From positions 1,741,657 to 1,805,656 of the forward strand of contig CAVOHZ010000010.1 in the NCBI GenBank assembly GCA_963695855.1: 64,000 nucleotides of DNA, given 5' to 3'. The notes under the pieces were generated by a model, which was given only the letters and a program-made list of their open reading frames with translations, ran no database searches and was not told the DNA's origin. Positions 1 to 64,000 of this stretch are shown piece by piece. The translations under genes and the position numbers were made by a program. The first letter of the stretch is position 1; each line of letters begins with the position of its first letter. Source of the stretch: an uncultured Nitrososphaerales archaeon. Lineage in GTDB: Archaea; Thermoproteota; Nitrososphaeria; Nitrososphaerales; Nitrososphaeraceae.

Positions 1-2
1 AA

Positions 3-710
3 ATCTGCTCCTTTGTTTATTAAATCATTTGCTGACTTTTTCCCTTTAATTGGATTGTCCCAGTCGTCTAAATAGATATCAAGTACTGTGATATTAGGAT
101 CAACATAAGCGGCTCCTCTCTTATAGCCTTCATATATATTTATTATATTTGGATATTTTTCTCCACCTATAAAACCAATTACCTTCGTCTTTGACATCAT
201 TGCTGCTAATGCTCCTAACAAATATGTTCCTTCTTGCTGCATTGGAAAAATGGATGCAACATTCGAAGAATTAACTAGACCTGTAAAAACTATAAATTTT
301 GTATCAGGATAGTCTTTGGCAACCTTAATTGTGGGATCCCCCCATTCAAATCCATGGGATATAATCAAATCATAATTTTTACTTGCATAATCTCTCAAAG
401 TCATTTCTATATTAGGAATATCAACATTTTCTTTAAAGTTTATTTCATGACCATATCTTAAATTTAATAATTGTACCGAATTATACCCAAAAGCTGCCCA
501 TCCTGCATCACTGAACAAACCGTCGGTTAATAAAGCAATTTTTAGCTTTGAATCCGAAATATTCGTTGTTACATTTAATGAAGAAATGCTCAATGACTTG
601 GTAATATTATCGGTATCAGTAATGCCATAAACAAAATGAAATACTGTAAAAAATCCTATAGATATAACAAGTATCCCTGAAATTAAAACTATGGCAAACC
701 TGTTATACAT
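3..710 (-). CDS. BMP/PnrA-family ABC substrate-binding protein (runs off the left edge)
   Basis: Manual translation from ATG at 710: N-terminal TM segment, then KIALLTDGLFSDAGW, YDLIISHGFEWGD, QEGTYLLGALAAMMSKTKVIGFIGG and DDWDNPIKGK, typical of the BMP family. Confidence 0.85.
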   Translation of the reverse strand, partial: MYNRFAIVLISGILVISIGFFTVFHFVYGITDTDNITKSLSISSLNVTTNISDSKLKIALLTDGLFSDAGWAAFGYNSVQLLNLRYGHEINFKENVDIPNIEMTLRDYASKNYDLIISHGFEWGDPTIKVAKDYPDTKFIVFTGLVNSSNVASIFPMQQEGTYLLGALAAMMSKTKVIGFIGGEKYPNIINIYEGYKRGAAYVDPNITVLDIYLDDWDNPIKGKKSANDLINKGAD

Positions 711-1078
711 ATATTATTACTTAGTCAAGCAACAATATTCTTTATTAAGATTACAAGTAATTATTAATAGTTAATTTAACAAAGAAATAAGATGAGTCTA
801 TTTCATAAAAATTTCATAAAATTATCTTTTATTTTTTTTAACTTTTAGCTTTTTAAAACATATTGTTTTGCATTTTGAATTCAAAGAACCAGATTTTTAT
901 CTTTTATTCTTTTTTCAGCCATTTTGAACTAAAATTGAATATTGAGCATGAAAAAAATGTAAAAAAGAACCTAAAGTGAGATGTAGTATAGACAGTTTCA
1001 GTAGTTATTATATTCTTATTCTTGTCATAAAATATAGTGTTACAAAATGTCTTTTGTATTGATACTCATAACACAATT

Positions 1079-1369
1079 CTAATTCAAATGTTCAATAGCC
1101 TTTTTTAAATCTTCAAATACCATTACTGGATGAAATTCAACTTTGGCTCCTAAATCCTGAAATAAGGGTTCTGCTATTGATGGTATCATATCAGCACTTT
1201 CGATGTTAATGATAAATGCAAAGGTTCTATCACCACCTGCTTCAAAGAAATATGCTGCTTCTGCCTTCACCTTCTGTATGTAATTCTCAAGTTCTTGTAA
1301 GAATTTTGGATTTTTTACCAGCTTGTTGCCTGCTTCTGTTGGTATCTGTGCTCTAACTAAAAATCTCAT
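1079..1369 (-). CDS. Conserved small protein (DUF3303/GYD-like)
   Basis: 96-aa ORF with EAAYFFEAGGDRT and AEPLFQDLGAKVEFHPVM. Confidence 0.6.
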   Translation of the reverse strand: MRFLVRAQIPTEAGNKLVKNPKFLQELENYIQKVKAEAAYFFEAGGDRTFAFIINIESADMIPSIAEPLFQDLGAKVEFHPVMVFEDLKKAIEHLN

Positions 1370-1489
1370 ATGTTGTTTCTAATAATATTATGTCTCTTTA
1401 AACTTTCTATAGTTAAGTTAACGTAATGAAATGAATTATTAAATTTATATGATTATTCCAAAAATTATTAAAAATCTACTTTACGATTA

Positions 1490-1772
1490 TAAATAATAGT
1501 TTTGTATAGTAGTACAGATATGTGATTAGTTCTAGCTCTTCTTGTTCTGTTGAAGAGAGGAGATCATTAAATACAATCTCAAAAAAAATGATGTTGAACT
1601 TGGATTAACAAATTATAGATATGGCAATTGTTGCACTAATAAAATAGCTAAATCTTGCGAAACCGATTGTTTTACAATGGTTATTATTCAATCATTACTT
1701 GAACCTAACGAAACATCTGCTGTGGTGCTAGAAGCATCAAATTGAGTTGGGACTGGATTGTTACCGTCATCT
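1490..1772 (-). pseudogene. Decayed Ig/prealbumin-like module of the secreted cargo family
   Basis: Minus strand reads DGNNPVPTQFDASSTTADVSLGS, matching TGNNPNPSEQFPSSTSGTVVTLDP in 14657..15736; stops follow; boundaries approximate. Confidence 0.4.
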
Positions 1773-3162
1773 TGATAAGAAGTTGATGTTCCTCTCTTCT
1801 TAATGTATAATAAGACATAACCCTCAGTTTTATATTGTCAAAGTATGATCATGTCAATAGAATTGAAAATAAATAGATATTATTCTAAATGCTTTATTTT
1901 GTTTATATCTAGCCAGTCACAGGGTCTATAAATTATAAATAATATACACTTTGTTTATATCATTGTAGAACCTTTTTTTACCTAGACTTTGACCTAGACT
2001 AAAGTGTATCTAACTATTTTTTACCTCAAGCTTCATGAGATTCGGTTCAATCTACGATATTGTGATAAAACGCAATTATCCTAACATAAAACTAGAAAAA
2101 TGCGCAATTAACAGAGAATATGGATAGCCCTAGTGAATGTACAAATGCTTGAAGAAAGAAACAAAGAAAGAATGAAAGATTATCAGTCTCTATCCAGAAA
2201 CACCAGAATACCAGGAATTAAATACAAAGGACATAACAAGTACTGATATCACATACCACCGCTTTGCTCTTCTATCATATATCTAAACATGGTAAAGACA
2301 TCAGACCATATGGCTGCAGACATAATTAGAGAAGATAATTATCACCAGAAATTCTGAAAGTTATGCTGCAAATATCTCAGATACTTTGATAAAGTAGTAG
2401 AGTAGACCAAAATACAGAAAAGCTGGATGTTTTCTAATTTTCTATTATCTTAAATAATGTAAAATAAATCTCAAAAATGTAAAATAATGACATTTTTAGC
2501 TTTAACGTAATACTATGAAAGTTTGTAGAAAAATCCAGAGTATTTATGCCACATAGTTTCCAAATATCCAAGTAACTATGATAAGGTGATAGAGGAGGGG
2601 GAGCTTTTGGTATATATGTGGTCTTTAATTGGTGTTTTGTGCCCGATACCACAAAAATGCATTAGATGATATAACAAAAATCGCAAAAACTGAAGACAAT
2701 GGTAGACCTAGAATTGATTCTCATAATGAAGATAATATAATCTAGTGATATCGTTCCAAAAGTCAGAGAATGATATTCTAAAGATGTATTCAAGTTGTTG
2801 AGCTACTGAAGATAAATGGAAGACCAGTTATCCCAAATAACAACTTTATCATACATACAACATCATAACGAGATCACTTTTTTCTATGCATCTTCATGCT
2901 CAAGAAACAAAGTCTATGATAACAAGGATTGAAACAAAACAAGCAGTCAAGCTCTAGCGGAATTCAACTATTATCATTTTTTATTTTACGAATATTGAAA
3001 AAACAATGTCTTTTAATAATTGTTTGAAATACTAACATTGAAAAGCAAACAAGAGTTCAAGTCTATAATCATTAATGAATAAATCCTAAGATCAAATATA
3101 ATTGTAAATATCAATATAGAATTTTATAATATTTTTAGTTTTTAGTATAGTTGATAATTCCT

Positions 3163-3200
3163 GAGTATACCGTGGTTTGTAAGAATATCACTAGAGTAAT
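3163..3200 (+). repeat. Degenerate copy of the element-B left-end arm
   Basis: gagtataccgtggtttgtaagaatatcactagagtaat vs gagtacacctgggtttgttcgatatcactagagcaat at 31429-31465; homologous genes follow both. Confidence 0.6.
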
Positions 3201-3524
3201 AAGGTTTTATTGTTATTCTTGTGATTACATGGCTTTTACATTTTTGCATTCTAGTAGAAGCTCATTAAAAATAAAAAGAATAGTCATCGTTTTTTATGGT
3301 CGTTTTCATTGTTGTTATTATTATGATTGGATTTCAAACATAACCGGAAATCACTACCCAACGAGGTGGAAAGTTCCAAGTAATCTTATTTGTATTTTAC
3401 CAAATACCTGAAGGTAAGAGGAATGAAGAAGTTAAGATAAGTTTGTTCATTAAATCGAAAAAACAAATAACAGTATAAAAAAACGGGCTATTCATATAGT
3501 ATGAAGACTAATAAAGAGTAAATA

Positions 3525-3794
3525 ATGAAGACAGAATTCAGTTATCATTATTTGTCATATTGTTTTTCTGTTTTCTTTCCCTTTTTCTCTATGTTTTTAT
3601 TATCAGTCCATGGTGAATTTGAACAAGAAGAAGACTATTCAAACATGGACATATACGGAAACATATTTTACAACAATATCGAGGACGAAATCTTGGACAT
3701 CGAACCTCCTGTTCCAATGAATACCACAGAACTGATAGAAATAGGAAAGAATATTACAATTATCCACAATCCTTCTAGTGAAAAATATTTTTAA
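3525..3794 (+). CDS. Small secreted/membrane protein, copy 1 of 3 (MxTEFSY family)
   Basis: Hydrophobic N-terminus plus HGEFEQEEDYSNMDIYGN; near-identical to 31671..31943 and 59044..59300. Confidence 0.7.
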   Translation: MKTEFSYHYLSYCFSVFFPFFSMFLLSVHGEFEQEEDYSNMDIYGNIFYNNIEDEILDIEPPVPMNTTELIEIGKNITIIHNPSSEKYF

Positions 3795-3887
3795 TATCTA
3801 TCTGTAGTTAATTGTTACTGTTGGTATACAATGGTGGTAGGTTAACAAAATACAATCAGATTCCTAAGAAGGGGGCGGCCGATTTCT

Positions 3888-4019
3888 ATGATTATTGAGT
3901 AGGAAACTAACGAAAGGATAAAAAGGAATACACATAGTAGAGAGACTTATGACGAAATTTTGATTACATTTTTAGACTATTCTGAGAAATATAACAGTCC
4001 AAAATTTCATTATGATTAG
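3888..4019 (+). pseudogene. Small RHH/antitoxin-like gene remnant
   Basis: MIIE*ETNERIK..ETYDEILITFLDYSEKYNSPKFHYD; homologous to 32497..32706 with an internal stop. Confidence 0.55.
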
Positions 4020-4792
4020 TTAATTAATTTAAAGAAAAAAAGAAAAGTAAAATAATATTAAAATTTACAAATTGGTGACTTTGTTGAAATTAAAAAAAAA
4101 GAATGGCAAAATTGTAATAGAGAAAATGAAAAATGAAAAATAATATTGTTGATTCAACTATTACAAACGAGATCTCATACTATAACTGTGGATGTTCTAT
4201 TCTAATGAATTTGACAAGCATTTATTAGAGGTAGAACATGCACTGCTAAATCTATTTCCTTAAATTAACACAGTCTTTAAAACACTAAAATGCTCCAATT
4301 GTATCTCCATCTCAAACTATAAAGAATTCTCTACTCTATTTTAGGCTCTGTTAAGTTAAGGAAAATTTATGAAATAAATTGAAAAATTCTTTTGAAATTG
4401 AGCATAGAACATAATATAAAAGTAGAATATACACATTACTTTATCCTTAAGTTAACATCTATGAAAATCTCTATCTGTATCAGGTCATCCTTATGTTCCT
4501 GTTAAGCGTAATATTCTATTATAATTCATCATATTAAAAATTATCTAAAATAGCATATGCTATACTTGTTACTTTCCCTTGATTTTGCTTTTTTTCATTC
4601 TTTTTTTATTTTATTTTCTTTTTTTTATGTCGGCTAACAGGCGGCAAACATCTATTCACCTTCTTTATGAGGTAGTAGTATAGCCGCTCGGATATTGGTT
4701 CAGTCAGAGCCTCACTCTCGTACGGAGTATGTTAACTTTGAACCTAGCCTGAATACAGAAGGGATTGGTACCCAATAAAGATTTTCATATAG

Positions 4793-4909
4793 TCAGGGCC
4801 CTATTTTAGGTGGTACCAAGTAGTTTGAAACTGGTGATCCATGATGATGAATTATTAACCATCTTTTCTGGTTATTATCATATTCATATATGTTCGTTGC
4901 AACTACACC
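4793..4909 (-). pseudogene. C-terminal fragment of an NTF2/SnoaL-like protein
   Basis: Reads GVVATNIYEYDNNQKRWLIIHHHGSPVS; the N-terminus is missing. Confidence 0.55.
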
Positions 4910-5106
4910 AGATCATCAATAGGACATAACAACCTCAATATATTATGAACATTATCGCCTAATACCATTTTATATATAGGCGATGCCAATAACGCCAAAT
5001 CAATCAAGACAAAAATTTTTTATTATTTATCTTGTTGTGATTAGTAGCATTATCGCTAGAGTAATAGACTAAATTAACTAGTTTAAATATGTTAAAAAAT
5101 TTAGGG

Positions 5107-5721
5107 TTATGATGATGATTGTAGTTCAATTATCCCCAAATCTGAGAGGCATTGTAGTATAGTTTGTTGAGTCTCAAGAGATATATCTGCGAATGTTAGT
5201 GTAGTCTCAAAACCTTCTAATTTATCCTCATTTGGAATGGCAGGATTGCTTAGTTGTTCACAAAACTGTCCAACTGTTGTTCCCTCGTTGTCAACTGTTG
5301 TTCCCTCGTTGTCAGAAAGTTTAGAAAGAGCATCCTTTAGGGCTTGTGTTTGTTCATTTATATTGACACTTACATATATTTACCAGATTCTTGTCCAAGT
5401 TTATTCTATCTCCTAAACCGTTGCCATTTACACTGTCAGGACTATCTTCAGTTCTCTCTAGTTCATTTGCTGCTATGTCATCCTGTGGAGTCTCAGTAAT
5501 ATCTATACCATTGACATTTACGTTCTTATTCAAACAACTAATTTCTGTATATTTACATCAGATGATTTTGAATCAGGGTATGTCTTATAATGATCATTTC
5601 CATAATGAAAATCGTATATTTTTGCCTGTGCATTTGTAGTTAGTGATGCGTTAATAATCAATAGACTTCCGGTGAATATTGTTACTGATAAAGGCCCTTA
5701 AACTAGTTTATTATTGATCAT
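5107..5721 (-). pseudogene. Frameshifted member of the CVNSNINVNG secreted family
   Basis: Remnants NVNVNGIDITE, DRINLDKNLVN and a CLSDLGII terminus; disrupted frames. Confidence 0.7.
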
Positions 5722-5894
5722 GGGTTCTATAATTCTATTAAGATATTTCTGACGTTTCGAGAATTATTATTTGAAAATTTCGAATTTCAAACTTCAGAAA
5801 TAATGATAGTACAAAGAATAGCGATTGATGTTAAGGTAGAAAGTATTTACTCATATAGATAAAGATTAAAATAAAAAATAAAAAAATTTGAACT

Positions 5895-6338
5895 TCAGAA
5901 CATTACAATATGACCTGACTCATTACTTAATGTTATTCCTGGATAGTCTATCACGGATCCATTTGGTACAGGAGTAAGAAATTCATCTGAGGCATCAAAT
6001 ACCTCTACATTTGCAGTAGTAATTGTCCATCGTGAATTTGTAGTTGATTCCCTGCGAAGATATATTTTATGCCTATTTACTTTCTCGATTGGGCTACCTC
6101 CTGACATATGCTGTCCACTTCTTGGGTCATTTAATTCCGGATCTTCAACATTGCTATTACTTCCAAATCTTAACTCTTGTTTTTTATTTTTTTCATGAAA
6201 GGGATTTTCAGCATGATCACCTTGTCTTCTACACCTAAATTCCCTACCTCCAATGCCAAGAAATACTCGCTCATTACTATCTATATCTTCATCTCCTGTC
6301 GTTACGGTAAGAATTATGTGATCTACCAAAGCTACCAT
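5895..6338 (-). CDS. Hypothetical protein, possibly PLAT/LH2-like beta-sandwich
   Basis: 147-aa ORF; ILTVTTGD..VFLGIGGREF pattern; fold call is tentative. Confidence 0.55.
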   Translation of the reverse strand: MVALVDHIILTVTTGDEDIDSNERVFLGIGGREFRCRRQGDHAENPFHEKNKKQELRFGSNSNVEDPELNDPRSGQHMSGGSPIEKVNRHKIYLRRESTTNSRWTITTANVEVFDASDEFLTPVPNGSVIDYPGITLSNESGHIVMF

Positions 6339-6726
6339 TATTATTATATATTTATTATAAGGTTTTTAAATATGATCTTTTAGGTATAAATTAAACTCTT
6401 AAATTATATCACATGAAAATTTTTTGATGTCGAAGTTAAAAAAACAACTAGATAATAGTAAAAATAATTATCCTAATTTTAATTTTAATTCTTTAGATGA
6501 AAATGCTATCTTGAATCTACTAAAATATGATTCTGTTATATCTTTTGATGATCTAGTTTCGAAATTAAATATAAACAATCCCAGATTATAATTGATACTC
6601 TTACAAAATTAATTGAAGATGAAATTATACTACTAAAACAGGAAGACGATACGTTGTATTTTAGTCTTAAATATAAATAGAAAAATATTATTTTAGAGAT
6701 AAATTGGATATAAAATACCATTTTTG

Positions 6727-7387
6727 TCATTTAATTATTTTGAATTCATCTAAAACTTCTCCGTCATTGGAATAGTATTTACCTATTAACGTATTTCCGT
6801 TATAATCTACATCGACGTTTAAAAATCCATAGCTGGAATCTTGCTGGTATACGATATAAGGTTCCTCGTTGGTAAAAGGATCAAAATTAACTCCACCAGT
6901 TCCTACAATAATTTGAAACATTCCTTTATGGGGTGTGTATTCAGTTTTGCCGTTATCGTTAATAATTGGTTGTGATTGATGGATTTATTTTATTATAAGA
7001 TAGAGGATATGTTCTTTGATAATTATGGGCATGACCACTAAACAGTATATCTACACCATATTTTTCAAATAGTGGATGGTATGTATCTCTCAATTTTTTT
7101 ATTGGATCACAAGAGTCATGATCTCCGCAGAGTGAAGAATATTGTTGTCTATAAGTCATAACAATAATACACTTTATATCCGGATTTTTTGACGCCTGTG
7201 ACAGATCTTTATCAACATATTCATATTGTTCTGTTTCTTCAACATCTGAGAAACGATCTTCATCACCAACACTGTATGTAGATTTAGAAGACATCATTAG
7301 AAAATGGATATTTTTGTAATCAAATGAGTAATATGGATCGGATAATCCAAAGTTTTCCATATATTGATTGAAAATGGTTGGCGTCAT
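6727..7387 (-). pseudogene. Purple-acid-phosphatase-like metallophosphoesterase, 5'-truncated and frameshifted
   Basis: YYSFDY, HPLFEKYGVDILFSGHAHNYQRTYP and IIVGTGG..YGFLNV split over two ORFs; the N-terminal metal motifs are absent. Confidence 0.75.
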
Positions 7388-7577
7388 ATAATCATGATAT
7401 ACTCATGTTATCTATACCGGCTTGTAAATACTCTATATATAAATTTTTTAATATTTAATAATGTTATATAATAATAGTATATTAAATAAAAATATTCTAT
7501 ATATAAAATTTATTTAAGCAGTATTTAGACTTCTTTTGTGAAACTTTAATGTGTTCATAAACTATCTACGAATTGAA

Positions 7578-7625
7578 CGCCGGGGAGTGGACCTCGAACC
7601 TTCGTTCATCAGATGTAGATTCTAC
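7578..7625 (+). repeat. Degenerate att junction (core plus A-type arm)
   Basis: cgccggggagtggacctcgaaccttcgttcatcagatgtagattctac vs cgccgggagtgggactcgaaccttcgtccatcaaatgtgggttctcc at 53343. Confidence 0.75.
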
Positions 7626-8011
7626 TTTCGAATATTAAAATATTCCTTTAATTAAAAGATTATAGTTAGATATACCCAATCATACACACCTTTTTATTAG
7701 AATAATTTTTTTATCTTATCGGAGTCTTTTATAGAAGAGTTACATTATTTTTGCAATCTCGCTAGTATTCATAATGTTATATTTTAGTTATTAGTCTTTA
7801 GTCACCGAAATAACCATAAAAATACTTTATTATTAGTTAATTATATTAATTATTCTTGTTAGTAAAAGTAGTCATCTAGACATCATCTTATTATTAACAT
7901 CTAGACATCATCTTATTATTAACATCATTAACATCATTAATAATTGATTTCTATAAAAATATATCAAAATTTGTGTAAAATCATCTAAATAAACTATAAT
8001 AAGATTAAATA

Positions 8012-9271
8012 ATGTATTGTATAAAAGTCATTATTATCACTTTGTGCCCAATAACTCAGATTCAAGACAAAAGTCATATTTTAGGAATCTATTCTTCACC
8101 ACAGAGAAAAATAGAAGATGGTTTAGAATATCTTAGAATTGGATTTGAGGAAAAAAATGAAGCAATATTAATGATTACTAATGAACTAACTAAAAATGAA
8201 CTTAGAAATGAAATAATAAAAAGATGGAAGATTTCTCCAAATAAATTGGCAGACCTAGAAAAAAATTCCATTATAAACATCAAAAGTTCTACAGAAGTCT
8301 ATTTTTCGACTAATAGAATAGATCGTGACAAGATTGGCAAACAGTTTTCTGATCTAACAAATAAAGCAATACAGAAACGAAAAAGAGGTCTAAGGGCATT
8401 TGGAGATGTCAAAATCTTTTTTGAAAGAGGATATGAAAAATATATTATTGAATTTGAAAAATCATTTCCACCTTCATTTGATTTTCCAATGACGTCTATT
8501 TGTGCTTATGATTTAGATGATTTTGAAAAGTTAGATCATCGATCTAGAAAAATACTTTTTGATCATCACAACCTACATCTTACAAATAATCTATTTCGAA
8601 ATATATTTGATGATTCATTTTCTCTTAGTCTGACTGAACATATTTGTATGTATTATGAGAACGAATTACAATCTCCTTCTTTTTCTGATTCTTTTGTAAC
8701 TAGTCTATCACGATATCTTGGTGAAGGATTACTACACGATCAATTATGTATTTATCTTTCTATGCATAATATGAAAAAAGATCATCCAAAAACAATACTA
8801 TCACAACTTGCTAATCTAAAAAAGTCTCCAATAAAAAAAAAATTTATCGTAATTAAAAATAGTGATGATTATTACATCAATGCAGTACGTAACAATCTAA
8901 AACCATTTGAAGATTTAAAAAAAGAAATTTTTGAGAAAGCAATAGTAGGCAATAAAAAAGATATTAGAATAGTATGTGATATTCCAAATTTTCTATTTAG
9001 ATATAAACATTTTGATCAGTGTATTGCTCTAGAAGAATGGTGGGATCAAACAATAGAAGAATTGAATAAAAATCATGGATTAAATGTATCGTTATTATGT
9101 CTATATGATAGTAATAATTTTAAAAATATTCCTTTTAAATATCATAGATATAGAATAAATGATATTCATAGTATTGTTTGTGATTCGGAGGGAATAGTAC
9201 ACTCAAAATATTCAAAATTTGATTCACTAACAAATAAGATGAAAAGTGAGAAAGGAGGAGAAGGAAGATAA
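8012..9271 (+). CDS. Tandem MEDS-domain sensor protein
   Basis: Two H-I..Y / GLRAFGD / ICAYD (LLCLYD) ..H MEDS-type motif sets. Confidence 0.75.
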   Translation: MYCIKVIIITLCPITQIQDKSHILGIYSSPQRKIEDGLEYLRIGFEEKNEAILMITNELTKNELRNEIIKRWKISPNKLADLEKNSIINIKSSTEVYFSTNRIDRDKIGKQFSDLTNKAIQKRKRGLRAFGDVKIFFERGYEKYIIEFEKSFPPSFDFPMTSICAYDLDDFEKLDHRSRKILFDHHNLHLTNNLFRNIFDDSFSLSLTEHICMYYENELQSPSFSDSFVTSLSRYLGEGLLHDQLCIYLSMHNMKKDHPKTILSQLANLKKSPIKKKFIVIKNSDDYYINAVRNNLKPFEDLKKEIFEKAIVGNKKDIRIVCDIPNFLFRYKHFDQCIALEEWWDQTIEELNKNHGLNVSLLCLYDSNNFKNIPFKYHRYRINDIHSIVCDSEGIVHSKYSKFDSLTNKMKSEKGGEGR

Positions 9272-10276
9272 ATGTTAGAGGATATCGGAAATCATAATAA
9301 TGAGATTTCAAATAATAATAAGAAAAAAACAATAATACTTGTTACAGGTAATATTCAATATTATCAACAACAATTTAATAATTATAATATCAATAAGTAC
9401 AAAATAACATTCATCAATTGGAATGACATTTTGTCTTTTCTTACGAATTTTGATGATACTAAACGTAAAAACCTTGAATTAATTATTTTAGATATTCCTA
9501 CAGCAGCAAAAGATGCAAAGACCAATCAGATATCTACTAGCACTATCAGAGAAATCAAAAAAATATTTTATGATACAAGAATATTTTTTATGTTACCATT
9601 CGAATCTATGATAGACAATTTACTATCTAAAGCAATATGTAAACAAGAAGATATTCGCCTTCAACCATTTTCAGTATTTGATATAATAGATTTAATTTCC
9701 ATCACAAAGAAAAATGAAAGGCTTGATCGATTACAATTAAAAGATCACTGTATGTATATATATTCTTCTGTTGACGATAAGGTCAAGGACGCAATTAAAT
9801 TTCTAAAAATAGGAATAGAAAATAATGAAATGACTCTACTACTATTAAGCAGAGAGATTGATCCTTCTTATCTGCTATGTCAAATTGCATTACATGATAT
9901 TGATATAAGTAAATTACAGAATAACGGATTATTGAAGATTGCCAATACTGAAGAATATTATTTATCCTTTAATCAAAAAGACAATAAAATTAACACAGTA
10001 ACAGTAGATAATAAAAAAGTACATAGCAACTTCTTTAATTTAGCAGATCAAGTTAACAAGAGAGAAGGAATTAATGGATTGCGAATATTTGCTATGCTTG
10101 ATTGTTTCTTTGAACATGGTTTAATTGATGAATTAGTTGATTATGAATGTGAAACTCCATTTAAATTTAGCAAACCAATTCTTGGGATATGTGCTTATAA
10201 TGATAAACATATAGCACAATTATCAGAAGATCAAATCAGAAAACTAGTATTAACTCATAGTAGCGTTTGGATATAA
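9272..10276 (+). CDS. Degenerate receiver plus MEDS-domain protein
   Basis: LIILD..QPF receiver-like N-terminus; DHCMYIY, GLRIFA, GICAYN..H MEDS C-terminus. Confidence 0.7.
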   Translation: MLEDIGNHNNEISNNNKKKTIILVTGNIQYYQQQFNNYNINKYKITFINWNDILSFLTNFDDTKRKNLELIILDIPTAAKDAKTNQISTSTIREIKKIFYDTRIFFMLPFESMIDNLLSKAICKQEDIRLQPFSVFDIIDLISITKKNERLDRLQLKDHCMYIYSSVDDKVKDAIKFLKIGIENNEMTLLLLSREIDPSYLLCQIALHDIDISKLQNNGLLKIANTEEYYLSFNQKDNKINTVTVDNKKVHSNFFNLADQVNKREGINGLRIFAMLDCFFEHGLIDELVDYECETPFKFSKPILGICAYNDKHIAQLSEDQIRKLVLTHSSVWI

Positions 10277-10321
10277 TTTATTATTTCCTTCAATTTTTTA
10301 TAATTATATTCTATTTATTAA

Positions 10322-10744
10322 TCACAATACTATCAATCGTTCTTTTTTATCATCTTGTTGTTGGTAGTTGTATAAAAGTGAATGAATGTTACTTCGTAGT
10401 TCGTTTAACCAGATTGGTTTGTATATAATAATCTTTTCTATATCTGGATTGTTTTTCTTTAGATGTTCTATATACTCTTTATTTGTAGCAGTAATAAATC
10501 TAAATAATAGAGCTTGATCTATATTTTTCAATTTTTTAGATAATTTCATTCCATTCATTTTAGGCATTTTCAAATCCAGTAAAGCGAGATTATATACATT
10601 TTTTTTAAAACAGTACAAAGCATCAATAGGATCGGTAAAAGCATCAACTTTATATCCATCATATTCTAAAAATGTTTTAAATAGATTAATGAGATCTTCA
10701 TCATCATCTACTATTAATATATTTTTACCTTTTGGAATAGGCAT
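10322..10744 (-). CDS. Single-domain response regulator (CheY-like)
   Basis: ILIVDDD, LALLDLKMPKMNG, FITA and KP receiver motifs. Confidence 0.9.
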   Translation of the reverse strand: MPIPKGKNILIVDDDEDLINLFKTFLEYDGYKVDAFTDPIDALYCFKKNVYNLALLDLKMPKMNGMKLSKKLKNIDQALLFRFITATNKEYIEHLKKNNPDIEKIIIYKPIWLNELRSNIHSLLYNYQQQDDKKERLIVL

Positions 10745-11004
10745 TTTTACATGCTCACATTATTAAACAACAACGTCCTTTATAAAGATGAGAGGGAATT
10801 ATTAACAGTTTGATTTAAGAGATTAACATTTGTCTCAATAGGTGTAAGATTATAATATTTTCGAGAATAATTTTGAATATTCCAGATATAGTAGTATTCT
10901 TCACAATTCAGAAGTTTTTCTATTTCCCAATAATGGAATGCAATTATCCATATTTTTGCTATGTTAGAAGGAGTCATTATAAAAAACGTGTACAGCGTCT
11001 TTTT

Positions 11005-11634
11005 TCAATACTCTTTGTATCTGAAGCACTTTATCTCATGATCGTTTACCATGCCGACTGCCTGCATAAAGGCATAGCAGATGGTGGAGCCAACAAACTT
11101 GAAACCGTGTTTAAGCAAGTCTTTGCTCATTGTATCGGACTCCTTAGTGTTGGTTGGAATATCTTTAATTGTTTTGATTTTGTTATTGATCGGCCTGCCG
11201 TTTACAAACTGCCAGATATACACATCGAAAGTACCGAATTCTTTTTGAATTTTCAAAAATGCTTTGGCATTGTCGATCGTAGATGCAATCTTCAAGCGAT
11301 TACGGATAATCCCTGGATCAGTAAGGAGTCGATTTACGTCTTCCTTCCCATAACAAGCGATTTTGTCCGCATGGAAGCCATCAAATGCCCTGCGGTAGTT
11401 TTCACGTTTATTTAAAACGGTTTGCCATGTAAGACCTGCCTGGGCACCCTCAAGAATTAGGAATTCAAAGAGCGTGTGATCGTCATGCACTGGTACACCC
11501 CACTCCTTATCATGATACTCAATCATGAGAGGATTATTAAATCCTGTCCAACTACACCGTCTTTTGTTGTACATTACATTTTCATTGGAGAAGGTATAGT
11601 TACTTGTAGATATGACATTCGATGATTTATCCAT
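11005..11634 (-). CDS. tag: DNA-3-methyladenine glycosylase I
   Basis: RCSW, YHDKEWG, LEGAQAGLTW, GIIRNRLKI, GFKFVG, FMQAVGMVNDH..C. Confidence 0.95.
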   Translation of the reverse strand: MDKSSNVISTSNYTFSNENVMYNKRRCSWTGFNNPLMIEYHDKEWGVPVHDDHTLFEFLILEGAQAGLTWQTVLNKRENYRRAFDGFHADKIACYGKEDVNRLLTDPGIIRNRLKIASTIDNAKAFLKIQKEFGTFDVYIWQFVNGRPINNKIKTIKDIPTNTKESDTMSKDLLKHGFKFVGSTICYAFMQAVGMVNDHEIKCFRYKEY

Positions 11635-11875
11635 TTGCTTTAAAATAATATATCAATGATATTAAATATTATGTAACTCACAGATGTTACGTTAATACTA
11701 ACCTTCTTGAAATGTTTCAACTGATGAAGATGGGAAGTTTTGATAGGAACAAGAATAAGCATATTTATCCTCATTCTACGTTTTAGCAAAATTAAAAAAC
11801 TAAAATATTATAATAATAAAAATGAAAATCATTTGATACATACAATAAAATAACTTAAATATTTACTAGACATAA

Positions 11876-12187
11876 ATGAAAATTTCTGAACTATGTAAAA
11901 TGATCCAAGACTCATTTCACTCTGGAAAATATCCTCTGGATCAGGATATTGAAAAACAAATGATAGGTCTTGTACAGGTCATAAACAGATCATCGTCTGA
12001 TGACCTGAAACTAGAGAAAGACATCAAAATAGAAATAAGATTAAAGGATCTATATGTTTTGAACAACTATATTCAGAGTATCCAACACTTACCAGGAGTA
12101 ATTGAAATAGATGCATTAGACTCTTTTAAAATGCTAAGTAGACGTATTGGGAGAATAGAGAAACCTAATATTTCATTTCCTACATAG
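11876..12187 (+). CDS. Hypothetical protein
   Basis: Clean 103-aa ATG ORF. Confidence 0.65.
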   Translation: MKISELCKMIQDSFHSGKYPLDQDIEKQMIGLVQVINRSSSDDLKLEKDIKIEIRLKDLYVLNNYIQSIQHLPGVIEIDALDSFKMLSRRIGRIEKPNISFPT

Positions 12188-12194
12188 AAGTAAA

Positions 12195-12275
12195 TGCATT
12201 GCTTTATAAAATGTGTTTATTCTTTGGTAAAGTTTCTTTTTGGGCATAAGTTATTTATACTTATAGTATTTTTTG
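12195..12275 (-). pseudogene. Relic of the A-type terS 5' end and its upstream region
   Basis: tctttggtaaagtttctttttgggcataagttatttatacttatagtattttttg matches 21866-21921 and about 63809-63864. Confidence 0.6.
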
Positions 12276-12288
12276 ATCCTTTCTTAAA

Positions 12289-12474
12289 TCATGAAAAAGA
12301 TATTGTTGAAAAAAAAACTCCGGCTGAAAGAGCAGCAAGATCATCTCTAATTCTTTCGGGATAACAAATAAAAATGGACAAAATAGCACCAATGAGAAAC
12401 GCACTTGAAACTACAGTAGATAATAATAAAGTATTTAAGATTTCAAAAAATTCATTATTCACTATAATATTCAC
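12289..12474 (-). pseudogene. N-terminal fragment of a ZIP-like membrane transporter
   Basis: SSAFLIGAIL..LAALSAGVFFSTISFS resembles ZIP TM1-2; ends next to the terS relic. Confidence 0.45.
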
Positions 12475-13016
12475 AAATTAATATGCTAATTTGAACTAAT
12501 AGCTTAAAACTTAAATTAATACTCATTATAAAAGCAATATAATTTTTGTAAAGTTATTTTTTATCATAATATGAAATATTTTATTTTAGATTAAATCTAT
12601 TAATGTGTCTATTACTATAAAACATTTTAATCAAAACTGCTATTAATTTTTAACAAAACAAAGGAATGTTTATTTGTCATAGACTTTAACACCATATAAA
12701 TGGGATTACATTCACGATTTTCTACCATTAGGTATTTTTATCATCTTTGCTTTTGATGAAAAAGCTAATTGAAGTAAAATTTTTACTTTAATATCAAATA
12801 AATTCGAGATAAAATAATAAAAAAGTAAAATTGAATTAAAAAAATTTGTCGAATATTGAAAAATAAATATTTTTACATATCTTAAAAGAATAACAAATAA
12901 ATTTAAATATATTCTCACTGATGTTTTCATTTTAAATATACTACTAATACAAAAATCTGTTTGCACGGTTCATCTTTTAACTTAACAGTAGGGTTCTACT
13001 ACATAATTAGCAAGAT

Positions 13017-13056
13017 GCTCGGGAGTGGAACCGTCCATGTAGTACGGTTCTACTAC
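13017..13056 (+). repeat. Strongly degenerate A-type att junction
   Basis: gctcgggagtggaaccgtccatgtagtacggttctac keeps gggagtgg, gaacc, gtccat and ggttct in the same order as the 53342 junction. Confidence 0.45.
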
Positions 13057-13132
13057 CATGTATTTAGCTTTTATTATTAGAAACTTAATTAAATATAAAA
13101 ATCAAAATCCGTTTAATAGTTTGTCATTTATC

Positions 13133-13315
13133 TTACTGAGATTTTCTATTATGAAGAGCATCTTTTTGGATTAATATGAATATCATTTGATAAAAAGAAA
13201 TTCCTAATTTTAATGCCTCAAAATCTATATTTTTTATTGTTTCATTATTTGATGAAGATAGTATAAATTCATCAATAATTTTTTTGAATTTAAAATCATC
13301 ATGGTGTTGGAACAC
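13133..13315 (-). CDS. Small hypothetical protein
   Basis: 60-aa ORF with IDFEALKLGISFYQMIF, a pattern recalled from thaumarchaeal small proteins. Confidence 0.45.
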   Translation of the reverse strand: MFQHHDDFKFKKIIDEFILSSSNNETIKNIDFEALKLGISFYQMIFILIQKDALHNRKSQ

Positions 13316-13523
13316 AAGCTTAGTCTATCAATATAGTTATTATTAGTTTCTTAGAAATGTTAATGACATGCATGCATAACGTTTGACTACTAGTATTCTA
13401 GAAAGACCAATGATAAATGAATTCTATAAAAAAATAATTATCATTAAGTCCGTTTAAAAATAATGAATTACCTAAGTGGTCTTTACTCTTTTATTAGGGA
13501 TGTAAATAATCCATCATTGGCAT

Positions 13524-13590
13524 TGAGGGGATGGGATTCGAACCCCTATATGTATTCACGGGTTTATATTTTAGTATCGCTAGAGTAATA
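13524..13590 (+). repeat. Degenerate att junction (tRNA T-arm fragment plus B-type arm)
   Basis: ggggatgggattcgaacccc (reverse complement of a tRNA T-arm) followed by cgggttt and tatcgctagagtaat, as at 31405-31465. Confidence 0.6.
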
Positions 13591-13678
13591 GATTGTAACT
13601 ATATAAAAACATGATAGTATACTATAAAAAATAAAAAAAAGAAATGATAGATGTTATCCACACTTAAAGATGACTAGA

Positions 13679-14431
13679 CTAGTCTTGAGGTGGTGGGAAT
13701 ACGGTTGGTGGAATAGCATCATCAAATATGTTATTGATACAATTCACTACAATAGTAAACTGTTCTTCTGAAAAACCTGCATTGGAAAATGCCTGTGCTA
13801 ATGTAGTACCAAGTTGTTGCAAGGTGTTCTCATCCCCGGCTGCAAATGCTTCGGAAATTTCTTCACATAGTTGTTCAAATGTTGTTACTTGACCTTGTGT
13901 TAAATCACTTATCTCAGTAAGTAGTTCAGTCTGCTCTTCTTCTGAATCTAGATTTTCGGTGAAGCAGTCTTCACATGGACTGGGTTCTTCTTCTGCTGGT
14001 GGTGGAGTAATTTTTACCTGTTCATTGTCATTGACATTTACACATATGTTTACAAGATTTCTCTCGAAGTTTATACTATCTCCCCATCCATTACCATTTT
14101 GTGTACCTGTTGCGTCTGCTGCTCCTTCATTTGCTGCTGCAGTGGCAGTATCATCTTGAGGTATTTGGGTAATATCTATACCATTTACATTTATGTTACT
14201 ATTTACACACTTTATTTTCTGGATATCTGTATGAGAACTCTTTTTTTGATGGTTATTGTCATAACCGTATCTATTGTCGTCTTGATAATAGTTATTGTCG
14301 TATCCATAATCATTGGCGTACATCTGTGCTTGCGCATTTCCTATCATGTTTGATGGATTTAGAGCGAATAGACCTGCTGCCACTATCAACGTGATAGAAG
14401 CCAGAACTATCTTTTTTGTCTGATGGGTCAT
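13679..14431 (-). CDS. Secreted CVNSNINVNG-family protein
   Basis: Signal peptide, YGYDNN tract, IQKIKCVNSNINVNGIDIT..NLVNICVNVNDNEQ, C-terminal CEDCF helical module. Confidence 0.85.
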   Translation of the reverse strand: MTHQTKKIVLASITLIVAAGLFALNPSNMIGNAQAQMYANDYGYDNNYYQDDNRYGYDNNHQKKSSHTDIQKIKCVNSNINVNGIDITQIPQDDTATAAANEGAADATGTQNGNGWGDSINFERNLVNICVNVNDNEQVKITPPPAEEEPSPCEDCFTENLDSEEEQTELLTEISDLTQGQVTTFEQLCEEISEAFAAGDENTLQQLGTTLAQAFSNAGFSEEQFTIVVNCINNIFDDAIPPTVFPPPQD

Positions 14432-14570
14432 TGCATTGTTAAATGCGAATTTAATATATCTAATGTTGGAAGGAACATTATCTAATGTTATAATATTTCA
14501 AGATTCTGAATTATTCACAATAAGAATAATAGCAATTGATCTACAAGTACAATATGAGATATTATAACAA
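14432..14570 (-). promoter_or_regulatory. Conserved upstream element of the secreted family
   Basis: About 135 bp shared with five other paralogues; TATA-like gatatattaa about 20-30 nt before the ATG. Confidence 0.7.
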
Positions 14571-14656
14571 TATTATACGTTAAATTATAATAAGTTAATT
14601 AATTCAAAATAAATAAAAAATAAATTGAAAGGTGAGATCTCACCCAAACGTTCTGT

Positions 14657-15736
14657 TTATACTATTGTTGGTGGCGGGATAGCATCGTTAAATACGTCAT
14701 TTAGACAGTCGAATACAGTGTTAAACTGATCTGTTAATTGTGCTTGGTTAAATGCGTTTTCTAATAGATTGCTAAGTTGTTGCAACGTGTCCTCATCCCC
14801 GGCTGCTACTGCTTCGGAAAATTCTTCACATAGTTGTTCAAATGTGGTTATTTGACCCGATGTCAGTCCACTTATCGCAGTAAGTAGGCTAGCCTGGTCA
14901 TCATCATTTAGATTTCGGGTAAAACATTCATCACATGTAACCTCTTTGATTGTAATTGAATTTGTTGCTGTACAGGTCTGTGTTTGTCCCGCCGCTATTG
15001 TTCCCCTTGTTATGAAACCACCGCTGTCTTCATCACAATCTCCTGTATATGATACAATAAGAGCGGCTTGGCGGGGTGGATCGTTATGATCAGGAGATTG
15101 CAACCAAGCAATGATATCGGTGATGTACTGCCCGAAATCTTCTATTACTTGATAATCACCCGGATCCAACGTTACGACTGTTCCACTAGTAGAACTGGGA
15201 AATTGTTCTGAAGGATTTGGATTGTTACCAGTCACTTGGAAAAGAAAATCACTTTCATCTATTGTTGTTGATAGTAGGTCTTCACAATCACCTTCAATTT
15301 CGTCTGTACAGACAATTTTTTTAGCAACCGTCAAAGTCGTCTCTGGTGGACTAACTTGCTGTTCGTTGTCATTTACATTTACACATATGTTTACAAGGTT
15401 CCTGTCGAAGTTTATTTTATCGAAGTCATTACCATTCTGTGAATTTGATGCGTCTGCTGCTTCTATTCCTTCATTTGCTGCTGCAGTAGCAGTAGTGTCT
15501 TCAGGTATCTTGGTAATATCTATACCATTGACATTTATGTTACTGTTTACACAGTTTATTTTCTGGATATCTCCAGGAGAACTCTTTTTCGGATAGTTAT
15601 TGTCATATCCATATTCATAATTTCCGTACATTTGTCCTTGAGCATATCCTATTATTGATGGGTTTAAAGCCAATAGACCTGTCGCTATTATCACCGTGAT
15701 AGAAGCCAGAACTATCTTTTTTGTCTGATGGGTCAT
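14657..15736 (-). CDS. Secreted CVNSNINVNG-family protein with Ig-like and CxxCF modules
   Basis: Constant module, then TLTVAKK..GNNPNP..GDY..GDC..QTCTATN, then a CDECF module. Confidence 0.85.
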   Translation of the reverse strand: MTHQTKKIVLASITVIIATGLLALNPSIIGYAQGQMYGNYEYGYDNNYPKKSSPGDIQKINCVNSNINVNGIDITKIPEDTTATAAANEGIEAADASNSQNGNDFDKINFDRNLVNICVNVNDNEQQVSPPETTLTVAKKIVCTDEIEGDCEDLLSTTIDESDFLFQVTGNNPNPSEQFPSSTSGTVVTLDPGDYQVIEDFGQYITDIIAWLQSPDHNDPPRQAALIVSYTGDCDEDSGGFITRGTIAAGQTQTCTATNSITIKEVTCDECFTRNLNDDDQASLLTAISGLTSGQITTFEQLCEEFSEAVAAGDEDTLQQLSNLLENAFNQAQLTDQFNTVFDCLNDVFNDAIPPPTIV

Positions 15737-15870
15737 TACCTTGTTATTTACGATTTTAATATATCTGAGGTTGGAAGGAACGCTATTTGATATTGTAATA
15801 TTTCAAGATTCTGAATTATTGACTATAAGAAGAATAGAAAATGATGTTAAGGTGGAAAGTGAAATCCTTG
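15737..15870 (-). promoter_or_regulatory. Conserved upstream element copy
   Basis: ttggaaggaac..gtaatatttcaagattctgaattattgactataagaagaatag. Confidence 0.7.
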
Positions 15871-16060
15871 TGTAGCAACACCAACATATGTGCCACAGAA
15901 ATTTCATACGGGTTCGGTGGGAATCATGAGCCTACGTACATGAGTTGATATATTCATTTTTATTACTAAAAAGACGATTTTTCTCCTGTATCTTCGCTTA
16001 AGGTTAACAAACAACGCAGAGAATTATATAGAATAGCTTTTCTTATCATCTTGAAAAGCT

Positions 16061-16657
16061 TTGTTATCGCTAGAAGCCATTCTTGGAGTAATAGGAATAA
16101 GTGCTACAATAGTCGTCGGTGTAGGAGTATATAGATTACAAAGAAAGGAAAAAGAGGACACTGATAATGTTCTAAGAATAATTAACAGTGTAACCCTAAA
16201 ACAATCAGAGATTCTTGATTGGTGGAAGATTCAACGTAGAAAACATGTAGATTGGTTTGTATATCATGTTGGTGGCGCTTTACAAACTCTTATAAAAGAT
16301 TATCAGGAATTAAATGAAGGATTAACTAAATATCAAAATGATACATCTGAAGAAAATCTTAAAAGCATAATGGATATCTTAGACAAGTGCAGAACAACTC
16401 TGGCTCAATTAGTGGCATTAGCGGAACGAGATATTTTAGTTGCTGCAGCTCATATTGCCAATCCCTGGATTGAAGGAAAATTTCTTGAAGTGATTTTGTC
16501 GTATGAAACTGGAATATTTCTTAGAGAAGAAACAATCCGTTCCATGGATAACGACCAATTAAGTCAATACAAACAATCAGTGCAACTAGTAATCAATAAA
16601 ATGCAAAATGATCTAGAAATTATACAAAAAGAGAAAAAAATTGAAGAATTAAAATAA
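16061..16657 (+). CDS. Membrane-anchored helical hypothetical protein
   Basis: 198 aa with one N-terminal TM helix. Confidence 0.7.
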   Translation: MLSLEAILGVIGISATIVVGVGVYRLQRKEKEDTDNVLRIINSVTLKQSEILDWWKIQRRKHVDWFVYHVGGALQTLIKDYQELNEGLTKYQNDTSEENLKSIMDILDKCRTTLAQLVALAERDILVAAAHIANPWIEGKFLEVILSYETGIFLREETIRSMDNDQLSQYKQSVQLVINKMQNDLEIIQKEKKIEELK

Positions 16658-16881
16658 GGCCGATGGTTGTATTCCGAATTGCTTGTGCGTTTCTCAGATT
16701 AACTGTCCATGTTGTGGGAGTTTAGGTGGTATTTTGGGGGACATGACTCGAACTTATTATCAAAAATTAAAAACTTTAAGATTTTGTAACTATTAAATTA
16801 ACAATATGAGCAGATACCATAAATTTAGACGAAATTATGATAAATGTTTTTATAAATCAGTTATAAATCCAATCATAAATT

Positions 16882-17433
16882 ATGAAAATATTTTTTGTTC
16901 TTTTAGTTGCTGTTACATCGCTAGTATTAGGAATATCCTTTGATGAAAGTTTCTCTGAATTAGAAAATACATATACTAATGAGAAATGTGGCATATCCAT
17001 TCAATATCCAAAGGATTGGACTGTAGAGGAATCAAATTATAAATATGAAGATAAATCAAAAACTATTGCAGATTTTCAATCTGAAGATGATGATATTTAT
17101 GGATTGGATATCGAAATAGAAAATTATGGACTTTCAAAATATTCAATGTCAGACATTGCTGAAGAAACAGGGTTTGAGACCTTATTACCAGATTCCAAAA
17201 TCATATATTCAGGAACTGGTGAGATAAATGGATTTCCTACCTATAAATTAATTTACTCGGATGGTATTGAATTTTATAGATCCCATATTTTGATAATTGC
17301 TTATGATAGAGAATATCAATTAAACTTTGACGAATCAAATAAAGAAGACTTTGATAAATATTCATTGATAGTTGATGAAATGGCTAAAAGTATTAAAATT
17401 ACTAAACCAAATTTTGATGGGATAAATTGTTAA
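16882..17433 (+). CDS. Secreted PsbP-like protein
   Basis: Signal peptide; TYTNEKCGISIQYPKDW, INGFPTYKLIY, EMAKSIKI. Confidence 0.75.
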   Translation: MKIFFVLLVAVTSLVLGISFDESFSELENTYTNEKCGISIQYPKDWTVEESNYKYEDKSKTIADFQSEDDDIYGLDIEIENYGLSKYSMSDIAEETGFETLLPDSKIIYSGTGEINGFPTYKLIYSDGIEFYRSHILIIAYDREYQLNFDESNKEDFDKYSLIVDEMAKSIKITKPNFDGINC

Positions 17434-17829
17434 ACAAAGTATTTATTTTTTATTTTCTTCTATTACATACCATCTAACTGTTAAAATTTATCAACTATAA
17501 AAGTTATTATTTCTTCTGAATCTTCATATAGTTTAATTTAATCTATACAAGTTATTATTTCTTCTGAATCTTCATATATACCAATTAGCCTATATTCTCT
17601 AATCCTATTTACTTATAATATCATATAAGCAGGAAAAAATATTTGCTATCGTATTTAATTATAGTAATGTTAAACTACTATAAAGTATTCCAAAAACGAA
17701 TTGATTAGAAAATATATGCTAAGTGGTATAGTTTAATTTAATCTATACAAGTATATATTTTATATTCTTGTGATCATCGCTATATACAACATATCTTATA
17801 GCCTAAGTTCTAGTAACAATTCTATAGAA

Positions 17830-17911
17830 ACTGTTTTTGCACAAAAATCTATGCAAACATATGAAAATGAAAAGTATGGATTTAAAATTCAATATCCGTT
17901 CAATTGGGAAT
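17830..17911 (+). pseudogene. Fragment of the PsbP-like gene at 23530..24123
   Basis: FAQKSMQTYENEKYGFKIQYPFNW identical to that protein, then an abrupt junction. Confidence 0.65.
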
Positions 17912-17914
17912 ATG

Positions 17915-18119
17915 AGCGTAATCCTATTTTTCTATTTTTCTTTATTAATCTAATCAGCCTTCCATCTCCTGTACCTAAATCTAATATTCTGTTTGTATCT
18001 TTAGGAATATGTTCAAATAAAACTGCCTCACCTTCTGAACGGTGCGAAAGACTATCAGATACATTAAGATATGCAAGAGCATTTTGAGCATTAGACCACT
18101 CCTTTGCAGATTGACTCAT
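17915..18119 (-). pseudogene. Class I SAM-methyltransferase N-terminal fragment
   Basis: RILDLGTGDGRL motif I; truncated at the PsbP-like fragment. Confidence 0.65.
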
Positions 18120-18523
18120 ATTTGATTTTCAGAAAATTGTAAATTTTCTTATTCAAATACTTTTCTTATATACATAGTAGAATAGTCTATTGTCAGTGGT
18201 TAATTAAAACTACTTATATGTTCAATCAATTTCTTTTAAAAAATTGGACAAATGAATTATAATTTTATAATATGACAAAAGATTTTAAAAAATAAATAGT
18301 TATAAAATATTTAGAAATAATGGAACAATGTTAATTGCCATTATCTAAGGGAATTGAATATTCATAGTTTCAATGTTTAATCGCAAATTTAAAATATTAA
18401 CTAATTGTTTTATCAAAGGACTAAATCTTGAGTCGAGATAGTAGACAATTTTAATAACCTTTTGTTATTTGGTTAATTTATAGAGATATGTAAATAAATT
18501 ACTTCTCATATATAAATTAAGGA

Positions 18524-20146
18524 GTGGTAAAAAAAATAGAACCAAATAGAATTTACATTTCTTTTGTTCTATTATTTAGTGTTTTATTACTATGTACAAT
18601 TCTAACCATTACTCCTGGTACAATTCTGAAGAATGTTGATGCAAATGTAGGAATGGATGGTAGTATGGATGGTATGGATGAGAATGGGGATGAAGAGGAA
18701 GATGAGAATGGGGATGAAGATGAAGATGAAAAAAGTCAAGCAACAAGTCAAGCAAATGCTTGTGGTAACGGTGAACTACCATTGAATGTTGGATGTCAAA
18801 ACACGGCATCGCAATTACAAGGGGATGAAAATTCTGCTGCAATGGATGGATACCAGCGTGAGGCTGAAGAGGATGATGAAGAGGCTGACGTGGATGAAGA
18901 AGATGAAACCGATCAAGATGACTTGATTAAGGCACTAAGAGGTCGAGAGGATGTAGATGAGGAAGAAGATGAGGAACAAGATTTTGTAGATGATGAGGGA
19001 GATGAGGAAGAATCTCAGGATACTTTGACTGGCACATCTGCTAAACCTGCTAATATTATCACTGAAATTAATGATGATGGTAAAAAGGAAACTACTGAAT
19101 TGTTAGATAATGGAGGAAGGATAATTACGGTTTTTGAACCCGGTGATGATACGAAAATAGCAAAAGTCGACTCTGTGGATAGTACTGGAAAGCATATAAG
19201 CTTTGAAAAATATATATATGATCCAAGTACTGGAACAAAAACACGCTTTGACACTTTGAAGTATGATCCTCCTGGAAAGCCAAAAAGTGAGATTATGACT
19301 TGGTATGATCCAAGTACCGAGGCAGTAACATTCATTGAAAAGTCTGAATATAATCCAAGTACTGGAAGAATACAAAGTGCGATTGGGACTTCATATGATC
19401 CAAATACTGAGGAGATAACAAAAGTTAAAAAGATTGAGCTTGATCCAATTACTAGAGATCTAAAAAGTTTGAGTGAGACTTCATATGATCCTCCTGGAAA
19501 GCCAACAACAGAGAGGGGGACTTTATACGATCCAGGTACTAAAAAGCCAGCAAGTAAGAGTTTCACTACATACGATATAAGTACTGAAAAGCCATTAAGT
19601 AAGTTGGTCACTTTATATGATCCAAGTACTGAAGAGGAAAAAAGTTCTACTCTGATTCAATATGTGCCTGGTACTGAAAAGCAAAAAAGTAAGACTGTGG
19701 AGCAATATATGCCAGGTACTCGCAAGGTAGCAGGCACTGCAGACATTTTGTATGATCCAAGTACTGGAAAGCCAGAAACAAAGAGTGTGAGTGATTATGA
19801 TCCAGGTACTACAAACATAAAAAGTAAGACTGTGACGCAATATGTGCCAGGTACTGAAAACCCAGCAAGTAAGAGTATCACTTTATACGATCCAAGTACT
19901 AACAAGGGAACGGCAAAAAGTGATATTAAGATTGAATATGACATTAGTACCGGTAAGAAAATAAGGACTACCGATTATGTTCCAAATAATGTAGGAACGC
20001 CAAAAAGCATGACAAAATACGATCCTAAAACAAATATGCCAACAACCACTATAAATTACAACCCTGATGGTACTGAAAAAGAAATATTTCTCTATAAAGA
20101 TGGCAAGATGGTTAAATCTCCACGTTCGCCTGATCTAAAGAAATAA
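18524..20146 (+). CDS. Secreted acidic protein with about 23-aa YDP repeats
   Basis: TM/signal segment, D/E tracts, CGNG..CQN..QGDEN motif, many Y(D/V)P(S/G)T..K.K repeats. Confidence 0.85.
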   Translation: MVKKIEPNRIYISFVLLFSVLLLCTILTITPGTILKNVDANVGMDGSMDGMDENGDEEEDENGDEDEDEKSQATSQANACGNGELPLNVGCQNTASQLQGDENSAAMDGYQREAEEDDEEADVDEEDETDQDDLIKALRGREDVDEEEDEEQDFVDDEGDEEESQDTLTGTSAKPANIITEINDDGKKETTELLDNGGRIITVFEPGDDTKIAKVDSVDSTGKHISFEKYIYDPSTGTKTRFDTLKYDPPGKPKSEIMTWYDPSTEAVTFIEKSEYNPSTGRIQSAIGTSYDPNTEEITKVKKIELDPITRDLKSLSETSYDPPGKPTTERGTLYDPGTKKPASKSFTTYDISTEKPLSKLVTLYDPSTEEEKSSTLIQYVPGTEKQKSKTVEQYMPGTRKVAGTADILYDPSTGKPETKSVSDYDPGTTNIKSKTVTQYVPGTENPASKSITLYDPSTNKGTAKSDIKIEYDISTGKKIRTTDYVPNNVGTPKSMTKYDPKTNMPTTTINYNPDGTEKEIFLYKDGKMVKSPRSPDLKK

Positions 20147-20340
20147 TAAAAAGAAGGGAACTTTGCCTATTAAATTTAATTTAGTGCTCTAATGTACATT
20201 TTATTTTATTCTTTTCTATGATTTGTGTTTGGCTTAAGGCTTAGTTCCACACACAAACAAAAAACATAGAATAGAATTAAAGATCAAGATTTGTGAAAAT
20301 TAAGATAAAAAATAGAATAAGGATTACCAACCATATTTTA

Positions 20341-21433
20341 TTATTCACTGGTGACGAATTTAACTCCTTTCAACAGCAAACGAAGTGCGTCCAAGTCATC
20401 ATTGTGGACACTCACATTTTTGTCAAGGTTCCATTCATTAGCATAGGCAGTTTTTAGTGACAGGATTAATCTATCAAATCTGGAAGGTATAGCAAGTTTC
20501 TGTTTTGTTAAAAGTTGATATGTATGTTCCAGCATTTGTTTATGTTCCTTTGCAAAGGATACAGGTATAATAAAGTTGGATTCAGGACTTACGTTCTCAG
20601 AACGGTCCCAGTCTAAACTTTCACCGAATTTGGATTTACATTCATTAACGGCAGCCCGGTTACTTCAATCCACAAACCACCATAGATTAGGAATTTCAGT
20701 ATGGAGTTGAAATATACGGTCAGCAATTCTAGAGGGAGTTGTTTTGTCATATTCCTCTCCTAGGACGATTTTAACTATTTGATTTTCTGTATCGACTTCC
20801 CCGATGTATATAGTTGTAATGGATGTAGAGAAGCCGAAATCAATTCCACCTTCATGAAGACAGTAGGGATTTATTGTCTGATCCTTCACTACTGTATTTC
20901 CTAGGTGGATCGCTTGTTCTATGTCAGAGATAGCAAAAACGTTACCTATACGCCCCTGGTACTTGAGACAATACTCACGTTCAAAATATACTTCATTCTT
21001 TTCCCTTTCTATAAAATCTGAATCATATATTTTTCCTAAGCCTACGGTATAATGGAGAAATATTTTTTTAAACGAATCTTTGAATATCTCATTCTTTTCT
21101 ATCCTCGAAAACAGATAGTCTGGTCTGTTTGGTGTGCTCGCAAGAATGATTTTTGCTCTGCTCTTCTCTTCGTATGCCTTGATGACGTATTCTAGTTCGT
21201 TCTGTTCTGAGAATCTCTAAATGTAATTCGGGTTTATCTGGGTATATCCAAAAAGGAATATCTTCTGTGTCTTCCAGGAATTTAGCAAATTTCTTCGTCG
21301 TGGTCCAGGTCTCGGTGAACCATGTTATCGATGGAATCTCCTGCTGCTGTTGTCCCGTTGTCGGTCTCAGTGCTAGGGGAATCAACGTCCTCTCTGCTAA
21401 TCTGATATTGAATGGGATAGATTCGTTTGGCAT
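20341..21433 (-). pseudogene. Terminase large subunit, ATPase domain deleted, nonsense codon
   Basis: PFWI N-terminus joined to EYCLKY..GGIDFG..WWFVD*SN..NDDLDALR; TGA at 20665-20667 where the element-B copy has GGA. Confidence 0.8.
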
Positions 21434-21893
21434 TCTCTTCCTTATTCTTATCCTCCTTTTTGTCTATTAAATTTTTTATTGTTGCGATAATGGGTGTGAC
21501 CATTCCGAGCGATGAAAGTTGTTGATTATTTGCTCTTAGCTCAGCAACCAATTTTACAATGAAGTTATTATCTTTTTGTAAGTCAGGCTTATTCATTTCA
21601 ATATGCCATTGCTTCAATGTCTCTTTTTGTATCATTTCCATTTCCTGAATTCGTTTACGATAGAATTCTACAAAACCATGTCTAGCATAATATGATATCC
21701 ATTGTATTGTAGTTTCGTCATTTAATACCTCGGATCTAAATTTTTTGTATGAGCCTTCAGAAAAGTCTAAATTCAATCTTGATTTAACATAATCTATAGT
21801 TTCTTGTTTACCAAGACCCATTATGTCAGAATCTAGCATACACTGCCTGATCAAATGTTTTTGTTCTTTGGTAAAATTTTTCTTTTTGGACAT
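21282..21893 (-). CDS. Putative terminase small subunit (A type)
   Basis: Helical protein directly upstream of and overlapping terL; positional inference. Confidence 0.6.
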   Translation of the reverse strand: MSKKKNFTKEQKHLIRQCMLDSDIMGLGKQETIDYVKSRLNLDFSEGSYKKFRSEVLNDETTIQWISYYARHGFVEFYRKRIQEMEMIQKETLKQWHIEMNKPDLQKDNNFIVKLVAELRANNQQLSSLGMVTPIIATIKNLIDKKEDKNKEENAKRIYPIQYQISREDVDSPSTETDNGTTAAGDSIDNMVHRDLDHDEEIC

Positions 21894-21980
21894 AAGTTAT
21901 GCTCACTTATAGTATTTTTTGGGCTTTTTCAACCAAGTATTTTCATTTGTTCTCCAAAAAAAAAACTAACTAAATTAAAA

Positions 21981-22229
21981 TTATTTTCTGTTGGGGTCAT
22001 CATCATTATATTCTTTTTTAATATTATTATTATTAGATTCATCATCATTTTCTTCTTCTTTTGGTTTATTCCAATAAAATATATTTGAAGTACCGCATTT
22101 TCTACATTTGTTTGTGGATTTGACATAATCCTTCCAGTTCAAGACTTTTCTATCAACTATAGTATGAACCTTATCGGGTTGTGAGATAACAATCTCTGCT
22201 TCGAACTTTCTGCAAGAAACTACACTCAT
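21981..22229 (-). CDS. Small Cys-motif protein
   Basis: CRKCG motif with an acidic/Asn tail. Confidence 0.5.
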   Translation of the reverse strand: MSVVSCRKFEAEIVISQPDKVHTIVDRKVLNWKDYVKSTNKCRKCGTSNIFYWNKPKEEENDDESNNNNIKKEYNDDDPNRK

Positions 22230-22381
22230 GATAATAATATAATATCGATTTCCTGATTAACTTATCTAAATTCTTCCAACAGAAATAAATGCGGAAAGAA
22301 AATTACTGAGAATGTTATGTTATAAGAAAAATAGTTAGTTTAAGTAAATTTTCTAACTTTCTACTTTCAATGAAACCTTTT

Positions 22382-22648
22382 CTATTGCATCATCATATAA
22401 TTCGTTGTTCCAATAGCACAAACATCATACTCAGAATATGAAAAATCATTTACATGAAATTCTAGTTTCTGTTTTTTCCCATCGACAACATTTATCTCTT
22501 GATTTTCATAGTTATTTGCTGATCTTAATGATATAATTATAATATCATCAGGTATATCTTGATCAATTTTTACATTCACCTTTATTTCAAACGTAGGTTG
22601 TGTTTTCATGTATTCATCCCATTTTTCCTCAGTGGAAAACTCTCCCAA
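22382..22648 (-). CDS. Hypothetical protein or fragment
   Basis: 88-aa ORF with protein-like composition. Confidence 0.4.
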   Translation of the reverse strand: MGEFSTEEKWDEYMKTQPTFEIKVNVKIDQDIPDDIIIISLRSANNYENQEINVVDGKKQKLEFHVNDFSYSEYDVCAIGTTNYMMMQ

Positions 22649-22843
22649 TTTGGATTATGAATATATAACTAAAATTAAAGATCATATGTTTCATTCTATC
22701 AAATGGCTAAACTAAACACAATTGGATAACTAAGATAATTGATGATGCAATTCGAATGTTGACAGTCTATCATCATGTTTTGATGGTAACTTATCTAAAA
22801 AAAGAAAAAATTAATTATTGTAAATGGTAAATAGATATTATTA

Positions 22844-23480
22844 TCAAAAGAAATAGTTTATCATCAACATTATCAACAACAAAGAATGAGTCGTAATGTG
22901 ACCTGTTTTTATAATTATCATGATGGTAGTGATCGTATTGGTGATGATGATGATGCAATATGATCTATAATTATTCTTTCTACTATTGTTGTTATTGTAG
23001 TACATATTTTTACTACAACCAGAATATGTCAGTGTCTTTCTAATGCTCATTCCGTTGTTTAATATTGTCCTTACCACTGCTAACCTTTCCTCCTTCCTGT
23101 TTCTAACGTTTTTTTAAATGCATCTATTGCTATTGTCTGCTCACCAATGATCTTCTTTAGTCGCTCAATCTCTATTTCTTTATTCTTCTTGTTTATCATG
23201 TTGTCTTTACCGGAGTCTGAAAGTGCCATCTTACCACCTTCTATAAATTTCTGTTTCCAGTTGTAGAACACATTTGGATTCAGATTGTACTTTCTGTATA
23301 GTTCTGCTACTGTGATATTTGTAGTCAATGATTCCATTACAATCCTTGTCTTGTCTTCTGGTGTCCACTTTCTAGTACTATTCTCTTTAACACCCTGCAT
23401 CTGTATGACCTCCTCTATTAACACTATTAGGAGTAAAAAAGTCTCCATTACAAGGTGTTCTCATTTCAAATGGGTCCAGA
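22844..23480 (-). mobile_element. IS3-family remnant (OrfA plus truncated OrfB start)
   Basis: RKWTPEDKTRIV..VAEL.RKYNL..NVFYNWKQKF..EIERLKKIIGE HTH OrfA; the next ORF decays into low complexity; no DDE core. Confidence 0.75.
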
Positions 23481-23529
23481 CCAAAATTTGGTAAAGTTAA
23501 TTGATATAAATAACAGTTTTCATTCTAAC

Positions 23530-24123
23530 TCATTGAATAAACTCAAATGAATTTATTATCTTATCTGCTATTGTTACATATTGATTATACACATCAATAT
23601 TAGGAGCATAAAATCTTAAATTGTATTCTATACCATCTGTGATTGTTCCAATGTGGATATATTGCGGATAACTTTCTTCATCTTTATAATCAGAATAAAA
23701 CCAATTATTGTATACTATTTTATAGGCAGGTTTACCACCCAATGTAGATGCTTTATCAAAACTCACTAGTTTATTGAAATGAAAGTCTTTTGCTTTAAAA
23801 TTTTTAATTTCTTGTAATTCTTGTTCTGCATATTGATCAAGTATTAAAGTGTTATCGGACGGAAGAAATTCTATACTCATGGAAACAGATGGTCCAAGTA
23901 AATTTGAAATAGGTGAAAATTTACCTAGACTTTCGTGAGTATTATCAAGGTAGTTAAAACCATCATATTTCCAATTGAAAGGATATTGAATCTTAAAACC
24001 ATATTTTTCATTCTCATATGTTTGCATTGATTTTTGTGCGAATATCGGATTTGAAATAACAACTGACATTGAAGATATCACGATTAGAATAGTTGGTAAT
24101 AATATTAAGAATATCCTTTTCAA
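23530..24123 (-). CDS. Secreted PsbP-like protein
   Basis: Signal peptide; YENEKYGFKIQYP.NW, TLGGKPAYKIVY, KIINSFEF. Confidence 0.8.
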   Translation of the reverse strand: MKRIFLILLPTILIVISSMSVVISNPIFAQKSMQTYENEKYGFKIQYPFNWKYDGFNYLDNTHESLGKFSPISNLLGPSVSMSIEFLPSDNTLILDQYAEQELQEIKNFKAKDFHFNKLVSFDKASTLGGKPAYKIVYNNWFYSDYKDEESYPQYIHIGTITDGIEYNLRFYAPNIDVYNQYVTIADKIINSFEFIQ

Positions 24124-24790
24124 TTAACGATACAAACAAATAACAAATATAAAAATATATAATAGACTTTTTTCAGAATATTTTTCTTATTATCTATGGT
24201 GACTTTAATAGTAGAAATTAATATAAAAAAACTATTTTTAGAAATTAAACATTCCTTAGAATCTAGTGTTTATTTGTAAAAAAGAATTTACTAAATCTAG
24301 TTAATTTGATATGATCTTATTTTAGTTAAAGAACCTTTAACTCTATTTTATGATTATCTATTTTTTACGTTTGGCTAATTTCTCTCTTAAGGCTTGTTCA
24401 AGAAATTCAGTAGCGGTAATACCTAGATCTATTGCTACTTTTGTGCCTTCTTCCGAGATTAATTTTAAAAAGTATGGTTCCTACAAAGATTTTAAAAAAT
24501 TTGATGAGTTTTACTAATGTTAGATTATAGTTATTTTATTCCAAAATTTAATTTAAATATCACTCTTGATAGCAATATTAGTGCACAATCCGATGCTTCA
24601 GATTCAGATGGTTTTAAATTTTAAGTAATAGAAAGTAACACAAATAGTAAAAAACTTGATGGGAAAAAAGCGTATGAATTAATATTTCAAAAAGCAGGCG
24701 TAGTTAGGCCTCTTTTATTATCCCATGGATAGGCAAGCACGGCACATATTGTTAATGAAGTCAGATAGGCTTGAGTCCTTCTTACTATTC

Positions 24791-25945
24791 TCAAACAACA
24801 AACATTTTTTTGTCCATTAAAATGATGTATAACCTTCTGTAAGTATTGTCAGTTTTTATTCTATATTGACTCAAAGGGCGTATTCCTTTACTTGCAACAT
24901 TTTTCAATGCATAAGAAATTCTGTAGTTAAAGTCTCTAATAGATGGTTCTAACCTCTCTACCTTATCGCATTTGTCTACCCATTCTTTTATTATTTGATA
25001 AGATTCGTCAATAGGTAACTTTTTAACATTAATAAGATACGGTGTTAATATCAAATCTAAAATTAACTTTCTGCGATCTTCAACTGGAGTCAATAATAAT
25101 TTCTCTATCCAGGAATAATAATTCGAATGGGGGTTATAGATATTATCACGATGTTTTTTATGTGAGTTACGTATTTTTTGTCTAAGATTATTTTCGTCAA
25201 TCTTCTTTTGAATTAAATATTCACTAAATTCTTCTAACAGTTCCCGTGTCACACAAGGTCTATATCCGTTCCATTTCTGCACTATTGTAACAATTTCATT
25301 ATTCTTTGCATTTACTGATCCTGGTATTCTTAACAAACATGACTTGAATGAAGGATAGTTATTTTTATCTGCTTTACCATTAGATAAATAATCTTTACAA
25401 AATCGAAGAAATTGCTCTGAAGGTTTATCATATTTTTCAAATTCTGTTATATATTCTAAAGCCTTTTTACAATAAACTGGCTGTAATATGTGGTATCCGT
25501 TGCCACTCCATAGAACTGTTGGAGATCCGTCTAACTTGTCTTTAATATTTCTTAAAGTAGAAGATAGTGCAAGTTTAAAACTCCTATCAGTTTCAAAATT
25601 ATTTCTATCCAAGTCAAAAAATAGGAAATTTGGTTTGTGTCTCTGAATTTCTTTATACGCTATCAAATAACAATAGGCGTTTATTCTACAGTCAACAAAC
25701 TGAGAATCAATAAATGAGTTAATAATTTCCTGTTTAGTTCTTACCAGAAATTGAAATTGGTTATTTTGTCGACTTTTGTAAGTTGATACCTTTCTAGGGA
25801 ATAAAGGTTCTTCTAAGTGTGATAGAATAAAATCTAAACCTGATTGTATCTCTTTAGCGGATGTAGGTGAATAGGTGAATACAGTGAATACGGCTGAAGT
25901 AGGGGATATGTCATTTTTATTATTTTTTTTTGTAGTTATTGACAT
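24791..25945 (-). CDS. AEP primase fused to a PriX-like C-terminal domain
   Basis: FFDLD (motif I), SGNGYH (motif II), LLRIPGSVN; WIEKLL..V.D.RKLILDLIL.PYL.NVKKL PriX-like tail. Confidence 0.85.
   Translation of the reverse strand: MSITTKKNNKNDISPTSAVFTVFTYSPTSAKEIQSGLDFILSHLEEPLFPRKVSTYKSRQNNQFQFLVRTKQEIINSFIDSQFVDCRINAYCYLIAYKEIQRHKPNFLFFDLDRNNFETDRSFKLALSSTLRNIKDKLDGSPTVLWSGNGYHILQPVYCKKALEYITEFEKYDKPSEQFLRFCKDYLSNGKADKNNYPSFKSCLLRIPGSVNAKNNEIVTIVQKWNGYRPCVTRELLEEFSEYLIQKKIDENNLRQKIRNSHKKHRDNIYNPHSNYYSWIEKLLLTPVEDRRKLILDLILTPYLINVKKLPIDESYQIIKEWVDKCDKVERLEPSIRDFNYRISYALKNVASKGIRPLSQYRIKTDNTYRRLYIILMDKKMFVV
25866..25906 (+). repeat. GGTGAATA iteron cluster (candidate origin, left half)
   Basis: ggtgaata ggtgaata c agtgaata cggctgaagtagggga. 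Confidence 0.6.
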
Positions 25946-25954
25946 GACTAATTA

Positions 25955-28039
25955 TTAAATTCCTCCTTCTCCTTCTCCTTCTTCGAGATGGATTGGTCCA
26001 TCAGGGGATAACTGGAATCCTTTAACAATAAGTTCAACTTCTTCTCCTGGTTGTTCTTGTAAAGTTTCTTCATCTTCTTCTCTTTCTAGTGATTCTTCGG
26101 TTTCGATTCCTGCTTCATTTTTTTCATTTTTTGATGATCCCCCTATGCTGGCTGTATTCACCGTATTCACCCCTTCTCCATCACCTTCATCTTCACCTTC
26201 ATCTTCACCTTCTTTGTTTTTTACTTCCTTAACTACAATCTTTGTCCTGTCTTCTTCTACCAATCTTTGGATTGTCTCAGGATCATAAGTCCAAACATTT
26301 CCTTTTTTAGTATGTTTTACTACTCCTCCAAACGAATCTCCTAGATAATTAGACATTGTTGTTGTTCGATATATAGTGCCGTAATCATCTGTATGATATT
26401 CGTTAGGATTCTTTTCATTCAACATGCCTGGAATTTCATTCATTAGTTCGTCCCAGATACTTTTAGAAGAAAGTTTGGGTCCATTGAATTTAATTAAAGT
26501 CGCCACTATACGCAATAAGACAGATTCGATTGTCGATTCCTTCTTTTCGTTCTTGATATCCAGAAATTTCTGTAATGTTTCTATAACTTCATTCAAACAT
26601 TTACATCCATAAAATAACTGAACCGAATGTTTCACTAACTGTTTATCTCTACCTTCAACTCCAATATCCAAATCTGGAATTGGGTCATTGAAGTGTCTGA
26701 GTCGATAAACAAGTAATAATTTTCTATAATTCATTAATTCTTGATATAGTTTGTCCTTCTGAGGCCCACCAACGTTTGAATCGGGATTCAAGACTTCCAG
26801 TATATCGTGTTTGGTGCTTCCCTTGACGCAATTTATTGGAAATGTTCTTGAATTAACACCTTTGGCAATGGACTGACTTAGTGATCTTTCAGACACAATA
26901 ATCTTTGGACAATAACTAAAGAAATACTCAGGTTTCAAAGTGTAAGGATTTATTTTTGAAACTGTCCCATAATATGAAGATCCTGTCTTAAGCACGGCCA
27001 TAAGTTCAGGCAATTTATCAATTTTATCTGCCTCTTCTAGAACCATAGTACATTGGACAGGTTCTACGAACCCTAATAATCGGAATAAGTTCGCTGCACT
27101 CGGATCCGTCATCACGACTGTTTTATATGCTATAGCCCTGAAAGTCTCTGCTAATGAACTCTTACCACTTCCATTACCACCAACTGGATACAAATATTCA
27201 GTAGTGGGAAATCTATCTTGAAAATGTGATGTAATTATTTTAATCGTTACTAATATCAATTTGTGTTTTGATTGATTGTTATATTTAGAAACAATTTCTA
27301 AACCATTATAGTAAAAATAATCAAGACCAATATTATTTTGTTCGAGAAATTTATTGTAACTATTAATTTCATCTAAACTTTCAAATTCAAGTCGTATATA
27401 GGGACATTCTTCGTATGTTGGAGGAACCAAGATCCGCGTCGTTTCTTCTATTTGGTTAGTTGATTCAAACTGATTTTTTTCAGCATTATACTTAATAAAA
27501 ACAGGTTTTCCTTCTTCAATATAGACAGCCTCACGAAGATCCCCTTTTCCCATTCGAGAATATTTAAAAGTAGTAATTGGGCGTTTTGGTTTTTCTTTCT
27601 TTTCTAGTTCTTGGCTTTCTTCTTCTTCCTCCTCCTTTTCCTCTTTTGTTTGAGAAGATTCTTGATTGTAATTTGCTAGAAGGAGATCTTCATTATCATT
27701 CAGTAAACTCCTTAAACTCAATTTGTCATTAATATCATGAATTCCATATTCTTCGGCTTGTTCGAATAAGATTTTATAATTGTTTTGCCATTTCTTTTTA
27801 TCAATTGTAAATAGTATGTCGTCATTTGTTGCGTGATTCAAAGGTATTCTTACATTTTCAGTATCTATATTATACGTAGGTGCATTTCTTATCAAACCAC
27901 GAGCAATTGAGTTCTCATTTTGTTTTAAATGAATAATTTTCTCATTAGTTTTAGAATTATGACCGTTGGTATCGGTATTATTGTTACTCATTTTTGGGAT
28001 TTCCCTATGTCTTGATAATCCAGACCACGAGCTGACCAA
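25955..28039 (-). CDS. P-loop ATPase, putative replicative helicase of element A
   Basis: Walker A GGNGSGKS, Walker B MVLEEAD; adjacent to the primase. Confidence 0.75.
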   Translation of the reverse strand: MVSSWSGLSRHREIPKMSNNNTDTNGHNSKTNEKIIHLKQNENSIARGLIRNAPTYNIDTENVRIPLNHATNDDILFTIDKKKWQNNYKILFEQAEEYGIHDINDKLSLRSLLNDNEDLLLANYNQESSQTKEEKEEEEEESQELEKKEKPKRPITTFKYSRMGKGDLREAVYIEEGKPVFIKYNAEKNQFESTNQIEETTRILVPPTYEECPYIRLEFESLDEINSYNKFLEQNNIGLDYFYYNGLEIVSKYNNQSKHKLILVTIKIITSHFQDRFPTTEYLYPVGGNGSGKSSLAETFRAIAYKTVVMTDPSAANLFRLLGFVEPVQCTMVLEEADKIDKLPELMAVLKTGSSYYGTVSKINPYTLKPEYFFSYCPKIIVSERSLSQSIAKGVNSRTFPINCVKGSTKHDILEVLNPDSNVGGPQKDKLYQELMNYRKLLLVYRLRHFNDPIPDLDIGVEGRDKQLVKHSVQLFYGCKCLNEVIETLQKFLDIKNEKKESTIESVLLRIVATLIKFNGPKLSSKSIWDELMNEIPGMLNEKNPNEYHTDDYGTIYRTTTMSNYLGDSFGGVVKHTKKGNVWTYDPETIQRLVEEDRTKIVVKEVKNKEGEDEGEDEGDGEGVNTVNTASIGGSSKNEKNEAGIETEESLEREEDEETLQEQPGEEVELIVKGFQLSPDGPIHLEEGEGEGGI
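26138..26209 (-). repeat. Inverted TATTCACC/CTTCACC iteron cluster (candidate origin, right half)
   Basis: Reverse complement ggtgaatacggtgaatacagccagcataggggga mirrors 25874-25906. Confidence 0.6.
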
Positions 28040-28311
28040 CCATACCGGGGAGCAACATACAATCTAATCATAACATCATGAAGGATTTCTGGTCTATTCA
28101 GGTATTGACATATATAAAATAAATTGTCTAATATATCTCTACGTAGTCCCTTCTTAACATCACTCTCAATGGCTCGTATTTCTTTCTGATATGAAGGATT
28201 GTTCAATAATGTTTGAAGGTCTTTAATTTTGGCTGTTAAGGAGAAACAATTATGTAGAACTTCAACACTATATTCAAATGAAGAATCCGATCCAATTTCT
28301 TCATATTTCAT
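27988..28311 (-). CDS. Hypothetical protein of the replication operon
   Basis: 107 aa; ATGA overlap with the upstream RHH gene. Confidence 0.65.
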   Translation of the reverse strand: MKYEEIGSDSSFEYSVEVLHNCFSLTAKIKDLQTLLNNPSYQKEIRAIESDVKKGLRRDILDNLFYICQYLNRPEILHDVMIRLYVAPRYGWSARGLDYQDIGKSQK

Positions 28312-28475
28312 TTTTTTAACACTTCCTCTTTATTTTTTAAACCCAACTCGATAAGACGTAAAATAAATCGAGATCGGTTCACGTCTCCCCTTTCTGAATC
28401 GATTTTTTCGACCAATTCTTCTGGTAGTGAAATGCCGATTGGGATTGATTGTTTCTGAACATAAATATTGCTCAT
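28308..28475 (-). CDS. Ribbon-helix-helix (CopG/Arc-like) regulator, absent from the ORF track
   Basis: Manual translation MSNIYVQKQSIPIGISLPEELVEKIDSERGDVNRSRFILRLIELGLKNKEEVLKK. Confidence 0.8.
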   Translation of the reverse strand: MSNIYVQKQSIPIGISLPEELVEKIDSERGDVNRSRFILRLIELGLKNKEEVLKK

Positions 28476-28526
28476 AATAATCGTAATCTTAATATTTTTA
28501 ATAAGAGTAAGGTGTAGTACTACACT

Positions 28527-29690
28527 TTGAGACTATATGAAGAAACTATTGACAAGTTGATTATAGAAATACTATATACAAGTAACAAATTAGCATTCGG
28601 GAAGTTAGAAGAAATATTAAAATCGCAATTAGACCATTTTTCTTATAAAACATATGCTGGAAGATTGAATGCAATGAGTAATTCAGAAGAAGATAAAAAT
28701 TCAAGATATGCAATTCAGCCAGTATTAGATAAAAGAGATGAAGGAAGAGGTAAAAATACATTTTATTCATTAACTAAAAATGCTAGAATTAGATGTGATT
28801 TAAAACTACCAATATTGAAGAGTGAGACCTTGATTGAGAAAGCATATATAATATTATTTCGTTATCTGGCATTTGAAAATTTTTTACCTTATAGAAGATT
28901 GAAAGATGAAAATGATTATAACTCTTTTTTAAAGAAACTTAGTATTAATAAAAATGAATTACAATTAGATGGAAAACCTAGTTATAACAGAAATCTCTAT
29001 AAAGTTAGTAAATGGATACATCAACAATCAGAAATTAAAATTAGCCAGAGAGAATATCTTGAAGAATCTGATGATAATCATGAAAACTCTGAATATTATT
29101 ATCAATTACCAGGAATTTCAATTAAAGAGTTTATAGCAAATAAAGAATCAGCAGGACTTGCATATGGACATCTTGATTTTAAAAATGAAGTGAATGAGTA
29201 CTTTAAATTATTAGAAGACCAAAAAATAATTGAGAAAATAAAATCTAAATATTTGATAATTCTAAATGAAGTAGACGATAGGTATAATATAATATCCATA
29301 AAAGGGAACAAATTAAAGAAGTTTTTAAAAGACTGTTGGCTTTTACATGGTAGTGTAACACTATACTTGTATCAAAAATGGAAATGTATTCAAAGACCAA
29401 CAGAGGAGGAAAAAATATGGTATGAACATTTATGGGGCAGACAAAGATCCAATCAAATCTTTACGGATTGTGATAAGGAAAGAGTGAAATTAAATAAAAG
29501 TAAAAATCAAAAATACAAACAAGATAAGGAAGATATTCAAAAATTATTAAATCAAATAATAAAAAGTTTACAAAAAAAATACGAAACAATCAAAAATAAA
29601 TATCCTGATATAATTGCTGAGGATTATTCATATTTAGCCAATCCTTTGCTTAATCTAGTCTATCCTCAATTCTTAAGACAAAAAGAGTAA
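28527..29690 (+). CDS. Large protein with winged-HTH-like N-terminus (putative regulator)
   Basis: IIEIL..LAFGKL..GRGKNTFYSLT; divergent from the RHH gene and convergent with the integrase. Confidence 0.65.
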   Translation: MRLYEETIDKLIIEILYTSNKLAFGKLEEILKSQLDHFSYKTYAGRLNAMSNSEEDKNSRYAIQPVLDKRDEGRGKNTFYSLTKNARIRCDLKLPILKSETLIEKAYIILFRYLAFENFLPYRRLKDENDYNSFLKKLSINKNELQLDGKPSYNRNLYKVSKWIHQQSEIKISQREYLEESDDNHENSEYYYQLPGISIKEFIANKESAGLAYGHLDFKNEVNEYFKLLEDQKIIEKIKSKYLIILNEVDDRYNIISIKGNKLKKFLKDCWLLHGSVTLYLYQKWKCIQRPTEEEKIWYEHLWGRQRSNQIFTDCDKERVKLNKSKNQKYKQDKEDIQKLLNQIIKSLQKKYETIKNKYPDIIAEDYSYLANPLLNLVYPQFLRQKE

Positions 29691-29802
29691 GTTATTTTTT
29701 TCTTATTATAGTCTGGAGAAAAATTAGAAATATCAGTTTAGGTAATGCCTCCCTTAACTAAATCAAACAGACACAAAAATATTATAAAATTTATTTTAGA
29801 AA

Positions 29803-31392
29803 CTATTTTTTCTTATTGCCACCAGAAGAAGTAGGAGAAGCTGAAATTATCTTCCCGACTGCTTTATTGTTTATTTCTGGTTTTAACTCTATTCCTTTTA
29901 CTATTCCTCTATTTTGTACATTGTCATCATAAAGAATTTTATTTTCAGGTTGACTTGCTAAAAATGCATTAAATCTATCAGCTAAAAATGCAACAGATCT
30001 CTTCAACTCTTCAATATCATTATCTTTTTGTTTTTGTTTTTCCAAGGTTTCTGTATAAGAATCATAAGATAATACCATTTTACATTTTATGCAGAATTTG
30101 CCATCAGGTTTATTAGGTTCTAAACAGTGAGGACATTGCTTTGATTGTAACGATTGTGTTTCTTTATCTTCTGTTCTAATGATTCCCCTTTTCTGCAATA
30201 ATATTTTTGAAGGTTCATTACTAAGATGAATGTAAACCTGAGGCATTTTACTTGACATAGTCCATCCAGCATGAGATCTCAAAACCGCTTCTGTTAGAAA
30301 TTGGCTCTTTTCAGTTAAGGCTGAATGTCTAAAGACATAGAGATTCCAAGGCTTTGTAAGCATATTTTTTATTATTGCTTTATCAAAATCAGGAATAGTT
30401 TCATCTTTTAATAAAGAAGGAAAATATCGTTTTCTATAATATTCATAATGACTTGATAAACCTTCATAGGTAAGTTTTGTTCCATGATTATTTCCTTGAG
30501 AAATAAAAATCCAAGAATCAGGGTTTGAATGAGTTGGATGTTCTTGAAGCCATTCTTTTAGATATGGCAAAGAATCAATTAGTGGAACTGTTCTTGAACT
30601 AGTCTTGCCTCCAGTGATTCTAACTTCAGCATATTGTATTCCTTCTTCATTAACCCGAAATTTAATATCTTTGATTTTGAGATTTAAAATCTCATTAGGT
30701 CTAGCAGACATATCATTTGCTAATGAATGATAACATCTATCCCTACTGAAAGAACAATACTTCAAAAATATTACATGTTCTCTTGATTCCCAAATATCTG
30801 CTGGTTTGTAGGATGTCTTTTCTTTTCTGGGAAGTCGTTTTATACCTTGCATACATAGAGGGGTATTTCTATTTCTATGATCTGGTTCATCTGGATTGTA
30901 TAACCATCTAAAGAATTTTGTTAAAATTATCTGTCTACCATTATACGATCCAATCCATTTACTCGTTGGATCTTCCACTATTGGTTTCCTGAGAAAATTG
31001 AGAATATCATATTTTGTCATGTTTCTAAAAGATTTTTTATCTTGAAAATGGTTAGATAACCATGTTAGAACCTTTATTTTACTTTCTTTAGTTGAGTTTT
31101 GAATGTTTATTTCTATCTGTTCTGCAATAATATAATCACAAATAATAGTTGCATTTTCTAAATTCTTTTTGACTAATTCCTTCAATATTTTATTGAAATA
31201 TGGTCTAGATAGTCCATTTGTTATAGAATCTATCTTTCTTTCTAATTCTTCTGTGTTGTTACTAAAAGAAGAAGAAAGATTTTTATTGTTATTTTCTTTG
31301 ATTTGTGATTTTAGCAGAACCATGTCTCTTTTGCTTTTTGTCTCAATGACAAATTCTCTTTGCTTATTCTTATTCCTTTTTGTAGAACCCAC
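29803..31392 (-). CDS. Tyrosine integrase with C-terminal zinc ribbon
   Basis: SARPNE (R), GKT (K), YVFRH, HAGW, PQVY (Y); CPHC..CIKC; the true start may be downstream. Confidence 0.92.
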   Translation of the reverse strand: MGSTKRNKNKQREFVIETKSKRDMVLLKSQIKENNNKNLSSSFSNNTEELERKIDSITNGLSRPYFNKILKELVKKNLENATIICDYIIAEQIEINIQNSTKESKIKVLTWLSNHFQDKKSFRNMTKYDILNFLRKPIVEDPTSKWIGSYNGRQIILTKFFRWLYNPDEPDHRNRNTPLCMQGIKRLPRKEKTSYKPADIWESREHVIFLKYCSFSRDRCYHSLANDMSARPNEILNLKIKDIKFRVNEEGIQYAEVRITGGKTSSRTVPLIDSLPYLKEWLQEHPTHSNPDSWIFISQGNNHGTKLTYEGLSSHYEYYRKRYFPSLLKDETIPDFDKAIIKNMLTKPWNLYVFRHSALTEKSQFLTEAVLRSHAGWTMSSKMPQVYIHLSNEPSKILLQKRGIIRTEDKETQSLQSKQCPHCLEPNKPDGKFCIKCKMVLSYDSYTETLEKQKQKDNDIEELKRSVAFLADRFNAFLASQPENKILYDDNVQNRGIVKGIELKPEINNKAVGKIISASPTSSGGNKKK

Positions 31393-31465
31393 ATCCGAAG
31401 CGCCGGGAGTGGGACTCGAACCCAGAAGGAGTACACCTGGGTTTGTTCGATATCACTAGAGCAAT
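31382..31465 (+). repeat. att junction: A arm, 23-bp tRNA-derived core, B arm
   Basis: Core gcgccgggagtgggactcgaacc (31400-31422) is the reverse complement of a tRNA T-arm plus acceptor strand (Ser most likely, Asn possible); exact copy at 53342. Confidence 0.9.
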
Positions 31466-31670
31466 GAATTAATGAATTATTATTTTAAAAAAAGAAAAAA
31501 ATGTTGTCGATTGATATATCGGCTTATTCAACTTGTCTATTACGAAGTACCTGAAGGTAAAAAGAACGAATTTAAGACAATCTTTGAATTATTTATTAAA
31601 TCTAAAAAATAAAATAACAGCATAAAAAACGAGTTCTTCATATACTATGAAGACTAATACAGAGTAAATA

Positions 31671-31943
31671 ATGACGACAGAATTCAGTTATCATTATTTG
31701 CCATATTGTGTTGCTATTTTCTTTCTTTTTTACTCTATGTTTTTATTGTTAGTCCACGGGGAATTTGAACAAGAAGAAGACTATTCAAACATGGATATAT
31801 ATGGAAACATATTTTACAACAATATTGAGGACGAAATCTTGGACACTGAACAACCCGTTCCAATGAATACCACAGAACTGATAGAAATAGGAAAGAATCT
31901 TACAATTATCCATAACCCTTCTACTGGAAAATATTTTCAATAA
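31671..31943 (+). CDS. MxTEFSY small secreted protein, copy 2
   Basis: Near-identical to 3525..3794. Confidence 0.7.
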   Translation: MTTEFSYHYLPYCVAIFFLFYSMFLLLVHGEFEQEEDYSNMDIYGNIFYNNIEDEILDTEQPVPMNTTELIEIGKNLTIIHNPSTGKYFQ

Positions 31944-32068
31944 AGACAATTGATTTTATTTATAGTGTGGCTAGAAAGATTGGAGGGATTGAAGCGTTGA
32001 ACTTCCGTGATATCCAGATGTGGCCGCAGATGTTATACTGAAAGGCGTCTACCTTGATTATTGTGATC

Positions 32069-32182
32069 TTAGTGGTATTCACTCACACGTTTACCGCAGT
32101 AAGTACATTTTAAAAGTCTACCGTAATTTGTAGCGTAAGACAACTCTCGCATGTTTCCTTTATTGCATTTTTTACAGCTCAT
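32069..32182 (-). CDS. 37-aa zinc-ribbon microprotein
   Basis: Manual translation MSCKKCNKGNMRELSYATNYGRLLKCTYCGKRVSEYH, two CxxC motifs. Confidence 0.6.
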   Translation of the reverse strand: MSCKKCNKGNMRELSYATNYGRLLKCTYCGKRVSEYH

Positions 32183-32496
32183 TCTTTTTAATCCCGTCCT
32201 TGTTGTTCTTCTTGTTGTTCTCGTTCGTTGTTATCCTCTTCTTCTGTTTCATCTTTATGTTCTTGTTGAATTGATACAACTGGAATAGGGCCTTTGTCTT
32301 CTGCTGGATTGTCCACTGGTTTTTGTTGTTGCTGTTGTTCTTGCTGGTTCTTTAGTGATTGTTGTCTATATGGTGTATCGTCAAAGTATACTTGTTGTAT
32401 TGGTTGCTGTTGCTGCTGTTATTCATGTAGCTTAATTATTATTTATTTCATTTTAAAATAAAATATTTTTAATATACAAATTAATAATTATTTATC

Positions 32497-32706
32497 GTGG
32501 TAAAATCACACCCTGGAGTAGACAGTTTACTTACCAATATTAGACGGGTTATTCCACCACGTAGAACTATGGAAATAACAGAAGAGACTTTCAAGGTATT
32601 GAAGGAACATGCATCTAAACATTATTCAAGTCCCCGTTATGACGAAGTGTTAGTTAATCTGGTCAAGTTCTATGAGAGTAATGACGGCCCAAAACATTAT
32701 GATTAA
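32497..32706 (+). CDS. Small RHH/antitoxin-like DNA-binding protein
   Basis: TMEITEETFKVLK..YDEVLVNLVKFYE. Confidence 0.65.
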   Translation: MVKSHPGVDSLLTNIRRVIPPRRTMEITEETFKVLKEHASKHYSSPRYDEVLVNLVKFYESNDGPKHYD

Positions 32707-33087
32707 TGAGAAAATAAAATAAAAAAAATAAAATAAAATATTAAAGTATAAAATAATAAATAAATAAATAAATAAATTTATTTAAATAAAGTAAAACTTA
32801 AGTACTACAAGGAAAAGAAAAGAACATAGTAAACCATTTATAAAAAAGAAATTGTTTTATAGATTCTATTTGGAAATGGAACAGTTCTTCTATTTAAAAT
32901 TGAAATGAATTGGTCAAAATATCACAGAATGATGATTAATAATACATTAGTATTACTTGACTGTTATAGTTTAATATTTTAAATTGAAAAGGCTCATATA
33001 AAAAAAGGGAGAATTGAGATAGGTTATTAAATTCTATCTATAGTTTTTAGTAGGTTTATTGAGTATATTGTTCTAGTATTAGTCAAT

Positions 33088-33849
33088 CTAATTTGGTGGG
33101 AATCCAAATTCTGCTGCTAGACAATCTTCTAAGGCTTGTTGTCCTCCTACTCCTAAATCTAGCTGTGCTTGGTCTATAACATTTTGGACACCGTTTTCCA
33201 ATATACCACGTGTTGGTGCAAGATCAAGTACCTGACATAGTTCTGTTAAACTATGAACTACGAATACATTTGCTACTAAAGTTATAGATATTCCTGGATT
33301 CTCTAATGTGTCTATTAGATTTTGAGCATTCTGCGCTGGGTCAGGAGAATTAGCAATTGCAGTTATAAAGCATCCTTCACATCCCTCTATCTCTATAGGT
33401 GGTCGTTGTGGGAATTGAACCTTCAGTTGATCGTTGTCATTCACATTTACACATATGTTTACCAGGTTCCTGTCGAAGTTTATTTTATCGAATGCATTAC
33501 CATTCTGTGAATTTGCCGCGTTTGTTCCTTCTTCTCCTTCATCTGCTGCTGCTGTAGTAGCAAAATCGTCTTCAGGTATTTCGGTGATATCTACACCGTT
33601 TACATTTATGTTACTGTTCACACACTTTATTTTCTGTATATCTCCATGAGAACTCTTTTTTTCATGGTTATCATATCCGTATCTATTGTCGTCTTGGTAA
33701 TAGTTGCTATCATATCCGTACTGGTGGTCTCCGTACATTTGTGCACCTGCACTTGTAATTGTTGATGGGTTTAGAGCCAGTATACTTGTCGCTAGTATTG
33801 CTCCCAGTATAGAAGCAAAAACTATCATTCTGTTTTTATTATTGCTCAT
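33088..33849 (-). CDS. Secreted CVNSNINVNG-family protein
   Basis: Constant module plus CEGCF..ELC..DCL tail. Confidence 0.85.
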   Translation of the reverse strand: MSNNKNRMIVFASILGAILATSILALNPSTITSAGAQMYGDHQYGYDSNYYQDDNRYGYDNHEKKSSHGDIQKIKCVNSNINVNGVDITEIPEDDFATTAAADEGEEGTNAANSQNGNAFDKINFDRNLVNICVNVNDNDQLKVQFPQRPPIEIEGCEGCFITAIANSPDPAQNAQNLIDTLENPGISITLVANVFVVHSLTELCQVLDLAPTRGILENGVQNVIDQAQLDLGVGGQQALEDCLAAEFGFPPN

Positions 33850-33990
33850 TACCTTCTTAAATGCAAATTTATTATATCTAAGGTTAGAAGGAACGTTATC
33901 CGATTCTGTAATATTTCAAGATTCTGAATCATTGACTATAAGAAGAATAGCAATTGATTTACAAGTACAATATGAGGTATTGTAATAATA
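33850..33990 (-). promoter_or_regulatory. Conserved upstream element copy
   Basis: Matches 14432-14570. Confidence 0.7.
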
Positions 33991-34064
33991 TTATGTGTTG
34001 GATTATAGTAAGTTAATTAATTCAAAATAAATAAAAAAGAAAAAAAGAAATGAGGGAGTTTCTT

Positions 34065-34844
34065 CTAAAGACAAATTGGGGTAAGAGCACAATCTGGGTC
34101 TTCACAATCTATCATATCATCATCATCAATTCCATTATTACATATTTCTATTAGTTCTAATACTCCAACCCCTACTAGACAATCCACTGTTGACGTAACT
34201 TGCTCTGGAGTTATATCAGGGAGACCTCGTAAAGCGTTCACTACTGTTCCAGTTTCTATTGGGCCATTAGGGTTGTCTTGTAGAATTTGACATGTTTCTG
34301 TAAATGTATTTCCTAGACGAGAATTGGCCATAAAGAACTGTTCTTGTTCTGAATTTAGATTATCAGTAAAGCAATCTTCACATGTCTCTTCTTCTTCTGG
34401 CGGTGGTGGAGTAACTTTTACCTGTTCGTTGTCATTCACATTTACACATATATTTACTAGGTTTCTCTCGAAGTTTATTCTATCTGCAAGTCCGTTACCA
34501 TTTTGAGTATTTGCTCCTTCTGCTGTTCCCGCTTCATTTGCTGCTGCTGCAGTGGCAGTACTGTCTTGAGGTATTTGGGTAATATCTATACCGTTTACGT
34601 TTATGTTACTGTTCACACACTTTATTTTCTGTATATCTCCATGAGAACTCTTTTTTTGATGGTTATTGTCATAACCGTACCTATTGTCGTCTTGATAATA
34701 GTTATTATCATATCCGTATTGATTGTCGTACATTTGTGCACCTGCGTTTGTAATTGTTGATGGGTTTAGAGCGAGTATACCTGTTGCTAGTATTGCTCCC
34801 AGTATGGAAGCAAAAACTATAATTCTATTATTACTATTGCTCAT
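34065..34844 (-). CDS. Secreted CVNSNINVNG-family protein
   Basis: Constant module, CEDCF module and an EICNNGIDDDD.IDCEDPDC Cys/Asp motif. Confidence 0.85.
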   Translation of the reverse strand: MSNSNNRIIVFASILGAILATGILALNPSTITNAGAQMYDNQYGYDNNYYQDDNRYGYDNNHQKKSSHGDIQKIKCVNSNINVNGIDITQIPQDSTATAAAANEAGTAEGANTQNGNGLADRINFERNLVNICVNVNDNEQVKVTPPPPEEEETCEDCFTDNLNSEQEQFFMANSRLGNTFTETCQILQDNPNGPIETGTVVNALRGLPDITPEQVTSTVDCLVGVGVLELIEICNNGIDDDDMIDCEDPDCALTPICL

Positions 34845-34975
34845 TACATTGTTAAATGCGAATTTATTATATCTATGGTTAGAAGGAACATTATCTAATC
34901 TTGTATTGTTTCAAGATTCTGAATTATTGACTATAAGAAGAATACCAATTGATCTACAAGTACAATATGAGTTGT
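34845..34975 (-). promoter_or_regulatory. Conserved upstream element copy
   Basis: Matches 14432-14570. Confidence 0.7.
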
Positions 34976-35099
34976 TATAATAATCTCAAGAATTATATTT
35001 TGTTAGTTTGTTAGTTAATTAATTGCTAAGAATTGGTACAAAACAAAAAATAAAATAAAAAAGGGGGTTGCTCCTTTGACATGCTAATTCCCATTTATT

Positions 35100-35933
35100 T
35101 TAAGGTATCGGTGATGAGATTGTAATTGAATTTGTTGCTGTACAGGTCTGTGCTTCTCCCGCCGTTATTGTTCCTGTTGTTTGATCATTAGTAGGATTGA
35201 TGACTTCATCACAATCTCCTGTAAATGATATAATAAGATTGACTATGCGGGGGATTGGTTCGTCATGAGAGTCGTTAAAATCCTCGAATATCTCTCGTGC
35301 CTGCGTGATTATTTCTGTTACTTCATAATCACCTGGATTCAACGTTACGACTGTTCCAGTAGTAGAACCGGTAAATTGAGAAGATGGATTTGGATTGTTA
35401 CCAGTCACTTGGAAAAGAAAATCACTTTCATCTAACGTTGATAGTAGGTCTTCACAATCATTTGGAAATTCGTTTGATTCTTCTGTACACTCAATTTGTT
35501 TAGCAACCGTCAAAGTCGTTTCTGGCGGTGGACTAACTTTTACCTGTTCGTTATCATTCACATTCACACATACGTTTACAAGGTTTTTCTCGAAGTTTAT
35601 TTTATCAAAGCCATTTTCATTTTGTGCGTTTGCTGCCTCTGGACCCGCTCCCTCATTTGTTGCTGCTGCAGCAGTAGCAGTAGTGTCTTCAGGTATTTGT
35701 GTGATATCTACACCGTTTACATTTATGTTACTGTTAACACACTTTATTTTCTGGATATCTCCATGAGAACTCTTTTTTTTATGGTTATTATCATATCCGT
35801 ATCTGTTGTCGTCTTGGTTTCCGTACAATTCCGCTTGTGCGTTTTCTATCATCGTTGATGGGCTTAAAGCCATTAGACCTGCGGCCACTATCACTGCGAT
35901 AGAAGCCAGAACTATCTTTGTCTGATGGGTCAT
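35100..35933 (-). CDS. Secreted CVNSNINVNG-family protein with Ig-like module
   Basis: Constant module plus TLTVAK..GNNPNP..QTCTATN. Confidence 0.85.
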   Translation of the reverse strand: MTHQTKIVLASIAVIVAAGLMALSPSTMIENAQAELYGNQDDNRYGYDNNHKKKSSHGDIQKIKCVNSNINVNGVDITQIPEDTTATAAAATNEGAGPEAANAQNENGFDKINFEKNLVNVCVNVNDNEQVKVSPPPETTLTVAKQIECTEESNEFPNDCEDLLSTLDESDFLFQVTGNNPNPSSQFTGSTTGTVVTLNPGDYEVTEIITQAREIFEDFNDSHDEPIPRIVNLIISFTGDCDEVINPTNDQTTGTITAGEAQTCTATNSITISSPIP

Positions 35934-36065
35934 TACATTGTTAAATGCGAATTTATTATATCTATGGTTAGAAGGTACATTATCTAATCTTGTAATATTT
36001 CAAGATTTTGAATTATTGACTATAAGAAGAATAGAAAATGATGTTTAGGTAGAAAGTTAAAACTC
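35934..36065 (-). promoter_or_regulatory. Conserved upstream element copy
   Basis: Matches 15737-15870. Confidence 0.7.
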
Positions 36066-36174
36066 CTAGATAGAAAAAATCGTACGAGAACGACAAGTAA
36101 TATGGGTTGAGTAACAATTAGACTAATTAAATTTCGTTAAAAAAAAGAAATAGAGGGTGGTTGGAGTAGGTGTT

Positions 36175-36966
36175 TTACGCTGGAGGGAAAGTACCTACAT
36201 CTCTTAGACAATCAACAATCGCATCTATATCTGCCTGTTCTATACTAGCAATACTATCAAGTTCCGATCTAAGGGCTTGTTCATTTTTGAATTGGTCAAG
36301 TATTAAACAATATCCGTCAAGATTCCGTGATGGAAATCCTGCTAAGAACGTTGCTAGATCCGCTTCTTCTTGGTCGTCTAAGATACTTGTAAAGCAGTCT
36401 TGACATGTTTCTGGGGGTGGTGGGAATAGTACTGGTAATAATGCTTTTTCGAAACAGTCAAAGAGACCTATTACAACTCTATCGATATTTGTATTTGTTT
36501 GTAATAGTACAGCATCTTCTATTATTTTCAATGCATCTACAGGAGTTACTGTTTCAGTTACAAGAGAATCAAGAGCAAGTTCTAGGTTTTTACAGATATC
36601 AAATAGTTGTGCGGTATTATACTCAGCGTTAGGTGATCCGGTCGTTAAACATGTTGCTCCCGAAACTGTTGATGTGGTATCATCTACACAATTAATACTA
36701 TCAAAATTAACAAAATTTATTGCATTAATCAATGCATTAAGAAGGGTACCTGTTTGTGCAGCATTCAAGAAATGTAACCAATACTTTACACATTCTTCAC
36801 ATATTATTTGTTCATCCGTTAACTCAGGTGGAAGTACTGTGGGGGGATCTGCTGAAGCTTGATTAGTGGATACCTGCATTGCCGATATCGGCTTTGACAT
36901 GTTCATGGTAGTTGCCAAAAAAAGCATAACTACTAGAGAGAGACCTAAGATATTTGATTTGTGCAT
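36175..36966 (-). CDS. Secreted Cys-rich protein with two CxxC helical modules, lacking the constant module
   Basis: Signal peptide; CEECV..DIC..DCF and CQDCF..YC..DCL. Confidence 0.8.
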   Translation of the reverse strand: MHKSNILGLSLVVMLFLATTMNMSKPISAMQVSTNQASADPPTVLPPELTDEQIICEECVKYWLHFLNAAQTGTLLNALINAINFVNFDSINCVDDTTSTVSGATCLTTGSPNAEYNTAQLFDICKNLELALDSLVTETVTPVDALKIIEDAVLLQTNTNIDRVVIGLFDCFEKALLPVLFPPPPETCQDCFTSILDDQEEADLATFLAGFPSRNLDGYCLILDQFKNEQALRSELDSIASIEQADIDAIVDCLRDVGTFPPA

Positions 36967-37187
36967 TGTTCTATTACTATCTTATATATATATTAATCTA
37001 GGGACACATTTTTCTCTAAATTTATGACAAAAATTATTTTCAGTCAGTTACTATAAAATAATTAAGAATATAATATAATAGAAATCTTATAAAAAGATTA
37101 AAGTTTAGATATTTCTAGTATTTTCATTAATTAAATTAATTACTAATATACTAAAAAAGAAAAAAGAGGTTTAGGTTTCTACCTATA

Positions 37188-37901
37188 TTACGCTGGCTCT
37201 ACAATTATTCCCAAATCTTCCAAGCATTGTAGGATGATGTCTCGGTCCTGTTGAGATACACCTTGACTATTTAGTGTGGTGTTTAACAATTGCCATTTCT
37301 CGGTAGATGATATTGCTGTGGATGTCTCTAGAAATTCACAAAGATCTGCAAGTGTATTTATATCTATTTCTTCTCCTGTAGCAGAATCAACAGTCTGATC
37401 AAAAATCATCAAGAAGCCTTCAAGATCTTCCTCACTTAGAATTGAAAAACAGTTTTCACATGCTTGATCTTCTTCTGGAGCAATAGTCTTTATCTGGTTG
37501 TTGTCATTCACATTTACACATATATTTACTAGGTTTTTATCGAAGTTTATTTTATCAAGTCCGTTACCATTCTCTGAATTTGATGCGTCTGTTGCTCCAG
37601 CTCCTTCATTTGTTGTTGCTAGGGCACTAGAGCCTTGAGGTATTTCTGTAATATCTATACCATTTACGTTTATGTTACTGTTTACACACTTTATTTTCTG
37701 GATATCTGTATGAGAACTCTTTGAATCTTTTTTATCATAACTATATCTATTGTCGTCTTGGTAATAGTTATTGTCGTGCCTGTATTGATTGTCGTACATT
37801 TGTGCCTGTGCATTTCCTACCATTGATGGATTTAGAGCCAGTAGACCTGCGGCTACTATCACGGTGATAGAAACCAGAACTGTCTTTGTCTGATGGGTAA
37901 T
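37188..37901 (-). CDS. Secreted CVNSNINVNG-family protein with ATT in place of the start ATG
   Basis: Homologous start reads ATT ACC CAT CAG; the frame is otherwise intact, with a CENCF module. Confidence 0.75.
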   Translation of the reverse strand: MTHQTKTVLVSITVIVAAGLLALNPSMVGNAQAQMYDNQYRHDNNYYQDDNRYSYDKKDSKSSHTDIQKIKCVNSNINVNGIDITEIPQGSSALATTNEGAGATDASNSENGNGLDKINFDKNLVNICVNVNDNNQIKTIAPEEDQACENCFSILSEEDLEGFLMIFDQTVDSATGEEIDINTLADLCEFLETSTAISSTEKWQLLNTTLNSQGVSQQDRDIILQCLEDLGIIVEPA

Positions 37902-38050
37902 TACACTGTTAAATACGAATTTAATATATCCAAGGTTAGAAGGAACATTATCTAATCTTGTAATATTTTATCATGCTGAATTATTGACTATAAGAAGAAT
38001 AGAAAATCATGTTAAGGTATAAAGTGAAATCCTAGTACTGCAGCAAGTAA
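37902..38050 (-). promoter_or_regulatory. Conserved upstream element copy
   Basis: Matches 15737-15870. Confidence 0.7.
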
Positions 38051-38131
38051 CTAAAAATATTTATCCTAACCCTTTCTTATTTCAATCGTTGTTATGTTAG
38101 GGGAACCAGAAAACTAAATAGTCTTCATAAA

Positions 38132-38311
38132 GTGGACCAGGTTAGGGTTATTCAATTAAACGAACAGACATACCAGAGATTAAGGAATCATTTTAATGAA
38201 TTTCACTGCGGACCAGAAGACTTACGCAATAATAAAGTTACTACCTATGACGACATAATTATCAAGATATTAGACTTCGAAGAAAAAAATCGAGATAAGT
38301 CTTATTATTAG
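38132..38311 (+). CDS. Small RHH/antitoxin-like protein, absent from the ORF track
   Basis: Manual translation ..VIQLNEQTYQRLRNH..TYDDIIIKILDFEEKNRDKSYY; start uncertain. Confidence 0.6.
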   Translation: MDQVRVIQLNEQTYQRLRNHFNEFHCGPEDLRNNKVTTYDDIIIKILDFEEKNRDKSYY

Positions 38312-38675
38312 TTACCAAAAAAGTTCTCTATCCTTGAACACTTAAATACGAACACTTAAATAACTGTAATGGTATATTATAATTAACACTAAAATCTCTA
38401 TAATGTATTTTTGCGGCACTAACCTTATTAAATCTAATGCAGAGAGAAAAAAAGAAGTATATGACATAACCTATGGAGAATCTTCACGCCCATTTAGTGG
38501 ATAACTTTCACGAACAAAATAATTGTAAGTGTTATAACAGTAGTAAATAAATAAAAAGTAGGTTATAACGTATAACCTTTGTAGTTTTTATTATCCGGTT
38601 TCTCTAATGTAGGAACCTTGACGATATTATCAGAAGACTACTGGATTTTTATGATAGTAAGGGGAAATCACAGAA

Positions 38676-39164
38676 ATGACTACTAGAGACGACGACAATA
38701 ATAACAATAACGATGAAGAACGTAAGGTAATTCTGGATGAAGAAGGTCAGGTAATAATTCTGGACCCTAAGCGTAATAAGATAATTGAATTTGTATTCGA
38801 ACAGGGCGGTAAGGAAGGTAGTAGAAGAATATACATTGATGAAAAATGTCGTTGGTATTGTATAGCCGCTTCTCTGAAAGATGCGAAAGAAGGTAGGGGT
38901 AAATTCTATAAATATACTGATTTAGGCAGAAAATTATTGTTGGAAGTTTTCGCTGAATTAGATAAAACAGGTCATTTTAATGATAAAGCGATCTATAAAT
39001 ATACTGATTTAGGCAGAAAATTATTGTTGGAAGTTTTCGCTGAATTAGATAAAACAGGTCATTTTAATGATAAAGCGATAGAAGAAGATTACTTCTCTGA
39101 TATTGTGGTTAGAAAGTGTATTGATATGATCAAAATCAAAAAGGACCTATCAGATCTTAAATAA
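38676..39164 (+). CDS. Hypothetical protein with an exact 87-bp internal duplication
   Basis: YKYTDLGRKLLLEVFAELDKTGHFNDKAI twice (38905-39079). Confidence 0.65.
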   Translation: MTTRDDDNNNNNDEERKVILDEEGQVIILDPKRNKIIEFVFEQGGKEGSRRIYIDEKCRWYCIAASLKDAKEGRGKFYKYTDLGRKLLLEVFAELDKTGHFNDKAIYKYTDLGRKLLLEVFAELDKTGHFNDKAIEEDYFSDIVVRKCIDMIKIKKDLSDLK

Positions 39165-39289
39165 AATTTCAATTTTATTAAATATTTAATATTTTTTTAT
39201 ATGCAATATAATTTTTTAAATAGACTTTTATTCTAATCTTCTTTTATTTTCTTTGTATGGATGGTGGTGGTCCGTTACGTGGTGGCTGA

Positions 39290-39487
39290 TTGGGTAGAGT
39301 TGTAGGGGAAACAAAAGAAGGGAAATTAATTCAGATAGAAAATGAGACTTTTGAAAGGTTAAAACAACATAACCGACATTATAATCATGATGATGGGAAT
39401 GTTAGTTCATTTGACGATATTATTGTTAGAATGCTAGATTTCTACGAAGAGAATGAGAAAAATAATGAAAGATGTTATTATTTATGA
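39290..39487 (+). CDS. Small RHH/antitoxin-like protein
   Basis: LIQIENETFERLK..SFDDIIVRMLDFYE. Confidence 0.65.
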   Translation: MGRVVGETKEGKLIQIENETFERLKQHNRHYNHDDGNVSSFDDIIVRMLDFYEENEKNNERCYYL

Positions 39488-39623
39488 TTATTATTATATC
39501 CATTATTCAATATCTTGAAAGGATTGAGACAGTAGAAAATTTTATTTAGGACAAAAATGGAAACTAAAAAATAGAAATAAGAATAGTCAAAATCTTTTTT
39601 ACAGAGGTGACTATCCTTATCTT

Positions 39624-39956
39624 ATGGGTAAGATATTAGAAAGTTATTTAACACGAAATAAAAAAGCATTGTTAGGTATCTTTTCAGTAGTTATACTAAC
39701 AATTTTTTTGGCTCCGAAAAGTTATAGTCAAGACTGGTCAAATGATGCAAGAAAAGCACAAACATCATTAGTAGACCAGATGAAATATCTATGTATAAAG
39801 CTGGATGAACTTTATTCAGAACTTGATCCGGATGAACTTAAAGAGGAATTGGAGGAAATGGAGGAAAAGGATATAAAACAAAAAGCAGAATGTGATAATA
39901 TATTGAAATCTGTAGATTCTTTTGAAAAGAAAGCAATACTCAAGAGATACGAATAG
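39624..39956 (+). CDS. Small secreted helical protein
   Basis: Signal-like N-terminus, acidic body, two Cys. Confidence 0.6.
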   Translation: MGKILESYLTRNKKALLGIFSVVILTIFLAPKSYSQDWSNDARKAQTSLVDQMKYLCIKLDELYSELDPDELKEELEEMEEKDIKQKAECDNILKSVDSFEKKAILKRYE

Positions 39957-40441
39957 TCGATTAGATTTGCATTCCTACATTTGCAAGCGCTGTCTTTTCT
40001 ACAAAGCGTTGGATAACTCTTCCGTCTAGAACGACTGTTATATTATTTACTATGTCTCGATCCACCACCGGCAAAAGAAGATACTTTTGATCCTGTATGA
40101 TTTAATGTACCCCTAGTTAAAGGCATAACAGTCACTAATTCAAATTTAGATTCATAGAAAAAAAATTAATAATTAATTAAAAAAGGTGGATGGATTAAGC
40201 CATCCATTGGAATCATAAATTTGATATAGAAATATTAAATAAACAAAGTAGTAACAAAAGAAGGAAGAACAGCACACTTTCTACTCCTTACTTTGAACTA
40301 CGCAAATGGTGCCTATTCATCTCACTATGATAATCATATTGAAAAATTAGGTATATAATATATCATGGTAACCTTTATGTACACTTAAATACTATCTATT
40401 AGTTTTTAGATTTAATGTTAGAACTTAGAACCAAATCTTGA

Positions 40442-40592
40442 AAATAAGGTAGAAGAGCTTTTAGTCACTCAGTCTCAAGAACCTGCTGATGGAGGCGAAG
40501 GTAGTGGTGATGATTTAGTAAATAAGGTAGAAGAGCTTTTAGTCACTCAGTCTCAAGAACCTGCTGATGGAGGCAATGGTAGTGGTGATGAT
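40442..40592 (+). repeat. 78-bp tandem repeat in a frameshifted acidic ORF
   Basis: NKVEELLVTQSQEPADGG(E/N)GSGDD twice. Confidence 0.75.
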
Positions 40593-40822
40593 GATGATGA
40601 TGATGAAACAGCAGAACCGCCAGAAAATCCTGCTTGAGATTCCTATCAATAAGGTGCAAGAATATGCTTAGTTTACTATTAAGGCCTACAATATAAATTC
40701 CATATTTTGTTATTCCAAATACAATAGTTTGATCATCTAAAACATGTTAGCATATTTTTATTGGAGTTCATTACTAAGAAATAAAAACTCTTCATTTCTC
40801 TTCTATTCTATTTTTTTACTAA

Positions 40823-41005
40823 TTAAATAACACAATCATTAACACTTTCAAAGCTCTCCCGTGCTAAAGTATATAATCCTAAAGCATGAGAAAGATTTCC
40901 ATTATTTTTTAAAAGTATCAATGCGTCCTCTGCAAGCGTATTGGCTTTTTTAAGACAAAGTTCTATTCCTACATCTATAGCAGAGACAGTAAGGTATAGA
41001 CACAT
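40823..41005 (-). pseudogene. AbiV-like abortive-infection protein fragment
   Basis: GIELCLKKANTLAEDALILL..SHALGLYTLARE; ends before the expected EE.GK. Confidence 0.55.
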
Positions 41006-41048
41006 AACATAATGAAGAATATGTTAAGAAATTATATTCTTTGTCTAC

Positions 41049-41369
41049 TTACCTAGCGTGTCTCTGACCTATAAAAATAGGATAGTGTAAATCTTCCGGA
41101 ATCTCTAGCGAATTAATTAATTGTCTGAGAGGTGCAGTTAACAAACTTGAATTATTATTATCATAGACATTTTCTTTCTGTTGAAGAGGGAGGTATCCAA
41201 TTCCAAACTTCTTGCAAATATTATTGATATGTAATTCTAACTCGTCACATAGAGCAGGTTCCCTAGTTCCAAAAATTTCATATCGATATACACCATTCTC
41301 ATGCATAGAAGGAGCACAAAACATGGTATGTCTTTCACATTTCACTTCAATTGCTGGAATCTCATTCAA
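41049..41369 (-). pseudogene. Prim-Pol (bifunctional primase-polymerase) fragment
   Basis: IEVK..TMFCAPSMHENG..YE resembles the Prim-Pol motif III region; motifs I and II are missing. Confidence 0.55.
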
Positions 41370-41668
41370 TGTTTCTAATCTGGTCTTATCTGGATTTCTG
41401 CCTTTTCCAGGTCGTTCAGGGTTCTAATAGATTGTTTTGCGTAATAGTCTGATTCAGTAGTCGATCTAGTTTCAGTGCTTGAATTTGGCGTACTAGAACT
41501 GAAACATTTTTGAATGAGCTATTACCTCTGGTATTTTTATTCTCATGTTTTCCTTACATATATTTGGTTGTCCGGAGTAATTTATAAAAAAACCAACGAA
41601 TTTTTGTTTGCATTCTGTTCGTCAGTGTTGCAAGGTACTCATAATTTTTAAATAGCACTATAAGTAGC

Positions 41669-42514
41669 GTGTTATTAATGTTACATAATTTTGTTTCATT
41701 AGTTGTTGTTGTTGTTGTTGTTGTTGCATCAATCTTTCTAGTTATTATAGTAACCTCTAATCATATATCTGCACAACCTATGAGTACCTTACAACAGAAT
41801 ATTAATGCAATCTATGCAGTAAGCATAGTTCCTGGTGCAGCAGAAAAAAATAATACTTATCATTACTATCCACCATTTATTGCTGTACCTCTGGGAACGA
41901 CTGTTGCTTGGTTCAACAGCGATTATGGACAGCCGCATACTGTAACTAGCGTTGCTATAGGCGATGCTCCTTCTGGTTCTATATTTAACTCTGGTATTAT
42001 GCCTGCAACTGCTAATTCATTCTTTCAATATACGTTTTCAAAAACTGGAGATATTCTATACCACTGTGAAATTCATCCATGGCGACTAGGAAAGGTCTCT
42101 ACAAATAACGTATATGAAATAGGACATAATTTTCAAATTTCTTATGGTGCAGGGGCTTCATGGGATTTAACAAAGTATCCTAGGTCACTTATGATTATCA
42201 AACCAACTACTGTTCCCCTAGATAAAAAAACTGCAATTTCCTATAATATTACTATCCAGGATAGCGAAGCTAAAACATTATTCTCAAATAACTATAATAC
42301 AATAGGGGATAGTCTCCCGATAGAATTAATCTCTGGTGGGAATGAAACGAGTTCATATGGTCCAGATTTTAGTAGTACTGGTGCATATCATGTTCTAGCA
42401 GGATTTCTAGAGAACGGTAAAGCCTATAAAATGACATCTGAAATTAGTTCTATAAATTACCAAAAACCAGATTCTAGAATAATAGACGAGTTTATTTTTA
42501 AAACCGTCTCTTAA
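41669..42514 (+). CDS. Secreted cupredoxin-domain protein
   Basis: GTTVAWFN.D..PHTVT, FNSG, YHCEIHPW. Confidence 0.85.
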   Translation: MLLMLHNFVSLVVVVVVVVASIFLVIIVTSNHISAQPMSTLQQNINAIYAVSIVPGAAEKNNTYHYYPPFIAVPLGTTVAWFNSDYGQPHTVTSVAIGDAPSGSIFNSGIMPATANSFFQYTFSKTGDILYHCEIHPWRLGKVSTNNVYEIGHNFQISYGAGASWDLTKYPRSLMIIKPTTVPLDKKTAISYNITIQDSEAKTLFSNNYNTIGDSLPIELISGGNETSSYGPDFSSTGAYHVLAGFLENGKAYKMTSEISSINYQKPDSRIIDEFIFKTVS

Positions 42515-42614
42515 TATTTTTATTTTATCTATCTATATCGTTGGTTATATCATTTCTTCTGCAAAATAATACAATCACGTTAAAATATTTTTAAATGCTT
42601 TACATGCTAATTAG

Positions 42615-42930
42615 TTGAGGCCGGGTCATAATTATTCCATTTTCATAACGAATAAAATGATTGATGTAGGGATTACTATGAATGAACCTGTGGAAACGGG
42701 CTCTGAAATTTATGCTTGTGTCATTCAATTAGGAAGCAGTAGTTCTATTGAATGTAATATAGCATATGCAAGTGCTACAGCATCAGGAGAACCACAAAGG
42801 GGACCCAGATTCAAAAGACATGAGCAATTCATTAAATATTACAATAATAAAAGAGTACATATGTCATTGAACTAGATGACATCAAAACAAGTGTATTCTA
42901 GTAGGAGAGGTGTAACACATGTGGTGGGAT
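42615..42930 (+). pseudogene. Hypothetical fragment fused to an IS3-type transposase C-terminus
   Basis: Ends FIKYYNNKRVHMSLN*, the YN..R.H.SL signature. Confidence 0.55.
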
Positions 42931-42970
42931 AGTATACCTACATTTTGCTTAACTTAATAGAACCCTATAT

Positions 42971-43324
42971 TCATAGTGCTAATTCATTTTTCTTACCAGT
43001 TCCAATATCATAGGCTTCAAAAACATCATATACAAAAATCTTTCCGTCTGAGACGGATCCAGTTGTCAATTCAGATAAAAGTTTATCGATAATAGCCATT
43101 ACCATATCATCATCGACCAGAACTTCTATTTTAGTACGTGTTCCAAATTTTGGAGTATACTTCATAACTCCTGTTCCTACCGGTATAGGTTTCGATTTAG
43201 TTTTTCCTCTTCCATTAACATGATAAAATGACATACCCCCTACCTCAAACTCTTCTAAAACCGCGTCAGCACGTTCTAATCGCTCATGTGGTATTATGAT
43301 TTCTATCCTTTTCATAATTTGCAT
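42971..43324 (-). CDS. glnB: P-II nitrogen regulatory protein
   Basis: MKRIEIII, GMSF..V.GRG, KIEVLVDD, DGKIFV. Confidence 0.9.
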   Translation of the reverse strand: MQIMKRIEIIIPHERLERADAVLEEFEVGGMSFYHVNGRGKTKSKPIPVGTGVMKYTPKFGTRTKIEVLVDDDMVMAIIDKLLSELTTGSVSDGKIFVYDVFEAYDIGTGKKNELAL

Positions 43325-43518
43325 ATAGATTTCTTGGTATAATAAAATTAAGAGTACAATGAACCTTACTGCATAAACTAAGAGCCTATTTTGAAAATAG
43401 ATAAGAATTAGCTCATTGGTCTCCTATCATATCTGATAATGTTTGAGTAAGAATAAAAAATAGTAGATATAATTAGTTCAAAATAGCAATTATAAAAAAT
43501 AGCACCAACCATATTTTA

Positions 43519-44965
43519 TTATTCACTGGTGACGAATTTAACTCCTTTCAACAGCAAACGGAGTGCGTCCAGGTCATCGTTGTGGATACTCACATTTTTG
43601 TCAAGGTTCCATTCATTAGCATAGGCAGTCTTTAGTGACAGAATTAACTTATCAAATTTGGATGGTATAGCAAGTTTCTGTTTTGTTAAAAGTTGATATG
43701 TGTGTTCCAGCATTTGTTTATGTTCTTTTGCAAAGGATACAGGCATTATAAAGTTGGATTCAGGACTCACGTTCTCAGAGCGGTCCCAATCTAAACTCTC
43801 AGCGAATTTGGATTTACATTCATTAACAGCAGCCCGGTTACTTCCATCCACAAACCACCATAGATTAGGGATTTCAGTATGAAGTTGAAATATACGATCA
43901 CCTATTACAGAAGGAGTTGTTTTTGTCATATTGCTCGCCAAGGACGATTTTAACTATTTCATTTTCTGTATCTAATTCTGCAATGTATATAGTTGTAATG
44001 GATGTAGAGAAGCCAAAATCGATCCCGCCGATATGGAGACAGTAATTATTTAATGGTAAATCCTTGTATTTTTCCCCTAGTTGTACAGCCCTCTCTATGT
44101 CTTCAATTGCAAAAACGTTCCCAATTTTTCCTAAATATTTTAAATCATATTCTTTATCAAATGAAGGACTTTGCTTTGCTCTCTCTATATCTTCCGTACT
44201 GTATATCTTGTTTAGGCCATATCTATAATCTAGTTTGATTCTTTTGTACAGACATATATCTTCCAGTTCCTGTTCTATCGTTTGCATTAATCCCCCAGGT
44301 GCGTTAGGTGTTGATACCATTACTATGAAGGGATTTGATTTACCAATGTATCTCTCTGCTACGGCCCTGACGTCTTCCTGTTCATTCTTGCGAAAGAAAT
44401 CGCATTCGTCCAGGTAGATAAATTTGGGATTGTCCAGACTTCTAAAACTGTCAATATGATTTGAAGGATATGCTTCTATCCTACATTTGTTAAGTTCTAA
44501 TACAGTTTCTTTAGTATCAAAGCTTACGTTATTGAATCTATTCATAAACATATTTTTCATACGCTTTACTAACTTGATTGCCAAGTCTATGTTAGGACCT
44601 GTAACAATAACAAACTGTGAATCCTGGTAAGTATTATCTCGTAATGCAAGATAACACATGTATCTTAGAAATAATTCCGAAATACCAAGTCCCGTACTTT
44701 TGAGAATCCATAGACACTTATCATATTCTAATGAATCTAGAACAATCTTTTCATAATCAAATAATGGTTTCTCTATTGCGTCCTTAGCAGGTAGGCCTAT
44801 AATGTGATTGAAACAACAATTACCATTAGTTGCGATATCTTCGTTTCTGTGTTCTATTACGTCCCATATCCAGAACGGTTTATCCTTGAATATCTGGAAC
44901 TCAGAATATTGTGTTTGTTGTTGACTGTTCTGTCCTATTAGTCTCTGTAAATCCTTCCAACCCAT
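43519..44965 (-). pseudogene. Terminase large subunit with one +1 frameshift at 43920-43924
   Basis: LKSTGLGISE, FIYLDE and VSTPN ATPase motifs; GGIDFG, FVDGSN and DDLDALR nuclease motifs; T5 run vs T4 in the element-A copy. Confidence 0.88.
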
Positions 44966-45398
44966 TACTATTATTATTTTTACTCTCTTTAGATAATTTG
45001 TTTTTTTGTACTTCTACGAATTTAATAGAATCCTGCAGTAATGAAGCATTAGTTAATAACTCCATTTTAGTTGAATAACATTCTTTAATCAATGCCAACG
45101 ATTGAAGTTTCTCTTTTGTATCACCCGTCTTATCTGCCTTTGTTGCAATTATCCACGATTCTTTAATTATTTCTTCCAATCCCTGCAGACATTTGTTATA
45201 CTCGTATGGTAACCGGTCCTCTATGTGGTTCTTAATTGTCTTTATTGATTCGTCTTTCAAATAAGATATATCCCTGCAAACAGCGGACTTGTCTACCTGC
45301 AACATTCTGCAGATTTCAGATTGTGAGAATCCCTTAACTGCTAACTCCTGTACCTTATTCCTTCTCCATTCCAGTTGTTCCGTTTTTGTATTTGTCAT
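44901..45398 (-). CDS. Putative terminase small subunit (B type, N-terminal HTH)
   Basis: RRNKVQEL..GFSQSEICRMLQVDKSAVCRD HTH; overlaps the terL start. Confidence 0.7.
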   Translation of the reverse strand: MTNTKTEQLEWRRNKVQELAVKGFSQSEICRMLQVDKSAVCRDISYLKDESIKTIKNHIEDRLPYEYNKCLQGLEEIIKESWIIATKADKTGDTKEKLQSLALIKECYSTKMELLTNASLLQDSIKFVEVQKNKLSKESKNNNSNGLEGFTETNRTEQSTTNTIF

Positions 45399-45552
45399 TC
45401 TTAGTTTTTCCTTCTCAATATTTATTTAGTCTCATTTACTTTTGTCCTTTTCGTGTCTTTATACTTTTTGAAACTACGCCAAATCTTAGTTGCAATAACA
45501 ACTGTTGTAATCTCTACAGCTAAAATAGTGCATAATAAAAGATTTTCAAATG

Positions 45553-46845
45553 TTACCATTCTAGTTTCTTCCTTTCCTCCATTGATATTCTCTTTTTTGC
45601 TGTCTCAAATTTTTCTTTGTTTATCTCTATACCTACGAACTTTCTATTCAATCTTAATGCAGCCACTCCATTAGTGCCTGATCCCATCATCGGGTCCAAT
45701 ATCGTAAGATTTTCCAAAGTTAAATTTTTGATAATATATTCTGCTTCTGTTGTAGACTGTTCCCATGGATGTAGGGCCTTATCCATCTGTGGACGTGTGG
45801 ATTCAATAAAGTCGCCCATTGTACTAGACATTACCGACTCGTTAGGTCCACCTCCTTTCACATACCATAACATAGGCTTCCATTCTGCAAATATGTGTCT
45901 TGCATGCACCTTTGAATGATTTCCAGAATGTTTAACACAAAAAATCCACCAGTACTTTAGATTGTCAGTATTATCGCCAATTATCTGTATAACTTTCTCA
46001 AGAATTAAATGGCCTGTAAAAAAGACCAGACTACCCCCTGGCTTGAGTAATCTATCAGCTAACCAGCCTAGAGCTTCATAAATGCCAAGTGCTTCATAAC
46101 TGTAAGGCGGATCCGTAAGAATTAGGTCTATAGTGTTATCCTGTATCTCATTCTTTGCTATTTCCATGAAGTCTCCATGAATTAGCCTATAATTCTGGTT
46201 ATTGTTATTACTTGATTCACTAATACCGATATTAGACAAAAATTCCTGTCGCTTCCTATCCTTTCTAATCTTCTCGTATTCTTTATTTATTGTGCTTTTA
46301 CCTTTCCATAATCTTTTTAATTGTTCTTCCGTTCCGTATTCTCTAACTTTCTTATAACGTATGTAGGTACTCGGAGAAAGTCCTATTGTTTTAGATATTA
46401 TTTCAGACGTTTTACCCTTGTCGTTGTCGTTAGTGTCATTTGGCACTAACGACGAGATTATTATTTTGTTCTTTACATTTCGTAATTTTGATAACTGTCT
46501 TATTCTTGCTTTCTCGCTTTCTATATTCTCAAGTTCAAATCCGAGTTCTGCTTTTTGTGCTGCGTTTAACTGTCTTCTCTGTAGGTTAATTTCAATAACA
46601 AATTTTTTCTCTTCTAACTTGTTATCAGATTTCCTAATCTCATATGGTGGTTCGATACCTTCTTCTTTACCTATATCGAATCTGTTATGTCCGTCCAGAA
46701 TTTCCCTGTTCTCATTTACTATTATAGGACGATAAAATCCATTTTCCTTTATTGACTTTCTTAATGCTTCCTTTTCTGCAGGTAACAAAGCAGGAACCAG
46801 TTTTTCATATTCTGGATTTTTTCTGATTTCTAAATTAATTGTCAT
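45553..46845 (-). CDS. ParB-N domain fused to an N6A/N4C DNA methyltransferase (beta order)
   Basis: SIKENG..PIIVN..ILDGHNR; LILTDPPY precedes ILDPMMGSGT. Confidence 0.88.
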   Translation of the reverse strand: MTINLEIRKNPEYEKLVPALLPAEKEALRKSIKENGFYRPIIVNENREILDGHNRFDIGKEEGIEPPYEIRKSDNKLEEKKFVIEINLQRRQLNAAQKAELGFELENIESEKARIRQLSKLRNVKNKIIISSLVPNDTNDNDKGKTSEIISKTIGLSPSTYIRYKKVREYGTEEQLKRLWKGKSTINKEYEKIRKDRKRQEFLSNIGISESSNNNNQNYRLIHGDFMEIAKNEIQDNTIDLILTDPPYSYEALGIYEALGWLADRLLKPGGSLVFFTGHLILEKVIQIIGDNTDNLKYWWIFCVKHSGNHSKVHARHIFAEWKPMLWYVKGGGPNESVMSSTMGDFIESTRPQMDKALHPWEQSTTEAEYIIKNLTLENLTILDPMMGSGTNGVAALRLNRKFVGIEINKEKFETAKKRISMEERKKLEW

Positions 46846-46848
46846 TAT

Positions 46849-47934
46849 CTAAAAAAACTCCTTCATGTTTTGGTTATTGACCAGTATAGAGTACAAATTA
46901 CTATGATTGGATTTTATCTTCTCCCTGGACATGGGTCCGTACTGTTTGCTGTGTGCATATTTTATTGCGAGATTGATTCTGTAGGTAAAATTACTATCTA
47001 GTTTCCTGATTTTATCGCATTTATCCAACCATTGTTTAATTAAATTAAATGATTCTTCAAATGACAAACCTTTTACTTTGACAAGATAACGTGAGAGAAT
47101 TAGATCCGTTACTAGCTTCCTGCAGTCTTCTATTCCCGTCTCCAGTAATTTATCGATCCATTCATAATATTTTGAGTCAAAATTATTATTTGGATTTTGT
47201 TTACGATTCTGCTGTTCTATACTGCATCTAATTATTAACTGGTCGATTTCATTCCTTTTCAATTGATTTAGGAATTCTAAAACTAATGATTTGGGTACTC
47301 TCTGCCTTTTACCATTCCACTTTTGCAGTATCTTTACTTTGCCGGTACTTCCATTCTTTGAGTTTATGGTGTTCGGTACTCTCAACAAGCAGGACCTAAA
47401 CCCTGGAAAATTACCTTTGTCCGCATTGTTATCCGATAGGAAATCTTTACAGAATCTCAGAAATTGTTCAGAAGGTTTATCGTAATCGTCAAAATCTGGA
47501 ACATATTCTAAGGCCTTGGGAAAGTCTAACGGTTGTATCACATGGTAACCCCTTCCACTCCATAAAACGGTAGGAGTTGCAGTTTTGTCTTTTAGAAATA
47601 GCTGAATGTTAGATAGAGTCTTCGATAGTGCAGAATCCAAACCCATTCTAGAATAAAAGTTTTCAAGATCTAGATCGATAAACAAAATGTCAGGCTTCCA
47701 GGATAAACCAAAATCCAAATAGGAAAAGTAAAAGGAGTTAATTCTGCAGTCGGTAAACTGAGAACGTTCAAAGAAGTATAATGCTTCTTCTTTTGAATTA
47801 ACCTGTTTTTGTTTTGTCTTGGGTGTCATTATTGTTCTTGGGAATTGTGGACCCGTTAAGTGCGATAATATGAATTCCAACCCTTCTTTTATTTCCGTAG
47901 GTGCTGCAGTCATTGTTATCTGGTGGTGAGTCAT
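46849..47934 (-). CDS. AEP primase fused to a PriX-like domain
   Basis: FIDLD, SGRGYH, LLRVPNTIN; WIDKLL..I.D.RKL..DLIL tail; paralogue of 24791..25945. Confidence 0.85.
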   Translation of the reverse strand: MTHHQITMTAAPTEIKEGLEFILSHLTGPQFPRTIMTPKTKQKQVNSKEEALYFFERSQFTDCRINSFYFSYLDFGLSWKPDILFIDLDLENFYSRMGLDSALSKTLSNIQLFLKDKTATPTVLWSGRGYHVIQPLDFPKALEYVPDFDDYDKPSEQFLRFCKDFLSDNNADKGNFPGFRSCLLRVPNTINSKNGSTGKVKILQKWNGKRQRVPKSLVLEFLNQLKRNEIDQLIIRCSIEQQNRKQNPNNNFDSKYYEWIDKLLETGIEDCRKLVTDLILSRYLVKVKGLSFEESFNLIKQWLDKCDKIRKLDSNFTYRINLAIKYAHSKQYGPMSREKIKSNHSNLYSILVNNQNMKEFF

Positions 47935-48182
47935 CTCCTTCCCCTTTCCTTTCTCCTGAATCCATCAGCGTCAAAATATAGGAAATTATTCTCTTTCAAA
48001 AAAGGGAATAATTTTTTATGTTGTTTTTTAGAATTTGTTGAAATATTTTTAATTAGTATATATACACTTGGGGTTTTTGTTGTAAATACTGCAGATTTAG
48101 GGGGGTCAAAAATAGTCCCCCAGAGATAGGGTATTTTAGAAAAAATATTTTTTTGACTTTCTTGTGCGTTATTGTTAGTCAA
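47931..48182 (-). CDS. Small basic ORF between ATPase and primase (may only be origin DNA)
   Basis: Overlaps both neighbours in an operon-like way; contains the 40-bp repeat. Confidence 0.4.
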   Translation of the reverse strand: MTNNNAQESQKNIFSKIPYLWGTIFDPPKSAVFTTKTPSVYILIKNISTNSKKQHKKLFPFLKENNFLYFDADGFRRKERGRR

Positions 48183-48749
48183 GGGTTTCTACACTCCCTT
48201 CTTTCTCCCAGTAATTCCCCCTGAACTCTACATGTAATCCAGGTTCGAATTTTTGAGCTTCAAGTATAAAGTCCTTCGTAGGCCTGATTGGTATTAATGG
48301 GTCGTCTTTCCGGTGTACTTTGATTACATGTTCTGTGTGTGTATCATCTGTCGAAAATGCCTTGGTACAGAAGTTACACATGTATTGGCCTTCGACGTCT
48401 TCGCCTTCTTCTTTGGGTTCTGATTCTTGTTTCTTTTCATCAGCAGCAGCTGTTTCAGCTGCATCAGCAGTTGTCTGTTCTTCTTTAATTATGTCGTCTT
48501 CGTTTCTTTCTTCAAAATAGTTTTCAGGATTGCTGTAATACTGGTTAACTAGCTGATCTACAGTTATCTCTTCATCTGCATGATTTTTTATTTTTACAAA
48601 ATACCCTATCTCAGAATACCTATTTAAAATTCTGTTAAATTGGTTAACTATAAATACTTGATTGGGAAATATTGCAGAATTTACAACAATCTTCTTCATT
48701 TCTTGTGAGAAATTATTCCCTTTATCAAAAGAGAACAATTTCCTATATT
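47975..48749. repeat. 40-bp inverted repeat pair (47975-48014 and 48710-48749)
   Basis: 36/40 identity by manual alignment; each copy is quasi-palindromic. Confidence 0.75.
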
Positions 48750-50232
48750 CTTTCGTTTCTATGATTGGGTAATAAATATTATTTCGTTTGTCTATCTGAC
48801 TCTCTAGCTTATCGATATAACCATTGTTGTGAAGTGGGTCAATATACGATTTTGAGAGTTTCTTGCCGATTATGGTTTCTCCGTGTACCTGTTTATGTCT
48901 CTTTATCAGGTCCGCAGAAGTTACGGCAACCCTTACTTCTTTCAGTTCTTCGCCCCTACTATTTACTTTTGAATCTGTGACATCACATTTGCTTTGGTAT
49001 GTTTTCTGAAAGACATCGTAGAACCATTCGAGTACAAAAGGCCTTACACCGTCGGAATACTCGGTTAACCAGACAGTTCTTTGTAAATCTTCAAATGTTG
49101 CAATCGGCCTTATTGATTTTGATAAAACATTATCTTCTTCACCGTCTTTGTAGACTTCAAGTCTTGGCCTATTCGAAAAATAGATACTGGGTAAGATTCC
49201 TAGATATGCATTAATTCTATTAGCTCTTGTCATATCTTCGGCTTTTACTTTTGGCAATGAACTCTTCAATAGCTCCTTAAACGGAGTTATTACGTTCTTT
49301 TTGCCTGGTTTTATGTTCTCATTGATATGTAGTATCTGTTCTTTCAAACCCTGGATTATGTCCCTTGCAATGTCTTTTTCTTTGTCACTCACTACGTCGG
49401 CCTGATAGATTTCATCAGGAACAGAACCCATATCGCAAATATGGTTCACTGCGTCGTTAAATTTGTCCAGCGACATAGCGGGGTTTGTTGTGATAAACCT
49501 TCTTTGAATTTCATTGTATCTTGGCGAATCGCTATAATCTAATGCCTGTGCAATAATGACAACAGGCCACCCCCTTAACACGTTGGTTTGTGTCGTGATA
49601 CCGTTATGCGTATCCGTGTATTCGTATTGGATTTCGTATTCGTCATGACTCAACAAAGGTAACATTTGAATAATCAATCGTTCCGGCGGGGTATCGAGAA
49701 ACACCAGGATTTTATTTTCTAAATCTATAAGTTTCTTAGAATTCTTCAGTAAATCGCGTCTTGCCTTTTCAAGTTCCTTTATTTTACTCTTTAAATCCTG
49801 TTTTACTTCTTTATCTTTCTCTAATGATAATTCGCTTTCTTTGTCGAAAATAGCATCATTCAATGCACTTAATTTCTCTTCTATAGACTCGTGTTGTTCA
49901 GTCTCTTCATTCCATACAACAAGCTCGCCTTTTCTATGAAATAATGCCTTTTCTGTCATTCCTGAAAGGACTGAAATATCCGATTTTGGAAATACTGCAG
50001 CGACCTTGTTTATGACGTAGTTTTTGCCTACTCCACTGGGTGCATTGATTAGTAAGTTAATGGGATTCTTGCTGTAGGCCGATAATTTTGTTATTAATAG
50101 TTGGTTAGTTAATCTATTCTCTCTTTTTGCTTCTAATAATACTATTTTAGTGACGTAATCCAGTTCGTTTAATTGTAGACTTTCAGAAGGCATATTATTG
50201 TCTGCGGCGGCAGCGGTGTTCTGCTGTGACAT
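48175..50232 (-). CDS. AAA+-like ATPase, putative helicase, with C-terminal C2H2 finger
   Basis: NAPSGVGKN Walker A, LVFLD, IQRRF Arg finger, CNFC..H...H. Confidence 0.75.
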   Translation of the reverse strand: MSQQNTAAAADNNMPSESLQLNELDYVTKIVLLEAKRENRLTNQLLITKLSAYSKNPINLLINAPSGVGKNYVINKVAAVFPKSDISVLSGMTEKALFHRKGELVVWNEETEQHESIEEKLSALNDAIFDKESELSLEKDKEVKQDLKSKIKELEKARRDLLKNSKKLIDLENKILVFLDTPPERLIIQMLPLLSHDEYEIQYEYTDTHNGITTQTNVLRGWPVVIIAQALDYSDSPRYNEIQRRFITTNPAMSLDKFNDAVNHICDMGSVPDEIYQADVVSDKEKDIARDIIQGLKEQILHINENIKPGKKNVITPFKELLKSSLPKVKAEDMTRANRINAYLGILPSIYFSNRPRLEVYKDGEEDNVLSKSIRPIATFEDLQRTVWLTEYSDGVRPFVLEWFYDVFQKTYQSKCDVTDSKVNSRGEELKEVRVAVTSADLIKRHKQVHGETIIGKKLSKSYIDPLHNNGYIDKLESQIDKRNNIYYPIIETKEYRKLFSFDKGNNFSQEMKKIVVNSAIFPNQVFIVNQFNRILNRYSEIGYFVKIKNHADEEITVDQLVNQYYSNPENYFEERNEDDIIKEEQTTADAAETAAADEKKQESEPKEEGEDVEGQYMCNFCTKAFSTDDTHTEHVIKVHRKDDPLIPIRPTKDFILEAQKFEPGLHVEFRGNYWEKEGSVETLD

Positions 50233-50385
50233 AGCTAGACAGCATTACACCTTCCCGTAGGTAATGTAATGAGTGTACAAACTGGACGGGAAGGGATAGA
50301 AGCAAAAACCCTGAAATTGCGGTATTTTCTTCCATTTTTCATGGAAAATGTATTTATCGGAGAAAAACTAGATATCATTTACAGT

Positions 50386-50625
50386 CTACTCCTGTGGTGT
50401 GAGTTCGCTGTTCGTCGTTATTGTTGCCCTTGTTACCATGTGGGCGACACTTTCTTTTGTATCCTCTCCAAGGGGATTTCGAAAACTTTGATTCTTTAAT
50501 TTCATGCGAGAAATTTCTAGTATTTCATCAATACAGTTTTTGCAGACGTTAGGAGGATATTCTAATACTGTGTATGCAATAATAAAAGGCAGATTTTGTT
50601 TTTTGTCTAATTTTGAAGAAAACAT
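50386..50625 (-). CDS. Hypothetical protein of the replication operon
   Basis: 79 aa, 1 bp downstream of the AbrB gene. Confidence 0.5.
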   Translation of the reverse strand: MFSSKLDKKQNLPFIIAYTVLEYPPNVCKNCIDEILEISRMKLKNQSFRNPLGEDTKESVAHMVTRATITTNSELTPQE

Positions 50626-50626
50626 A

Positions 50627-50812
50627 CTAAAAATTCTCCATTTTTTCGATTGTGATTTTATTATCGGTTAAAAGGACTGATAGATAATCACCCTTGTCTA
50701 TATTGAGCTTTTTAGTAAATTGCTTCGGTAGAACAAAAGTTAGGGATCTTTTATCTGTATAAGACTGTACTTTTCTGACCACTTTTTGTTGTATGATTTG
50801 GGCCTGGTCCAT
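50627..50812 (-). CDS. AbrB/MazE/SpoVT-family regulator
   Basis: RKVQ..SLTFVLPKQFTKKLNIDKGDYL..KITIEK. Confidence 0.85.
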   Translation of the reverse strand: MDQAQIIQQKVVRKVQSYTDKRSLTFVLPKQFTKKLNIDKGDYLSVLLTDNKITIEKMENF

Positions 50813-50885
50813 TTACATGTAATACTCGTTTATCATAATTTTTATATTAGAATCTGACCAAATTATAAACGGAAACACGCATAAA

Positions 50886-51821
50886 ATGTACTATAAATCG
50901 AGAATTGTTAGCAAAAATCTGACGAATCTAACACGTAAGCAGGTTTTAAAAATTATTGCTGAAAGTCCCAATCCTCTCTCTTCTTATCAAATTCATAAAG
51001 AATGGATGAAAAGACATTCTCCTGGAAGTCCGAACCGCTATATTTATCAGATTGTCAGGGATTTGTTCAAGCCAGACGGAAACAAGAGACATATTCAGGC
51101 TATGAAGGGTTTTCTGAGAATTTCCTACAAAGAAAAGTATGAAAAAGAAATTTCTCGATTAAGGCAACGCTTTGGGATAGGAGTTGGAAAAAAATATTCT
51201 GACTATGGAAACGTGAGAGTTATAGTTTATAAAAATGCTAAGGAGGAGATGGATAGAACTCGTGCCATTCTCAAAATTGGTGATATGATGAGAAATATCA
51301 GATATTATAGATACAGTCTAAATTTCAAAGGTTTTTTGTTATATCTATTAAGCTCGTATGATGACTATGAAGAAATCTATGATGATAAAATAAGTGAAAA
51401 ACGGAACAATATTAGAACAGTATATCAGGTTATTAAAATTCTGACAACAAGAGAAGACGATATTAAAGATGAATTTGAATTCTTGCGTTATTTTAATGTG
51501 TTTGACGAAATATATGGTACAAAAGAATTTGTAAGGACTTTATTGGATATTGCTAATGAATTACGCTATCAACTAGAAATATTGACATCAGAATACATAC
51601 AATATTACTTTATGAGACGTTGTTACGAGGAAGTAATGATACGTATTACATTCATAAACCTTAACCCCTTTAAATCTTGGCTAAAACAAAAAGACAGAGA
51701 TAATATCAAAAACGAGCATTCAAAACTTGAATTGTCCAGGATCCAAATTCTAAATATATTGATACGACTACAAAAAGAACAGTTGAAGATAATGGAAGAG
51801 GATTTGAAACAAAATATCTAG
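50886..51821 (+). CDS. Hypothetical protein with wHTH-like N-terminus (putative regulator)
   Basis: QVLKIIAE..PLSSYQI..YQIVRDL; same position as 28527..29690. Confidence 0.6.
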   Translation: MYYKSRIVSKNLTNLTRKQVLKIIAESPNPLSSYQIHKEWMKRHSPGSPNRYIYQIVRDLFKPDGNKRHIQAMKGFLRISYKEKYEKEISRLRQRFGIGVGKKYSDYGNVRVIVYKNAKEEMDRTRAILKIGDMMRNIRYYRYSLNFKGFLLYLLSSYDDYEEIYDDKISEKRNNIRTVYQVIKILTTREDDIKDEFEFLRYFNVFDEIYGTKEFVRTLLDIANELRYQLEILTSEYIQYYFMRRCYEEVMIRITFINLNPFKSWLKQKDRDNIKNEHSKLELSRIQILNILIRLQKEQLKIMEEDLKQNI

Positions 51822-53278
51822 TGATCGTTTTCTGGTTTACGTGTCTGTTCCCATTTTTCAAACTTCTGCAGGATTTTAACCATAGTATCATCATGTTTTT
51901 TCATTGATTCCTGTTGTTTTGTCATCTGTTCTTTCATCATCTGCAGTTCTAGATTTTTCTGTTTTTCATTTTCTAATATCACCCGATAGGAATCATAAGA
52001 CAGAACCATCTTGCATTTTATACAGAATTTGGAATCTTTCTTGTTGGGTTCATTGCAATTATAACAGTAAGTTGATTTTAGTAAATTTGATTTGTCTCCA
52101 TTGTTGGAATCTTTTTTTACAAGACCCCTTGCCTCAAGAATGGAATTAACAGATTCGTTACCCAGATAATGTAAATAAATCTGTGGCATTTTGCTAGACA
52201 TGGTCCAACCTGCATGATTTCTCAATACATGTTCTTTCAGAATAAGACTTTTCTCAGTGAGGGAAGAATGACGTAACACGTAAGGGTTCCAGGGTTTTGT
52301 TAACATATTTCTGATATGAGATTTATCTGAATTGTGTACTGTTTGTTCGCCATCTATTTCGTCTTTAAGTAAATTGGGAAAATATACAGGTTTATAATAT
52401 CTGCAGTACTTGAACCTTAAACCGTCATAAGTTAATTTTTTTCCAAATGTTCTGTAAGTCTGCGAAACGAATAACCATGCGTTAGGATTTTCGGATGTTG
52501 GATGTGTATTTTGTAAGTAGTCTTTAAGATATGGAATTGAATCTATTAAAGGAACAGTTCTGGACCCAGTTTTCCCACCATTAATGTGAAGTTCGGCATA
52601 CTGCTTTCCCTCTTCTGTTATCTTCAAAGTAATATCTTTTAGCCTTAAGTTCAAGAGTTCGTGAGGTCTGGCAGAGGTATCGATTGCCATTGCGTGGAAT
52701 GCCTTATCTCTCTTTGAGGGACAATATTTCAAAAATACTGCATGTTCTTCATTGGTCCACAAATCGGAATTTTTGTAAAGTGTCTTTTCCTTTCTTGATA
52801 GTTGTTTTACTCCCTTCATTACCACAGGAGTAATCCTTTTTCTCTGGTCCGGTTCATCAGGATTATACAGCCATCTGAAAAATTTGTTTAATATTATTTG
52901 TCTGACGTTATAGGTTCCGATCCATTTTTGTGATTCATCCTCCAGTGTAGTTTTCTTTAAACTATCCAAATAACCCAGGATATCGTCTTTTGTCATTTCT
53001 CTAAACAGAATTTTATCATGAAAGAAATTTGATAACCAAGCAAGAACCTTTATCCTAGTTTCTATAGTAGAAATTTTTATATTTATTTCCGTTTTTTCAG
53101 CAATTATATAATTACAGATATCTCTTGCATTTTCTGGATTTCTTTGAGCAAGTTTTAACAAAGTATCTTTATAATATGATATAGATAGGGATTTGGTAGC
53201 TGTTTCTATCCTTTTCTGTAAGACATCGATATTGTTATACTTCTGTTGTTCTTGTTCTTGTTGCTGATTTGGAGTCAT
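51818..53278 (-). CDS. Tyrosine integrase with C-terminal zinc ribbon
   Basis: SARPHE, GKTG, YVLRH, HAGW, PQIY; CYNC..CIKC. Confidence 0.93.
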   Translation of the reverse strand: MTPNQQQEQEQQKYNNIDVLQKRIETATKSLSISYYKDTLLKLAQRNPENARDICNYIIAEKTEINIKISTIETRIKVLAWLSNFFHDKILFREMTKDDILGYLDSLKKTTLEDESQKWIGTYNVRQIILNKFFRWLYNPDEPDQRKRITPVVMKGVKQLSRKEKTLYKNSDLWTNEEHAVFLKYCPSKRDKAFHAMAIDTSARPHELLNLRLKDITLKITEEGKQYAELHINGGKTGSRTVPLIDSIPYLKDYLQNTHPTSENPNAWLFVSQTYRTFGKKLTYDGLRFKYCRYYKPVYFPNLLKDEIDGEQTVHNSDKSHIRNMLTKPWNPYVLRHSSLTEKSLILKEHVLRNHAGWTMSSKMPQIYLHYLGNESVNSILEARGLVKKDSNNGDKSNLLKSTYCYNCNEPNKKDSKFCIKCKMVLSYDSYRVILENEKQKNLELQMMKEQMTKQQESMKKHDDTMVKILQKFEKWEQTRKPENDH

Positions 53279-53324
53279 CTTGTCCTAATTGAAGTTTTGA
53301 CATTGTTATTATTAAAAATATAGT

Positions 53325-53387
53325 ACAAACCCAGGTGTACGGCGCCGGGAGTGGGACTCGAACCTTCGTCCATCAAATGTGGGTTCT
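53325..53387 (+). repeat. att junction: B arm, core, A arm
   Basis: acaaacccaggtgtac g gcgccgggagtgggactcgaacc ttcgtccatcaa atgtgggttct. Confidence 0.9.
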
Positions 53388-53763
53388 CCTATCTGATATT
53401 AAATATTTTCATATTCATATAACTTCATTCTTCAGCCATTTTTGAGACTTTAATGTACACCGTATTTAGAGAAGACGAAGACATTTACAAATATTTCAAT
53501 CAGGTAATCTTAATGATGTGTATTGAAAATTAGAAAAATACAAACAAATTTTATTTTAGATATATTGAACATAAAATACTATTATTCGCTTAAATATTTT
53601 TCTAATAAATAGACTTTAATCTTGATCAGGATAAATTTAGAGAAATCAATTGAAAATATCAAATAAATAATATTTTTTTTAGTTTTATACAATTTATTAT
53701 CTATTATTATCTTTCTATAAGTAATATTTCATTTGTTAATTGAATTAGCACAAAACTGTATTT

Positions 53764-54213
53764 TTAATTAGAAATTAGTTTCTGTTGAAATTTTTCTACA
53801 TTTATTGTCCATATAAGGTAGGGATGAATAATGCAAATATAGTTATAGCTTCCTTCTTGATCGAATGTCTGAGAAAATTTGTCTCCTGGATATAGAATCT
53901 TAGAATCAAATAATGAGGTCTTTAACCCTAAATCTGGCATATCTTCAGATACGGTCTTATCAATAACCATAACCTCTATACCGTTAACAGTATGAATAGT
54001 AGAATCTTTATTTATCCATTCTATAGTGTCACCAACATGAATATTAACTGGATTCGGTACGAAATGTTGTGTGATATTCTTAGCAGCACCACTGGGGATC
54101 GTCACAACAATATTCTCACCGAGTGCATATGAAGAAAATAATGAACTCCACAAAATCAATAATAATAATATTATAAAATAAAAAATATAATACTTCATTA
54201 TTATTTTCACCAA
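53764..54213 (-). CDS. Small secreted cupredoxin (plastocyanin-like)
   Basis: GDTIEWINKD..HTV, FDS, YICIIHPY. Confidence 0.85.
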   Translation of the reverse strand: MVKIIMKYYIFYFIILLLLILWSSLFSSYALGENIVVTIPSGAAKNITQHFVPNPVNIHVGDTIEWINKDSTIHTVNGIEVMVIDKTVSEDMPDLGLKTSLFDSKILYPGDKFSQTFDQEGSYNYICIIHPYLIWTINVEKFQQKLISN

Positions 54214-54538
54214 AGAATGTATTTCTGTAGATATTAATATTATGCTAAAGCATTCTGTTAAAATCTTCGATAAATATCAAGGTCGGTTAGTTATTCCCAC
54301 TCTCTATCATTATAGTGATGACAGGAATGTTGCACCTAATAACACTAATGATTTTTGTATACGATAGGTGATATTTAAAAAATTTAGAATCCTTTATGTT
54401 GCATAATCATTTCTTGTTGACTCTGATGATAGTTTTCTTTTTCTAAAACCTGCACCCGAAATATGGATTCAATTGAAAATGAGTTGATTTCAAATTAATT
54501 CATCTTCTTTCAACAAGGAAATCTCACTCTTATTTCTG

Positions 54539-55522
54539 TTAATGCTGTGAAATTGAATCTAAAATTACTGGCGGTTGTATTTCTCTTACACTCAAATTTC
54601 TAAAATGAACCAGTGCATCATCCCATCTAAAAGTCGCAGTAGGGGAACCCCATGTAATTATATGATCATCTTTGCCTTGACACTTGTTACCGTCACTACC
54701 CCATCCTCCCTTGTCTAGGTATTCTGCAATTTTTGTCCATGTGTTGTTTGCTAAGGGATCCAACCAGAGTTCTAAGCTTACTGTACCATCAGGAAGATTA
54801 TACGTAACGCCTTTAAATCTAAACCAGTTCTTATCAAGTGTACCAAACGGACTTTTATTTATAGGTATTTTCCATGGTTTTGCATGTACTTGTTCCTTAC
54901 TTATACTACTGGTTCCATCAAAATGGATTTTAAGTCTATAGCTTGATCCACCACATCCATTATTGATTAGAGAATGATCCTCAGAGCGAGCATAATGAGT
55001 TATCCCTGGACCTTCACCTTTTTTATATAAATACTCTCCAGTCATCTCTACATTCTTCCAGTCTGAAGGTTTATACCAATAGCCTTTTTTTGAGAGCTGT
55101 GTAAAGTTATAAGTTTCCATATTTGCCTTTGGATAGCCTATTCCGTCTTTAGAGTATACTCCCATTCGAGATCTTTCGCCTATGTTATAACTCCCATCCT
55201 CGTTCTTTACTATGCTCTTATAGTTATGCAGATACGGATCTGATTCTGGATCATAATTATTCATAAACCATTCAAAACCGCTTTCTGCAGTGGGATAGAT
55301 TTTTTTTATTCCAAATATGTCGAAATCATTAGAATTTTCTTGCTGATATTTAATTTTCATTATACGAAGAGCAGTATTATCTTGATTTACAGATTCTCGA
55401 TTTTCGTACTTATTCTGTTGTGAAAATACCAGTCTCTCATTTATAACGTAAGTGGTGGCTATTAAAATAAAAAATGATATGAGTATTATCGATCCATTTT
55501 TTATTATACCATTCTTTTCCAT
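54539..55522 (-). CDS. Secreted beta-rich hypothetical protein (possibly carbohydrate-active)
   Basis: Signal peptide; DIFGIKKIYPT, WKNVEMTG, ITWGSP.ATFRWD, SVREI. Confidence 0.7.
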   Translation of the reverse strand: MEKNGIIKNGSIILISFFILIATTYVINERLVFSQQNKYENRESVNQDNTALRIMKIKYQQENSNDFDIFGIKKIYPTAESGFEWFMNNYDPESDPYLHNYKSIVKNEDGSYNIGERSRMGVYSKDGIGYPKANMETYNFTQLSKKGYWYKPSDWKNVEMTGEYLYKKGEGPGITHYARSEDHSLINNGCGGSSYRLKIHFDGTSSISKEQVHAKPWKIPINKSPFGTLDKNWFRFKGVTYNLPDGTVSLELWLDPLANNTWTKIAEYLDKGGWGSDGNKCQGKDDHIITWGSPTATFRWDDALVHFRNLSVREIQPPVILDSISQH

Positions 55523-55677
55523 AAATACAACACCTGTATGAATTTAAGAACGTTTTAAGCTGATAAGTATAAAGAGCGAAGAGATCATTGAAAAAGAATC
55601 TTAAAGCAAAAAATATGTATAAAAAAAAATTTCAATGTTTTTATATTTAAGATTTCGTTACTTAAGGTACTGCTTGT

Positions 55678-56185
55678 TCAACTAGATTCTTGGCGTGGTG
55701 CATCAATACACTTTTGTACTCCTTCAGCAGCGATGTAACCTTTGACAGTTTCTTTCAGGTCTAGAGTAGATATTCCTTCAAATACTGCAGCAAACTTTGG
55801 ATGCTTTGCTTTGAAATCTGCGACCTTCGCTTGAATTTCCTCATCGGTCATCATCTCTTCCAAGGGTGAACCAGTCTGATTTGTTACTTTCTCTTGAACT
55901 AGATTCTTTGCATGGAATTTCAACATCTTTTGTAGTGCTTCAAGATGGCGTATCTTAGCTTTGATAGTCTCTTTCAAGTCTAGATTTGGTATTTCTTCAA
56001 GAATAGCGGCAAACTTTGGATGCTTTGCCTTAAAATCTGTTATTTTTGTCTTTATTTCTTCCTCTGTCATCATGTAATCGGTTGCATTCATAGGCTTGTG
56101 CTACAGCGTTTCTAGGCAGAGATGTAAGTACTGCTGCACTTATTAAGAGAATTCCTAAAGTTAGGAATATTGATACATTTTTCAT
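55678..56185 (-). pseudogene. Secreted two-repeat protein with its signal peptide out of frame
   Basis: DFKAKHPKFAA..LDLKET twice; MKNVSIFLTLGILL.. leader from 56185 is frameshifted near 56092. Confidence 0.65.
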
Positions 56186-56515
56186 AGTAAAAACACTTTC
56201 ATAAACATATTATAATAGACTTCTCATTATTCTCTTTATAGAAAATTATATTATCTATAGAAGATTGTATTATACTTTGTCTTATATATAATTTCATCAG
56301 GTAAATATAGAAAGTTATACTTTAATCACTATACATAAACAAAAGTCTTAAAACAAATTTTTAGTCTGTAATTATATATTAAAACTAAAAATAAACTCAT
56401 GTTATCTATATTTGTCTATAAATACTCTGTATATAAATTTTTTAATATTTAGTAATATTATATAATAATAATATATTATTAGTATATTATTAGATAAAAA
56501 TATTCTACATGTATT

Positions 56516-56755
56516 GTGATATATACAAAAGGTTTGAGAGGTTTTCGCGGAATAGTAATTGGTAGCATTGTTGGTTTAGATATTTTTTTCTTGGCATTTA
56601 TTTCTGGTTCTTCTATGAATCCTGTTAGATCGTTAGCACCTGCTTTATTATCTGGAACGATAAACGATTTGTGGCTTTATTTGTCTGCTACTTTCATAGG
56701 AACTTCATTTATAGCCTTGCTATTTAGGGGTAAATTTACTAAGAATATTAAATAA
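56516..56755 (+). pseudogene. Aquaporin (MIP) C-terminal fragment
   Basis: ISGSSMNPVRSLAPA second NPA-type box only. Confidence 0.75.
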
Positions 56756-56977
56756 ATGCTGGCTACCTAAATTTCGTGTATTCTTAAATCACGGAAAATA
56801 TCGAATCACAGAGAAGAAATATCATCTAATGATAGTATGTAAATTCATTTTAGCAATATTAGATTGTAAGTTATAATGAGCTACACATTTGTGACATTTA
56901 TCCTATTTCTCCATAAAAAAATAAAGAATTGAATATAATAATTATCATTAATAAGTAATTTATTAGATGATATAACA

Positions 56978-57478
56978 CTACTTTATAACTAATACTGGAC
57001 AATGAGCATATGTTACCACTCCACTCACTACGCTACCAAGAAGCAATTTCTTGAAACCAGTACTTCCTCTTGTTCCTACCACGATTAAATCAATATCGTT
57101 TTTTTCAGAATAATCTACTAAGGCTATTGATGGGTTAGTTGTGCGAGGAGTCATAATTATATGAGTTTGAGAATTTAAATTTAGTTTGTCTGCTTTTTCT
57201 TTTATCTTGTCAAGCATCTTCTGTATTTCTTGTTTTTGATTTTTATAGACTTTTTCAAGTTCTTCAGGTTTCCCCCAACTATAGGGATATTCTCCATGAA
57301 GCCAAGGCTCTGTTTCAAGAATATTTACAATCAGTAACAATTTACTTTTGTATTTTTCAGCTAATTCTATTGCATGTTCAGCAGCCTCAAATGACTTTTC
57401 AGAACCATCAATTCCAACTAGAATTTTTTTAATATGGTTTTGTGCTATTTTATTATTGGTAACAGTATCGATAAACAA
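56978..57478 (-). CDS. uspA: Universal stress protein
   Basis: KILVGIDGS, DLIVVGTRG, LLLGSV, AHCPVLVIK. Confidence 0.92.
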   Translation of the reverse strand: MFIDTVTNNKIAQNHIKKILVGIDGSEKSFEAAEHAIELAEKYKSKLLLIVNILETEPWLHGEYPYSWGKPEELEKVYKNQKQEIQKMLDKIKEKADKLNLNSQTHIIMTPRTTNPSIALVDYSEKNDIDLIVVGTRGSTGFKKLLLGSVVSGVVTYAHCPVLVIK

Positions 57479-57540
57479 TTTAGGTGAGAAGATAATAACA
57501 ACGTTGAATAAAAACTTAAAATAACCATATCAAAAATTAC

Positions 57541-58629
57541 ATATCCATAACTCGAAAGGAACCTAAAATCTCGAAAATTTACGAAAAGGAACTTGATGTA
57601 TTTAACAAATATCTATCAATTTGGGTAGCAATTTGTATTGTATCTGGAACTTTGATAGGATATTTTTTTCCTTCGTTATCTACTTCCTTGTCAGAGATTG
57701 AGTTTGCAAATGTCTCACTTCCTATAGCAATAGTACTTTTGATGATGATGTATCCAATTATGCTTAAAGTAAAATATTCAGACCTGTTGAACTTTAGGAA
57801 AAATGCAAAGGTTATGGCTTTTACATTGACCCTAAATTGGGCAGTCCAACCTTTTATGATGGCTTTCATCGCTTGGTTGTTTATGGGCGTTATTTTTTCT
57901 TCTATAATTCCTGAAAAATTACATAAAGAATACATGATGGGTATGATAATTCTTGGACTTGCGCCTTGTACTGCAATGACACTTGTATGGACATATCTTG
58001 CTAAGGCTAATGTTAGCTGTGCACTACTTCAAGTGTCAATAAATGATCTAATTATCCTTATTCTTTATGTTCCTCTTGGCGCGTTTTTGCTTGGAGCCAC
58101 TGGTTTCTCTGTTCCTCTTGACACGCTTTTTGTCTCAATTTTACTGTATGTTGCAGTACCTTTGGGATTGGCGGCATTAACGCGAAGAGTAGCAATCAAG
58201 ACAAAGGGAGAAGAATGGCTTGATTTTCACCTAATTGAGAGAATTGATAAAATTACTCCTATTGGTCTTTTGATAACTCTAGTTCTTATTTTTATTTTCC
58301 AAGGTGACACGATCATAAAGTTTCCTTACCACTTGATATTAATTGTAATTCCTCTTGTACTACACACCTATCTAATCTTTGCATTAGGATATTTTGGATC
58401 AAAAAAGTTGAGAATACCTTATCCCGAAGCAGCACCTACCGCTTTCATTGGAGCAAGTAACTTTTTTGAACTTGCAGTAGCAGTATCTACAATTCTGTTT
58501 GGTGTGCACTCTGGAGTTACTTTAGCAATTACGGTTGGTGTTCTAGTAGAAGTTCCGGTAATGCTTTCTCTTGTACAAATTATGAAAAGGAATAAATCAA
58601 AATTCCAATTTGATTCTTCAGAATCTTGA
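57541..58629 (+). CDS. acr3: Acr3-family arsenite efflux transporter
   Basis: MMYPIMLKV, LNW.VQPF.M, GLAPCTAM, GASNFFELAVAV, GVLVEVPVML; the frame extends upstream of the TTG at 57652 (KYLSIWV), so the start is uncertain. Confidence 0.92.
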   Translation: MSITRKEPKISKIYEKELDVFNKYLSIWVAICIVSGTLIGYFFPSLSTSLSEIEFANVSLPIAIVLLMMMYPIMLKVKYSDLLNFRKNAKVMAFTLTLNWAVQPFMMAFIAWLFMGVIFSSIIPEKLHKEYMMGMIILGLAPCTAMTLVWTYLAKANVSCALLQVSINDLIILILYVPLGAFLLGATGFSVPLDTLFVSILLYVAVPLGLAALTRRVAIKTKGEEWLDFHLIERIDKITPIGLLITLVLIFIFQGDTIIKFPYHLILIVIPLVLHTYLIFALGYFGSKKLRIPYPEAAPTAFIGASNFFELAVAVSTILFGVHSGVTLAITVGVLVEVPVMLSLVQIMKRNKSKFQFDSSES

Positions 58630-59043
58630 AATAAATTTTAATTGTAAATTTGTATAGTTATCCTGTTTTAATTGATTCCTTAATGTTTATTTTTTGCCTT
58701 TCTAGAAATGTTTAAATAGAACAAATTTAAGTAGGATAAATGTTTACAACTTGTATACATTTTTACAGACACAAATTGATGATCAACAAATTTTCGGAAT
58801 ATTTCGAAGATCTAACTTATCATCATTAGAGGATAGATTCTCTTCGATTATCTGCAAATGAGTTTTCTAGTAAATTCTTGTTTTTCCAGATGAATCATTG
58901 TTTTCTTTTTATAGATATATCTAATGGTCTTGGTATTAGAATTATTAACATATATCTTTTATTTTTGTCATCTATCAATCTAACAAATAACAGCATAAAA
59001 AACAAGTTCTTCATATAGTATGAAGACTAATATAGAGTAAATA

Positions 59044-59300
59044 ATGACGACAGAATTCAGTTATCATTATTTGCCATATTGTGTTACTGTTTTCTTTCTT
59101 TTTTACTCTATGTTTTATTGTTAGTCCACGGGGAATTTGAACAAGAAGAAGACTATTCAAACATGGACATATATGGAAATACATTTTACAACAATATCCA
59201 GGACGAAATCTTGGACACTGAACAACCCGTTCCAATGAATACCACCGAGATGATAGAAATAGGAAAGAACCTTACGATTATCCACAATACACAATCCTAA
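59044..59300 (+). pseudogene. MxTEFSY gene copy 3, frameshifted
   Basis: ATG at 59044; T4 instead of the T5 seen in copy 2, near 59113. Confidence 0.7.
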
Positions 59301-59450
59301 CAAGTGGGGACGGAAAAAACTGCATTTTTGGGGACTCAGAATACGGGGAAGTATTGGTACGACAACAAAAATATAATATTTTTCTTCTATTGTAGAAGAA
59401 GGCAATCAAAATAATTATATTAAAATACTTTAAAAAGATATCTTATAACC

Positions 59451-60960
59451 ATGACAAAACAGACTACTGCAACATTTATTATTTTAGTATCCTCAATTAT
59501 CACAGCAATTTTTGCAGTAAATACTTTTTTTCCTTCTTCCATTCCAAAACGCATTTGCACACCATATATTAAAAGAAATTGCTGTAACGGAAAGAGCTAT
59601 GAAAATTTCTTTAGAAGAACCGTTATTGTTTGTATCAAATTTAGGCAAACCAGTAATATCTATTATTCGTCCAGTCTCTGATAATGTAGTACGGAACTAT
59701 CAATACCACAAATGGTGTAATGGATGTTGAAGGTATTATTGATAAAAATAAAGTTTATGTTGCTACATTTCAGACTGGAGAAATAGAAGTATATGATCTA
59801 CGACAAAAGAGTTGATAAAAAAATTCCTCTTCCTGGTTCTACTATACAATTTCCAACGAGATTAGCAGATACTGTATTGGTAACTTCAACAGTGATTACT
59901 GGAGGATCATCCCTTGACTATAACCATAATAATGGACTTGTCTGTCACAAACTATAACACTGATGAGGTAATAGTAATAGATACTAAAAATAATGATACA
60001 ATAGTAAAAACAATAGATGTTTCTCCACATCCTATGGATCTAAAGGTAGACCCTGTTACCAATCAGGTCTTGGTAACAAGTTTTGCATCCACAAAGTTGA
60101 CGTTTATCAGGAGATACAAATGAGATAACAGGAACAGTAGATACGGGTATTTCTCCTGGGGTATTGGTATAGATAATCGTGAACATCTTGCATATATTGC
60201 TCATCATAATAGTCCCTATATTGCTGTAGATGGATATTTTAAACAAAAAAGTAATCAAGCAAATACCTATTGGTTTTGAGGCTCAATCAGTAGTGGTAGA
60301 TACCAATGAACACAAGGTATATGTATCATTTCATGATATCGATAAAATCGTAAAAATTAACGGAAATAACAACGAAATTGAGACTGTGATACAACTAGAT
60401 GGTAGAATACCAAATGATATGACTGTTGACCCAACTTCCCACAAGTTATATGCTTCTATAAAATATTCTAATAATCTTTGGGTTATGGGGCCAGAAGCAT
60501 ATTCTGTTAATATTCCTGTAGTAACAAAAGAACCTCCAATCTTGTATGTGGATAATATTTTATCAGGAGATGGTGGGATTGTTCAGTATAAGTCCCGTAT
60601 CCATGGATACTGTTGCTGCTGCTGTTGCGACCTCTGCTGGAGAAAATAATATCGTTTCTCCATATTTAACATCATTTGCTATTTTAGACAGTGAAAATAA
60701 AGACCTAACAATGTATGTAACATCCCCAGATGGCGGAAATTTACAAATAAAAATGCCAAAAACAATTTTATATTCTATGATTGAAACAGAAGAAGAAGGA
60801 AAAGGAAATGTAACAGGTTCTAAATTCACGGTCTTAATAGATAGTATAAACAAAATTTGAAGAAATAAAACAACAACAAAAAGATACAACAAAAGAAATC
60901 TCAGTATTTATTCCAAAAGGGGATAAAAAAGTAGAAATTATAGGAAAAGACATTTCCTAA
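59451..60960 (+). pseudogene. YncE/YVTN beta-propeller protein, multiply frameshifted
   Basis: VIVIDTK..VKTIDV..P..L.VDP.TN and VVVDTNEHKVYV repeats spread over several ORFs. Confidence 0.75.
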
Positions 60961-61496
60961 ATTTTTTATTTCGTGCTATAAAAAACACAAAAATTAGAAT
61001 AATAATAAAGATTTACTGATTCTTTTGCTTTCCTAGTAGGTTCTTTAAAAAAAGGAAAAGAAGGAAGGAATAAAGTTATGCAATAACCTCATTTTTTTCA
61101 GTTTATGTATTTTACTTTCATAATGTAAATAGACGAATAAAAGAAAAACAAAACGAACAAATTTCCTTAATTAACCTGTCAGAATGAATATTCAAGGTTC
61201 TAATGCTAGCACTGGGTTGTATTAGTTAAGTAATTGTAGAAGGTGTTTATGTTTAAAGACTAAAGTAGATGATATTTTATAATGGTTCAAATTTATATTG
61301 AGGTATCAAATTTAGTAACAAGATTATAATACATTTTATATATTTTCTTAAAATCGTGTTAAGGTGAGAAAGTGAATCCTGAGCACAGCAAGCATCTAAG
61401 AAGATTTATTTCAAAAATGAAAAAATTATTTTCTCATCTTAACATACATCAATAACATCGACAATGGTATTACAAATGCCTGTTGACTTATTTTTG

Positions 61497-61890
61497 TTAC
61501 AGCATCTTTCCAGTTAACAGTATTATCAATAATCCAATTATCAAATCCATCTGGTATCCATATACCGGTTGTCTTTGATATCTAATAAAATCACGGCAAT
61601 AACTACTGTTGTAAATAAGATTATAAATAAGGTAATGTACGATTTCTATAACGTGCCTCAAAAAACGTAGATATTGCATATATAATTGCAATGCCTGCAA
61701 ACAATACAGACTCTGCTCTTTGTTCCGCTGATTTTTCTATTAATCCATCTGTCTTTGATTCTTCTGATTCTTGATATTCATGAATGGCATTATATGCATA
61801 AACTACTATATTTGGAACCATTAATACGATAAAGAGAACTAGTAGAATATTGGAAAGTTTTTCCTTTTGTATTTTTATATCTTCTTTCAT
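61497..61890 (-). pseudogene. Fragmented membrane protein
   Basis: Two overlapping hydrophobic ORFs in different frames. Confidence 0.45.
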
Positions 61891-62109
61891 TGTAAATATG
61901 TTGGATAATTAATCATATAAAAATTGGGTTATCAATTGCACTGAATAGTTACAATTTTCGAGAACGACTACTAACCACTTTTTAGCAATATCTGTCATTG
62001 TATAACTTCTGATGGATTAATATCAGTGTCTAACTATTTCCAACTACATAGAGGAGTAAATTTAGGGATTGCCAATTTTTAATGATAACATAAATTTAAT
62101 TTATAATGT

Positions 62110-63372
62110 GTAGACTACACAGGTTGAACACTTAGGAACTGGAACTACTGTCCAGGTACCAGGTTAGATAAGGTATTTCTGTATGCAAATGAAATATATA
62201 ATTCACGACTCAGGAAGGATTTTCCTGTCAAAGATTTTATGTTTTATAATCCTTACAACTAATTTATATATCTACTTCCCCGAGCGTCCAAAGCAGTGAC
62301 TTAGCAGACTATAACCCCAGTTATGAATACAGTATGGATTTATTCGAAGGTGTTAAAACATACTAACTATATTGCTTTATCAATATCCTCCAAACTAAAG
62401 ACGTTACCAATTTTACCCCAAATAAGAAACACATATCTTCACCGAGTTTCAAATGAAGGGGATTGCTTGGCCTTCTCAATGTCTTCCCTGGAGTAGATTT
62501 TATCAAGTCAATATAGGATGATCAAGTTTTCACCGTTTGTAAAGACAAGTGTCCTGGGGTTTCTGTTCTATAGATTGCATAAGGCCGTTAGGTGCGTTAG
62601 GCCTTGATACCATTTTTGTATGTTGGCTTACGACTTGGCTATGTAGCGCTCGGCTACTGCACGTACGTCTTCCTGCTGACCCTTTGTAAAGAAGTCGCAC
62701 TCGTCCAACAGGATAAACTTGGGGTTATCCAAACTTATAAAACTATCAACGTGATGACTTGGGAATGATTCGATAGTTACCCCATTTAAGTTAAGTAATG
62801 TATCCTTACTATGAAGTAAATTTCTAAGGGTTCAAATAATAATTTCATACGCTTTATTAACTTCTTGCTCAAGTCCCGATTAGGTACAGTTACTATAACC
62901 ATTTGACTGTTTTGATAGTCGTTATTAGTAAACATAACCAGGCCATATATCTTCGCAAAAATAGTTAAGTGATACCCAATCCAGTTGATTTGAGAATCCA
63001 TAAGCATCTATCCTATCTGTAACAAACCTAAAACTACTTTCTCGTAATCAAATAACTCTTTACTAATTCCATCCTTTTTAGGTAGGCCCAACACGTGATT
63101 AAAACAGCATGTAGGGCGATTGAATTCATGTAATCGTCTTGTTGTTCTGAGAATCTCTAAATGTAATTCGGGTTTATCTGGGTATATCCAAGAGGAATGT
63201 CTTTGTGTCTTTGCAGGAACTTAGCAAATTTCTTCGTCTGAGGCCAGAAGTCTCTGGGAACCATGTTATGGATGGAATCTCCTGCTGCTGTTGTCCCGTT
63301 GTCGGTCTAGCACAGGGGAATCAACGTCCTCTCTGCTAATCTGATATTGAATGGGATGGATTGGTTTGGCAT
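62110..63372 (-). pseudogene. Terminase large subunit, heavily decayed
   Basis: Remnants CCFNHV.GLPKKDG, YQNSQMVIVT.PN.DL.KKLIKRMK, DNPKFILLDECDFF, KSPSFE, LHTEIP. Confidence 0.8.
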
Positions 63373-63387
63373 TCTCTTTCCTTATTC

Positions 63388-63837
63388 TTATCCTCCTTTT
63401 TTGTCTATTAAATTCTTGATTGTGGCTATAATAGGAGTAACCATTCCTAATGAAGTAAGTTGTTGATTGTTTGCTATTAGCTCAGCAACCAATTTTACAA
63501 TCAAGTTATTATCTTTTTGTAAATCAGGCTTATTCATTTCAATATGCCATTGCTTCAATGTCTCTTTTTGTATAGTTTCCATTTCCTGAATTAGTTTTCT
63601 ATAGAATTCTACAAATCCCTGTATTGGCATAGTATGATATCCATTGCATTGTAATAGTTTCGTCATTTAATACCTGCAATCTAAATTTTTTGTATGAGCC
63701 TTCGGAAAAGTCTAAATTCAATCTTGATTTAACATAATCTATAGTTCTTTGTTTACCAGACTCATTATGTCAGAATCTAGCATACACTGCCTGATCAAAT
63801 GTTTTTGTTCTTTAGTAAAATTCTTTTTTTTGGACAT
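63388..63837 (-). pseudogene. A-type terminase small subunit, frameshifted
   Basis: GFVEFYRK.IQEME.IQKETLKQWHIEMNKPDLQKD nearly identical to 21282..21893. Confidence 0.8.
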
Positions 63838-64000
63838 AAGTTATGTTCACTTATAGTATTTTTTCGTCTCAATCACTATGCATATCTTTCCTAAGTCAGG
63901 ACAGAACTAAAATTTCTTATTAATATAATCATCATAATAGTTATCATCATTATCGACTACCACTTTTCTCCACTGAATTGACAATTGCTGATAAATTGAC

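Follow-up and report, generated by a model that had tools for sequence, protein, structure and literature searches.

An archaeal tRNA-Ser-integrating island pairs plasmid-like replication genes with a predicted tailed-virus terminase and no detectable virion gene

Introduction

Satellites of bacterial phages, such as the PICI/SaPI and P4-like elements, combine an integrase, divergent regulators, and a primase/helicase-type replication module of their own with a gene for packaging specificity (in many PICIs, TerS) and accessory cargo, carry no capsid genes, and are far smaller than related viruses. To our knowledge, the known capsid-less satellites (PICI, P4) encode TerS at most and use the TerL of their helper, and we know of no capsid-less bacterial satellite with a full TerL beside TerS. 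A satellite with its own TerL would be unusual, in that the enzyme must dock on the portal of its helper. In archaea, pSSVx/pSSVi, the haloarchaeal SRCEs, and the Asgard NMV2S join plasmid-derived replication modules to a fragment of virus morphogenesis or packaging functions. As far as the accessible parts of their descriptions go, the viruses exploited by pSSVx/pSSVi and the SRCEs are spindle-shaped, NMV2S is small and circular with no reported terminase, and an integrative island carrying both TerS and TerL is not among these elements. The cf-PICIs are satellites that encode both subunits, but, in the accessible part of their description, they also encode their capsid, portal, protease, and connectors, and tails are all that they borrow (10.1101/2025.02.15.638363). 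An initial annotation of the DNA studied here pointed to stand-alone terminases and cryptic elements in Nitrososphaerales, and one such element was already described in 2019, namely NitKor-E1 of Ca. Nitrosopumilus koreensis AR1, a "cryptic integrated element" whose terminase is termed enigmatic in the portion of the article available (Krupovic et al. 2019, PMC6563490).

Here we describe E1, a 21,965-bp (~22 kb) unit from a soil ammonia-oxidizing archaeon, where it is inserted in a tRNA gene. The window analyzed, 64,000 nt, is a tandem array of three elements, E0, E1, and E2. As judged from its ends and gene content, E1 is a discrete genomic island predicted to integrate at tRNA-Ser, with plasmid-like replication and putative tailed-virus packaging modules and no detectable virion gene. 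Like NitKor-E1, it is thaumarchaeal and harbors a tyrosine integrase and, as its only recognized Caudovirales-like genes, a TerL directly preceded by a probable TerS; NitKor-E1, in contrast, is by its available description a single case that comes from another family and encodes VapBC and a PD-(D/E)XK nuclease (PMC6563490). E1 also differs in its replication module (MCM-like ATPase and AEP-PriX primase), defined att sites, terminal inverted repeats, and tandem arrangement, as well as, compared by description, in the family-wide, multi-copy distribution of its TerL and the purifying selection on it. In gene content and size, E1 resembles the PICI/SaPI and P4-like satellites in the features with which they were introduced above, with a probable TerS and putative regulators, but it has an archaeal host, unrelated proteins, a full TerL as well as TerS, and no recognized capsid-remodeling genes. 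Unlike in cf-PICIs, no capsid, portal, protease, or connector genes were found in E1.

Boundaries and tRNA Target

The two exact copies of a 23-bp direct repeat that the initial annotation had taken to define both ends of E1 proved robust (2 matches, where 100 shuffles gave an expectation of 0.00; Table 1). The same 23-mer also terminates an intact, intron-bearing tRNA-Ser(CGA) gene on another contig, C2. Neither ARAGORN nor Rfam found an intact tRNA in the window, and neither att copy is part of one; the copy at the E1 distal end has no tRNA body attached, and no T-arm can be folded from the sequence upstream of it. Terminal inverted repeats, with 0 mismatches and a chance expectation of 0.03 per window, lie 8 nt and 1 nt inside the att copies. 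The ends are exact as claimed, but the completeness of the element is doubtful because TerL is divided into two overlapping ORFs by one extra A relative to an intact paralog.

Table 1. Coordinates of features in the window
Feature	Position	Strand	Remarks
att copy	31400-31422	-	E1 distal end and E2 proximal end; 3' 23 nt of tRNA-Ser(CGA)
Terminal inverted repeat, 15 bp, left arm (CAAACCCAGGTGTAC)	31431-31445	-	8 nt inside att
E1 cargo region, ~12 kb	31446-43480		cell-type genes
Four paralogous secreted proteins	33088-37862		cargo
Secreted protein, 263 aa	36175-36966		cargo
162-aa ORF	38676-39164		cargo; 87-nt tandem duplication
DUF7557	39290-39487		cargo
PrimPol-like remnant	41049-41369		cargo; by eye
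Cupredoxin	41669-42514		cargo
IS transposase fragment	42615-42875		cargo
P-II	42971-43324		cargo
TerL nuclease part, 140-aa ORF	43519-43941	-	other frame; frameshift at A5 run 43920-43924
TerL ATPase part, 355-aa ORF	43898-44965	-	phrog_2 3e-19
Probable TerS, 165 aa	44901-45398	-	N-terminal HTH; sits just upstream of TerL and overlaps it
ParB-like nuclease domain fused to N6/N4 DNA methyltransferase	45553-46845	-	PF01555 8e-16
Primase, AEP-like N-terminal and PriX C-terminal domains	46849-47934	-	PF18689 PriX 2.5e-14
83-aa ORF	47931-48182	-	no match in Pfam/PHROG scan
AAA+ ATPase, 685 aa	48175-50232	-	MCM-like fold, winged-helix-like modules, C-terminal C2H2 zinc finger
79-aa ORF	50386-50625	-	no match in Pfam/PHROG scan
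AbrB/MazE (SpoVT-AbrB) type DNA-binding protein, 61 aa	50627-50812	-	PF04014 1.6e-6; heads leftward operon
311-aa near-orphan ORF	50886-51821	+	divergent from AbrB operon
Tyrosine integrase, 486 aa	51818-53278	-	PF00589 2.6e-7, above cut-off; zinc-ribbon-like C-terminal tail
Terminal inverted repeat, 15 bp, right arm	53326-53340	+	1 nt inside att
att copy	53342-53364	-	E1 integrase-proximal end and E0 distal end
E2, ~23.8 kb	~7601 to 31399	-	degenerate att 7578-7600; distal end probable
E2 TerL remnants	20341-21216
E2 TerS type 2	21282-21893
E2 PriX primase	24791-25945
E2 694-aa ATPase	25955-28039
E2 387-aa ORF		+
E2 Int	29803-31392
E0 distal part	53365-64000 (to contig end)	-
E0 TerL remnants	62370-63256
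E0 TerS type 2	63388-63666

Regulatory and Replication Genes

The E1 genes run in the order integrase, opposite-strand 311-aa ORF, AbrB/MazE-type protein, ATPase, PriX primase, ParB-methyltransferase, HTH protein, TerL, and cargo. The integrase is 52-59% identical to three further full-length integrases of the same genome. The 311-aa ORF matches neither Pfam nor PHROG and has one homolog among 5.8 billion proteins. Its Atlas score of 0.88 is under threshold, with BlaI/Penicillinase_R as the lead, and its structure model is all-helical at low confidence (pLDDT 37.9). Transcribed divergently from the AbrB operon, it is a candidate repressor. The backbone of the initial annotation was recovered in its integrase, AbrB, ATPase, PriX primase, ParB-methyltransferase, and TerL, while its description of the 311-aa ORF as wHTH-like found little backing.

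The 685-aa ATPase contains the P-loop Walker A motif APSGVGKN, read in the sequence. Its AF2 model (pLDDT 76.9) gave MCM2-7 and archaeal MCM as the best Foldseek matches (E~1e-6, TM~0.3), and it is probably a replicative helicase or initiator. It has at least 251 homologs; among the 120 listed, all 9 with a source name are a "hypothetical protein" of Nitrososphaeraceae archaea. In the primase, the putative AEP-like domain was assigned from motifs read by eye; FIDLD and SG-GYH show no variation across five primase paralogs, and a profile of these paralogs matches Sulfolobus PriX 4wyh (4.7e-12). No relatives of the E1 ATPase or primase were found in 2.9 million IMG/VR contigs, and therefore the replication genes do not appear to be viral. 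The E1 replication module, an MCM-like AAA+ ATPase with an AEP-PriX primase, is plasmid-like. The ParB-methyltransferase matches phrog_67 (7e-42) and phrog_12047 (1.6e-17) and, across 253 aa, shares 41% identity with a protein encoded on viral contig L067.

Terminase

The intact paralog of the E1 TerL is a single-frame protein of 482 aa, relative to which the extra A lies in the run at 43920-43924; contigs from two of four public soil runs have one letter fewer at 43920, and none of the public contigs spanned the att junction. The TerL family profile matches T4 gp17 (3ezk) at 0.0037. Across 21 homologs, the Walker A-like, Walker B, and C motifs and the two nuclease aspartates are unchanged (K90/G93/G95, D187-E188, T220-P221, D317, and D374 are invariant). 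Values of dN/dS between paralogs of 0.09-0.27, in both halves of the E1 gene, indicate that TerL is under purifying selection. The copies of the window are aging: the E1 TerL is frameshifted in the assembly, and those of E2 and E0 are decayed fragments. Together with the internal stops in 24 among the 150 TerL matches listed, this means that much of the observed terminase is dead.

The 165-aa ORF was called TerS in the initial annotation, and its N-terminal HTH, size, and above all position agree with a probable TerS; a family match is absent. Its PHROG matches are weak only. By Atlas score (0.94-0.98) it resembles proteins of ~150-230 aa, mostly from Nitrososphaerota, several of whose clusters include HTH or sigma-70-ECF families, and an E1-type TerS profile matches the ORF adjoining TerL in 10 of 20 loci of other genomes.

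Search for Virion Genes

No capsid, portal, tail, or conjugation match was obtained among the scanned E1 ORFs, as the initial annotation had stated, within the limited sensitivity of such scans for archaeal structural proteins. E1 also contains no portal-size ORF of unclassified function. In the whole genome, PF05065 and PF04860 gave 0 matches, and profiles from related viruses (two portal groups and one capsid group) gave nothing credible among the 4,506 called ORFs; no helper provirus was detected by these means. The same portal and capsid profiles found nothing in 19 of 20 TerL loci of other genomes, and the 13 TerL copies of the genome are likewise free of adjoining structural-gene remnants. 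BLAST of all ORFs of eight viral contigs against the genome returned nothing beyond TerL, TerS type 2, the methyltransferase, and a 139-aa ORF, apart from a handful of weak, unrelated matches elsewhere. The provirus-type locus L035, which we take to be an Nvie-Pro1-type head-tailed provirus of Nitrososphaera, is from the same host family, and its TerL is 49% identical to that of E1. In contrast to E1, however, L035 harbors a portal-size gene and a capsid gene recognized by PHROGs (phrog_267/544) downstream of TerL, with no homolog in E1 or its genome. The absence of a capsid from E1 is weak negative evidence, because PHROGs were blind to the portal-size and capsid-size ORFs of related viral contigs, PF05065 did not pick up the known provirus capsid, the portal group matched nothing when its profile was run against the PDB, and the 311-aa ORF could not be modeled.

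Distribution of the Terminase Pair

TerL relatives are present in 92 of 151 family genomes and in all 18 genera (361 matches, with as many as 13 or more in a single genome), whereas a recognizable provirus capsid and phrog_267 were each found in 5 of 151, all in one genus. Among viruses, 77 IMG/VR contigs carry TerL relatives with 25-54% identity over the best segment, and the closest relatives of the E1 TerL are in tailed-virus contigs. The best viral contigs (41-64 kb) show the ORF order TerS-size, TerL, portal-size, minor-head-like, and capsid-size, and the adjacency of TerS and TerL is kept in the archaeal elements as in viruses.

The ATPase-PriX-TerS-TerL order occurs at five loci of the genome. 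The synteny survey that the initial annotation had set as a test of its proposal gave a divided answer: PriX lies ≤6 kb from TerL on five contigs in four other genomes, but among 20 TerL loci fetched from other genomes PriX is present in none and an integrase in 6. Moreover, the two genes are distributed differently between genera, with PriX in 21/21 and TerL in 2/21 genomes of one and TerL in 20/21 and PriX in 6/21 of another, which argues that the terminase pair moves between backbones as a module. Outside the genus of E1, a 36-kb element of genome G070, bounded by a 19-20-nt tRNA-Pro repeat, encodes Int, an ATPase-PolB fusion, TerS, TerL, and restriction/defence-like cargo. From these gene neighborhoods, the TerS-TerL pair behaves like a module that has become attached to several kinds of integrative backbone across the family. 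Since its backbones vary, the single family of satellites proposed by the initial annotation was not borne out, and the pair does not mark one fixed element family.

Way of Life

An island with its own integrase, replication genes, and virus-type packaging enzyme and no detectable shell genes may spread in the capsids of a helper virus. A satellite-like lifestyle is our best reading, at somewhat less than an even chance. In the integrated state, E1 would be held under the divergent regulatory pair, the 311-aa orphan against AbrB. Infection by a head-tailed virus of Nitrososphaeraceae, the presumed helper, would lead the integrase to excise E1 at the 23-bp att sites, with replication to follow; the E1 terminase would then recognize and cut the island DNA and pump it into helper procapsids, and packaging in helper particles would spread the cargo. 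The defined unit and ends, the maintained terminase, its viral kin, the lack of detectable virion genes, the excess of terminase over capsid, the recurrence of the module, and the non-viral replication genes favor a satellite. The missing helper provirus, a TerL that would have to fit the portal of another virus, the decayed TerLs, the weak capsid negatives, the assignment of TerS mainly by position, and the inconstant backbone weigh against it.

The terminase could instead work independently of capsids, serving the element or the host, in which case the island would be an integrative plasmid-like element. The plasmid-like, non-viral replication module, the cell-type cargo (restriction/defence-like in the G070 element), the accessory-module fashion in which the pair joins many backbones, and the lack of a detected helper in the genome would all fit. 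However, the ATPase motor and nuclease motifs are both conserved, as real packaging predicts, the subunits remain adjacent as in viruses, and we know of no capsid-independent role for a TerS-TerL pair; we consider this reading unlikely. On this reading the terminase would either cut concatemers as the element replicates or transfers, or serve in interference or defence by binding or cutting the DNA of an infecting tailed virus or by titrating its portal. Decay could also have produced E1, E2, and E0 from head-tailed viruses that lost their morphogenetic genes, with the terminase the last to go. The NitKor-E1 terminase is given as "likely a relic" in the available part of PMC6563490, and the frameshifted E1 TerL, the fragments in E2 and E0, the internal stops, and the remnants of other mobile elements in the cargo (transposase fragment, PrimPol-like piece) are in line with this. 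Yet structural-gene remnants are absent beside all TerL copies here and from 19 of 20 loci elsewhere, TerL paralogs show purifying selection, clean att sites and terminal inverted repeats enclose exactly the E1 gene set, the module order is repeated at five loci, viral contigs yielded no relatives of the replication genes, and the disparity between TerL and capsid counts would be hard to reach by random decay. We regard such an origin as improbable. Least credible, and in our estimate very improbable, is a complete virus of a new kind with its capsid among the unclassified or "cargo" ORFs. The candidates would be the secreted family, the 162-aa ORF, DUF7557, and the 311-aa orphan; the first three recur near TerL at several loci of the genome, and many archaeal structural proteins are invisible to sequence tools. 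However, the secreted family numbers ~22-25 copies, many distant from any TerL and with signal-peptide-like N termini, the cargo is wholly different among E1, E2, E0, and the G070 element, E1 has no unassigned ORF of portal size, and the 311-aa ORF is predicted, at low confidence, to be all-helical. In addition, capsids and portals of the HK97 type are the only ones with which terminases are known to occur, according to the part of PMC6563490 available.

Neighboring Elements and Cargo

The initial annotation had placed a repeat of the E1 gene order at 20341-31392. This order is present in E2, where the ATPase, the type of TerS, and the small ORFs differ from those of E1, but TerL is fragmentary, the ParB-methyltransferase is absent, and the distal end is probably at 7578-7600. 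E2 cargo comprises two MEDS genes, a response regulator, a methyladenine glycosylase, a PsbP-like protein, and members of the secreted family. E0, whose cargo includes cupredoxin-like, SBF transporter, and Usp genes, probably continues on contig C2:1-4435, where an integrase 88-89% identical in protein to that of E2 is followed by the intact tRNA; the two contigs would thus join. Segments of the E1 cargo are syntenic with a paralogous element at C10:1295-1301k.

Ends of the Island and Its tRNA Target

The main island, E1, is bounded by 23-bp direct repeats that are, as the initial annotation held, exact (chance expectation, 0 matches), and perfect 15-bp inverted repeats are located just internal to them. 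Because the inverted repeats stand just inside both direct repeats, the whole interval, cargo included, is a single recombination unit. The window forms the final 64 kb of contig C10 in a 3.55-Mb genome of 11 contigs with ~31% G+C, and the homologues of its proteins that bear a name are from Nitrososphaeraceae archaea. On the minus strand the 23-mer corresponds to the T-arm and acceptor 3′ strand of a tRNA. The tRNA body is absent upstream of both copies in the window, where neither ARAGORN nor Rfam found any tRNA. The genome harbors five exact and three near copies of the 23-mer, and the copy on contig C2 is the end of a full tRNA gene. With an ~16-nt D-arm insert deleted in silico, ARAGORN recognized this gene as a tRNA-Ser(CGA) that contains a canonical intron of 20 nt; the call was obtained in 178 of 600 deletion variants. 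The unedited gene was missed by both ARAGORN and Rfam, the latter seeing the T-arm only. As read here, this att-target gene contains two introns, the D-arm insert and the canonical one. The sequence 3′ of it is the same as that downstream of the 31400 copy and is accompanied by an integrase with 88–89% protein identity to that of E2, the neighboring element toward lower coordinates (92% DNA identity over 1,581 bp). E1 itself encodes a tyrosine integrase (PF00589), which, with the tRNA-Ser 3′-end repeats and the terminal inverted repeats, gives it the features of site-specific integration. In contigs of four soil runs (short Logan contigs of soil metagenomes), cover at the att junction, 53344–54000, was zero in run X1 and almost zero in the three others; stretches lacking cover carry no information in either direction.

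E2 and E0, the stretch that begins at 53365, share an end motif that differs from that of E1. A second element had been placed at 20341–31392 by the initial annotation; the distal form of the E2/E0 motif at ~7.6 kb, followed by a degenerate att site, indicates instead that E2 probably extends over the longer interval listed in the table. E0 ends with the same distal motif as E2, contains cargo, TerL (large terminase) remnants and a type-2 TerS (small terminase), and continues off the contig; the C2:1–4435 segment begins with a matching integrase end. We infer the array order tRNA-Ser, E0, E1, E2, rather than observe it, because no overlap joins contigs C10 and C2. Additional exact or near att copies elsewhere in the genome all follow one or the other of the two element-end motifs, which points to more such arrays, or remnants of them, built from these element types.

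Coordinates of the features discussed (window positions unless a contig or locus is named)
Feature	Location	Details
E1	31400–53364	21,965 bp; cargo: P-II, cupredoxin, four secreted-family paralogues, DUF7557, small orphans, transposase fragment, PrimPol-like remnant
E2 (probable extent)	7601–31399	~23.8 kb; cargo: two MEDS proteins, response regulator, methyladenine glycosylase, PsbP-like protein
E0	53365 to contig end	cargo: SBF transporter, Usp protein
23-bp direct repeats of E1	31400–31422; 53342–53364	
15-bp inverted repeats of E1	31431–31445; 53326–53340	
Degenerate att	7578–7600	
23-mer copy on C2	C2:4436–4458	
att-target tRNA-Ser(CGA)	G000 (this genome) C2:4436–4560	minus strand
Additional att copies	G000 C8:164125–167199; C10:1276963, 1281810, 1734381; C3:471151	C10:1734381 is 7.3 kb before the window start
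A run in E1 TerL	43920–43924	
Intact TerL paralogue	C10:1299889–1301334	482 aa; 88% identical to E1 TerL
828-aa ORF	G000:C10:478547–481033	
1,792-aa ORF	L043:8669–14044 (G070:C43)	685-aa-type AAA+ ATPase (40%, 618 aa) and PF00136 family-B polymerase (1e-24)
ORF right after TerL, ~140–160 aa	L060:6832–7308 (G000:C10:1494829–1495308); L068:7887–8303	30% identity
540-aa ORF	18524–20146	between E2 TerL remnant and E2 cargo; DUF2963 match, 2.7e-5; acidic 24-nt and 45-nt tandem repeats
Secreted-family genes	33088–37862; 13679–15736	also ~20 other places
Tandem duplication, 87 nt	38905–39078	perfect; inside a 162-aa ORF
Tandem repeat, 78 nt	40435–40590	94% identity
Region without ORF ≥60 aa	~40000–40800	

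Terminase and Replication Genes of E1

The identity of the E1 TerL is certain, and the 165-aa HTH protein that occupies the TerS position is probably TerS. Across 21 TerL homologues a deviant Walker A (K..G.G), the Walker B DE, the coupling-motif TP and two nuclease aspartates are invariant; the TerL profile matched T4 gp17 weakly. E1 had been described as complete, and its ends and gene set are indeed present, but its TerL is split into two ORFs in the window. The 88% identical paralogue is a single frame, relative to which E1 TerL has one extra A in a short run. Contigs from two of the four soil runs show one letter fewer at this run (X1, 4.4/6.82 depth; X4, 4.2/4.2), though their source may be either the E1 locus or a paralogue. 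The frameshift could be a recent mutation or an assembly error. Both TerL halves show dN/dS values of 0.09–0.27 against paralogues, indicating purifying selection. E1 carries, in a frameshifted copy, the ATPase and nuclease of a large terminase as in a Caudoviricetes provirus.

The E1 primase contains a C-terminal PriX domain (PF18689, 2.5e-14; PDB 4wyh, 4.7e-12), and FIDLD and SG-GYH are invariant in its N terminus; read by eye, they probably represent AEP motifs I and II. The AF2 model of the 685-aa P-loop protein (pLDDT 76.9) has MCM helicases as its top structural matches (E ~1e-6), with a TM of only ~0.3 because the alignment covers several domains; PDB sequence searches with this ATPase, single and profile, returned only noise. 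Together the MCM-like AAA+ fold and the PriX-domain primase with its putative AEP motifs make up a replication module. Also encoded is a ParB–methyltransferase fusion. IMG/VR yielded no relatives of either the ATPase or the primase family. A 311-aa near-orphan with one homologue lies on the opposite strand, divergent from the AbrB/MazE-type gene that heads the leftward operon, and its predicted model was unusable (pLDDT 37.9). A bacterial-type promoter scan of this divergent region was set aside as irrelevant, the host being archaeal. Elsewhere on C10, an 828-aa ORF begins with ~350 residues of TerL ATPase (67% identity to that of E1) and continues with a part that aligns, at 25% identity, with residues 176–676 of the MCM-like 685-aa protein; it appears to be a fusion, or a recombination product, of a terminase ATPase and a replication ATPase.

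Search for Virion Genes

No match to capsid, portal or tail genes was found in E1. Across this genome PF05065 and PF04860 gave 0 matches, as did phrog_267 and the capsid of L035, a provirus-type locus in a complete 2.5-Mb family genome. L035 served as a positive control: its TerL is 49% identical to that of E1, and a 576-aa ORF downstream of its TerL matches PHROG major head proteins. The L035 capsid and phrog_267 are each found in 5 of the 151 family genomes, all of one genus. PF05065 gave 0 matches across all 151, a result that is uninformative because this profile misses even the known provirus capsid.

TerL relatives are found on 77 IMG/VR contigs, the best of which show the classical late-gene order. 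Profiles of the portal-like (two groups) and capsid proteins of these related viruses gave no credible match among the 4,506 called ORFs of this genome, nor any in the 19 further TerL loci retrieved from other genomes. The absence from the genome of homologues of these portal and capsid groups holds at limited sensitivity, as PHROGs and PDB profiles are also blind to the viral portal- and capsid-size proteins: PHROGs gave nothing for such ORFs of the viral contigs L067 and L068 except a weak minor-head match (6e-4), and no PDB entry was matched by a profile built from six putative portals. For 98 large TerL neighbors, the Pfam and PHROG results comprise the 25 most frequent families, such that a lone capsid match could be hidden. 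The virus L068 and the genomic element L060 share a small ORF right after TerL; the gene that follows it is portal-sized in L068 but not in L060.

Distribution and Relatives

Matches to E1 TerL, 361 in total, are present in 92 of 151 sampled family genomes, a tally that includes the unpublished G035 and G077, and in 18 of 18 genera. This genome contains 13 copies and several family genomes at least 13. Among the 150 TerL matches listed, 24 (G077:C228 among them) have internal stops, and local copies of the terminase elements are decaying. The PriX primase family is found in 94 of the 151 genomes (including the unpublished G035, G077 and G099) and lies within 6 kb of TerL in five cases (G013, G052, G091 and, twice, G080). 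The two families are uncoupled by genus: genus g2 has PriX in 21 of 21 genomes and TerL in 2 of 21, whereas g5 has TerL in 20 of 21 and PriX in 6 of 21. Consistent linkage of integrase, AEP-PriX primase and TerS/TerL, as envisaged by the initial annotation, was therefore seen only in part. In this genome ATPase-PriX-TerS-TerL occurs at five loci, and an Int-TerS-TerL set adjoins tRNA-Val; but at 20 TerL loci of other genomes, picked for long contigs and none of them from G035, G077 or G099, a TerS-like neighbor was found at 11 or more, an integrase-like gene at six, a 685-aa-type ATPase at two and PriX at none.

One relative, in genome G070, is a 36-kb unit bounded by 19–20-nt tRNA-Pro repeats, which were seen when the rest of the contig was included; the L043 locus alone contains no direct repeat. 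The unit encodes an integrase, a homologue of the E2 387-aa ORF, a 1,792-aa ATPase-PolB fusion, TerS and TerL, with a cupredoxin and an Eco57I-type methylase with PLD-SNF2 helicase as cargo. In a quick TerL tree with long branches, midpoint-rooted for drawing and read for interleaving only, viral and genomic sequences are interleaved.

Nature of the Elements

Several element classes share features with E1. Its large terminase is a trait of Caudoviricetes proviruses, but an HK97-fold major capsid protein and a portal were not found in E1 at the sequence or profile level. Nor does E1 contain the capsid, portal and protease that a cf-PICI carries with its TerS/TerL. A virus satellite of the PICI type integrates site-specifically, has a replication module of its own and lacks a full virion gene set; E1 shows all three traits, the last within the limited sensitivity of the searches. 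No conjugation genes are among the E1 Pfam matches and, with regard to the thaumarchaeal cryptic integrated element (CIE) class of Krupovic et al. (2019), E1 has an integrase and att sites and, apart from the terminase, lacks virus, casposon, IS and conjugative signatures. That study (PMC6563490) labels one such element enigmatic; as in that element, NitKor-E1, the terminase is the sole viral signature in E1. A terminase in a nonviral archaeal element stood in 2019 as a single unexplained oddity. Capsid-less terminase pairs are the rule in this soil-nitrifier family (92/151 genomes, often multicopy), a capsid being recognizable in 5/151.

Collectively, the observations are consistent with integrative islands that replicate themselves and that, on repeated occasions, took up the packaging module of tailed viruses and retained it under selection while carrying no capsid genes. 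The lifestyle that best explains this would be that of a satellite, in which TerS/TerL may act on helper capsids. A wider reading, which as a whole we hold only tentatively and consider rather doubtful, would join four propositions: that these self-replicating integrative islands are very common, unrecognized hyperparasites in soil ammonia-oxidizing archaea; that, with a full terminase holoenzyme and no capsid, they hijack procapsids of head-tailed archaeal viruses with their own motor; that helper lineages supplied the terminase on repeated occasions and that it was then reshuffled between PriX, ATPase-PolB and D5-like primase backbones; and that the islands are major vehicles for copper-protein, P-II, stress and defense genes among nitrifiers.

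Head-tailed viruses of bacteria have well-known satellites. We know of no precedent for an element with its own TerL but no portal of its own, a strategy found in no known satellite. If helper viruses package the islands, these would represent a satellite strategy of a new kind, in which the element supplies a TerL but no capsid, and a major channel of gene exchange between ammonia oxidizers; tools that treat TerL as a viral hallmark would then overcall islands as proviruses. The "two satellites" counted in a haloarchaeal preprint are presumably pSSVx and pSSVi. This 2025 preprint gives "only two satellites" as known in Archaea and describes pSSVx (10.1101/2025.02.15.638363), and a 2026 preprint adds a putative Asgard satellite. 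Described archaeal satellites are few: pSSVx/pSSVi, haloarchaeal SRCEs of spindle viruses and the one putative Asgard case. A 2025 virome survey of ammonia oxidizers reports capsid-less MGE families, with neither terminase nor satellite mentioned in its main text. In the hallmark criteria quoted from PMC13573593, a terminase by itself suffices.

Cargo and Repeated Sequences

No structural-looking proteins are among the cargo of E1, E2 and E0 (see table). The secreted family is present in ~22–25 genomic copies of ~250–360 aa, often in tandem and often a few kilobases from TerL loci. Its conserved N-terminal half is YGYDNN-rich and contains a KIKCVNSNINVNG motif, and its C terminus is variable and contains cysteine. 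The contig joints seen in the soil runs fall inside these repeated genes and are probably cross-matches between paralogues. E1 also harbors two short tandem repeats, of 87 and 78 nt, the second within a stretch devoid of ORFs of at least 60 aa.

Follow-up and report, generated by a model that had tools for sequence, protein, structure and literature searches.

A classical PICI contributes TerS or a capsid-size factor and takes TerL from its helper, whereas cf-PICIs encode the head module in full. In the accounts of PICIs and other bacterial satellites available to us, the layout comprises an integrase, divergent regulators, a primase/helicase, a packaging gene and accessory genes. The integrated element described here, at 31400-53364 of a 64,000-nucleotide stretch of DNA from an uncultured Nitrososphaerales archaeon, a soil organism of the ammonia-oxidising type (the window, i.e., the whole stretch analysed), shares this layout, as well as the lack of tail genes and a small size relative to putative helpers (22 kb versus viral contigs of 22-99 kb). 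However, going by the same accounts, its combination of TerS and TerL without portal or capsid is neither the classical PICI nor the cf-PICI arrangement, PICI hosts are bacterial whereas this host is archaeal, and the likeness is one of gene layout rather than of established protein homology.

Three further systems are comparable, as far as the accessible text of each source goes. The tycheposons of marine cyanobacteria (Hackl et al., 10.1101/2020.12.28.424599) also use tRNA targets, form arrays with partial tRNA copies, combine a tyrosine recombinase with a primase/helicase module, and bear host-benefit cargo or else PICI-like packaging genes. By contrast, PICI-like tycheposons are described there as having a capsid protein or TerS, never with cargo, whereas a TerS-like gene, TerL and 12 kb of cargo are found here in one element, in another domain of life. 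Among archaea, pSSVx, pSSVi and the haloarchaeal SRCEs (Zhou et al., 10.1101/2025.02.15.638363) likewise join plasmid or element replication to an incomplete virion/packaging module, but they are parasites of spindle-shaped viruses with an AAA+ ATPase and/or a spindle-virus capsid protein. In its accessible text, that preprint counts only pSSVi and pSSVx as archaeal satellites known before it, and we found there no description of a satellite of head-tailed archaeal viruses. The sequence-only reading of this DNA had mentioned stand-alone terminase genes in Nitrososphaerales, and one case, from a marine thaumarchaeon, is in print: the cryptic integrated element NitKor-E1 (Krupovic et al., 2019, PMC6563490), whose terminase is, in the text available, the single capsid-less TerS-TerL case and is interpreted as a probable relic. 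NitKor-E1 is also integrated, encodes a tyrosine integrase and has TerS immediately before TerL, with no further tailed-virus gene, but it has VapBC and a restriction endonuclease where the present element has an MCM-like ATPase, AEP-PriX and a ParB-methyltransferase (PMC6563490). In addition, compared with that account, the module here is repeated within the genome (12 TerL places), occurs in 24 of the 40 sampled genomes of the family, and is under purifying selection.

The boundaries of the element are well defined. The exact 23-bp direct repeats reported earlier at both ends were recovered as GCGCCGGGAGTGGGACTCGAACC at 31400-31422 and 53342-53364, and the window contains no further match when up to 3 mismatches are allowed (two observed, 0.00 expected). 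Each repeat has a matched 16-bp inverted arm, the arm at 53325-53340 being the exact reverse complement of that at 31434-31449, and therefore 31400-53364 is one bounded, tRNA-integrated unit. Related arms were found beside other core copies in the genome. The 23-bp repeat is the 3' end of an intron-bearing tRNA-Ser, with the core at 31400-31422 corresponding to the reverse complement of the T-arm and acceptor 3' end; the intact tRNA (G000:C2:4436-4560) adjoins a helicase gene whose synteny is kept throughout the genus, and one relative has a single, unduplicated core copy at the same tRNA. The element (element 2) lies in the middle of at least three related elements arranged in tandem (Table 1). 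The data searched, which included metagenome contigs, contained neither an excised circle nor an attP junction nor a particle-borne copy.

Table 1. Features of the three tandem elements in the window.
Feature	Position	Strand	Evidence or remark
Element 2
att core	31400-31422		integrase-distal end; also integrase-proximal core of element 1
16-bp arm GTACACCTGGGTTTGT	31434-31449		inverted partner of 53325-53340, read directly
Cargo	31671-43480		~12 kb, host-like, beyond TerL
Five tandem paralogues, secreted Cys-rich proteins (cargo)	33088-37862	-	signal-peptide-like N-termini
162-aa ORF (cargo)	38676-39164	+	internal 87-bp duplication
Cupredoxin-like protein (cargo)	41669-42514	+
Transposase tail (cargo)	42615-42875	+
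P-II (cargo)	42971-43324	-
TerL, large terminase subunit	43519-44965	-	phrog_2, E 3e-19
TerS-like protein, 165 aa	44901-45398	-	N-terminal HTH, then two long helices
ParB-like nuclease + N6/N4 DNA methyltransferase fusion	45553-46845	-	Pfam N6_N4_Mtase 8e-16
Primase, AEP-type catalytic domain fused to PriX	46849-47934	-	Pfam 2.5e-14; NCBIfam 2.9e-21
P-loop ATPase, 685 aa	48175-50232	-	NAPSGEGK and LVFLD stretches conserved
79-aa ORF, small regulator pair with AbrB/MazE	50386-50625	-	
AbrB/MazE-fold protein	50627-50812	-	Pfam MazE_antitoxin 1.6e-6
311-aa ORF	50886-51821	+	divergent from AbrB operon; N-terminus winged-HTH-like
Tyrosine integrase, 486 aa	51818-53278	-	Pfam Phage_integrase 2.6e-7; phrog_1 1.9e-24
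Integrase-proximal arm ACAAACCCAGGTGTAC + att core	53325-53340 + 53342-53364		direct reading
Element 1
Backbone	20302-31392	-	profile searches
TerL pseudogene	~20344-21216
Second-type TerS	21282-21893
IS-type HTH ORF	23080-23448
AEP-PriX	24791-25945
694-aa ATPase	25955-28039
RHH	28308-28475
387-aa ORF	28527-29690	+
Integrase	29803-31392
Element 3
Partial element	53365-64000	-	runs off contig end
Cargo: cupredoxin, USP, SBF transporter	53764-54213 (cupredoxin)
TerL, heavily decayed	~62114-63109
TerS fragments	~63143-63864

Profile searches bore out the proposed backbone order of integrase, regulators, ATPase, AEP-PriX, ParB-methyltransferase, TerS-like gene and TerL, followed by cargo. The integrase is 56% identical to that of element 1. 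The 311-aa ORF has no family match in Pfam, PHROG or other profile searches, and its divergent layout and sequence make it a candidate master repressor. The ATPase has 251 homologues, the named ones all labelled Nitrososphaeraceae, and carries the precomputed family label PF27228; the top Foldseek matches of its model (pLDDT 69) are MCM helicases (E 2.4e-7, TM ~0.3), and it is probably an MCM-like replicative helicase or initiator. Conserved DxD, SGxGYH and RIPGSxN stretches, which we take to be AEP motifs, lie in the N-terminal half of the primase, for which Atlas leads point to DNA_primase_S and Prim-Pol, and the PriX domain also matches PDB 5ofn/4wyh. In pattern scans of IMG/VR, neither the ATPase nor the primase had a relative. 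The ParB-methyltransferase fusion matches phrog_67 (7e-42) and phrog_12047 (1.6e-17), and its PADLOC matches are to orphan/type II methyltransferase models alone. The cargo is not constant but varies from copy to copy of the element; several pieces are 92-98% identical to other sites in the same genome, and the secreted Cys-rich paralogues have dozens of copies genome-wide.

The element had been called complete, which is an overstatement because TerL is frameshifted in element 2 and decayed in both neighbours. The gene lies in two frames, 43898-44965 (355 aa; ATPase and nuclease start) and 43519-43941 (140 aa; remaining nuclease), which are 93% and 88% identical to an intact 482-aa copy (P0121). 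Judged against intact genomic copies, the +1 frameshift comes from an A-run near 43920 that is longer by one A, a base absent from metagenome contigs. At best, the window copy was inactivated only recently, and both neighbours are decaying. Among the 12 TerL places in the genome, four have one unbroken ORF (443-482 aa), and one more encodes a TerL-ATPase fusion. When five genomic copies were compared in ten pairs, the four lowest informative values of dN/dS were 0.07-0.18 and one pair gave 0.39, with dS saturated in the other five. In 28 sequences of 47-84% identity, residues E188, D190, D317 and D374 never vary and D187, D464 and D467 hardly do. TerL has at least 2463 homologues. Judging from these four pairs and the conserved catalytic residues, TerL is under strong purifying selection. 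The TerS-like gene directly precedes and overlaps TerL, and its BLAST cluster of 43 members stands upstream of TerL in 37 loci. Its profile hits LuxR/GerE-type HTH domains, and small terminases top the Foldseek rows for its model (pLDDT 81) at E 0.4; the fold and profile matches that bear on a TerS identity are not significant, and we call it TerS-like on position and architecture.

Head genes were sought at several levels. In agreement with the earlier reading, none of the 29 element ORFs matches portal, capsid, tail or conjugation families in profile searches; fold-level checks covered two proteins, the 685-aa ATPase and the TerS-like protein, and the absence of a capsid is a sequence-profile result. 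PF05065, PF04860 and phrog_267 have no match in the 99.87%-complete genome, and the head proteins of related viral contigs gave no tblastn match in it. Across 79 related TerL loci, head-protein tblastn matched in L093 only, and none of 200 ORFs in these loci with a length of 230 aa or more matched a major capsid or portal PHROG. Identical scans, run as a control, detected capsid, Mu-type portal, neck and minor head protein beside TerL in the IMG/VR contigs L020 and L016; their sensitivity is limited, as the portal and capsid of viral contigs L016-L018 escaped detection by PHROGs.

The second copy noted in the sequence-only reading does recur in the same order at ~20302-31392, but it lacks the ParB-methyltransferase, has an IS-type HTH ORF, and its TerL is broken, with an in-frame stop and no match for the first ~190 residues. 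The last 300 bp of element 1 are 92% identical to 43480-43779 of element 2, and a core-repeat search of window and genome found no distal att matching element 1. The distal arm of element 3 carries ATGTGGGTTC after the core, and this element likely continues at G000:C2:1-4460, where an integrase 90% identical to that of element 1 is followed by the core and the intact tRNA.

Overall, 31400-53364 belongs to a family of integrative elements that target tRNA-Ser in Nitrososphaeraceae-type archaea. Across Nitrososphaerales genomes, the TerS-TerL module occurs widely in settings without a capsid, and to that extent the proposed family stands, but few other genomes contain the backbone in exactly this form. 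By BLAST clustering, any backbone-type gene was found in 17 of the 55 related loci with room upstream, and integrase, PriX primase, TerS and TerL occur together in one (L036); elsewhere TerS-TerL is joined to D5-like, PolB or other helicase modules. A module order that ends with TerL as the final backbone gene is seen again in many genomes and has no capsid remnants beside it. A full-length TerL ORF is absent from 35 of the 79 loci, partly owing to contig ends.

In the TerL tree suggested in the sequence-only reading, element and viral TerLs interleave, the viral ones falling in two places among those of the elements. The Caudoviricetes-type viruses of Nitrososphaerota in IMG/VR (L016-L020) share the TerL lineage (33-50% identity) and a gene in the TerS position, and one clade has the same small zinc-ribbon gene after TerL. 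In a 99.7-kb viral contig, the gene immediately preceding TerL is a homologue of the second-type TerS. By contrast, portal, capsid, minor head and neck proteins follow TerL in the viral contigs, where the elements have cargo.

Our preferred explanation, held tentatively at a probability of roughly 0.45, is that the element lives as a satellite (hitcher) on head-tailed viruses, bringing both terminase subunits and no shell. We know of no satellite that carries TerL without a capsid. A satellite-like role is favoured over a relic because TerL is under purifying selection and interleaved with viral TerLs. The relic alternative, in which a cryptic integrated element spreads only vertically or by other means while its TerS-TerL, captured from or fused with a tailed provirus, decays in place without function, would fit the broken TerL in all three window copies and the TerL fragments and stop-bearing matches common among relatives, and it is the reading given to NitKor-E1 in the accessible text (PMC6563490). 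We nonetheless regard it as unlikely, if a serious contender, given the low dN/dS, the conserved catalytic residues, the unbroken genomic copies with the one fusion, and a recurrent module order free of capsid remnants.

Selection on TerL where neither head genes nor a helper were found could also reflect work for the element or host without capsids, either as an anti-virus decoy or interference module by which incoming tailed-virus DNA is cut or mis-packaged, or as a nuclease/translocase resolving concatemers from the element's own replication. The orphan methyltransferase and ParB-type nuclease domain are in keeping with this, and viral and element TerLs, up to 50% identical, are close enough for cross-interaction; but PADLOC matched only one of 34 proteins, the methyltransferase, the paired operon has the layout of a packaging module, and the literature accessible to us held no precedent, which makes such a role unlikely. 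It is very unlikely that the element is a true virus with capsid, portal and tail genes that have diverged beyond recognition, whether in the cargo or, in a GTA-like split, elsewhere in the genome. The profile misses in L016-L018, fold models for two proteins only, and the recurrence of the secreted-protein family and the 162-aa ORF at TerL-distal ends of several copies would allow for it, yet all backbone ORFs over 100 aa are assigned to replication, regulation or packaging, the ATPase is the sole portal-size ORF within 31400-53364, and the cargo is variable, its paralogues bearing signal-peptide-like N-termini and numerous genomic copies.

If the element is a satellite, a signal, probably infection by a tailed virus, would relieve the repressor, and the integrase would excise the element as a circle to be replicated by its own helicase and primase. 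TerS would then recognise the element's DNA, and its TerL may dock on the helper portal and fill helper procapsids with that DNA. No helper virus has been identified for the element. With its own replication genes and a virus-type packaging enzyme but no capsid genes, the element is a candidate parasite of tailed archaeal viruses.

Element 2, the integrative element under study, is bounded by exact 23-bp direct repeats, as the sequence-only reading had proposed: the core GCGCCGGGAGTGGGACTCGAACC lies at 31400-31422 and 53342-53364, and a search allowing up to three mismatches gave no further copy in the window (0.00 expected). The reverse complement of the core corresponds to the T-arm and acceptor 3' end of a tRNA. 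The window's genome, G000 (3.55 Mb, 11 contigs, 99.87% complete), in which the window sits at the end of contig C10, contains the core at five exact places and at 13 places when up to three mismatches are allowed, and a full tRNA body stands beside the core at only one of them, C2:4436-4560 (-) on a second contig. Read by hand, this gene encodes tRNA-Ser(CGA); its variable arm is long, and its two introns interrupt the anticodon loop and the D-arm. It was missed by ARAGORN (also with introns allowed) and by Rfam, which saw the T-arm only, and neither tool reported a tRNA for the att sites or for any part of the window. Next to the tRNA lies a gene for a Hel308-type helicase, and synteny of the two genes is conserved throughout the genus (loci L101-L111). 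In element 2, the integrase gene is 64 bp from the core, the duplicated tRNA 3' end is present at both borders, and the ends carry a perfect 16-bp inverted pair beyond the core (ACAAACCCAGGTGTAC and GTACACCTGGGTTTGT). A second arm type, GAACCCACAT with ATGTGGGTTC, goes with the other integrase type.

We read the locus as a tandem array that ends at the tRNA and consists of element 1 (backbone at 20302-31392), element 2, and the partial element 3, with matched arms in elements 2 and 3. Element 3 is probably continued by C2:1-4460, whose integrase is 90% identical to that of element 1. No matching att was found in the window for the far end of element 1, which is therefore truncated or rearranged, and the composition profile shows no boundary. 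The element-1-type integrase frame (29803-31452 (-); L014:2809-4461) is open across the att core, which is translated as GSSPTPGA, and because of this open frame the longest ORF of the C2 integrase copy starts inside the tRNA gene. We also sought the native left flank of the array via relatives, and this search was uninformative because the flank is dominated by a repeat of ~480 bp with dozens of copies. This repeat (L110:5381-5859 in G012, a genome of the same genus) is found at more than 40 places on most contigs of G000 at 72-88% identity and looks like a MITE or IS-end family.

The core is present in 23 of 25 genomes of the genus, mostly in more than one copy. The syntenic tRNA site is occupied in some relatives, such as G010, and is without a duplicated core in G012, which has a single copy, at the tRNA. 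The G010 insert spans 12.75 kb between two cores and retains an integrase fragment and cargo (host-like genes) only. Its 3-methyladenine DNA glycosylase (L111:9055-9672) shares 91% protein identity with the one encoded at 11005-11634 of the window, compared with only ~70% for the neighbouring core helicase and for core genes between the two species. This disparity suggests that cargo moves between species.

Family searches confirmed the proposed gene order of integrase, regulators, ATPase, primase, ParB-methyltransferase, TerS, and TerL, the last two being the small and large terminase subunits. The ATPase has a conserved Walker-A-like NAPSGEGK P-loop and 251 homologues, the named ones all labelled Nitrososphaeraceae, and its precomputed family label, PF27228, takes its name from a methanogen plasmid gene. 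Its sequence profile gave no match in the PDB; in a Foldseek search with its structural model (pLDDT 69), the top 50 rows were all MCM chains (best E 2.4e-7, TM ~0.3). The PriX domain of the primase is well above threshold in Pfam (53.8 bits, cut-off 25) and NCBIfam (75.7 bits, cut-off 50), and matches PDB entries 4wyh and 5ofn at 1e-8 to 6.5e-14. Residues 1-250 gave no significant profile match; the N-terminal half conserves DxD (FIDLD), SGxGYH, and RIPGSxN stretches, which we take to be AEP motifs, and the Atlas leads for the primase are DNA_primase_S and Prim-Pol clusters (0.92-0.93). PADLOC identified nothing beyond the methyltransferase.

Coordinates of the elements, att arms, backbone genes of element 2, and small proteins encoded after TerL
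Feature	Position	Strand	Size, evidence or remark
Element 2	31400-53364		21,965 bp
Element 3	core at 53342		continues past the end of contig C10
Integrase-side arm ACAAACCCAGGTGTAC	53325-53340
Far-end arm GTACACCTGGGTTTGT	31434-31449
Second-type arm GAACCCACAT	31384-31393 and at C2		before core
Second-type arm ATGTGGGTTC	at 53342 and three other genomic sites		after core
Tyrosine integrase	51818-53278	-	Pfam 2.6e-7; phrog_1 1.9e-24
311-aa ORF	50886-51821	+	no family match; divergent from AbrB operon
AbrB/MazE-fold protein	50627-50812	-	Pfam 1.6e-6
685-aa ATPase	48175-50232	-	P-loop; MCM-like model
Primase, PriX domain	46849-47934	-	Pfam 2.5e-14; NCBIfam 2.9e-21
ParB-methyltransferase	45553-46845	-	Pfam/PHROGs searches
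TerS-like protein	44901-45398	-	position and architecture
TerL	43519-44965	-	phrog_2, E 3e-19
~135-160-aa protein	L010:6830-7309	-
~135-160-aa protein	L011:13480-13965	+
~135-160-aa protein	L016:7887-8306	+
~135-160-aa protein	L017:11586-11990	+

Two features of the cargo region were also recorded. Five tandem paralogues of 224-277 aa at 33088-37862 combine N-termini resembling signal peptides with linkers rich in Tyr, Asp, and Asn and C-termini rich in Cys, and this secreted-type family has dozens of copies across G000, often beside the TerL-distal ends of elements. A 162-aa ORF (38676-39164) contains a perfect 87-bp tandem duplication (38905-39078) and has homologues of 81-99% identity near three other TerL loci of G000.

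The TerS-like gene overlaps TerL, and its product is modelled as an HTH followed by two long helices. Small terminases came out on top in Foldseek at E 0.4 only, the VIA Z of 8.3-8.5 lies inside the helical background, and the comparison of its profile with viral genes in the TerS position gave an hhalign E of 0.05; the label TerS is therefore based on position and architecture. The TerS-like alignment was too variable for a pattern scan. TerL homologues are labelled PF03237 and PF17289. Across 28 TerL sequences (47-84% identity), four residues (E188, D190, D317, and D374) never vary and three others (D187, D464, and D467) hardly do; these positions include the presumed acidic Walker-B pair and four nuclease aspartates.

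The TerL gene of element 2 lies in two frames, owing to one extra A in an A-run near 43920 relative to intact genomic copies. The extra base is missing at the matching place in contigs of two soil metagenome runs, and since these contigs may come from paralogous copies, the frameshift may be either a real recent mutation or an assembly error. The element had been called complete, which is too strong given the state of its TerL, and this copy is probably non-functional. The TerL of element 1 has an in-frame stop and lacks a match to the first ~190 residues, and that of element 3 has many stops and frame shifts. On C10 as a whole, tblastn located TerL at 12 places, at four of which a single ORF of 443-482 aa runs without a break; intact copies lie at C10:1299886, 1495504, and 1525844. 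Two intact ATPase-primase-TerS-TerL modules ~21 kb apart are arranged head to head (G000:C10:1495504-1500789 (-) and 1521671-1527283 (+)), with neither a window-type integrase (tblastn) nor the tRNA-Ser core nearby. At another of the 12 places, an 828-aa frame (G000:C10:478547-481033; L012:8548-11034, -) joins the ATPase half of TerL to ~500 ATPase-like residues. Its N-terminal part shares 67% identity with residues 1-350 of the window TerL, and the rest 25% with residues 176-676 of the 685-aa ATPase; such a fusion would arise if the DNA separating TerL from the helicase-like gene of the next tandem element were deleted.

At the level of sequence profiles, the element lacks capsid genes, as had been claimed: none of the 29 ORFs in 31400-53364 (Pfam and PHROGs for all, NCBIfam for 17 of them) matched a capsid, portal, protease, tail, or conjugation family. 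In the gaps of element 2, frames read from stop to stop contained nothing of portal size, the genes after TerL, where a portal would be sought, encode P-II and cupredoxin-like proteins, and viral portal-size proteins gave no tblastn match. Throughout G000, there was no match for PF05065, PF04860, or phrog_267; the corresponding search with PF06074 carries no weight, as its control matched nowhere. As a positive control, all five viral (IMG/VR) contigs with a related TerL (L016-L020; 33-40% identity) carry head genes after TerL, including a Mu-type portal (25.5 bits, cut-off 23.9), an HK97-type capsid (phrog_267, 4.3e-13), and a neck protein in L020, and a minor head protein in L016. The portal-size and capsid-size proteins of L016-L018 were missed by the same profile scans, so the sensitivity of these scans is limited. 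Viral-contig proteins other than TerL had almost no tblastn matches around the 79 TerL loci described below, with a capsid-region protein matching at L093 only. Among 200 ORFs of at least 230 aa around these loci (one per BLAST cluster, in clusters not already named), none matched a capsid or portal PHROG at E ≤1e-5; weak virion-type rows were a peptidase-like protein (L041), a repeat protein (L079), and a protease/lysozyme-like protein (L077). At sequence level, the predicted gene content is that of a satellite: the element has integration and replication modules of its own and part of a packaging module, and lacks a full set of virion genes.

The TerL family is large, with at least 2463 proteins at E ≤1e-3 among 8000 scored, and a relative is encoded in 177 of 224 candidate stretches from one-genome-per-species collections. 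Nearly all of the 79 loci that we kept are labelled Nitrososphaeraceae or Nitrososphaerales, and the TerL ORF measures 430-600 aa in 44 of them, being split or cut by contig ends in the others. One 2.7-kb contig with a Brocadia MAG label (L021) encodes a TerL 61% identical to the window family along with a ~230-aa partner gene, and is probably mis-binned because all other close relatives are labelled Nitrososphaerales. Across the order, TerL was found in 29 of 201 sampled genomes: 24/40 in the window's family, 3/11 and 1/40 in two other families, and none elsewhere.

The backbone had been expected to recur as a unit, and the survey of synteny bears this out in part. A TerS-like gene (three BLAST clusters) is among the three genes preceding TerL at 29 of the 55 loci with room upstream (from 74 with a TerL call), and at least one backbone-type gene lies upstream at 17, but integrase, PriX primase, TerS, and TerL occur together at a single locus, L036, so that the linkage is looser than assumed. 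These counts are lower bounds because of BLAST clustering and short MAG contigs. Other loci pair TerS-TerL with D5-like primase-helicases, PolB or other helicases, or a second integrase type.

Among the ten pairs formed by five genomic TerL copies, dN/dS was 0.07-0.18 in four, among them the in-frame part of the element 2 TerL against an intact copy (0.086), and 0.39 in one, with the remaining five saturated in dS. The proposed comparison of TerL with viral homologues placed viral sequences among those of the elements, but in unrooted trees with few viral rows. In a FastTree of 37 TerLs (16 near-identical rows left out), four viral rows fell into two starred clades among element rows, one uniting L016 and L017 with the copy at 1495504 of the window's genome, L045, and L079, and the other uniting L019 and L020 with L097; a quick IQ-TREE run of 47 rows without L016-L018 agrees on L019/L020. 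Further ties to viruses lie beside TerL. In a 99.7-kb viral contig, the gene immediately preceding TerL is a homologue of the second-type TerS, that of element 1, and one TerL clade has a small zinc-ribbon gene after TerL in viruses and elements alike. Taken together, selection, conserved residues, tree, and viral links argue that the TerS-TerL module is being kept and has repeatedly passed between elements and real tailed viruses, while individual copies decay. The small protein after TerL (~135-160 aa, two Cys pairs, probably a zinc ribbon) forms a BLAST cluster from two viral contigs and nine element loci. Its gene usually adjoins one for a conserved ~230-aa protein without a family match (e.g., L010:5469-6149 (-)), and element 2 has neither gene.

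Evidence of mobility was sought in soil metagenomes, the only sequencing runs found to contain the stretch, with no RNA run among those listed. The check for a circular junction was negative, with no joint across the element ends in contigs of four soil runs compared with 34001-54000, the best of which had no cover at 53344-54000. Metagenome att scans returned zero stretches both for the integrase-proximal arm with core and for the core between inverted motifs; contigs and scans together thus revealed no junction, circle, or particle-borne copy of the element. Loose contig ends at ~43409-43462 were not counted as a sign of mobility because paralogous copies in the same genome can produce them. 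In IMG/VR, pattern scans for the ATPase and primase and a single-sequence TerL scan found no relatives.

Overall, the observation is real and the element genuine and well bounded: element 2 is an integrative element whose borders are defined and which encodes a replication module, a virus-type terminase, and variable host-like cargo, without recognisable shell genes. A satellite-like way of life is plausible and testable, and we give it a probability of about 0.45. The integrase would excise the element, the MCM-like ATPase and AEP-PriX primase would replicate it, and its own TerS and TerL would package its DNA into procapsids of a tailed helper virus. It is possible, with greater doubt, that these are the first satellites of head-tailed archaeal viruses and represent a new strategy, in which TerS and TerL matched to the helper portal, without a shell, would move the element and up to tens of kb of host-type cargo between soil ammonia-oxidiser-type archaea.

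Three other explanations can be set against the same evidence. The broken TerL frames of all three elements in the array would be expected of a relic terminase in a cryptic element, an explanation that we consider unlikely alongside the low dN/dS values and the unbroken copies on C10. A capsid-independent role, for instance in interference with incoming viruses or in resolving replicated concatemers, would accommodate a maintained terminase without shell genes; it is quite unlikely in our estimation, PADLOC having matched no defence model beyond the methyltransferase and the paired TerS-TerL operon having the layout of packaging modules. Finally, a true virus with unrecognised structural genes would fit with the head proteins of viral contigs that escaped our scans, but it is very improbable, as element 2 has no ORF of portal size other than the ATPase.

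Among cryptic integrated elements and virus satellites, the distinctive feature of this one is the possession of both terminase subunits without a capsid. The accessible text of Krupovic et al. (2019; PMC6563490) mentions TerL in five thaumarchaeal genomes only and describes NitKor-E1, an element in which TerS-TerL is accompanied by an integrase, VapBC, and a restriction enzyme. According to the accessible part of a recent preprint (Zhou et al., 2025; 10.1101/2025.02.15.638363), earlier archaeal satellites comprised only pSSVi and pSSVx, both on spindle-shaped viruses, to which it adds satellites of haloarchaeal spindle viruses. Tycheposons, as far as the accessible text describes them (10.1101/2020.12.28.424599), target tRNA genes with a tyrosine recombinase, contain primase/helicase modules, and carry cargo or a capsid/TerS gene but not the two together. 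Our search of full-text literature, covering sources outside subscription journals and supplements, found no description of a capsid-less TerS-TerL family in Nitrososphaeraceae.

The intact copies provide concrete test proteins, and candidate helper lineages are suggested by the TerL tree. Should TerS-TerL instead be a relic or an interference device, the 2019 puzzle of a terminase in a non-viral element becomes one of family scale. If the elements do ride in tailed-virus capsids, the range of the satellite lifestyle would come to include archaeal head-tailed viruses, and satellites would gain a hijacking design not seen in bacteria, with both terminase subunits and no capsid. How genes move between soil Nitrososphaeraceae, which are major nitrifiers, is poorly known; satellites of this kind would explain why their tRNA genes bear mobile islands with cupredoxins, P-II, transporters, and secreted proteins.
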